DNA from: Rhizaria sp. SCN 62-66
Lineage: Eukaryota
Assembly (NCBI GenBank): GCA_001724265.1
Contig: MEDY01000057.1
Coordinates: 62,001-102,592 of the forward strand
Length of the DNA: 40,592 nt
Reading direction: 5' to 3'
This document shows positions 1-40,592 of the stretch, one piece after another. Numbering within the stretch: the first letter of the stretch is position 1; every line of letters begins with the position of its first letter. The translations under genes were made by a program, and so were the position numbers. A model generated the notes under the pieces. That model made no database searches. It was given only the letters and a program-made list of their open reading frames with translations, and was not told where the DNA came from.

Positions 1-2
1 AC

Positions 3-3000
3 AATGCACTGCTCGACTTGACCACTGGCTTCATCTACGAGCAGGACGACGCAGGTTCAGTGATCACGCGCCGTCGCCGTCGCTTCGACGAGGCCGCTCT
101 TGTGACGCACATGGCGTCGGGCCTCTCGCTATCTGCCGCCGAAGGTGCTGCGGTCCGTACTGCCTCGCTCGCGCCGACTGTGCGCACAGTCGGCGAGCAC
201 CTGGACGTCATGGACCCCGCGCCGCCGGCCGCGTGGCAAACACTGCTTGCACGCGCCACTCACATCCTCAACATGGTCAGCGACGGCAGTGACTTTAAGG
301 TCGACCTGGGGGGCTCGCTCTGCTACGACCGTCCGCTGCGCCGTCACATGCGCGGCGCTTGGCTGGTCTGGCTGATCAATCGCGCTCTTAAGGACGACCT
401 CGGCGGTGGCAGTGAACGCCTCGGCTTCCTCTTCATCCTCGAACTTCTCCAAGGCACGCGTGTACCTGCCGTTTGGGAGACGGTGCAGACGCGCGCTGAG
501 CGCCGCACCCGCGGCAAAGACGTGCGTGCCAAACGCACCGCGCGCGCCGAGGCTCACAAGCTCAAGAAGAGCGCTGCTGCTACTGCAACAGCTTCTTCGA
601 CTGACTCAAAGTCTGCTGCTGAAGAGACGCCCGCTGACGACGGCACTGCAGCCGCAATGGCGCTGATGATGGACTTCTTTGGCTCCGCGCCTCCGGTTGC
701 TGCGGAGCCGGAGAAAAAGACTGACGCTGCAAAGTCCAAGGATGATAAGGCCTCTGGCACCGACAAAGACAAGAAGGACAATAAGGGCGACAAGCCCAGC
801 GCACTGGCGACTGCACTGCAAACGCGCAAGCTGCGGCAGAAGTTGCTGCGCGGCGCGACGCTGAAGCCGACCGAGCTGGTAAAGCTGGATGATCAGGCGA
901 TGATTAGTGAGCATCGGCGCGAGCGTGTATATGGCGACGCAGACGGCGCCGCGCTAGCGGAACTCGTCGCTCAGTGGCTGCATCTAGATTTCCAGGGACA
1001 ACGCGGCCGTCAATCAGACATGGGTCTGATCCAGTTCCTCTTGTTGCAGGTGGCTATGCGCCAGCGCGACGCCGCTGTAGCCTACGACGAAGCTATGGCA
1101 GCTGCTCAAGCGACGACAGCATCTAAGGCCCCAGTTGACTCCACAACATTTGCTTCCTCTGCAAGCGCATCTGCTGAGTATGCGCTCTCCATTCCGCCCA
1201 GTGCAGACCCAGCACACGCTGCTGAGGTTGCCACAGCTCACGCTGCCTGGCTTGCACACCTCGAGGAGACTGCGCCGACGACGAGTACCACGACGACTAA
1301 GGTTGCGCAGCCTGCCAAGGTCGATGTCAAGGCGTTGGCGATGCTCGCTCAGTCGACACCCATCCTGCAAACGCAGCTGAACCTGCGCGTGCTGCGGCCG
1401 CGCTTAGCCAAGACAGTGACCGTGGGCAAGGCGGAAAAGGACGGCCCCACGCCATTCTTTACATTGTGGATGGAGTCCGTCGCGTGCGCCGCACACGCGC
1501 TTGTGACCAACGACATGTGTTGGATCTCGCAGGTCCAGGGCCAGGGCGCTACGGCTGAGAACATCAAGGCGGGACAGACCGCGGCTGCTGCTGCGCTGGC
1601 GCGCTCGGCGGCCGTCACGCTGACACGCCCTATTGAGCTCGCCGCTGGCAGCGCGCCTGACCGCAGTCAGTCTGAGCGCTTACTTGACCCTTCGCTTCTG
1701 CCTGCTCACCTGCGTGTGTCGCAACGCGAGTTGGAGGAGTTGCTCTCACAGCCGCTGTTTGCCGCTGATGCCCCGCGCCACGTCGCGCTGCACGGTGGAG
1801 ACTGCTTTGCGCGCACGTCGGACAAGGATCAAGAGCCTACTTTGCCGTTCGACTTGGTTGCGCACCCTGCGTTAGCGGCCCCGCAAGCACGCGCGATGCT
1901 GCAACGTATCCAGACTGACTTTGCGCTGCACGCTCGTAGCCGCAATGCTGCTGCGATACCCGCCGTGCCCGAGCTGGTCGACCTCCTTGCAAGCGCGCAG
2001 AGCGCTGGCGCTTCAACATCCGAAGCCGTCGCGACCGCAGCAGCGGCGCGGCTGGGTGCTATTGTGGCATCGCTGCGCGCGCTTTTGCAAAGCGACGTGG
2101 TGTACACGGCCCGCGCGCGTGTGTTTATTGAGTGGGCAGCGAACCGCATCCCGTTGACACCAGTCGCTCTCTGTGACTTCGATGCTTCGCCGATGCCCTC
2201 GCCTTCCGCACTGCTTGGTACACCTTTGCTTGTGCGCGCGCCGTCGCTCGCGCGCTCCATATCGATGGGTGTTTCGGCGGTGCAGCCCAGCGAGCTGCTG
2301 CGCAATGCTTCTGCGGTCACTGGCTCTAAGGCTGGCCTCACACTTGCGCGCGCGGCCAGTGCCACCGCGATGATAATCGAGGCTGAGCCTCAGACCGGTG
2401 AAGAGGCTTCCGCTGCTCTCCGCCGCCCGCTCGCTGTTCTCTCGCCGCATAATACTGCCGGCGCTGCTTTCCCGTCGTTGAACATAGTGCTGAAGCATAT
2501 CATGGGCGAGAACACCCCGCGCGGCGCCCAGGCGTGGCTCGAACATTGGGCGCGATCGTCACAGCTCGCTCCTCTTAGTCTGCTTCTGTGCGAGAGCACA
2601 AGTGCTCTGGTGCAAGCCGCAACCGCCGACGTCGTTGCTCTCCTACGCGCACTGCCTAACTCTCACCCACTTCGTCGTGCCGCTGCCTATACATCAACGT
2701 CATCCAGTGCTGTAGAGCTCGTCGCTCTTCGCACTGACCTTTCGCAGCTGACCACCGACGCCGCGTGTGTGCAGTGGACGTTGCGTCAGGCTAGACCGGA
2801 TGCCGCTGCTACTGAGGCACACCCGCACACTGTACTTGAGCAGGCAGCGCTTGACGCTCTTAAGGCTGTTGCTGCGGGTCCTGCTCTCACGGCAGCGGTA
2901 GCGTCGACCGCAAAGTTACAAGATACGGCCCGCGGACTTGTTGCTCTATCGCGATATGTCCGTCAGGTTAACGCGCTCGCGGCAGCTGCTGCCACGTCTG

Positions 3001-6000
3001 GCGACATCACGCGTGCAGCGAAGCTCATGTCCGCCTGTGAGCGCGCTCGCACCCGGGTTTCCGCCTTACGCGCCCGCGTTCGCGTGCTGCTTATGTTGGC
3101 ACTAGTACGCGCGCGCAACAGCTCGGACGCGAATGCTTGCGCTGCTGTGTCGTTCCAGAATGACACGCTTCCTCGTGTGGCATCGCTTGTAGCTGCTGCC
3201 TTGGCTCGGCGCGCGCACCTGGCCGATGCTGCAGCGTCCCGCATTGCTCTGCTGCGCGGTTACGCAGGCGAGGGCCCCGTGCGCCGCGTGCCGGACCTTG
3301 TCGCGGGCTTCATGTCGACCTCGTGCGACGGCCATGACGCGCCCTTCCTGCCGCGTCTGGCCGCGCGCGTGGGCGACGACGAGAGCGCTGCGCGTGTCAT
3401 GACAGTGCTTGCAATCTACATGCTGCGCGTCAATCGCCAGTGCCTTGTTCAGCGCGCTTTGCAGTCGGCGCGCGCTGTTGCGAACAAGCTCGCAACTGTC
3501 GGCCTTATTTCGCTTCGCGGTACTGGCCAGCTGCCGCGTGTGGCGTCGCCGCGTGCTCTCGAGGTGGGCTGCATGCTTACACTCAAGCAGCAGGCGCGCG
3601 CACTTGCTCTTGCGCTTACGACAGGCCGTTTCTATGCCACGGGTGTGGCTTCAGATGACTCTTCTGAAGACCGGGCTGTGACTGTTGACCCGCGTTTCCT
3701 TGCATTCGAGTACACGTTCGATATTGTGCTACGCCGAGAACAAGTCGAGCTTGTTCGCTCCTTTATTGGTGCTAATACTGCCCCCATGCCTGTCATTAAT
3801 ACGCCTGCGCTTGCTGCCACATCGACAGCAACATCATGTTTCCAACCGTTGCTTGCGCCTACACTCGGAAGCCACACCAGCGTCCGTTTGCGGGCACTGC
3901 GCCCTGCCTCGGGTCTGAAGTTCCGCTTGTCGCTTGCATGTGCCTCGTCGGTTACCGATTACGACAGCGCCGACGTAAACGCTGCATTCTGTGCACTCGC
4001 AACAGCTGACAAGGCACGCAAAGCAACGCCGGCTCCTGACTTCTCTGCAGTCACTGCTGCTATGCGCGCGAGTGCGACTGTGACGCTGCCGTCATGCGTT
4101 CATCAGATGCTCATGGGTGCGGGTAAGACGACCGTTGTTGGTCCTCTGACAATGCTCATTGCAACTTCGCAGCCGCATACACCCGTTAGGGCGCGCCGTG
4201 TCGTGGTCAACGCCGTGCCGTCTGCACTGCTGCAGATGTCGACGTCGGTGCTGCGCGCGCGCTTTACATCAACGTTTGCGATCCCAGTGTGCACCTTCGC
4301 CTTCCAGCGCGACATGGGCGGTCCGCTTGGACTGGGCTCCACGGGCCCGCACAAGACTGCGGCGCGCTGCAAGAAGGCCGAGGAGTGGCTCGACGCGCAC
4401 CGCACGCCGCTTGTCTACGACGTTGGCAAGGCTGTCACGCAGATGTTCCACGACGGCATCTGCATGCGCGCGCTGAACGGTGTGCGTGACAAGGCGCGCG
4501 AACTCGCGGATGACCACAGCAACCACCACCGGCGCCACGGTGGCGATGATAGTGACGATGAGGAGGCCGACGAAGCGAAGACCCGCGACCGCATCACACC
4601 CGAGTTCACGCGTCCCTTCATCGGCGAGCCTCCCGCTGCGGCCGATGTCGCCTTCCTGGACGAGCTTCATGCCCAGCTAAAGCAGGCATGTGAGCGCTCT
4701 GCTGTTGTGGTCTGCACCGACGTTGCGCTTAAGTCGGTTATGCTCAAGGCTGTTGAGGTCCAGAATGCACTTTGTAACCTTGCGAAGTCGCTTGCCACGC
4801 GCATTATTACTGGTAGTGCGTCGGGTGCTGCTGGCGCCGCAGGTGCGGCAGTTGAGACTACAGCGACGCGCGCGGCAGTGGAGGCAAAGACGCTTGAGAT
4901 TCTCACTATGGAGGGCAACGCCACAATTCCTGTGCGCTGCCGTTTCCCGCACACGTCTCTGCAGTTCTTCACACTCCGCGCCGCGCTGACGCAGCTGCGT
5001 GCTGTGCTGGCTCTTTTGCGCCGCGGCCCCCTTGTGGTGGATGAGGTTGATGAGGTTATGCACCCGTTGCGCTCCGAACTCAATTTCCCCATCGGCGAGC
5101 GCAAGCGTCTTGAGCCCGCGCCTGCGCGTTGGCAACTCCCGCTCGCGCTGTTTGACGCGCTCAGTGTTGCATTCGTTGCCGCCACAGCTGCAGAGTTCTC
5201 GGTCTCTCAACGGATTGTTGCTGAGACTGACGTCGGCCTGCCACTCTCTCTGAGTGCACACGGCCAGACCGCGCTACAGACGCTTGCTTCGGCGCTGCGT
5301 GACGGACTTGCAGCGCAGACTGTGCTGCAACAACCGCACCTTATTCTTCTCGACGCTGCCTTCTACCGTGCGCGCATGCTTGCCCCCATTGCTGAGTGGG
5401 TTGGCACATTCCTCCGGGCCAACAACGTCGAGCTTCCAGCCAATTCCACAGTCGCTTCCACCGACGACAAGAACACAATCGCGGATTACTTGCTCGCCCC
5501 GGCTGTGGCCCCCGACTGCTACCCCGGTTCCGCCATCGCATCCGCCGGGCTGTCTGAGACTGCGGTCGGCCTGCTGAATCTGTCGCGCGACTGGGTGCAC
5601 ACGTTCTTACCGCACACACTGGGCAAGACGGTGTGCGTGAGCTACGGTCTGCTCTCGCCCGCGTACCTGGCGTCGCGGCCCACGCAGCCTCTATCGCGCA
5701 CGCTCACTGCCGTGCCGTACGCAGGCAAGGACGCGCCGATGCCCGCGTCCGAGTTTGCGCATCCCGACGTGCTGGCGGGCTTCACAGTGCTTGCGTACCT
5801 CACTCAGGGCCTGCGCCGCTCAGACGTGCGACAGCTGCTCACTCAGCTTAAGGCGCAGCTGCTGCGTGAGCTCGGCCCGCAGAGCGAGCGCCCCGCTGCT
5901 CTTTTGTTCGACGGATGGATGCGCACTGCGCTGTGGCGTGCGCGCCCCGGCGAGTACGCATCCCCCGCTGCAGTGCCCGTCGCTGCCGTGCCGCTATCGT

Positions 6001-9000
6001 TGGCGACGCTGCAGCATGGTGACCCAGCGCAGCTGAGTTCGGCGCACCGCTGGCTGTGTCGTGTCCCGGCGGTGGTGGAGCGCTACCTCACGCAAATCGT
6101 GTTCCCTGCCGTCATGAAGCGCCAGGAGACGAATCTCTCGGTGGCCGGTTTTGATCTCGGTGCGACAGGCATATTTGCCAGCGCGATTGGCTTCTCTGGC
6201 ACGCCGTCAGACATGCTTCCGGCGGCTCTTGGAAGCTGCCACTTCGAGCGCGGCTCTGAAGGCAAGATCGTGTCGACACTCACAGACGCCGCCGTCGTGA
6301 GCACGACCGCGCTGTCTACCGACTGGACCGTGCGCTCGGTGCTTCGCGCCATCGCTACAGCGGGCGCTGATGGAGGCCAACCGCTTCACGCTCTCATCGA
6401 CACGGGTGCTTTGGTCACGGGACTGAGCAACCAGGCTGTTGCGTCGTTCCTGCTCACAAGCGGTCTCGCGCACGTTGACGGCGTTGTCTTCCTCGGCCCT
6501 GACGACGCCCCGCTCGTGATGCTGCGCGGCGCGGACCGCCACGGACGCCGGCCTGTGATTCCGCTCGCGCAATGCGGTTTACCCGTCGAGCGCCGTTTCA
6601 CCTTTTATGACCAGGTGCACACGGTCGGTATCGACGTAGCGCAGGCGCCGAACGCTGTTGCCGCAGTCACGCTTGGCAAGGACATGACGCTGCGTCACTA
6701 CTCGCAGGGTGCATACCGCATGCGTGGCATTGGTCAGGGCCAGCGTGTGTCCGTGTTTGTCCCGCCGGAGATCCAGAACCTTGTCGCCACCGCCCTCGGC
6801 TCCGATGCGACCCGCGTCCCGACTCCCTCAGACGTGGTGGCATGGCTGCTTACGACCACGGCGTCGTCAGAGGGCGTGCAGTTTGTTCAGCACTGTAAGT
6901 ACGCTGCCCGCGAGGGTGTGCGCCGCGCAGTCGCTGACGCGCTCGTCACCGCGCCCACAACGATGCGCCCCGCCTATCTGCAGTACTTCACTGAGGCCAT
7001 CACACACGGGCTCGAGCCCCGTGTCCCCGTCGTGCGCTCGCTTGCGCACGTGCTCGGAGACGAAGCTGCGGCCGTGCCCGCGCCGCTGCGTGAAGAGCGT
7101 CTCGTGAAGCCGTACACCCTCGCCGTTGCCGCTCTGGCAGCCGCGGCGGCGGGTTCGGCGCAGCAGACTGGCGCGGCGACCGGCCGGCTGGAGCAGGAGA
7201 TGGTGAACGAGCAGGAGGTCGAGGTCGAGGAGCAGGCCGTGCAGCAGAGCATGCACACTGCCGGCTTTGCTGAGGACGACGATAACCGGCCGTGGGAGCT
7301 GGCACGCTTCGTGCTTCCGGCGTCCAAGTCCGCTGATGCAACCGCCTTCGGTGACGAGGATGAGATGGATGGGACCGCGTCAGAGTCCACTACAGCTGGC
7401 AACGGCGCTCTGTCTGCTCAGCAGGTGACAGCACAACATGCGTCGCAGTTGGATGCTGACCTCGCGGCGCATCGCGCGTCACTTGCGGGCACGCCCTCTG
7501 CTGACGCGTTTGAGTCGATCTTCTCGATCATGACGGCGATGCCAGAGATGTTTGGAACGATGCGTGCAAACTGGGATAACGACGCACAGACGCGTCTTCT
7601 TACACGCGTTTTTACTAGCAAGTACCCTGAACTTGCTGCGCAGCTGCCTCCTCTTGCTGATCCGGCTGCTCCTGTTTCCGCAACGGCGGAACAGACTGCT
7701 GCCGCTTCAGCCTTTGCCGACTTCTTTGGTGGAGGATTCTCTGCTGCGTCCGAGCCCGTCGCTGCAGGGGCCTCCGCGGAAGTGACGGCTGCCGCGTCCA
7801 CATTTGCCGACTTCTTTGGAGGAGGCGTGGCTGCTCCCGAACCCGTCGCGACTCCTGCTGTTTCTGTTGCTGTGGTCGAGGCTGCTGTCCAAAAGTCCAT
7901 CATTGCTGCAACTGAAATCAGTGCCTTGGCGACTGGACCCGTGCATGCGACGCCTGTGGGCGCGAGCGGCATCCCCGGTCTGACGTCGATTGAGAGTCGT
8001 GTGCTGCCGTTGCCCCTGGCGGCGTGCTACAGTCGTTTCTTCGCTCCGCCTGTGACTCAGACTGACGCTGCTATTGACGTCGTTCACCGGCTGCACAACG
8101 TGAATATCGTTGCAGAGTGGCACATTGCCACGCGCGGTGACTCCGCTGCTAGGGCGGCAGCCACACGTCTGCCCGCTGCAGTTGCGGGCGCCGACCTCAC
8201 GCGGGCTTGCGCTATCGCTGCGCGCGCTGCATTGGCTACGGGAGAGCCCCCGCGTGCGTTCCTTTCCCGTGCGCTGAAGACTGCAGGTATGGCTGCTGAA
8301 GCTGTACGGATGGATAGTGCATCTGGCAGCACCGCCACTGATGACGATGCAGTCGCGGCTCTCAACGTCTCAGCTGCGCAAGCCTTGACGGACGAGTATC
8401 ACGCTTCGCGTGCCGTCAGCCATGCGATTGAAGGAGACAGCACTGTTTCGACCCGCCTTGTTGCATTGACGTTGGCCGAGGCCGCAGGGCTACGTCGCGC
8501 GCTGCATTCGGGCTCGCTGCATCGTCTCGTTGCCGCATGCACGCGCGCTGCCGGCACAAACACGGCGAGGTCGTGGCTAGTCGGCGCGGCGGTGACGCTG
8601 CGCGTGGTGACCGCGGACGGCACAGCGAAGCCCCTTGACTCGTGGTCGTCGTGGGAAGGCGCTCCAGCAAGCCCTGCCGTTGCAGCTGCTGCAGCACACG
8701 CAGGAACATGGCTGGCGTCAGCGGCAGGTGCGACTGCATTGCAGATGTTGCGTTTCCTTGATAACTCGGTTTACTTCACTGAGGTTGAGCTCGCCACCCT
8801 TGCACGTGCACTCGCCGCTCTGCCGCTGCGTCTGCGTAAAGCTCTCTTCACCAAGACCGCCGCGAGCCGCTTGCGCTCTTGTGCTGATGGCACTGGCACG
8901 CCTGTCGAGCGTGCGCTTACGCTCCCGGGTCCTGCTCGTTCAGCCCTTGCAGCCACCCTGGGTGCTGCGCTGCGCTATTCACTGCTTACGCGTGCGCGAA

Positions 9001-9287
9001 ATGCTGTTTCATCAACGGCTACTGCCTCAACAGACCACAATTCTGTTGCGGAGCGTGCGTTCGCTCTGCTCGATAAGACTGGCCACGGCCGTATCTGCGT
9101 GGACGATGTCGCCGCGGCTCTTGCTAACGCTGCTGCGACTCCCGAGGAGCGCGGAACAGCGCGCACTATTGAGGCTCGCTGTGTCATGCAAGCTATGGGC
9201 TCTGGCGCTGATGGTTCCGTGAGCTACCGTGCTTTTGCTACTTGGTTGATGGGCGCTTCTTCCGCCGAGGAGAAATCATATGTATAA
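3..9287 (+). CDS. Giant DUF3638/DUF3645-containing SF2-helicase-like P-loop NTPase with C-terminal EF-hand-like pair (gene A; 5'-partial, >=3094 aa)
   Basis: The frame is open from the window edge (AAT GCA CTG CTC GAC TTG...), so the TTG at 18 is not the real start. It ends at TAA 9285-9287 with an abrupt shift to AT-rich DNA. Motifs: QMLMGAGKTTVVGPL (~4104-4148), DEVDEVMHP (~5040), AVPYAGKDAPMPASEFAHPDV (DUF3645-like, ~5710-5770), GFSGT (~6189), HALIDTGAL, FYDQVHTVGID, QGAYRMRG (~6705), EF-hand-like loop DKTGHGRICVDD (9072-9107). Collinear with gene B. Confidence 0.88.
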   Translation, partial: NALLDLTTGFIYEQDDAGSVITRRRRRFDEAALVTHMASGLSLSAAEGAAVRTASLAPTVRTVGEHLDVMDPAPPAAWQTLLARATHILNMVSDGSDFKVDLGGSLCYDRPLRRHMRGAWLVWLINRALKDDLGGGSERLGFLFILELLQGTRVPAVWETVQTRAERRTRGKDVRAKRTARAEAHKLKKSAAATATASSTDSKSAAEETPADDGTAAAMALMMDFFGSAPPVAAEPEKKTDAAKSKDDKASGTDKDKKDNKGDKPSALATALQTRKLRQKLLRGATLKPTELVKLDDQAMISEHRRERVYGDADGAALAELVAQWLHLDFQGQRGRQSDMGLIQFLLLQVAMRQRDAAVAYDEAMAAAQATTASKAPVDSTTFASSASASAEYALSIPPSADPAHAAEVATAHAAWLAHLEETAPTTSTTTTKVAQPAKVDVKALAMLAQSTPILQTQLNLRVLRPRLAKTVTVGKAEKDGPTPFFTLWMESVACAAHALVTNDMCWISQVQGQGATAENIKAGQTAAAAALARSAAVTLTRPIELAAGSAPDRSQSERLLDPSLLPAHLRVSQRELEELLSQPLFAADAPRHVALHGGDCFARTSDKDQEPTLPFDLVAHPALAAPQARAMLQRIQTDFALHARSRNAAAIPAVPELVDLLASAQSAGASTSEAVATAAAARLGAIVASLRALLQSDVVYTARARVFIEWAANRIPLTPVALCDFDASPMPSPSALLGTPLLVRAPSLARSISMGVSAVQPSELLRNASAVTGSKAGLTLARAASATAMIIEAEPQTGEEASAALRRPLAVLSPHNTAGAAFPSLNIVLKHIMGENTPRGAQAWLEHWARSSQLAPLSLLLCESTSALVQAATADVVALLRALPNSHPLRRAAAYTSTSSSAVELVALRTDLSQLTTDAACVQWTLRQARPDAAATEAHPHTVLEQAALDALKAVAAGPALTAAVASTAKLQDTARGLVALSRYVRQVNALAAAAATSGDITRAAKLMSACERARTRVSALRARVRVLLMLALVRARNSSDANACAAVSFQNDTLPRVASLVAAALARRAHLADAAASRIALLRGYAGEGPVRRVPDLVAGFMSTSCDGHDAPFLPRLAARVGDDESAARVMTVLAIYMLRVNRQCLVQRALQSARAVANKLATVGLISLRGTGQLPRVASPRALEVGCMLTLKQQARALALALTTGRFYATGVASDDSSEDRAVTVDPRFLAFEYTFDIVLRREQVELVRSFIGANTAPMPVINTPALAATSTATSCFQPLLAPTLGSHTSVRLRALRPASGLKFRLSLACASSVTDYDSADVNAAFCALATADKARKATPAPDFSAVTAAMRASATVTLPSCVHQMLMGAGKTTVVGPLTMLIATSQPHTPVRARRVVVNAVPSALLQMSTSVLRARFTSTFAIPVCTFAFQRDMGGPLGLGSTGPHKTAARCKKAEEWLDAHRTPLVYDVGKAVTQMFHDGICMRALNGVRDKARELADDHSNHHRRHGGDDSDDEEADEAKTRDRITPEFTRPFIGEPPAAADVAFLDELHAQLKQACERSAVVVCTDVALKSVMLKAVEVQNALCNLAKSLATRIITGSASGAAGAAGAAVETTATRAAVEAKTLEILTMEGNATIPVRCRFPHTSLQFFTLRAALTQLRAVLALLRRGPLVVDEVDEVMHPLRSELNFPIGERKRLEPAPARWQLPLALFDALSVAFVAATAAEFSVSQRIVAETDVGLPLSLSAHGQTALQTLASALRDGLAAQTVLQQPHLILLDAAFYRARMLAPIAEWVGTFLRANNVELPANSTVASTDDKNTIADYLLAPAVAPDCYPGSAIASAGLSETAVGLLNLSRDWVHTFLPHTLGKTVCVSYGLLSPAYLASRPTQPLSRTLTAVPYAGKDAPMPASEFAHPDVLAGFTVLAYLTQGLRRSDVRQLLTQLKAQLLRELGPQSERPAALLFDGWMRTALWRARPGEYASPAAVPVAAVPLSLATLQHGDPAQLSSAHRWLCRVPAVVERYLTQIVFPAVMKRQETNLSVAGFDLGATGIFASAIGFSGTPSDMLPAALGSCHFERGSEGKIVSTLTDAAVVSTTALSTDWTVRSVLRAIATAGADGGQPLHALIDTGALVTGLSNQAVASFLLTSGLAHVDGVVFLGPDDAPLVMLRGADRHGRRPVIPLAQCGLPVERRFTFYDQVHTVGIDVAQAPNAVAAVTLGKDMTLRHYSQGAYRMRGIGQGQRVSVFVPPEIQNLVATALGSDATRVPTPSDVVAWLLTTTASSEGVQFVQHCKYAAREGVRRAVADALVTAPTTMRPAYLQYFTEAITHGLEPRVPVVRSLAHVLGDEAAAVPAPLREERLVKPYTLAVAALAAAAAGSAQQTGAATGRLEQEMVNEQEVEVEEQAVQQSMHTAGFAEDDDNRPWELARFVLPASKSADATAFGDEDEMDGTASESTTAGNGALSAQQVTAQHASQLDADLAAHRASLAGTPSADAFESIFSIMTAMPEMFGTMRANWDNDAQTRLLTRVFTSKYPELAAQLPPLADPAAPVSATAEQTAAASAFADFFGGGFSAASEPVAAGASAEVTAAASTFADFFGGGVAAPEPVATPAVSVAVVEAAVQKSIIAATEISALATGPVHATPVGASGIPGLTSIESRVLPLPLAACYSRFFAPPVTQTDAAIDVVHRLHNVNIVAEWHIATRGDSAARAAATRLPAAVAGADLTRACAIAARAALATGEPPRAFLSRALKTAGMAAEAVRMDSASGSTATDDDAVAALNVSAAQALTDEYHASRAVSHAIEGDSTVSTRLVALTLAEAAGLRRALHSGSLHRLVAACTRAAGTNTARSWLVGAAVTLRVVTADGTAKPLDSWSSWEGAPASPAVAAAAAHAGTWLASAAGATALQMLRFLDNSVYFTEVELATLARALAALPLRLRKALFTKTAASRLRSCADGTGTPVERALTLPGPARSALAATLGAALRYSLLTRARNAVSSTATASTDHNSVAERAFALLDKTGHGRICVDDVAAALANAAATPEERGTARTIEARCVMQAMGSGADGSVSYRAFATWLMGASSAEEKSYV
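7698..7850 (+). repeat. Two-copy 90-nt-period intragenic repeat (AAAS[A/T]FADFFGGG...EPVA)
   Basis: tttgccgacttctttgg starts at 7713 and 7803; peptides AAASAFADFFGGGFSAASEPVA and AAASTFADFFGGGVAAPEPVA. Confidence 0.85.
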
Positions 9288-9422
9288 TAGTACGGTGGAT
9301 GTTTTTCACTTTATTTCTTAAATTAGTTATCATAATCTTTTGTTAATACTTGTACCTGGACATAATAAAATGCCGATTCCTTTCAAAATCCTTTCCATGA
9401 AAATCACCTCTACGACTCGATC

Positions 9423-12101
9423 TTACACATCCAGGGAATCGGCATGGCTTTCATCAATCTCCCCTACCTCGTCACGACTATTATTAATCTCCCCTTCTTG
9501 GTCATTAATGCCCACATCATCATATTCATCATCGTCCTCTTGTGTGTCTTCCTCGTCCTGCTCCGTGACGCGCTTCGTAAATCCAAGGTGCATCATGTAA
9601 TGATTCTGAACTGAGTTCCCCACAAAACATTTGTCCAGATGGAGGAAATTCTCAAAGCTACGCAGCAATTTGTCGTCAAAGGGTGTGGCACCATAGTCTC
9701 GATTGGAAGGCACGCCGCCGCGTACACATGATAGCACACGGCCGACAGGCACAGCGCCGCCCAACAGGCGTGCGGAACATGGCTTGAATGTAATGAACAC
9801 GGGGGTGTCGGACTTACCAAACCATTGGCGGCGCAGAAATTGTGCCGGGGTGACTGCGCGGGGATACGTCAGTACCGTACCGACAGGGTAAGTCACGTCA
9901 GCATCCGCTGCGGGCGCAGTAAACTCTCCAAAAACAAGGTCGATCTCCGGTATCGTTAGAGTCTTAGGAGCGCATGGTTCGGAGGACACGTTATTAAAAA
10001 GCGTAATGAACGGTAGATCAGCAATATTCAGGCCGTGCGGTGCACAACACCGGTGGACGTGAGTGCAAAGCGCGCCGGATACGGCTGCAACTCGGTAATG
10101 CGCAGCGTGGCTCGGAAAGCGTGTTTCGTCAACCCGGACGATCATCTGATACACTTCTGGCCAGGGGTCGTAGAAACCCACTTCCACCAACAAATCATCC
10201 ATGTCGTGCTTTGAATCAACTGTCGCCTTCGCATGCGCATGAATAAGCTCGCGGGCACGCGCGTGCTGCACCGCCAGCGCTGCAGCGGTCGGTGTGCCGC
10301 TGGTAGGCCGCGCTGGCAGAGGACGCAGCTTGTACTCGCGCACGTTCTCCTAGTACTGCAGTCGCCGTGGGTAGCCGTAGTCCTCAAGCGTATGTGCGAT
10401 GTACGCGTCGTGAGCCTCACGCCAGCAACCGCCGAAGGGGTGTGCAAATGCATGCAAGTCTGCGACAGTCTGCTGCATGTCTTCTTCCGCATCGACTGGA
10501 TCAGCAGCAGAAACTACGTTCAAATGAGTAAGTACCTCACGTAGCTGCGCGAGCTCCTGAAATGCGGACTCATTTTCAAGTAAGCAGTCGGCAAAGCGCA
10601 AGATGTCAAGCGATTGTGGCCCACGCTCCTGACGAAACATCTCGGCAAAAGCGACCCTGAGGCCTGGCACGTCATGCGTTGTAGTCACAACTGGGGAATC
10701 GTCATTCATAACGAACATGCGCCGCAGCACGCGCAGCAGCACCGCCACGGTGGACCCCTCTGCGCGTGTGTGGCGCAGTCCAGCAGCGTCACCGGGCCAA
10801 AGAGCAACTGCATTAAGCATACCGACACAGCCCCGGATAGCGTGGTTCTGGCACAGCAAAAATGCCATCGCTGCTTTGTCCTCAGCGGCAACCATTGTGT
10901 TATCATACAACTGGGCCAAGTGGCTCTGCACCTTCATGTCAGCGGGATATAATTCGATATTTGCTGGAATCATTAATGCAACGCTGGGTCCTGAAAGCAA
11001 CTCCTGCGCAAACCATGGGAGCGTTGCTCCAAGACGTGCCAGTAAGCCAGTCAGTGGCACATGTGATGACGGGTTCCACCGCTGCCGCTCGTTGACGATT
11101 GTGAGGAGTGAGGTCCGGCGCAATCCCGTGAATACGCTCTCAAGCGTCGCGTTGTCGAGACGCGACGCGCACTCACACAACATAGACACGGAGGAGACCT
11201 CGCCGCTAAGCGGGGAATCTGCGCGCAGCCTGCTCGCTTCAAAGGTTTGCAGCACAGTGTCGATTTGATCGTTGCGCGCAAAGGCGGCCGCAATGGCGTC
11301 GTCAGCGCGGAAAAGGCCGGTCAGCGCCCCGTAGACACTAGCTTGAATCGCAGCGTCTTCATCCGATATCGTTGAGTGCATTTGCAGCGCCTTCTCCAGC
11401 AGCGGCACGAGCGTGGCCACTGTGTCGGAGGGCGGGGGTGCACCGTGAGAGAGCAAAGCAGACACTGCGGCGCAGAGAGTCTCGATGTGCGCGTACACCT
11501 CGCGCTCAGCCTCCCAAAATCGGCCCTCCTGAGTCCAGTCCGTGTCATTTGGTTGCCGCTGCTCGCGCATTTTCCGCCGCTTCTTCTTTGTTGCCTCGAG
11601 TTGCATTTCCGACAGCTCCAGGTTCCACTGCGCGTAGGTCAACACGTGCGCTAATGCGGCGTGTCGGACCTGGTCGGACAACGCAGGTGACTGCGCGACG
11701 CCGCTCACCACGCGCAGCACGCGTTTTTCCAGCACGTTGCCGGGCTAGTCGGACAGCAGGGCAGCGACCCGTTCGAGAGCGGAGCCAGCGGCGATCGAGT
11801 CGCAGCCAGCAGCGTCACGGTGGATGTAGTGGTGCTGTACGTTGGCGATGATTTCGAACACTTTGAGGACACCATCAGTGCGTCGGATCACGTCAACATC
11901 GGTGTCTGTCGGAAGCTGGAACACCCGTGACAGCAGCTCAGTGATAGCATAACCGTGCGTCACTGTAACTTCGTGAGTCTTGAAGTATCGGTCCGGTTCA
12001 GTAATCGAGGCCACAAGCGCCGTGAGATCGGAAAGGTTGGTCGACAAGCCCTGCACAACGGCCATCGCCACATGAACCTGCCTAAGCTCATAGTCGTCCA
12101 T
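9423..12101 (-). CDS. Uncharacterised family X protein, paralogue 1 (892 aa): helical ARM/HEAT-like N-terminus plus His/Cys-rich C-terminal domain; 2 in-frame TAG
   Basis: ORFs 11745..12116, 10350..11735 and 9423..10343 share one frame and are separated only by TAG at 11747-11745 (LLSD*PGNVLEK) and 10352-10350 (RRLQY*ENVREY). The ATG at 12101 (MDDYELRQVHVAMA) lies at about the same position as the paralogue starts; stop is TAA. The joined protein aligns along its length with the paralogue at 37543..40200. Confidence 0.85.
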
Positions 12102-12947
12102 CGCGCGCTCGTGCAAAACCCATGCGGGCTCGTTCGTGCTTTGTGTAGGGCTTTATGTCAGAATCAATAACAACATCAAAAGATACGACCATAACAATGA
12201 CACTGTTAGATTGCATAGGACTCAGACGAATAAGAATTGTTGAGACTACAGAGAAATGTGGTAATACTAAATGGGCCCTAGAATTTAGTTTGTATATTGA
12301 TTTACACGCTGTCAGAGTTTCAGTTGTAGAAAATCCTCCCAAAAAACTGTCGCAAACTCGACTTCGTTTCTACCACATGTCATTTTTGTATCACTAGACT
12401 TTGGCAATGTTGATTGCGTGTCTCAGTGATACCTTTATATACATCGATATAGTTAACTTTTATTGGTGTATAACGTGCTGATCATTTTTGATTTAGTGTT
12501 GATTTTAACGTGGAGTGATATTTGGCAAGCAAATTCCTCATATGTATGAATTTTAGCGAGAATTCATGAATCTTCCCCGACTATATGTACCTCTACGCGA
12601 GTTTTAATAACGTGAATAGGTTTTGCCTCAGCTCTAAACAGTGGATTTATTAAGGTTACACGCTGGAACCACTGTTCTATAAGCATATCCTTCATAATTA
12701 CATCCCACCACACGCGGTTTTGAAGTTGCCACAAATGGTCCACGTCGAGTGCGTGCGAAGTTTCGAATAAGATTTCGCTGCGAATAAGTTGTTTATGATC
12801 TTTTGACGTTGGGCATCTCAACTTTCAGAACTTTTAAAGTATGTGCATATATTATATTTCTCTGTCGGGAATGCATAGCATGAAGTCTAGACAAGACTGA
12901 CAGACCGACGTCCCACAATCTCTTTTCATACTTGTGATGTAGGCAGG
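12102..12947. promoter_or_regulatory. AT-rich divergent intergenic region, probably a shared/bidirectional promoter region for X1 and gene B
   Basis: 846 nt of AT-rich sequence between head-to-head start codons (12101 -, 12948 +). No specific element identified. Confidence 0.5.
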
Positions 12948-15900
12948 ATGGAGAGCAAGCGCGATGCAAGTGCATGGGACGGCGTCGCGAGCTTAAATTC
13001 TGTTCGCCGAAACATTAATGATCTCACGCCTGACCTTCGGCTCGACGTCAAAGATGTTCGGCAAGCTGAGAAGACCGCTGTGGCTGGCACGGCGGCTCTG
13101 ACCCGTCCGTCGGCCGGCCCGTCGCGCGCCGACGTGGACGCCGCTGGCAGCGAGACCCTCGCCGCAATCGCGTCCTCCATCGACCGCGGAACCGTGTTTG
13201 CCCGCGTTGCCGCCCTCCGCAGTATCCTTGCCCGCTCTTCCTCCGACCACACCCATACCTCATCTGCCTCCGCTGACAACGCGTCTCTCAACGTCGGCGG
13301 GGGCGTCGACATCGACACTCTCTTCCCGGGGCTCTTCGCGCCCGTCGCGACCGCACCTACCGCGAGCGCCACGTCCGAGCCGACCACGCACTCACCTGAC
13401 TCTGCTCGGAGCTCTATCTCTGTTCCGCCTGTTGTTAGCAGCCACCCTGCGGCGCCGTCGCTGCCCGCCTGTCTCCGCGGCGCGCTCCCCGGTGCTGCAC
13501 TGAACCTCTACGACTTCCGCTCGGGCACGCTCCCGCAGGGCGCCTCGGTAGGTTTCTCCACGCCCACGCACCCTTTACTGCGTCTCTGGCTCAACCTTCC
13601 GCCCGTCGCCGCCAGCACTCACGCTGCGACTGCAACTGAGCCTGGCTTTGTGATCATCGCCGAGGCCCGGTGCGCGGCGCTGCCGCAGCAACCGCTCCCG
13701 CTGCTCGCACTGCATCCCGCCTCTGCACCGCTGCCCGCGCTCCACCCCGCACTGCCGTCGTCGTCCACCCCTGCTACTACCGACACATCATCCCAGTCTA
13801 CCGCGACCGCGAATGCGGCGGACAGCGCACTGACCCGTGCGCTGCCCGCCGCGGCCGCAGACGACGTCCCCGCGTCGCTGCTGCTTGACCCCACCGGCGT
13901 CCTGCGCCTCGCTGGCCCCGCCGCCTCCGCCGGTCTCAACACACTGACCGCAGGCGCTAGCGCTGGCGCGGGCGCGGGCGCTGGGAAGATTACCGCAGGC
14001 GCGGGCCGCATGCGCGTCGGCGCCACTCACCGCATCGCTCTCAGCTGCATTCCCGTCTCCGCTACCGCGGCCTCGACCTCTGCCGCTGGCGCTGCCACAG
14101 GCGCTGTGACTGGCGCTGTCACGGGCTATGACGTGACGCTGGTGGTCGACGGCGTGCCCTGTGGCGCCGCGCGTGTGCCCGCCTCTGCGCCGGGTCGTCT
14201 CGCCTCACTGGGCCTCGCGCTCGACTTCGCTATCCGCGACGCCGCCACCAACAGTACCGCCGGCAAGCCCAGCACCGCTCGCGGCGGCGGCGGTGGCGGT
14301 GTGGGGTCGGGCGAGGTTGCGCTGCGCATGGTGACGGTCGCGCGCGCCACGGGCGCATCCGCCGCTGACACCGCCGCCTTTGCCTCCGCGGCCCGCTCAC
14401 TCGTCTTTGGCAGCGCCACGCCCCCCGCCGTGGCCGCCAGCGGGTCTGCAGGCGCCAACGCCGCCGCCGTGGACGCTGTGGCCGCGGGCGCGGTCGCCGG
14501 TCTCGACGCTGCGGCGACGGCGGACCCGCAGCTCTTCGCGGGTTTCGCGCTGTCTCCGCTGTACGACCGCCCGCCACCACTGTGGGCGCACCCGCTCTTC
14601 GTGCGCCTGCTGCTGCCGGCGACGGCCGCGCCCGTGGCGCCGCATCTGGCCACCGCCGAGCTGGGCAACTTCGGCCGCGCACTCGTTCTCGCGCTGCGCG
14701 GCATGCTCGCCGCCGCTGGGCCGCCGCCCGGGGATGCAAGCACAGCTGTTGCGCTCGCGCCCGCGCACGCACACGGCGCCGGCGCGCGTATGGCCGCCGC
14801 CGCTGCTGCCCGCGCCAGCGCCAACGCTGGTTCCGGTGCCGGCGCGAACGGCGGCTCTGCTGGTCCGGGTCCCGCTGGCGTTGTCGCTGGCGCTGGTACT
14901 GGCGCCAGTGACGGTGCGACTGCGACTCTGTCTCCGCAGCACGCGCCGTCGCCGCTGCTGTCGGCGCTGTCTCCGCTGCGGCGCGCAGCTCTGGCATCGG
15001 TCGTCGCTGCCTTCACGCGCGCGGCCGGGCTGTTCCGTACCGTCGCCGCGGCGGGCCAGACGGTCGGCGCGCAGACCCAGTACGGCGGCGCGCTGGCCGA
15101 GGCCGTGGCGGCGCTGGGCGAGGGCGAGGCCGTCGTGCTGCCTCTCGCGCTCTACCAGCCCGGCGTGCGCGACGGCACTACACCCCACACGCTGCCGTAC
15201 CTGGTCCTCGCCGAGCGCGGCACCACCAGCTCGAGCGACCTGTTTACGGTCACGCTCGTCAACGCCGCGGTTGGCACGGGGCTGCTGCACCACGCCTGCG
15301 ACGTGGCGACCCCCGAGCGGCCGCCGCGGTACGAGCTGTCCTTCCCGGTAACGCGTGTGCCGCGTCACCGCGCCGTGGACCCCGCGTTCTGGTTGCTGCT
15401 CGCCTCGCTCATCTGGCCCCTGCGCGGCGCCAACGCGGGCGCGCTGGCCCGGGACGCGCTGTACACCGCGGCGCTGCCCGCGCTCGCTGGCCGGCCGCTC
15501 GCCGCTATCGCAGAGGCCGCTGAGGCAGACCTCGCACAGGACGCCGTCGCCGCCTCGGGCTCGGGTGTCCTGCAGCAGTCCGCCGCCGCGTCCGCTGCTG
15601 CGAAGTCTGAGGTTACCGCGGAGTCGCCCGATGACATCCCTGCCGTCATCGCTGCCACCGCCGTCGGCGTCGCTGCTGCAACTGCGACGGTGACCAGTGG
15701 CGATGACGGCCCTAGCACGCTGCTGCCTGCGCGCGCCGCGGCCGCCGGCGCCGCCGCTGGCCAGCGCGTGCTGCAGCCCTCCGCGCTGCCGCTGGGCCCC
15801 GGCTGTGCGGCGGCGCTGTGCTGCGAAGCCCTGCGCTTCTTGCTTGCGCACCGCGGGTTCAGCGCCGCCGAGACCGCACTGGTGGACCTCGCGCTGCGGT

Positions 15901-18900
15901 GCCGCGTGCTGCAGCTGGTCCACAGCGACATGGCTACGGCACACGCGCTCGCCGACGCCGACGCCGCGGCCCTGCACGCCGGCGCCCGCAACGTTGCCGC
16001 CGCCGCGCTCACGGTCGCCGAGCCCGCCGACGGCGCGCGCCCGCTGCTGGGGCTATCAGCGCTGCACGTCGTCACAACCTCGCTCTGCGGGTTTACGCGC
16101 CTGATCGAGCGCGCGCTCGAGCGCAACGGCGACCGCGCCGCCGCCGCCGTGCCCGCGGCCGTGTACGGCGACGACGGCGGCCGTGCGCGGAGTTCGCAGA
16201 ACTCGCTCGTGCCTTTCCTTGCCTCGCTGCAGCCGCCGGCGCTGTCGGTGTCAGCGCTCGAGGGACCAATGCAGAGCAAGCCTGCAACAATGCCGTTGGA
16301 TCTGACCCGCCTCACTGCCGGCGCGCCTGTCCGCACGCTCGCCGCCGCGCTGGACGCGCTGCACGCCGTGGCCGAGGCCGTGCTGACAGCGCGCCAGGAG
16401 GGATTCATCCAACTCGAGGACCACGTCGTGATGGCGATTGTAACCCACCTCGTCACGCACGTGCTCCCACTCCCGCGCGCGCGCTTCTCACCCCTCACCG
16501 CGGGCTCCGACGAGCGCACCAACGCACATACCGTCTGGGACGCGCCGATGACGCGCGCGCAGCAGGCCGCCGCCGTGGCCTCGGTGTGCGTGCTCGCCCA
16601 CGCCGTGCGCCGGTCTGCCTCCACTCTGCCACCGACGCCCGCGTTCGAGGCGCAGAAGCTCATCGTGGCGGGCGCGCTCGTGGTGCTGGCCGACAGCGTC
16701 ATGCGCCGCTTCGCCTCTGACTACCCGTCGCCGGTGTCGCACGCACTGCTCTCGCAAGGCTTCGGGCCGTCGCTGGTGGCGTTCGTCGAGCAGACGATGA
16801 CAACGCTGGCCTTCACGCCCGAGCTGCACCTGCTGCGCGGACACATCATCCAGTATGTTGCCGACTGCGGGGCCCGCAAGCCCATTTTCGTGCTCAACAA
16901 GGGTCAATACGGCTCCGTCTGTGGCGACTTTGCGACGGCCGTGGCGCAGAGGGCCGGCGTCATCGGTAAAAGCAATGAGAACGGCACTTCGTTCCAGATG
17001 TCACTGCTCATGACGGGCGAGGAAGGCACCTCGCTGTCCTTTGTCCCCGAATTCATGCCCTACCGCGAGGTACTCACGATCTTCTCTTTCCTGCAGTACG
17101 ACGTCACCGCGATGGCTGAGGCTGACACCATCACTCCTCTGACGCGGTACGGCGCCAACGTAACTGACGGACCCACGTTGCGTCTCAAACCCTACTCGTA
17201 CCTCAGCATTAACCAACTCGCGCGCAAGAGCAAATTCGCCTCCGGACTCTCTGTGGCGCAACTCCTCACTGCGAACGCTAGCAATGCGGCCACCGCTGGC
17301 GCTGGCGGTGGTAGCGACGAGAAGGATGGCAACGCGACTGCTGTTGCCTTGGCCCCTGTGGTCACGACCGAGACGGACCTGCTGCACGTGCCGCTGCTGC
17401 CGATGTTCGACTCGACGCTGCGCCAGTCTGACGCCGAGCTCTTCCTCTCGTACCTCACGGTGCCATACCTGCGGCTCCCGCTGCTGCTGCAGTTCTTCGC
17501 CTCTGACGACCGCATCCAGGCGCTGCGCTGCGCCGCTCTGCGCGACACGCTTGAGGCCGCGCTGTTCGAGCCCGGCGCGGCGTACGCGCCCGCGGACCTG
17601 CTTGTCTGCGCGCCCGCCCGCTGCACGCGCCGCGCCAGGCCCGTCGCGCCCGTCGGCTGGGAGAGCCACGACGAGGACGGCAGCGACGACTCGTCCGACA
17701 GCGACAACGCCGACGGCCAAGACGGCGCGGGCACCGCCCTCGTGGCAGCGGCGCGCGGCGCTAAGAAGGTGCTCGAGTCACCGTACGCGCTCGCCACCGC
17801 CATCAACCTCGCTGAAGCTCCGCTGCGGCGCCCCGACGGCACGTGGCAGCGCAGTCTCGCGCGCAAGCAGCGCGCCGAGGCCGCCGCCGCCGTCGCCGCA
17901 GCGGCCTCTGTCGGCGCCGCCAGCGCGCAAGTCCCAATCGCGTCCCCGGGCGCTCTGACGGGCGCTGCGGCGGGCGCTGCGACCGTTGCCGGCGCCGACA
18001 GCGGCGCGACTGCCGCCCCTGGCGCCGCAGCACCTAGCGCTGCCTTTACGAGTCCCTACGGCGCGCTGATGACGGAGCTGCGGCACGCGCCGGGCCCGCT
18101 GTTGGCGTGCGTGGCGGAGCTGGTGGAGCAAGCCACGCGGCTCGACACGGACTCCGTCATGGGCGGCTCTGTGGCGACGATGCTCGCCGTGTTCCGCCTC
18201 GCCGCGCAGGTCGAGGGCTACGCGGGCGCCGTTGTCTCCGCGATGGCCGCGGCCGCCGCGCTGCCGCCGCAGGCCGAGATGCCGGCGCCCGCGCAGACGC
18301 GCGCGCTCGCCGCGCAGCGGTGCTTCGAGAGCCGCAGCGGCGACGGGCTGGCGTGGTCGTGGGCGTCGTGGTCGGCGCTGCCAGCCACCGAAGCCTGCGC
18401 GCATGCACTGCGCAAGGGCTGGCGCGCACTGCGGCAGCTGCTGCGGCAGCGCGCGCTGCCGATCCTGCTGCAGTGGGCGAGCCAGCTCACGACAGCGTAC
18501 CGCGCGCTGCTCTCGGACAAGGGCGCCGCGGCGGGGGGCGCGGATGGCGGCGCCGCGGGGGCTGGGACGGCCGAGGCGAGCACGTTCGTCACGAGCCGGC
18601 GCCGTGCGGCGCTCAAGAAGCTTCTTGAAGAGCAGAAATCGATGTTTGACACGATTGACTGCATGAGCAAGGACAGTCGCCGGATCAAGAACGCCTCGAA
18701 CAAGTCTCTCTCGCGCGCTGAGCTGGAGCTGGAGCACTGCCGCTTCATCAAGACGACTGACCGCGAGCAGCGCGACGACGAAGCGGGCGACGACCTTAAC
18801 GGGGACCCGGAGCCCGCGAAGGGGCTTGGGGGTCAAGCCCATCACTCGATGTCCCGGCATGCCGCGCGCGCCTCGCAGGCCGGTGGGAGCTCTGGTGCCG

Positions 18901-21900
18901 GGCGCAATCGCTCGAGTGCAGAGCTTTTTGCGGCTTTTGAGGCCGATCAGCGCTGTGTCAACGCCGCCTCCATCGGTGGCGACAATGGCGGCAGCAGCGC
19001 AGGCTCTCCCGTCGAGGCATGTGCACGGCTCATGAGCGACGTCCGCGCGCACATCGTGCTGCTGCTGCGCACGGAGACGCTCTCGTCGCTCACGGCCGCG
19101 CCGGCGCGGGCTTCTGCCGCGCTCAACTCGATCATGTTCCTGTCGATGCGGTACTCGTTCGGCGGCAAGCTCATGGCGTCCGATTCGGCCGTGTTCGAGG
19201 CGATGCGTGTGCTCACCACTCCACTCGTGCTCTGGCTGCGTCGCCTCAGTCAGCGCGCGCTCGATCGCGTCTTGAACTGCGCCCGCGATGTCTCAACCGT
19301 CGTGGCCGACGGCGTCCCGCGCACCACGCCGCTGTCTGAGTCCTCGGAAGCCGCGATTGTGCCAGGGGAGCTCCTCGGTGTGCCCACTGTGCCGGCATTC
19401 TCGCGCCAGATCTCATTTCGCTCACTCAGCGCCTCGCTTGGTGGCGGCAGTGACGATGCGACTGCGGATCCCGCCGCCACTATGCACGGCACTTCTGCTG
19501 GGGCACCCGCTGAGTCGCTCTGGGGCTCTGACCCTATCGCCGCCCGCGCAGTCGCCAGCCGCGCCGCCCTGTCTGCGCTGTCCACAGTCGACGCTGTGGA
19601 AACTGCGCAGTCGTGGGAGTACGTCCCGGGCCCCGTGTGCTTCGGCCGCTTTGTCATCGCCCCCAAGCCCGCGGTGCGCGGCGCTGACGGCGCTGACGGC
19701 GAGAGTGTCGCCGCAGACGCGGCTGCTGTACCCACGGCCGGCCGCAAGGCGCTCAAGAAGAGTGTCGTGCTTGATACGCAGACGTGGCAGATGTCGCTAC
19801 AGGGCTCCGACGTCACGACGCTGCCGCGCAACGTTTCCCGTGACAAGGACGTCGTCGACCTGCTCAGCGGCGGCGAAATTCAGGGCACGCGCTTGCGCGC
19901 CGCCGCCAACTGCACCGTGTACCGTCTACTGCAGAACGACTACACGGTGGCGCAGTGGAACAAGGCCGTGCAGCATATGACAACGCCGGTAGACCGGCCG
20001 TACTCGCGCGACACGCTGCCCGCGGCCGACGCGTGGATTGCGCACCTCATGGAGCCGCTCATCCAGGTTCACTACGCAGGTCTGCCCGTCACCTTCGGCT
20101 TCTCCGCCCCGCGCGCGCCGGCCGCGCGTGCCGTGTCGATCTACGTCGTCGACACGCGCACAATGTCAGTACGGCACGAGATTGTGCTCCACAAGAACCG
20201 CTTCATGTCGACCATCTTTACCGTCGCCAACCACGGCCAGCGCTTCTTCCGCACGCTGCACTGGTGCTCCGACGTCAACTTCTGTCTCGGCGCGCTGCTG
20301 CCTGACTCGGAGGACCGCCACCGACAGCCCGGTGAGTGGGAGCGCCGCGCTTCGGTGTGTCCCGACGGCGACTTCACGCAGCCCATCTCGCCCTCGGTCT
20401 CGGTTATTACGCGCAACTCAGCTGTCGTCGAGAACCTCAGCGGCACCGAAGAGACGTTTATGCCCGCGCGTCTGCTCAACGGACTGCTGCCCCAGGCGCT
20501 CACCGAGCGCTACCACTTTTGGCAGGACGAGCTCGGCGCGCTTCGCGGTTACCCGCGCGCGAGCCTTGCGCCCAACACCGTGGCACCGCTGCCGCCGGGC
20601 CATGCGGCGACGGTCATTTACGTCGACATCTTCGCCGTCAGCGCCGCTGCTGCTGTCGGTCAAAACGTTGTCGTTGGCCGCGTCGTGCGCATGCCGCGCG
20701 CGCTGATGCAGCGCCGCGCCGCCGCGGCGCAGCAGCTCGACCTGCTGGAGAAGCGTCGCGCAGCCGATGCTGCTGCTGGCATCACCGATTCTGACGCCGA
20801 AGTTTTTGCCAGAACCGCGGCGATCAGGGCGGCGGCGGAGGCGGACCTTTTCGTGTCGCCCACGGAGCTGGCCGAAGTGGAGGAGCTCGTCGACCTGCTC
20901 TACGCGCCACGCTACGGTCTGCCGTACCAGGTGGCCACGACGCTCTCGCGCCTCGACACGCTCTCGCACCTGCTCGCGTGGAAGCGCTGCACGGGCGAGG
21001 CCGTCGAGCTGGCCGGCGCGGTCCGCCGCGGGACGACGGTCGCGCAGACAGGGCCCGCGCACCCGCTCTGGGGCCTTGCTGACGCCGACGACGGGCATCT
21101 GGCGCAATTTGGCGCGGATGACGCCGCGCGCACCGTGCTGCACATGCACAACGTCGAAGTGCCGCGTCTGGGCCTCTCGTTCGCGGTGCGGCGCTCGCCC
21201 GAGGACGGCAGCTTCCTGCTCTACTCGCGCGACCACCCCGACCTGCACGTCGCCGTCGACGTCCCGCAGCGCGCCAATACCGCGCTCGAAGGCATCCCGC
21301 ACGCGCTGCTGCTGCGCAACGAGCGCGATGAGCTCTCGGTGATGATTCCGGCCGCGGACCCACGCAGGCCGAACGTTTTCTCGTCGCCGCTGTCGAGCCA
21401 GCTCGTGCTGGAGCGCGGGCAGCCGCAGTGGTGTTCCGCGCTCGGCCGGGGACACTACCTGTACCGGCTGCATGTCACGCTGCCTGTGCTGTCGACGTCA
21501 TCACGCGCTGCCACGCTGTACCTCGCGCTGCTACTACTGCTCGCGCGTCGCTACTGCGACGTCTTCGCTCTGCTCGACACGCTCACCGCCGACACCGCCT
21601 TCACCCGCGAAGAGGCGACGATCATTGCCGCGTTCGGAGAGGCCAACGCGGACGTCTCGGCCGCCGCGTGCGCGTGCCGCATCAAGCTCGCGCTGTGCAT
21701 GGATAGCACCCACATCCGGCTGCCGTGGTCTGTGCGCACAACGCACGGCTTTTACGCGCAGCGCATCGACTCGCTCCCGTCGTTTGCGCGTCTCCCACAC
21801 CACGACGAAGTCCGCCTGCTCCGCCGCTACTGGACGCCGTCCGCGGTCGCGCACCTGCGCCGCCACCTGCGGCTGCCGCGCGGCGCGATGCTCGAGCCCT

Positions 21901-24900
21901 GGGTGTCGCCCCAGCTCGCGGGCTACAACCGCATGCAGTACCTCGAGGCGCTCACACACGGCCGTGGCGTCTGCCCCGCGCTGGCGATGCAGCCCCCCAC
22001 GCGCCGCTGCGTGTTTTCCTCCGACCTCGGCACCACCGAAGAGTTGCTCGCCGCGCTCGGCCACGCTGCGGCGCTGCCCGCGGCTGAAGTGCCTGCGCTG
22101 CGCCAGCGCCACATGCGCGCGCTGCGCCGGCCGCAGGCGCAGCGCTTGTCGGCCCCGACCGTCGCCGGCGGCGTCGAGCTGCTGCGGCTGTACTCGCGCG
22201 CGCTCACGGGCGGCTCGGGTGCACTGCTCCCCACTGATGCGGCTGAGGCCGCGGGCTTTTTGACCGTGTATGCGCTCCTGCAGGGCCACGCGCACGCCTG
22301 GCACGCGGGCACTGCGATCAACTTCGGCGTCGCGACTGCGCTGACGCACCTGTATCTGTCTGCTGGCAAGCCGTCCGCCGCCTCGGCTCTGCTGAAGCTA
22401 TTGCTGCAGCGGCCCGACCTTGCGCATGTTCTGCCCTCTTGGGAGAGCTTTTTGCGCCACCACGGCCACGTCGCGGGCAACGAACACGTGCTTCCTCTCG
22501 GTGGCTTTCTGGCTCAAATCGGCCGCGTGCTCGCCCAGCTCTACCGCGCGGACCCGCGGCTGCTCGCGGCGCCCTTCTCCCCTATGGGTGCCGGCGCGGC
22601 GCGGCGGGCGCGCGCGCTCGCCAAGCTCGTGTCCGCGCGCGCACCGGCCCCCGCGCTGGCGGTGGTGTGGCCCGAGCCTGCGCGCGCGTGGGTGATTCCG
22701 GCGGTGAGCGACCACGGGTGCGCGCGCCGCGTTGTTGTCACGCGACCCCCGTCGCAGCTGAGTCTGGATGATATGCTCGATCTCGCGTCGGCTGACTTGG
22801 AAGACGCGCAGCGCTCGCTCGCGGCCGCTGTCGCGAGTCCCTTTGGCTCCAACTCGATCTCCCACGTGATCATGCGTGTCGTCGGCGACAGCATTGCACA
22901 CGGGCTCGAGCCCTGCCTGGGCGGCCAGCTCGCCTCCGTCGGCACCGACACCTTCCTGGTTAACGACACGCCGGCGACTGCTGCCGCCAATGCAGTGATT
23001 GACGCGCACTCTGGGCTGCCGTTCGACATCTCGCGTCATCCGGGCATGTCGGGGTCTGCGTCGCAAGCGCTGCTGGCGCGCCTCGAAACGGATCTCGCGA
23101 CCGACGCGCGCCAGCGCGCTGCTGAGAACCCTCTGTTCCTGTCCGGCCTCACGCCGACCGCGCTCGCCACTGTCGGGACCGGGACCGGGACCGGGGCGGG
23201 CGCAGACACCGGTGCGGGTGCGCATAGTGACGTGCTGCAGCTTCTCGACATTGTCGCAGCGCGTCTGCGCCGTCTGCGCAAGACTGACCGCCGTCGCTCA
23301 GCGCAGGCGCTGTCGCTGGTGCGCAACATCCTCTCCGCCGTCACCGCATACACGCGCGATGTGAACCCGTTCTCGTTCCTGTTTACGCTTAACGACAGCA
23401 CGGTACGGTGGGCTGCAGGCGTTGAACCGCACAAGAAGGACCGCCAGCGTCAGAAGCTTGTCGCCGCGCTCGCCACGGTGGCCGGCAACGAGCCCGTGCT
23501 GCGCCACGACTTCCTCATCTCCGCGCTGACTTCGACGCGCGCGCTGGGCGACATCCGCCGTCTGCGGCCTTTGATTTCCCCGCACAACATCATGCTCGCG
23601 CTCACCGTCACCGAAGCAATTGCGTTCCGGGGCAGCCGCATAGCCCTCGTCGGGCGCGCTCTCGCCGCGATTTCCGAGACCCGCGCTCTCGTTTTGAGCA
23701 CGCCGTTCGCGTCGCAGTCGTCCGCGGCCGGCGCGGCAGCTTCTGCGACCTTGTCTGTGGAGCAAGCTAAGCGTGCGCTGCTGGCGACCAAGAGCGCCTC
23801 GCTCGCGGGTGTGCTGGCGTCGCGCCGGCACCACAGCGCCGACGTGACTGCCGCGGGCCTGCGCGGCCTTGTCGAGGCCGCACTGCCAGGCCTCTCCGCC
23901 TCGGGCGCCGACGTCGACGCGATGCTCAACGAATACAACAGTGAGATCTCCGGCGAAGGCATCGGCGCGCTGGAGCCGTGCTACATGCGTTGCACGCGCG
24001 ACACCTCCGCCGACGCGGCCCTCGCGCGTGCGCACACCGCCGCTCTCGCGCGCTGGCATCGAGATCACCCGCACGCGCGCCACCGGCAGGACCCGCTGTG
24101 CTCGGTCCGCGACGTGCACGCACTGCAGCGCATCTGGGGCCACGCGTTCTCGCTGCACGAGGTGACGGCCGCGCCCGACGTGCTTGCTGCGCTGGCCGAC
24201 GCGCACCACCCCGCGTTCGGACGCACGCCGCTGTCGCGCGCCGGCATCACGGTCCCCACGATCGGCGGCGGCGGGGACGCGGGCGGCGCAGAGCGCGCCC
24301 GACTCACGCGCGCGCTCGCGGTGCGCCACAGCAGCGCGGGCGGCGAGAAGGCGGCCGCTGGGCTCGGAGGCAACCTGGAGCGCGCTCTCGGCGACGGCAA
24401 GGTGTTTACGTACGATCCTCGCTTTTTGGTGTTTGAGTTTGCTTTCGATCTCTTACTGCGCCCGTCGCAGATCGCTGTTGTCGGCCAGTTCGAAAAGTCT
24501 GTGCGCTCGGGCACCCCGCTCGTGCGTCAGATGATCATGGGTGCCGGTAAGACAACGGTGGTCGGCCCTCTTCTCACTCTGCTGCTGGGCGACAACCAAA
24601 CTCTCGTGCTGCACGTTATGCCGCCCGCGCTGCTCGAGTCTGCGCGCGCCATTCTCCGCCGATGCTTCTCGTCATTCCTGCCTAAGACTGTCCGCACTCT
24701 GCACCTTACGCGCGCCACCGAGGTCACCGAGGCCCACGTCGCGGACTTGCGTCGCTCGCGCGCCCAGCGCGGCGTGGTGGTTGCGAGCCCTAGCACGGTC
24801 AAGTCTGCGATGTTGAAGCTATTTGAGCTGCAACAGGCCGTGCTCGCGCTCTCCGCACACACCGGGTCCGCGAGAACCGCTGCGGCGGCGGTTGACGCGG

Positions 24901-27035
24901 CGCGGCGCACGCGCCAGGTCGCCGCGGTGGCACGCGAGCTATCGGCGCTGACTGCGATGCTGTCGATGTTCCGCAGCTCGACTGTGGTGCTGATGGACGA
25001 GGTCGACATGCTGCTGCATCCGCTCAAGTCAGAACTCAACTTCCCCGTTGGCTCCAAGCTTCCCCTGGACTTCACGCCGCTGCGCTGGCAACTCCCCATG
25101 GCGCTCATCGACGCCGTGCTGCTCGCCGCCGACGCCGCGGGCGCCGCCAGCGCTCCGGTGAGTGGCGCAGACCCTGTGCTCGAAGGGATCGTGCGCGTCG
25201 GCGTGGCCCAGCAGTCACTGCAGCTGTCGCCGCACCTCGTGCTCCTCGACGTGCCGTACTTCTTCACTGCGATCGCTCCCGCACTTGTGGCCGTCGCGGC
25301 CCGCTTTATCGCGGCGCACGCCCCCAGCCTCGCCTCTGGCTCACTCATCGCGACCGTGCGCAAGGTCCTCGTCGTCACCGTCGCCACTGCCGCTGCCGCC
25401 GCGCTCTCCGCGAGCCCCGACGCGGGCATTGACGCCGCTGGATCTATCGGCACCGAGGCGCCGAGTGCGGAGGAAGTTGCGTTTTTGAACGCGCACGGCG
25501 CCGAGGCTGACCTGAAATTGGTGTCGCTGGCGCGCGATTGGCTCACTCGCTACCTCCCGCACGTTCTGCAGCGTATCAACCGCGTTAGCTTTGGGCTGCT
25601 GCCGCGCCACGCCGCTGGGTTTGCGCCCGTTGGCGGCGCGCACGTTGAAGAAGAGGAAACGCGACTGCACCTGGCTGTGCCTTTCGTGGGCAAAGACCAC
25701 CCGTCCGAGTCATCCGAGTTCGCGCACCCGGACATCATCATCGGACTGACGTACTTGGCGTACCGATACGAGGGGCTCCGCACCGGCGACGTCGCTGACG
25801 CCGTGACTGCGCTGCAGCGCGCGGCCGAGCAAGAGGTTGGGCCCGTCGCTGCGCGCCCCACGCAGCGCCTCTACGCCAGCTGGATTGCGGACACCGGTGC
25901 CACCATCGCGGGCGCGCCGGTCGCGTCCACTGCGGTCGCTTCCCCCGTCGACCTCGCGTCGCCCGGTGTGTCTGTAGCTGAGGAGAACGAGGAGTCTGAG
26001 AGTAGCGTCACGGTCGTGCCTCTGCGCATGGTCAAGGTGTCGAACACGGCACACGTGCGGCTGCTGCATGGGCTCTGGTCTCGCTTCGCGCCTGCAGTGC
26101 GCTGGCACCTTGACTCGTTCGTGTTCGCCGAACATGTCCGCTTCCAGGCTCAAAAGCTCTCGGCCTCTGGCGTCGACCTCGGTGGTGACATGCTCTTCCG
26201 CGCTCGCGCCGGTTTCTCCGGCACACCTTCGGACGTGCTGCCTGCCGAGCTGGGCCGCTGCGGCTACGAGCAGGGCACCGACGGGCGCGTGCTCCGGGTC
26301 ATGACCGATCCGCGCCACGTGTCGGCCACGGCCTTTGGCGCCGACTGGTCTGTCACGTCCGTGCTGCGCCACCTGGCCACTGCGCGCGACCCCGCGACGG
26401 GAGCACCCGCGTTCCACGCGCTGATCGACACGGGCGCCCTCATCACCGGGCTGTCGAACCGCCAGGTTGCCGAGGCGCTGCTCGACGCGGGCCTTGCGTG
26501 GGCTGATGGCGTTGTCTTCCTCGATGCCAACGACCGCGCCGTTGTGCTTCTGCGCGCGACCGGCCGTGTCGTCGCCCTCGAGCACTGCGGTCTGCCCGCG
26601 GAGCGCCGTTTTACCTTCTACGACCAGGTCCACACAGTCGGTATCGACATCTCGCAGCAAACAGATGCCGTGGCCGCACTGACTGTGGGCAAGGACATGA
26701 CCTTCCGCGACTATGCGCAGGGCGCTTACCGCATGCGCGGGCTCGGCAACGGCCAGCGCGTCCATGTGCTGCTCACACCTGAGGTCCGCTCGCTTGTCGC
26801 ACGCAGTCTGGGCTCGCATGCGCTGCAGGCGAAGGGTGCGGTCGCTGTCACCGCTCCGAGCAGCAGCGGAGCCGCCCTTGTTGTGGATATTTCGGTCACA
26901 TTGCGCGACCTCTCCGCGTGGCTCGTGCTGCGGACGGCGGAAATGGAGGCGCTGCAGTTCCAGCAGCTGCGCCGGCAAGAGGAGGCGCACGCCGCGCAGC
27001 GCAAACCGGTGTACCTCAACTACATCCACAATAGC

Positions 27036-27084
<49 letters not shown>

Positions 27085-30000
27085 CCGAAACGACTGCATC
27101 GCCTAAAGTGGCGACGATCTCAAAGTCTCTTGGCCGCGGCTCGGGTCGCTCTCTGAACACGCGCGAGCTGCTTGCGCTGCACGCGCGCGCCAAGAAGATT
27201 GCTTCTGAATGGGTTAACGTGAACATCTACTCTGCCGAGTCGTACACACGCGCACAACGCTTTGCCCAGCGCGGGAAGCGTGCGGCGCTTGACTTCCTCA
27301 AAAACTGCACTCGTGCTCTGCATAGGCGCATTCGGTCACTTCGCGCGGCCAAGCGGGTCGAGCTCCGCGCTCTCACTGCTGCTGCCGATGCAGCGGGCTC
27401 GCGCTCCGCCATCGACGCTCTGCTTGCGGACCTGCGGGCCCTGAAAGCTGCCAGTGTGGCAGACCTCATCTCGACGGTGCCGGCGAAGCTCACTGCGACC
27501 GATGTCACGCCGAGTGTCTCGTCGACGAATGATGCTATTGATGCGGCACCGCTGGAGGAAGAAGAGTCCAAGGATGGGTCTGTTACGAGCAACGAATCGA
27601 ACGATCCACTTGTGGCAACGTTCTTCGAGCCCGTCTCCTTTGACATCGCATCGCGAGTTAAGGTTCGCGCCGATGTCGCCGATGTCGACTCAGCCGGTAC
27701 TCATGGCGATGACGACGACGACGCCCACACTCTCACGTCTGAAATGGTCCAGGCCGCTGAGAAGCGCGCCGAAGTGACTGCTGAGGGCGAGGAAGAGGAC
27801 GCTGCTGAGCGCGAAGCTTAGCGCGAGCACGAGAGGCAAGCGCAACACCGCCTGGAGCGTTTCACCGACAGTGGCTACACGCGCGCCTTTGACACCGAGA
27901 CGCCGTGGCAATGCTCGGTGCTCAGCACGGAGCCCAGTGCGTGCGCAACTGCTGCTGCGCTTGTCAACGCAGCTGTTGACCCCGCGCGTCCGTTCTACCC
28001 TGCGAGCGGCATGGTCCTGGTGCAGACCGAGGTTGGCTCCGGTGCGTGCCGCCATACTATGGACCTGCCGTCGTGGCTCCACGTCTCGCACAACTTCTAC
28101 TCGGCCCGCGGCCCCGTTGCGCTCCCGCGCCGCCTCCACAACGTCGTCATCGCGGTCGACTGGGTGCCCTCTGTGGCGCGCTACTGGGCAAGTAAAAATA
28201 GTGGTGCTGCCGAAGCCACCCAGCTTTCGGCCGCAGCTCCTGCGCTGGTCCAGTGTGCGGCGCAGTCTGGCAGCAGTGATGGGACGGAGTTAGAAGCGCA
28301 GATAACTTCTCTATTTGCGCTTGTTGATGCAGACGGCTCTGGCGACCTCAACGTGGCGGAAACGACGCGTCTCCTGACGCTTTGGACGAGCCGTCCCGCA
28401 TCTGAATGCGCGGCTGACGCTGAGCGTGTGATCGAGGCTAACGGCGGCGAGGCACTCTCGCTTGCTGCGGTTCGCGCTCTACTTCTCCCCTCTGGTCAGA
28501 GCGTCGGTCCGGGCATCTTCGCTAGTGAGCCGCACCGCCACACTGTACTCGTGACGCTCCGCGAGGCTGAGTCGCTGCGTTGGTGGATGCACACTGTCGC
28601 AGCACGCAGGGCCGACAGTCCGCGTCTTGCAGTGATTGGTGCAGACACGTTCATCGCGCTGCGGTGCGCCGCGCACGCGAACGCGTTGATAGACTCGCTC
28701 GGTCAGGTGCGGCCCCCTGCCCCAGTCCCCGCTATCGCTCTGGTTTCTGCGCATGGCCGTCCCGTTGCGGCGGCGACTGCAGCCCAGTCCGACATCGTGA
28801 CTCTCCGCTCACCGCACGCACCGTCGCTCGTGCGCGAGTCTCCCTTGCAACGCCTCACGTGGCAATTGCTGCGAGTGTTCAACGGCGAGACGCATGCTCC
28901 TCTCGAGGCTGTCATGCAGCTTGTCACCCTGCTCGACGCTGCTGCGTCACCGAACGCGCGCGTTCAGCCGGCAAGCTTGCGCGCACGGTACCTGTTGGCA
29001 GCACAGCGCTCTCGTCGCCGCCAGCAGCGCACGTTTGACCAGCTTGACCCCGCGCGCGGGCTCCCGCGGCCGCGCGATCCGCTGCCGCTGGCCGCGTTGC
29101 TGTCGCCCGCGGCTGACACGCGCGTGCAGGCCATCAAAGTCGCCGCTCTGGCGCGCCGCCTGCGCGCGCACCTGGCCGGCCCCCGCGCGGCTGCTTTCTT
29201 CGATGCCTGCCTTCGCCTCGACGAATGCTCCGGGACTGCTTCAGCGAGCTCCACCGCAACCGCTGCCAATGACAGCTCCCGCGTCTTCGCGTCCGCCGCC
29301 GCGCTGTTGGCCGGTGCGCGCGCTCTTGTTTCGCCAAAGGTTGCTGCTGCTGACATGCTTGACCTTGTGCGCTCAGCTTTCGCCTCGCAGCGCCGCGCGC
29401 CCACCTTGGGCTCTGCGTCTGCGTCGGCTGCACAAACGCAGCCTCTTGGCGCCGGCGTCGGTGGCGCCATCCCCGTCGTCAACCTTGATCTGCTGCTCGC
29501 CGTCCTCTGGCCCGATCCTGAGGCTGATGATGACACTGACAACGACGCGGTCGTCGCGGACGATGTCACCACGTGGGCAGACATCTTCTGCGCTGATATG
29601 ACCGCAGCGCGCGCCGCTTTTGAGACGCTTGAACTTGAAGTTTGCGCTGCTTCTGACTCATGGGAGCAGCTTCAGAGCGCCCGTGATGCAGCATGCCGCA
29701 AGGATGTCGTCATTTTCGACGCTCTTGTTGCGGATGCAGCGACGAATGTGGCTTCAGGGGCTTCAGTGCAAGAAAATAGTGTCAACAAGGCTGAGTCCGA
29801 AGTGGTTACTGCTCCTACGTCTGCCGAGCAAAGTAGTTCGGACTCTGTCGTAGCTGACGCGAACGCCGCTACTGGCTCGGCCGCATTAGCTCCGAAGAGG
29901 CACAGTCTGCCTGTCAGTGAAGACGGTGTTACCATGACTGTCAACCAACGCACAGGCGAAGTCGCTGTTGAGATTGACTTTTCGCGTGGTCTCCCGCGTT

Positions 30001-32189
30001 GTGTGGTGCCCATCGGTGCGAATCTCGCTGCCCCTGACGTTGAGTGGGTGGGTCCTACCGCGCCGGGCAATGAGGGCCGCGCGGGATACGTCCGCTGTGG
30101 CAAGTTCGGCGGGCTGCGTATCGCAATTCCTGCAATGCCCCCTGTGTTAGCGCGTAAAATCGTGCGTGTTAAGAATCGCCCCCGTCTTTCGATTGAATTC
30201 TCATCAAGCAAAAGGGATTACTACCACAACTCCCCGCCTTCGAGTGACAACGAAGATGATGGCGCGGCCAGCCCTCTTGTTGTTCAATCCCTGTCCAGCA
30301 TCTCATTCACCTCTCCGTTCCTGACCGCACAGTGGGACGGCTCCGGACCTAACACACGGGGTGTGGGCGCAGCTTCGGCGGGTGTTGATGTGGAAGATGG
30401 TGATGCACCTTGGCGCGGCATGACTGCGCGTGAAGCTGCCGTTGCGCGCGGACTGTGCAGCAAGAGCATTGCGTCAGAGCGCTCGAGTGCGCAACTCACC
30501 GTTGACTTCCGCGTCGTGCGGCGACTGCGAGCAATGCAGTTGCTCGAGCGCAATGGCAGCGACGATGACAACGACGGTGACAATGAAGCTGGTGATTCTG
30601 ACTTTGAGGACGACAACAGCGCTGTCAGCGAGATTATCACAGCGCGTGAAGCAGAGATCACGGACATTGTGAACAACGTGTCTGAAGATAGTGAACACGT
30701 TTGCAATGAAGTGCTCGCTTGGCGCAAGGAGATGGCTTTGCAGCCTTTGCTGACGCTTCTTGCCGGCTCCCAGTCGCTGGCTGATGCTGCAGGGAACAAG
30801 ATGGTGTACGCCAGCGGCAACTTTTTCGGCCTCTCCCGCGACGGCTTCGTCTCCCCGGGTGTCTCCAACCTGAGCAGCTTCTACAAAGACTTCATGGAGC
30901 GTCAGGCGAGTACCGTGACTAACGCATGTGGTGGTGCAGAGTCGGATGTGGGCAAGGCGCTCAAGCAGATGATCGGCAAGAAAACGGCGTTCTTGCCTCT
31001 GCCGTACCTCAACGCATTGGTCCCGTCGTCAGCGGCGCCGAAGAACGACGCAGAGCTCGGTTTGCCCCTGGCAGTCGCAATGGGCAACAGCGCGCTTGCG
31101 GCCCATCTGTGCCGTGGCGGCTACTCGCCCGCTGTAGCACGTGGACGCTTGGCAGAGCTGTGTGCGCGCGCGCAGAGACTTGGTCTGCCGGCGCCGCTGT
31201 CGAGCCCGGAAGACTTTTGGACGCCAGCCTTTTTACACTTGTTTGGCCGCGAATATCGGTCGTATAGTTCGGCCGTCGGTAGCTTCCTCAACGGGTTCAA
31301 CTTCCGGTGTTACACCTCAAGCAAGGATTTGGATCCGTGCAAGAACCTGGTTGAGGCTACGGGGCCCTACTTGGACCGTCCGGGCGTACTGCACAACGCC
31401 GCTGATGTCGGTGCTGAGGCGGCGGAGACTGCGCGCGCGGCGGGCAAAGACAACGATCTCACTTCCCCGACACTCCACTTCAACACTGAGGGCTGCTTTG
31501 ACCTGGGTTGGAGTCCCGCGCTGGGCTACGCGGTGGACGCAAAGGGGCTTGCACGGTGCTACGGAAAGATGCGCCCGCGTTTCGGCGAGCTTCACGTGCG
31601 CCGTGTGCGCTTTGTCGTGACTAATTCTCACAGTGGAGATCGTGAAGATGTTAAAGATGCCTTTGAGCCGCTGTACTGTGGCGGTGCCTCTTTGCCTGGT
31701 GTTACCCACACTGATTCACGTGACGCCACGCTCCCTTGCTTTAGCAACAATGAAGCCCATCGTGTGCCTGTATCTGAGACCGTGCCCGACGCGGGGGTGC
31801 TCAAGGCTGCGGGTGCACTGGACACCACGCTGCGTGTGATGGGGCTTTCGCGTGAGCATGTCAAGTGGTCTTGCGCTGTTTGCAACCACGCCAACACACG
31901 TCACCAGCCCAAGATGAGCGGTCGCACCGTGCGTGCGTCTCTCGCACAGTTGGTGCAGAGCGTCGCCAGTGGTGCCCCCCTCTCTGACGGACTGGCGCTG
32001 GGGCGCGACATGAAGACCGGCATTGCGTCGCACGCCAACGTCCTCTTCAACACTCTTCTGACGCACCCCGAAGCGGGTGCGGGATCTGCTACGCAATGGT
32101 CTGAGCGCGAACCGTTTTGTGGGATGTGCGGCGTCTCTTATAGCGAGACTCTGCGTTACGCGCACGCCTTTAACAACAAAACGCAATAA
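12948..32189 (+). CDS. Giant DUF3638/DUF3645-containing SF2-helicase-like NTPase (gene B, 6413 aa) with EF-hand and C-terminal split Cys4 zinc finger; 1 in-frame TAG
   Basis: ORFs 12948..27821 and 27918..32189 share one frame; the only interruption is TAG 27819-27821 (AAEREA*REHERQAQHRLERFTDSGYTRAFDTETPWQC). Similarity to gene A continues across it (EMV..acidic stretch..PW, then RRLHNVVIAVDW vs HRLHNVNIVAEW, and VTLREAESLR vs LTLAEAAGLR). Motifs: QMIMGAGKTTVVGPL (~24528), DEVDMLLHP (~24996), AVPFVGKDHPSESSEFAHPDI (~25675), GFSGT (~26211), QGAYRMRG (~26718). Ends at TAA. The start at 12948 is assumed; an upstream exon is not excluded. Confidence 0.87.
27039..27083 (+). repeat. (GCT)15 perfect trinucleotide microsatellite encoding poly-Ala
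   Basis: 45 nt of uninterrupted GCT, in frame in gene B. Confidence 0.95.
28326..28361 (+). other. Canonical EF-hand Ca2+-binding loop in gene B
   Basis: LFALV-DADGSGDLNVAE-TTRLL fits D-x-D-x-S-G-x-L-x-x-x-E with flanking helices. Confidence 0.75.
31866..32129 (+). other. RanBP2/NZF-like zinc finger split by a long insertion
   Basis: WSCAVCNHAN, then 74 aa, then CGMCG; the family consensus is W-x-C-x2-C-x3-N-x6-C-x2-C. Confidence 0.5.
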
Positions 32190-32467
32190 TTATTTTCCGT
32201 GATATATATCTGACCAATGTCTGCTAGAACAGTCTTCTCAGAATTCTAATTTATTTTTAAACGTTCCACCTGTGACTCTTGTGCTGCAACCTGCAACAAT
32301 ACATAATTCGTGGGCGGTTTTTTTCAAAATTTGTTGTTTGAGCATCGATAGATGTAGGAAATGTACGATGGATACTTTTTGTTCGAACATATGATTTTGT
32401 GTATTGTGTATTGTACACCTCGTTGTAAGCGGAGAGCAGTCTGAGGTTGCTGTTGATTAAGTTATTA

Positions 32468-34954
32468 TCATGTGGGGATGAAAGATGAAAAATCCATGTA
32501 GGATACCTTTCCTGTCTCAAAAACGGAGCATTTCTTCGTCATACAGTGATTTTTAAAGCATCGCGTCACCACATCGTCAAAGGGTGGCGCACCAGTGTCA
32601 CTGGGTTCCGGACTATAGCCTGGCACGCACGACACCACGCGGCCGACGGGCACAGCACCACGCAATAATTTCACAGAGCATAGCTTGAAGACAATAAATA
32701 ACGGGGACTTGTTGGATGCAAAGCCTTTGCCCCACTCTGGAGCGACTGCGCGAGGATACATCAGCACCGTACCAACCGGGTAGGTCGCACCGGCGTCAGC
32801 CACAACCTTAGCGTAGTCGTCATACACAATGTCATCATCGGGCAGCGTGAGCGGCTTAGTGGCGCAGGGAACACGGGAGCTGTGATGGTACAATGTGACG
32901 AACGGCAACTCGGCCGCAGATTGACCCGGCGGAACAAAGCACTGATGCACATAGTGACCCAGAGCACCACCCATAGCCGCTGCGCGGAAGTGAGCGGCGT
33001 GATATGGGAGCTGGTCATCGTTGAGACGAATCAACGTGCAGTATTGATGGTGCGCCCGTGTCTCTGCGTTGTAAAATCGCGAATTGAAAACCACATCAGA
33101 CGTCATTTGCTCCCACCCAACCATTTGAAGGGCATAAGAAAACACATGCTCCCGTGCCTTAACCTGCAACAACTTATGTACGACAGCAGACGGTACATTA
33201 GCGACCCGCTCTGTCTGTCCACGGTCGTCAAGTGGTGGATATCCGCTCTCCTCCATGCAACACGCTATGTACGCGTCAAACGCTTCGAGCCAATTTCCTT
33301 CGGAGGGCTATGAGAATGCGCGCTCATTGGCGGCAGCTTGCACAATCCGCGCCACATCATCATCCGCAGTTGTTAACTCGGAACAAGTTGAGCTCTGGCT
33401 CTCGAACAACGCACGCAGATGCGCAAGCTCCTGCCACGCACGACCGTTCCGCTCTTGAAGCATGCAGTCGGTGTAGCGAAGCAACGAAAGCAATTGTGGC
33501 ACGCGCAACTGGATGAACTTCTCCGCAATTGAGATCCGCATCGCAGAAACATCAATACAATCGCCAAGGTCGTGCAAAACCTTGCTAGGTGTCATCATCG
33601 CGCGTAGCACGCTCAACAACTGCATCACTGTCGCAATGGCTAATCCAGAAGACTTATGACTAGCCTCCACAATGTCATCATTTGTAGCAACAGGCTTGTT
33701 GCACCGGAGTGCCGCAACACTCAGTTGAAAGGCACAAACTTGTTCTGCGCCGACGACGATGAGCTTTTGCGCTGCGTCCTCTGTTCTGTCTTTTGAGACA
33801 GAGATCAAAACAAACTGTTCCAGGAGACGTACTGTCTCGCGGTGCAAATCAATGCGATCTTTGATAGAAGAGTCTCCATAAGCCTTAATAACACGCTTAA
33901 GGAGACTGCCAAGTTCATACTCTGAGTCAAAAAGCTGCCGCGAAAATTCAGGAAGACATTCAGTCAGGCGCGCCAACAGCCCCACGAGAGGCGTGAGCAG
34001 CACTCCCCACTAGGGCTCATCAGAGGTTTCGTCGGTGTTCATAAGAAGATTGAAGATAATCTCCAGGCGTTGTGGGGTAAAGGCAGTCACAAGCGTGGCG
34101 TTGGAGATTGAGGTCGCGCACTGATAAAGCAGGCGAAGAGAGTGTAACTGGGCGTCCGGGACAAACGACTTGAAGATGCATAGATCATGCAGCACCAAGT
34201 CCAAGGCGGTGCTCATTAAGAAGTCAGTGATAGCGTTACTGTTTGCGGGTAAAACGCAAAACAGAGTCCTGTATATTGAAACCCGAACAAGATGATTGAG
34301 GTTGAGGGAGGTGTCATCCTAGTGGCGCTGAAGCATGGAACGCAACAGGGGCACAAAGTCAGCTAGGATAGCGGAGGGCGCAGGGGTGTGCGAACTGCAT
34401 AAAGAAGACACAGCGTCACAGAGCATCGCATGATAGTCGTAAATAATGGGATACTCGTCAAATCTATTCTAATGGTGCCGCTGGCGCATGTGGGAAAGGA
34501 TATATCCCAACGTGGTGTGCCTGGCGAGTTCTGGGAGACGAGACGACTGCGAAATCCTCTGTACAAGCCTGAGCATGGACAGAGACATTCGCATGTTGAA
34601 GCATGATGAAATTAGTTTTCCTAGTCTCTCTACAACGCTGCCTGTGGTTGCGAGCATTTCGCAGCCCAGTGTATCGTGTGCCATCAACAAGAACAGTTGA
34701 ACGAAGCTGTCGAGATGTTGCTCACTCTAGCTGAAACTCTCTATCCCACTGGCGTCGATTGGGAGCATCTGCTCAAGAACTCCGGCAACGCCACTCTCAA
34801 GCAATATCACAGTTGCCAACGGTGTTTCGTAACGGAAGCGAGTCGCGGTTGTTAGTTCGCTCAGAGCGGTCGAGAGATTTGAAGACTCAAGAGCCAACAC
34901 TTTTGCGAGTGCCGACTGGAGTTTATGGATAGAGTTATACTGGCGAGTGGACAT
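32468..34954 (-). CDS. Uncharacterised family X protein, paralogue 2 (828 aa); 5 in-frame TAG
   Basis: One continuous frame from ATG 34954 (MSTRQYNSIHKLQSAL) to TGA 32470-32468 (followed by TAA TAA). Interrupted only by TAG at 34729-34727, 34471-34469, 34321-34319, 34012-34010 and 33310-33308. The hand-translated gaps match the paralogues (MLCDAVSSLCSSHTPAPSAILADFVPLLRSMLQRH vs TLCAAVSALLSHGAPPPSDTVATLVPLLEKALQMH; WLEAFDAYIACCMEESGYP vs WREAHDAYIAHTLEDYGYP). Confidence 0.85.
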
Positions 34955-35619
34955 CTTAAGAAGTCGCAAAAATTGCTCAACGTCGGATTATAAGAAGTGA
35001 AATAACTTTTTCAGGCTTATGTGGCTGGGACTGGACACACCTACAAAGCGAGTGGGAGACAAAGCAAAAACACAGATTTGCGATTAGGCAACCAGTTGGG
35101 AGTATCGGTCTATACGGCAAGCTACAATCAAATCCTAGCTAGTGAATAAAAGAGTTTAATACCAATATGTTCAAAATAAACGCAGGGTAATTGATGGGCT
35201 CTAATGACAATCAACTGATTGCGCAGTAGCTATTCAAAAATCGTGTTGTTAGCTCGCTCCTCGGAGCTTCTTGTCAACCACAAAAGATGTCCAATGTACA
35301 CCACGTACGTGTGTACATGGATATGCAATATCTCGAGAATAAGGATGCGAATGTCTTTAAAATCGCACAGAAACAAAGTTTATGTTGATTGAAATATGAT
35401 GGAATCTAATATTACAACTCATACCTTGCATATATCTCGTCATTGACTTGAAGAAATTTGTAAGACTGTTATATGTGTCACGCAACGTGATCACTGCCAC
35501 ACAGATGCTAAATCGAATAGATTGAATTGAAGTTGTTACGCGCGAATTTTTACATAAAGGGACTCTCTCACAGGAAAACCACAGAGAAACGGCACCCAAC
35601 GACCTACCAAGCTCCGGAT

Positions 35620-35785
35620 ACAAGGGTGGTGTTTTCTGTGAACACACAGAAGGATTCTGTCTTTAAGTGTGTGTTTTCTGTGTTTAAAGTATATGTTATC
35701 AGCATAAAATTAGAATTTTATGTATTTAATTGCTTATTATTTACACAAGAAACACCACTTTTGAACACAGAAACACCACCTTTGG
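35620..35785. repeat. Imperfect nested inverted repeat (foldback/MITE-like) in intergenic DNA
   Basis: aagggtggtgttttctgtg (35622-35640) is a near-inverted copy of cacagaaacaccaccttt (35766-35783). An inner arm aagtgtgtgttttctgtgtttaaa (~35665-35688) pairs imperfectly with tttacacaagaaacaccactt (~35740-35760). Central perfect hairpin: cataaaat-taga-attttatg (35703-35722). Confidence 0.55.
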
Positions 35786-36161
35786 ACACAGCGAGGGGAA
35801 TACACACCCGGCCGTCTTAGTTACCGTCTCACATGCTTTTTATGTAAAATGTCGTGCGTCACAGAAGTTGTCTTAAAAAACTTGTGTAGTCGCTTGGAAA
35901 CTGGCATGAAAGAGTTTTAAAGCAGACTGTTGGGTCAGAAGAGGATGCAGTTGCGACACCGGCGAGGTAGAAGTGACATTACGTTACGGATGGACAGGGC
36001 CGATTGAGCGTGCTATCATATGTATTGATATGATGCTGATGAAAAGGAAAGATCGGTGCCAATGCGTGTGACTTGAAGTTATTATGTGCCTAATGCCAGA
36101 CCGCATGCTGTTGAGTCCATCATGTGTGAGCTGAAAAGTGGATAGAAGAGCGAAAATCATG

Positions 36162-36790
36162 TTAAAAAGAGCGGAGCTTGGCAGTCGCACCCAGCTGCTT
36201 GAAGTCAAGCTCAGAAGCCTGAGAAAGCTGAGGCGTAATGCCGTAGACGCCGAGAGTCCTCTTGACGGCCTGGAAAGAAGAGCCCAAGAGCATCTTGGTG
36301 CGGACGGGGACGCCGGTGTCAGGGCACCACTTGAAGAAGACAGGGCCAGAGAGCTCGCGAGCAGCGTCGTCGGCGTCAGTGTAAAGCATGTCGACTACGA
36401 CAAGGCAGGCGTCCTTGGAGTACTTGTTGTTAATCGTCTCGACGAGGGGTTCCCAGAACTTGGAGACGAAGTTGCCAGCGTTGACGTCGTCAGTCTCGGC
36501 GTAGGCAGCAGACTCCTCGGCAACGTCAATGGACTCGTCCTTGATAACAAAAAGGGCCCAGAAGGGAAGGCACTCACTCTTGTTTGCCTTCTTGTTGCGC
36601 TTAGCGATATCGTGGAACTTCTTCGCAGCGGCCTCGGTAATATTCAGAGAAAGGTTCTGTTTCGGGCAAAGAAAAACAAGAAGATAAGAAAATTTGAGCA
36701 GTGCAAAGAGTGGCATATGGGGGTTGTACTTGCTTGAGTGTAAATGCGTTAAAAAAAATGCTATTGTCATGTACTAACCGCTATTGACAT
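36162..36790 (-). CDS. ADF: ADF/cofilin family actin-depolymerising factor (about 168 aa; exons 36790-36779 and 36656-36162)
   Basis: ADF-H signature: ACLVVVDMLY...PVFFKWCPDTGVPVRTKMLLGSSFQAVKRTLGVYGITPQLSQASELD (consensus F..WCPD.A.VK.KMLYASS...LK..L....Q.....EL). Ends at TAA at a normal cofilin length. The first exon (MSIA) is inferred from splice signals. Confidence 0.88.
36657..36778 (-). other. Probable phase-0 spliceosomal intron (122 nt) in the cofilin gene
   Basis: 5' site GCG|GTTAGT; AT-rich body; polypyrimidine tract ttttcttatcttcttgtttttcttt, then gcccgaaacAG|AAC. Splicing preserves the frame. Confidence 0.7.
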
Positions 36791-37542
36791 GTCACATCCA
36801 ATCATTTCACTCGAAATCACAGTCAAACTCGGTCTGTCAAGAGTAACACGAATATGAACAAAGTGAGCATAGCACGTACCATTGTTGTAGATATAATAGA
36901 TCCTTCGATATTACTTTCTTAACGCAAAATGTCAAAATCGACTGCAGCTTGAGCTCACGCCTGCGAGTATAACTTGCCTGTCCCTCATCCAGTGTAAGGG
37001 GCTTGATGCATGCACACCGCGCGCCGAGCGCACGCAGACCACACGCCGAGAAGAAAATCAAGTACACCCTCCTTATATGTTGAATTTTTAAGTTTTGGGC
37101 GTTCATTTCTGATAATAACACTCTTTTCGCTATTATTTGTTCTCTTTTATCAATTCACAAATATTGGCATCATTCTCAACTACATGGTGCTACGCAATCT
37201 GTCAGAAGTCAAATAATATAAGCAAGTGTATGTACAATTCTAAAAGAAAAGAAGATGGATCTTATTTTGAGTATTAAAATACTATAAAAAAGTGCAAGTC
37301 TGTATAATCCTATTTTATCGAATAGGCGTTCAATTTGCACATGTTTGGTCGGTGTCAACACAGACCGCCTTGGTAAGGCTCACTCGAACAAGTATAACCA
37401 GTGCACAATAATTGAAAATAGAACGGACACTTTGAAGCAAAGAAAAAAGACGCTAAATAGTCAAGAAAAAAACTCGCATCATGCAATCTGAGAATAACAA
37501 TGCATTATTGTTGTGTTAAGCATCCCAATGAAAGCATGTTGC

Positions 37543-40200
37543 TCATGACTGCGACTCAAAGTATGGGAGACCAATCTCAGACCACCGCTCAGCGTCATCA
37601 TCGTCACCGTCATCGCCGTTCGCTTTGCCACCACAGTGGTCCGCAGCGGCGAGCGCGTCAAAGCAAGCAAGAATGGTGGTGTCGAACAGCAGGCTTTCGG
37701 CGGTGCGGTCTCGGCCGCGGTTGAGGGCGTCGACGCGCTCGTCCGGCCCGTCTACATCCCACTCACCCATAACTGTGCACGACACCACGCGGCCGATAGG
37801 CACCGCGCCCGGCAGCAGACTCGCCGCGCACGGCTGGTACACGAGGAAAGTGGGCAGATCGCTCGCGCCCCAGCCGCCAACGCGGGGCGCAGGCCGCACG
37901 GACCACGGCCGCACCAGCACCGTGCCGGGCGCGTACTCGGCGTCCGCCGCCACGGGCGCGTGCTCGCCGTAGACGATGTCGTCGGACACCGGAGCAATGG
38001 GGCCCTCGGCGCAGGGCGCGCGTTTGCTGTGGAGCGTCAGATACGGCAGTGCGGCCCCCGCGGGCTGCCCTGGCGGGCGGAAGCAGCGGTGCACGTACCA
38101 CCCCGTGGCGCCGCGGGCAGTGGCCGCGCGGAAGTGCATCGCGTGGCTCGGCAGCCGCGCGTCGTCGGGCGCGATCAGCAGCAGGTACGCCGCGCGACTC
38201 CTGTTGACAGGGTTTAGCAAATCCGTCTGCAAAGCAACGTGCGACGTCGCGTCGGTGGGGTCCATCGTCGCGTGCGCGTTCAGGATCACGCGCTCGTGGG
38301 CGCGCGCCTGCAGCAGCGCCAGCGCAGCGGCAGACGGCGCGCCGGCCACACGCTCGGGGGCCGGGTCCGCGGCCCACGCGTCCGGGCCCACGTTGCGCCC
38401 GCGCCGCGGGTGGCCGCCCTCCTCGAGGCTGCACGCCAGGTGCGCGTCGAACGCCGCCTCCCAGTCCACGCTGCCGTCCTTGGTAAAGGCGTGCAGGTCC
38501 GTCACCGCGGCGCAACGCTGCTCATCACTGATCGTCACAGTCGACGCAATATCAACAATCTTCAGCAGTGCCAGGAGCTGATTAAGCTCCTGCAAAGCAG
38601 GGCCATCTTGTTGTGTGCACGCGTTGCAGCGCAAGAGGTCGAGCAGCTGTGGCCCGCGCGCCTTCACAAACGCCGCGGCAACTGAGCTGTCGCCCACTGC
38701 AATGAGCTGGCGCAGCGCGCGCAGGATGTCAGTCATATTGCTCACAAGCTCGGCGTTATCGTTACCGCCAAGAACGTCTCCGCCAAACACGGCCGCGCTG
38801 AGTCCAACTACGCAGCACTCAACCGCGCCGGGCTGCCACAGCTCCTGCGCTCCCTGCGCCTGCCCCGCCCCGTCAGCACCGTTAGCGTCGTAAGTGCCGC
38901 TCGTCGTGTAGTCCTGCGTGGTAGCGAGCCGGCGCCCGACGTGGCGCGCGCCGATCGCGGCGAGGTCAACCTGCAGAGCATAGCGCGACTCGGTGCTCTC
39001 CTCGAGCATCTGCATCGTCTGAAAGAGCACGCCGCGCTCCAGGAGCTGCCCCGCGAGCGCGGGCGAAGCAGCTGCGAAGCGCGCGAGGGCGGCGTGGAGC
39101 GCTGCTAGAGCGGTGTTGATTAGCCGCGCCCAGCGGTCTGGCGCGGCATGCGCAAGCGCCACGCGCTCGGGCGTAAAAACGCGCGCCAGCGTCGCGGCCG
39201 GTAGGGCGGCGACGCGAGTCATCACTTCGACGAGCGCCTCGGACGGGTGCTGTTGGTTGTCCTCCAAGTCGAAGCGGCCGAAATCGTCGTTGCGGAATAG
39301 CATGCGCCAGGCAAAGTCAAACATCCCGCCCTCAAACACAGCCTCAATGCCGGCGCCGGCAGTGTCTGCGGGTGCGACAGCGTTTGCGAACGCGGCCGCC
39401 AGCGCGCTCACCAGCGCCCCGCGCATGGCGCGGTGGCGCTCAGTGTCGCAGGCGAAGTGCGCAGCGGCGCGCCGCAGCAGCGGCAGCAAAAGAGCGCCCG
39501 CAGTCTCGCGCGGCAGCGGCGGGCCGTGCTTCAGCAGCCGCGCGACAGCGCGCAGACACTCAGAGAGAGCATTCTTGAGTTCAACGAACGAGGGGTGATC
39601 CTCAGGCTCCTTCTCAGTCAGCTCATCCTCGTCCTCGTCATCACCGCCGCTGGCCGTGGTGTCATCCTCATCTTGGTCCAAGTCAGTGCTGTCACCGTCG
39701 GCCGGTGGAATGCAAGAAAAGGTCTCGATCGCGTAAACGAGGCGCGCGGCAAAGGCGAGCAGCGCGCGCAGGCTGGCGACCCGCTCGGCGACTGGCAAAA
39801 CGCCGCCGGGGTGCGCGTCGGCAATCATGCTGGCCAAAGCGAATAGCTGTTCTGAGTGCTCAGAAGCGTCGTCGTGTTCGACGCAGCCATAAAGCACCCC
39901 AGCGGCGCCGCGCGCGGCGAGAGCTTCGTAAGTAGGTGGGGAGATGCTGAGCAACACCAACACGTTTAAGCTGCCCGCGCGCATCGAGTACGCGGTGCCG
40001 TCCATGCCGCGGTACGACTAAAGCCACTTAACCAAAAGCCAATATGCATCAAGCTCGATGCACCCAGGGGTATGCCTCCGGATGATGGGACGCGCTCGGT
40101 GGAGCACTAAGTGTAGCGCGCGCAAGTCACCAACGCTAGGCGACAGCGACATAACCCCCGCCAGTGCCGCATGAAGAAGGCGGCATTGCTGTGGATTCAT
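37543..40200 (-). CDS. Uncharacterised family X protein, paralogue 3 (885 aa); 1 in-frame TAG
   Basis: ORF 40018..40200 (MNPQQCRLLHAALAGVMSLS, similar to the X1 start MDDYELRQVHVAMAVVQGLS) joins 37543..40005 in frame through TAG 40020-40018 (LLVKWL*SYRGMDG). Stop is TGA. Shares GPQLLDLLR, QELNQL, DLHAF, W..AFDA and the C-terminal domain with X1/X2. Confidence 0.87.
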
Positions 40201-40592
40201 CGAAATTCAACTAAATACACACATTTAGCAAAAACGCCCGCTCAAACACAGCAACCAGCTTCATATGATGACATGAAGCGAACAGAGAGAGATTAGAATA
40301 TTGCGAAGTGATGGTGAATGAAAGGAATGTCTGAAAGTGTCGGTATCACCATACACACAAGTTTTTGAAAGAAGGCATAAGGATATCACGTAGGGTAACA
40401 CAAATAGATTGCTTTATACTGGTTGCACGGTCGAAAACGGTGGTTGTGCGCAAAAACACGGCAAGGAAAATTGCCCTCAAGGGTCCCTGTTGTCTCACAC
40501 GGGGGTCGCGAATTGGGCCGTTTGCCTCTCCCACCCCACATGTTTGTGATGTTGAGGCACCCCCCATCCCCAATAAACATCCCTAGATTACC

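Follow-up and report, generated by a model that had tools for sequence, protein, structure and literature searches.

Probable use of UAG as a sense codon, with UAA and UGA as terminators, in an uncultured eukaryote of wastewater communities

Genes of the window and their in-frame TAG codons

The window, the whole stretch of 40,592 nucleotides that was analyzed, carries two giant genes (G1 and G2), three members of a fast-evolving gene family (W_A, W_B, and W_C), and an ADF/cofilin gene. These genes and their in-frame TAG codons are arranged as follows.

3 to 9287, plus strand: giant gene G1 with DUF3638 and DUF3645; 3,094 codons, 5' end outside the window, no in-frame TAG, terminal TAA followed directly by TAG
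9423 to 12152, minus strand: family gene W_A, armadillo-type repeats and a C-terminal beta domain; first ATG at about 12101, terminal TAA at 9423 to 9425, two TAGs
10350 to 10352, minus strand: in-frame TAG, W_A ORF residue 601; codon read in the sequence
11745 to 11747, minus strand: in-frame TAG, W_A ORF residue 136; same TAG in L001, a metagenome contig with 100% identity
12948 to 32189, plus strand: giant gene G2 with DUF3638 and DUF3645; about 6,413 codons from the first ATG, one in-frame TAG, terminal TAA
27819 to 27821, plus strand: in-frame TAG in G2; the same frame stays open for 1,455 more codons, with a GC content of 62 to 65% and a coding pattern on both sides
32468 to 34987, minus strand: family gene W_B; first ATG at about 34954, terminal TGA followed by TAA TAA, five TAGs, GC content of 52% (the family minimum)
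33308 to 33310, minus strand: in-frame TAG, W_B ORF residue 560
34010 to 34012, minus strand: in-frame TAG, W_B ORF residue 326
34319 to 34321, minus strand: in-frame TAG, W_B ORF residue 223
34469 to 34471, minus strand: in-frame TAG, W_B ORF residue 173
34727 to 34729, minus strand: in-frame TAG, W_B ORF residue 87
36162 to 36692, minus strand: ADF/cofilin gene; terminal TAA, domain without an in-frame TAG
37543 to 40206, minus strand: family gene W_C; first ATG at 40200, terminal TGA, one in-frame TAG
40018 to 40020, minus strand: in-frame TAG, W_C ORF residue 63; opposite CAA (Gln) in L005, a homologue that is 81% identical

All nine in-frame TAGs, first reported from the sequence alone, were confirmed by rereading each codon at its coordinate; in the minus-strand genes, the plus-strand sequence at these sites is CTA. 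The standard code splits the four TAG-bearing genes, and reading through TAG turns each of them into a single ORF: 9423 to 12152 (909 codons, two TAGs), 12807 to 32189 (6,460 codons, with two TAGs upstream of the first ATG and one internal), 32468 to 34987 (839 codons, five TAGs), and 37543 to 40206 (887 codons, one TAG). The claims that these genes are free of internal TAA, TGA, and changes of frame once TAG is read through, and that the six gene ends in the window are TAA at 9287 and 32189 (plus strand) and at 9423 and 36162 (minus strand) and TGA at 32468 and 37543 (minus strand), held as well. As a control, read-through of TAA or TGA added only 1 to 9 codons to real genes; TAG read-through alone merges real genes. 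Gene callers split such genes at TAG, so that public metagenome catalogues contain the proteome of this organism in pieces.

The counts cover ten long ORFs: five belong to the window, and the others are five paralogues taken from metagenome contigs. In frame, their 16,152 codons include 13 TAGs, spread over seven of the ten ORFs, and neither TAA nor TGA, for which positional composition predicts 44 and 38 occurrences, respectively. TAG thus makes up 0.08% of codons, to be compared with 18 occurrences of AGA and 22 of ATA. At 13 gene ends, including a tentative one for an aminopeptidase, the stop codon is TAA in nine cases, TGA in four, and TAG in none. From the codons that make up these genes, TAG would be expected to account for 55 to 60% of one-step nonsense mutations. 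The probability that random nonsense would yield TAG exclusively is 0.005 to 0.010 for the window (9/9) and 0.00045 to 0.0014 with the extra loci (13/13). The excess of TAG is real, though far weaker than the naive (1/3)^9.

One lineage-specific family holds 12 of the 13 TAGs. Five of them are concentrated in the 828 codons of W_B (Poisson P of about 6e-4), for which reason W_B could additionally be a decaying copy. The frame is single and unbroken in seven of eight family genes, the exception being L006, which has one frameshift and no TAG. Among the housekeeping genes examined, TAG occurs at no conserved site.

By Pfam, both giant genes score above the curated cutoffs for PF12340 (31 bits) and PF12359 (25 bits), which correspond to DUF3638 and DUF3645: G1 at 47.2 and 42.3 bits and G2 at 87.9 and 48.1 bits, respectively. 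The Pfam search of the TAG-rich family assigned no family. An AlphaFold2 model of the member L004 (pLDDT 83.7, pTM 0.86) has as its best Foldseek matches the designed ARM protein 4rv1 (E = 5e-5) and importin-alpha chains, and the family is accordingly predicted to be an armadillo/HEAT-type alpha-solenoid, a resemblance at the level of the fold only; its C-terminal beta domain gave no match. Among conserved genes, no TAG occurs in those for cofilin and ACP (which has an N-terminal extension in this organism), in the exons of the aminopeptidase, or in the P-type ATPase where it is intact. A copy of the ATPase gene that adjoins a family gene is truncated and internally deleted and carries the only TAG that faces a conserved residue, the Glu of the GEG motif; this copy looks like a pseudogene remnant, so broken genes do occur near the TAG-rich family.

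Constraint and coding signal around the TAG codons

Comparison of W_C with L005 gave a Ka/Ks ratio of 0.35 over 832 codons, with 0.23 to 0.47 in each 200-codon block, all of them downstream of their TAGs, and both comparisons involving L006 gave 0.40. These ratios indicate that the TAG-bearing genes are under purifying selection. Profile information at the 12 TAG sites of family genes averages 0.118 bit versus 0.487 over all 5,066 sites (P = 0.00025), and the TAG sites also fall below 673 one-step precursor codons (P = 0.0006) and 357 CAG, GAG, and AAG sites (P = 0.00115). Selection has thus confined TAG to the least constrained positions, which speaks for live genes, because dead genes would take nonsense mutations irrespective of conservation.

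Similarity between paralogues had been said to run straight through the TAGs. This is the case for eight of the nine, in the three family genes, and fails at 27819, where the BLAST similarity of the giant genes ends 265 residues earlier. The continuity of G2 past this TAG is argued instead by the open frame beyond it and by an unbroken coding composition, with the GC1/GC2/GC3 pattern of coding sequence on both flanks; all six intergenic spacers have a GC content of 32 to 46%, and coding sequence ranges from 52 to 69%.

Interpretation and alternative explanations

The most likely explanation is that UAG is translated in this organism. The central claim of the sequence-only reading, that UAG behaves as a translated codon and that genes end solely in UAA or UGA (13 of the 13 ends read), is upheld by four independent lines: the exclusivity of TAG, purifying selection downstream of it, its conservation-filtered placement, and the unbroken coding composition. 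The window is probably (with a probability of roughly three in four) nuclear DNA of an uncultured eukaryote of wastewater and bioreactor communities that has a compact, GC-rich genome, uses UAG as a sense codon, and terminates solely at UAA and UGA. Contigs of this organism were found in runs from activated sludge and bioreactors. For its P-type ATPase, the closest relative with a name shares 42% identity, and no close relative was found among EukProt-derived entries. These matches lend no support to the undescribed independent origin suggested in the sequence-only reading.

Such a code would involve a tRNA with anticodon CUA that reads UAG and not UAA, together with loss of UAG recognition by eRF1. 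A search for tRNA genes across the window and the five metagenome loci (59 kb) found none, and none of the ORFs read there was seen to encode eRF1. The reassignment may be young or weakly efficient, because TAG matches the rarest sense codons, such as AGA and ATA, in scarcity, stands at positions that evolve fast, and falls mostly in one rapidly evolving family; this scarcity and placement would be expected if each sense TAG were a mutation later than the change of code.

The best guesses for the encoded residue are Gln or Glu. The codons opposite TAG in the nearest homologues are CAG, CAA, and GAG, that is, Gln in two of three. A profile-based call favors Glu (0.58) but has no power at sites this variable, and in a conservation-matched control, Glu, Ser, Lys, Gln, and Leu were not separable at the TAG sites. 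The Gln score lies at the 0.10 quantile of matched controls, among which true Gln codons are themselves seldom called correctly. Leu appears to rank low among the candidates; its score falls short of the top residue by 6.0 log units, a value that 6.6% of matched Leu controls equal or undercut. Of the table-15-like code first proposed, the sense UAG and the terminating UAA and UGA stand, and Gln is one candidate among several. A more specific version is doubtful: a deep, unsequenced lineage, common in wastewater reactors, would be at an early stage of reassigning UAG alone, and the amino acid gained would be neither Gln nor Leu, with Glu favored. In that case, the restriction of TAG to unconstrained sites would directly record how a freed stop codon comes back into genes.

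It is improbable that the standard code applies and that each TAG is a nonsense mutation of recent date, either in a decaying or dispensable copy from a large, fast-evolving family or, once, in a giant-gene tail that can be spared, with TAG prevailing because CAG, GAG, and AAG are the commonest precursors in GC-rich genes. The expected share of TAG among nonsense mutations, the enrichment of W_B, the damaged ATPase copy next to a family gene, the frameshift in L006, and the placement of TAG mostly opposite Q, E, and K, which are one step away, are all consistent with it. However, all 13 in-frame stops are TAG (P of 0.0005 to 0.0014), none of the seven TAG-bearing genes has a frameshift, Ka/Ks downstream of the TAGs is 0.35 to 0.40, and conserved positions are avoided (P of 0.0003 to 0.001) in a way that neutral decay would not produce. 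Moreover, 7 of 10 long genes of a compact genome would have to be pseudogenes, and G2 would have stayed open for 1,455 codons past its TAG. An array of pseudogenes under the standard code would be marked by mixed stops, frameshifts, Ka/Ks near 1, and random lesions, and these genes do not fit that description.

Only partial reassignment, in which weak recognition by eRF1 and near-cognate or low-abundance suppressor tRNAs yield complete alongside shortened proteins, a mixture tolerable mainly in weakly constrained genes, is likewise unlikely. The scarcity of TAG and its concentration in a family of relaxed constraint (Ka/Ks of 0.35) would suit it, and sites that are hypervariable even relative to ordinary Q, E, and K codons fit nonconservative or mixed insertion. 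A working terminator would nevertheless sometimes appear at gene ends in a GC-rich genome, which TAG does at none of 13; W_B would require five read-throughs in succession; and the bases 3' of TAG (C in four cases, G in five, A in two, and T in two) reveal no read-through context. A context-dependent code without a dedicated stop would show UAA and/or UGA in frame and does not apply here, because in-frame TAA and TGA are both absent.

Removal of the TAGs before they reach the ribosome, through small in-frame introns or RNA editing, is very improbable. Spliceosomal introns with a 3' end of TAG do exist in this organism, as in the ERAP1_C aminopeptidase, which lies in two frames separated by an AT-rich stretch of the form GT...TTTGTAG (an intron read by eye), and two TAGs of W_B fall inside short W_B-specific insertions. 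Each TAG, however, is in frame within one continuous ORF, whereas introns would shift the frame about two-thirds of the time; at least eight TAGs stand opposite a paralogue residue without a difference in length; 27819 has no AT-rich dip; and the DNA contigs have no joints at the TAG sites. None of the RNA contigs listed spans a TAG.

The chance that the TAGs are sequencing or assembly artifacts is close to nil, because contigs of three studies dated 2015 to 2025 carry the same TAGs: for the seven compared, which exclude 10350 and 11745 as lying outside the compared stretch and for which an artifact is refuted, DNA contigs reproduced them with no differing letters (7/7 in run X1, 6/7 in X3, and 6/7 in X4). 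Database proteins from other assemblies also end exactly at these TAGs, the sole check for the TAG at 10350. The assemblies of the three studies are nearly identical and the lineage looks clonal, so this agreement is worth less than three independent observations.

Comparison with known nuclear codes

Nuclear codes that split UAG from UAA are very rare; the sources consulted report two outside the ciliates and a few within them. If the present reading is true, it would add a further GC-rich, non-ciliate case and an independent data point on the coevolution of release-factor specificity and suppressor tRNAs. What is unusual here is that sense TAG is still very scarce and restricted to unconstrained sites; a reassignment at so early a stage could help to decide between the models of "codon capture" and of an "ambiguous intermediate."

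In the fornicate Iotanema spirale, nuclear UAG encodes Gln and the stops are UAA and UGA, according to the part of the source consulted (PMC5304391). The present code resembles it in that only UAG occurs in frame and UAA and UGA terminate, with UAA the commonest stop (9 of 13 ends), and in that two of three TAGs face Gln codons in the nearest homologues, although Gln is only a candidate here. Iotanema is an anaerobe without classical mitochondria, unlike this organism with its N-terminally extended ACP and its contigs in activated-sludge and bioreactor runs. In the rhizarian exLh (Sainouroidea), the same part of that source gives UAG as Leu, with 384 UAGs in 71 genes, at conserved Leu positions (PMC5304391). 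The UAG-only change, the UAA and UGA terminators, and an abundance of UAG that is uneven between gene classes are shared with exLh; in contrast, the TAGs here number 13 in 16,152 codons, none at a conserved site, and the matched control for Leu is 0.066. UAG also stands for Leu in TARA phyllopharyngean ciliates.

The UAG-only ciliate case is similar in that no codon but UAG has changed meaning and UAA stays the favored terminator. Ciliate genomes contrast with long, GC-rich, multigene contigs and giant intronless genes, and here a multigene contig exceeds 40 kb, coding GC content is 52 to 69%, and giant genes are intronless. In Condylostoma, Blastocrithidia, and Amoebophrya, all three stops double as sense codons, as far as the consulted parts of the sources describe them (PMC4967479, PMC12153298, and PMC6394959); these codes, too, have stop codons that act as sense inside genes, unlike the present one in including TAA and TGA among them.

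The oligohymenophorean ciliate PL0344 assigns UAA and UAG to different amino acids, as stated in the portion of the source consulted (PMC10553269). The meanings of the two codons are likewise uncoupled here, but UAA is a sense codon in PL0344, whereas in this organism the 16,152 codons include no in-frame TAA, and TAA is the stop at 9 of 13 gene ends. The residues in PL0344 are reportedly Lys and Glu. A UAG that encodes Glu would agree with the weak call from the profile obtained here; if true, and with termination kept at UAA and UGA, no described nuclear code would correspond to it.

Gene content of the window and identity of the host

Six genes, on alternating strands, are present in the window, with short AT-rich spacers (32 to 46% GC) between them; the coding sequence has a GC content of 52 to 69%.

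Genes of the window
G1, + strand: 3094 codons, 5' end beyond the window; DUF3638 and DUF3645 above Pfam curated cut-offs
G2, + strand: ~6,413 codons counted from the first ATG; DUF3638 and DUF3645 above Pfam curated cut-offs
9423-12152, minus strand: W_A, W-family paralogue, no Pfam family
32468-34987, minus strand: W_B, W-family paralogue, 33% identity to W_A, no Pfam family
36162-36692, minus strand: small ADF/cofilin gene
37543-40206, minus strand: W_C, W-family paralogue, 30% identity to W_A, no Pfam family

Clustering at 50% identity divides the W family into 137 clusters, 10 of which were looked up; these 10 come only from metagenome assemblies. Pfam recognized nothing in the family, and a word-based homology search with W_A returned no match at near length. 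An AlphaFold2 model of the intact member encoded at metagenome locus L004 (pLDDT 83.7, pTM 0.86) predicts an alpha-solenoid of ~700 residues followed by a beta-rich C-terminal domain, and its best PDB matches were designed armadillo proteins and importin-alpha. The C-terminal beta domain of the family contains conserved His, Cys, and Pro-Gly motifs and had no match.

Part of the window is contained in 14 of the 16 listed rows of public runs, 4 of which contain at least half of its words; these represent eight studies and are labeled bioreactor, wastewater, and activated-sludge metagenomes. Neighboring contigs from this organism carry genes for an N-terminally extended ACP, a P-type ATPase, and an aminopeptidase of the ERAP1_C type. 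The aminopeptidase gene (L004, 3180-5104, minus strand) occupies two or more reading frames, and its pieces are separated by an AT-rich stretch with GT at its start and TTTGTAG at its end (read by eye), which is evidence for putative short spliceosomal introns in this host. On the basis of the ACP, the ATPase, the intron-bearing aminopeptidase, and zero matches when viral contigs were searched for W-family relatives, we interpret the window as part of the nuclear genome of a cellular eukaryote. Some giant-virus MAGs have been proposed to use alternative codes (PMC13524828); a giant-virus origin of the window is opposed by those zero matches, by cofilin, by the presequence-like extension of the ACP, and by the intron-bearing aminopeptidase. 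GTDB genome contigs contained no W-family relative, and none of them matched a 48-base stretch of the window exactly. At gathering threshold, Rfam returned nothing for the window and the loci, rRNA included, and ARAGORN found no tRNA in either.

Relatives of the ATPase in metagenomes share 51 to 96% identity with it, and the best named match among the matches listed was from Salpingoeca helianthica (42%; EukProt). A FastTree phylogeny was built from 40 of the 120 listed matches, picked for their names, plus cluster members; in this tree of a single, patchy gene, the host clade has a long stem beside S. helianthica and one metagenome sequence. A protein labeled as belonging to a Myxococcota MAG (P0261) was considered as a possible mis-binned contig and turned out to be an ordinary bacterial ATPase.

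Two stretches of the window (35253-36226 and 40123-40592) reach a summed contig depth of up to ~20 times that of their flanks in three DNA runs (812 and 663 versus ~34 in X1, a public metagenome run), and contigs break or join elsewhere at ~35557-35863 and 40493-40500. These stretches look like multi-copy elements, the second of which probably ended assembly of the window's contig. There were no internal repeats within 34900-40592, and 34950-37560 had neither an Rfam match at E ≤ 1 nor a tRNA.

In-frame TAG codons in the window and in other assemblies

The nine in-frame TAGs and six terminators reported by the sequence-only reading all lie where it had placed them. Four genes are broken under the standard code, and reading through TAG restores single open reading frames of 909, 6460, 839, and 887 codons that, as had also been claimed, contain no TAA, TGA, or frame change. 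In a control, reading through TAA or TGA lengthened real genes by merely 1 to 9 codons. The further claim that paralogue similarity runs straight through the TAGs was borne out at the eight W-family TAGs, where alignment continues on both sides, and was not borne out at 27819 in G2, since BLAST similarity between G1 and G2 stops at G2 residue 4740, 265 residues short of this TAG. A word-based homology search with G2 residues 4750 to 5350, which span the TAG, found no homologue, and thus no database homologue bridges 27819. The continuity of G2 at this point is instead supported by the 1455 further codons that are open in the same frame and by steady coding composition, with a GC content of 62 to 65% and an identical GC1 > GC2 < GC3 pattern before and after the TAG and no spacer-like dip.

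Terminators occur in tandem at the ends of G1 (TAA then TAG, 9285-9290) and W_B (TGA then TAA TAA, 32462-32470). Two in-frame TAGs lie just before the first ATG of G2 (12876-12890), and one immediately precedes the ATG of the ACP gene (metagenome locus L002, 2504-2602); we read these upstream TAGs as belonging to putative noncoding 5' leaders.

Contigs from four public runs, comprising three DNA metagenomes (X1, X3, and X4) and one polyA metatranscriptome (X5), were aligned to positions 26000-40592, which hold seven of the reported TAGs, those of W_A lying outside. All seven recur in X1 contigs with 0 differing letters, six of them on one 8.5-kb contig, and X3 and X4, from two further studies, each bridge six of the seven. 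A 100% identical metagenome contig (L001) includes the W_A TAG at 11745, and proteins in public-assembly databases are cut at W_A residues 135/145 and 600/604, corresponding to both W_A TAGs. The recurrence of the seven TAGs of positions 26000-40592 in contigs from other studies rules out an artefact at those sites. The three assemblies are nearly letter-identical and therefore do not represent three independent populations. In X5, 20 contigs match; the 8 listed fall within G2, W_B, and W_C, and none of these extends across a TAG.

Over window positions 26000-40592, contigs from studies of 2015, 2017, and 2025 match the window almost letter for letter, and 8.5 kb of X1 sequence shows 0 differences. 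Such identity suggests what may be a clonal lineage that is widespread across engineered wastewater systems.

Translated codons or lesions in decaying genes

A metagenome scan with the W-family alignment recovered seven loci, of which two are pieces of the window and five are further paralogues (L002, L004, L005, L006, and L007); L005 and L006 share 81 to 85% DNA identity with W_C. The added loci contain four in-frame TAGs (one in L002, two in L005, one in L007, and none in L004 or L006) and zero in-frame TAA or TGA, bringing the combined counts to 13 TAG, 0 TAA, and 0 TGA over 16,152 codons. The 13 gene ends are TAA (nine) or TGA (four), with the end of the aminopeptidase tentative. Codons one step from TAG (CAG, GAG, AAG, and others) outnumber those one step from TAA or TGA in these GC-rich genes, and nonsense mutations would be expected to yield TAG at a share of 0.55 to 0.60 across 12 paired settings of transition and GC-to-AT bias. 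At that share, the probability of 9 of 9 is 0.005 to 0.010 and that of 13 of 13 is 0.00045 to 0.0014; the exclusivity of TAG is significant, though far less so than a naive one-in-three expectation implies. The 13 in-frame TAGs approach the counts of the rarest sense codons (AGA, 18; ATA, 22). In-frame TAA and TGA were absent, where positional base composition would predict 44 and 38, respectively.

One alternative is that UAG is still a stop and that the TAGs are lesions in decaying genes. Twelve of the 13 TAGs fall in one fast-evolving, lineage-specific family, W_B alone carries 5 of the 13 in 828 codons, the conserved genes examined have no TAG within an intact coding stretch, and broken genes do occur nearby, as seen in a damaged ATPase copy beside the W-family gene of L005. 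This copy (L005, 2665-3530) lacks residues 1 to 374 and 448 to 729 of P0153, a full-length relative, and changes frame at the deletion junction (L005, 2883). In its upstream remnant, a TAG aligns with the GEG-motif Glu (Glu in five of six relatives, Asp in one); because the remnant looks dead, this TAG was not used as residue evidence. Database proteins of ~650 residues begin just past the junction and suggest that the same damaged structure may be present in other assemblies.

Decay of the TAG-bearing genes themselves is contradicted by three tests, Ka/Ks, reading frames, and TAG placement, which all say that these genes are alive. W_C and L005 each have lineage-specific TAGs near the 5' end; Ka/Ks for this pair is 0.35 overall and 0.23 to 0.47 in each 200-codon block, and it is 0.40 in both comparisons with L006. 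None of the seven TAG-bearing genes contains a frameshift. Against a conservation profile of 76 W-family members that excluded the six genes scored, mean information was 0.118 bit at the 12 W-family TAG sites versus 0.487 bit at all 5,066 sites (P = 0.00025), and none of the 12 lies among the 39% most conserved sites. The bias persists when the comparison is limited to the 673 codons one step from TAG (P = 0.0006) or to CAG, GAG, and AAG alone (P = 0.00115). Neutral nonsense lesions in dead genes would be blind to conservation, and the avoidance of conserved sites therefore argues against them; it is as expected of a translated codon that entered recently by mostly nonsynonymous mutation.

W_B has the lowest GC content in the W family (52%), and two of its TAGs lie within short W_B-specific insertions. 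L006, recovered from another metagenome, contains one frameshift (near nucleotides 462 to 471) and no TAG, and would be either a real pseudogene or the product of an assembly error.

Partial or ambiguous translation of UAG appears improbable. The core claim of the sequence-only reading, that UAG is a sense codon, is probably right in view of the TAG-only stops, Ka/Ks, the intact frames, and placement at unconserved sites; we put the probability that UAG is translated at about three in four.

The amino acid and comparison with known codes

Opposite the three TAGs of W_C and L005, the closest homologues have CAG, CAA, and GAG. The TAG sites are hypervariable in the nearest database homologues, and column-count rankings differ over three alignments (S/E/K, E/K/Q, and E/A/S). 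Profile emissions summed in a Codetta-like manner for the eight TAGs at match states gave Glu 0.58, Ala 0.19, and Ser 0.18, a score with almost no power at such sites: in a matched control with codons from equally unconserved sites, Ala was called for almost everything. The control did not reject Glu, Ser, Lys, Gln (0.10), or Leu (0.066), and an exclusion of Leu based on the profile score was not upheld. Only Tyr, Trp, Ala, and Arg look improbable. With five residues not rejected, the proposal of a "table 15-like" code is a guess.

Ciliates have a base composition and contig structure unlike those of the host. Iotanema is an anaerobic fornicate, to which the ACP and aerobic-sludge habitat of the host fit poorly. 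The host may be related to the Leu-coding sainouroid exLh, and an independent origin of the putative UAG-only code is plausible. The literature searched contained no account of a UAG-only code from either a wastewater eukaryote or a GC-rich nonciliate.

Reassignment of UAG alone in nuclear codes is described for Iotanema spirale (Gln) and the rhizarian exLh (Leu) in PMC5304391, which also identifies CUA as the sole anticodon that reads UAG and not UAA; a tRNA of this kind and an altered eRF1 are predicted for the host. Two further papers report UAG-only codes in phyllopharyngean ciliates, with Leu or Gln (PMC11687900), and an oligohymenophorean ciliate that assigns different meanings to UAA and UAG (PMC10553269). 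The host is unlike organisms whose codes use all three stops as sense codons, as it has no in-frame TAA or TGA. Sense UAG is much scarcer in the host than in exLh. The host resembles the described UAG-only codes in having UAG in frame and both UAA and UGA as stops.
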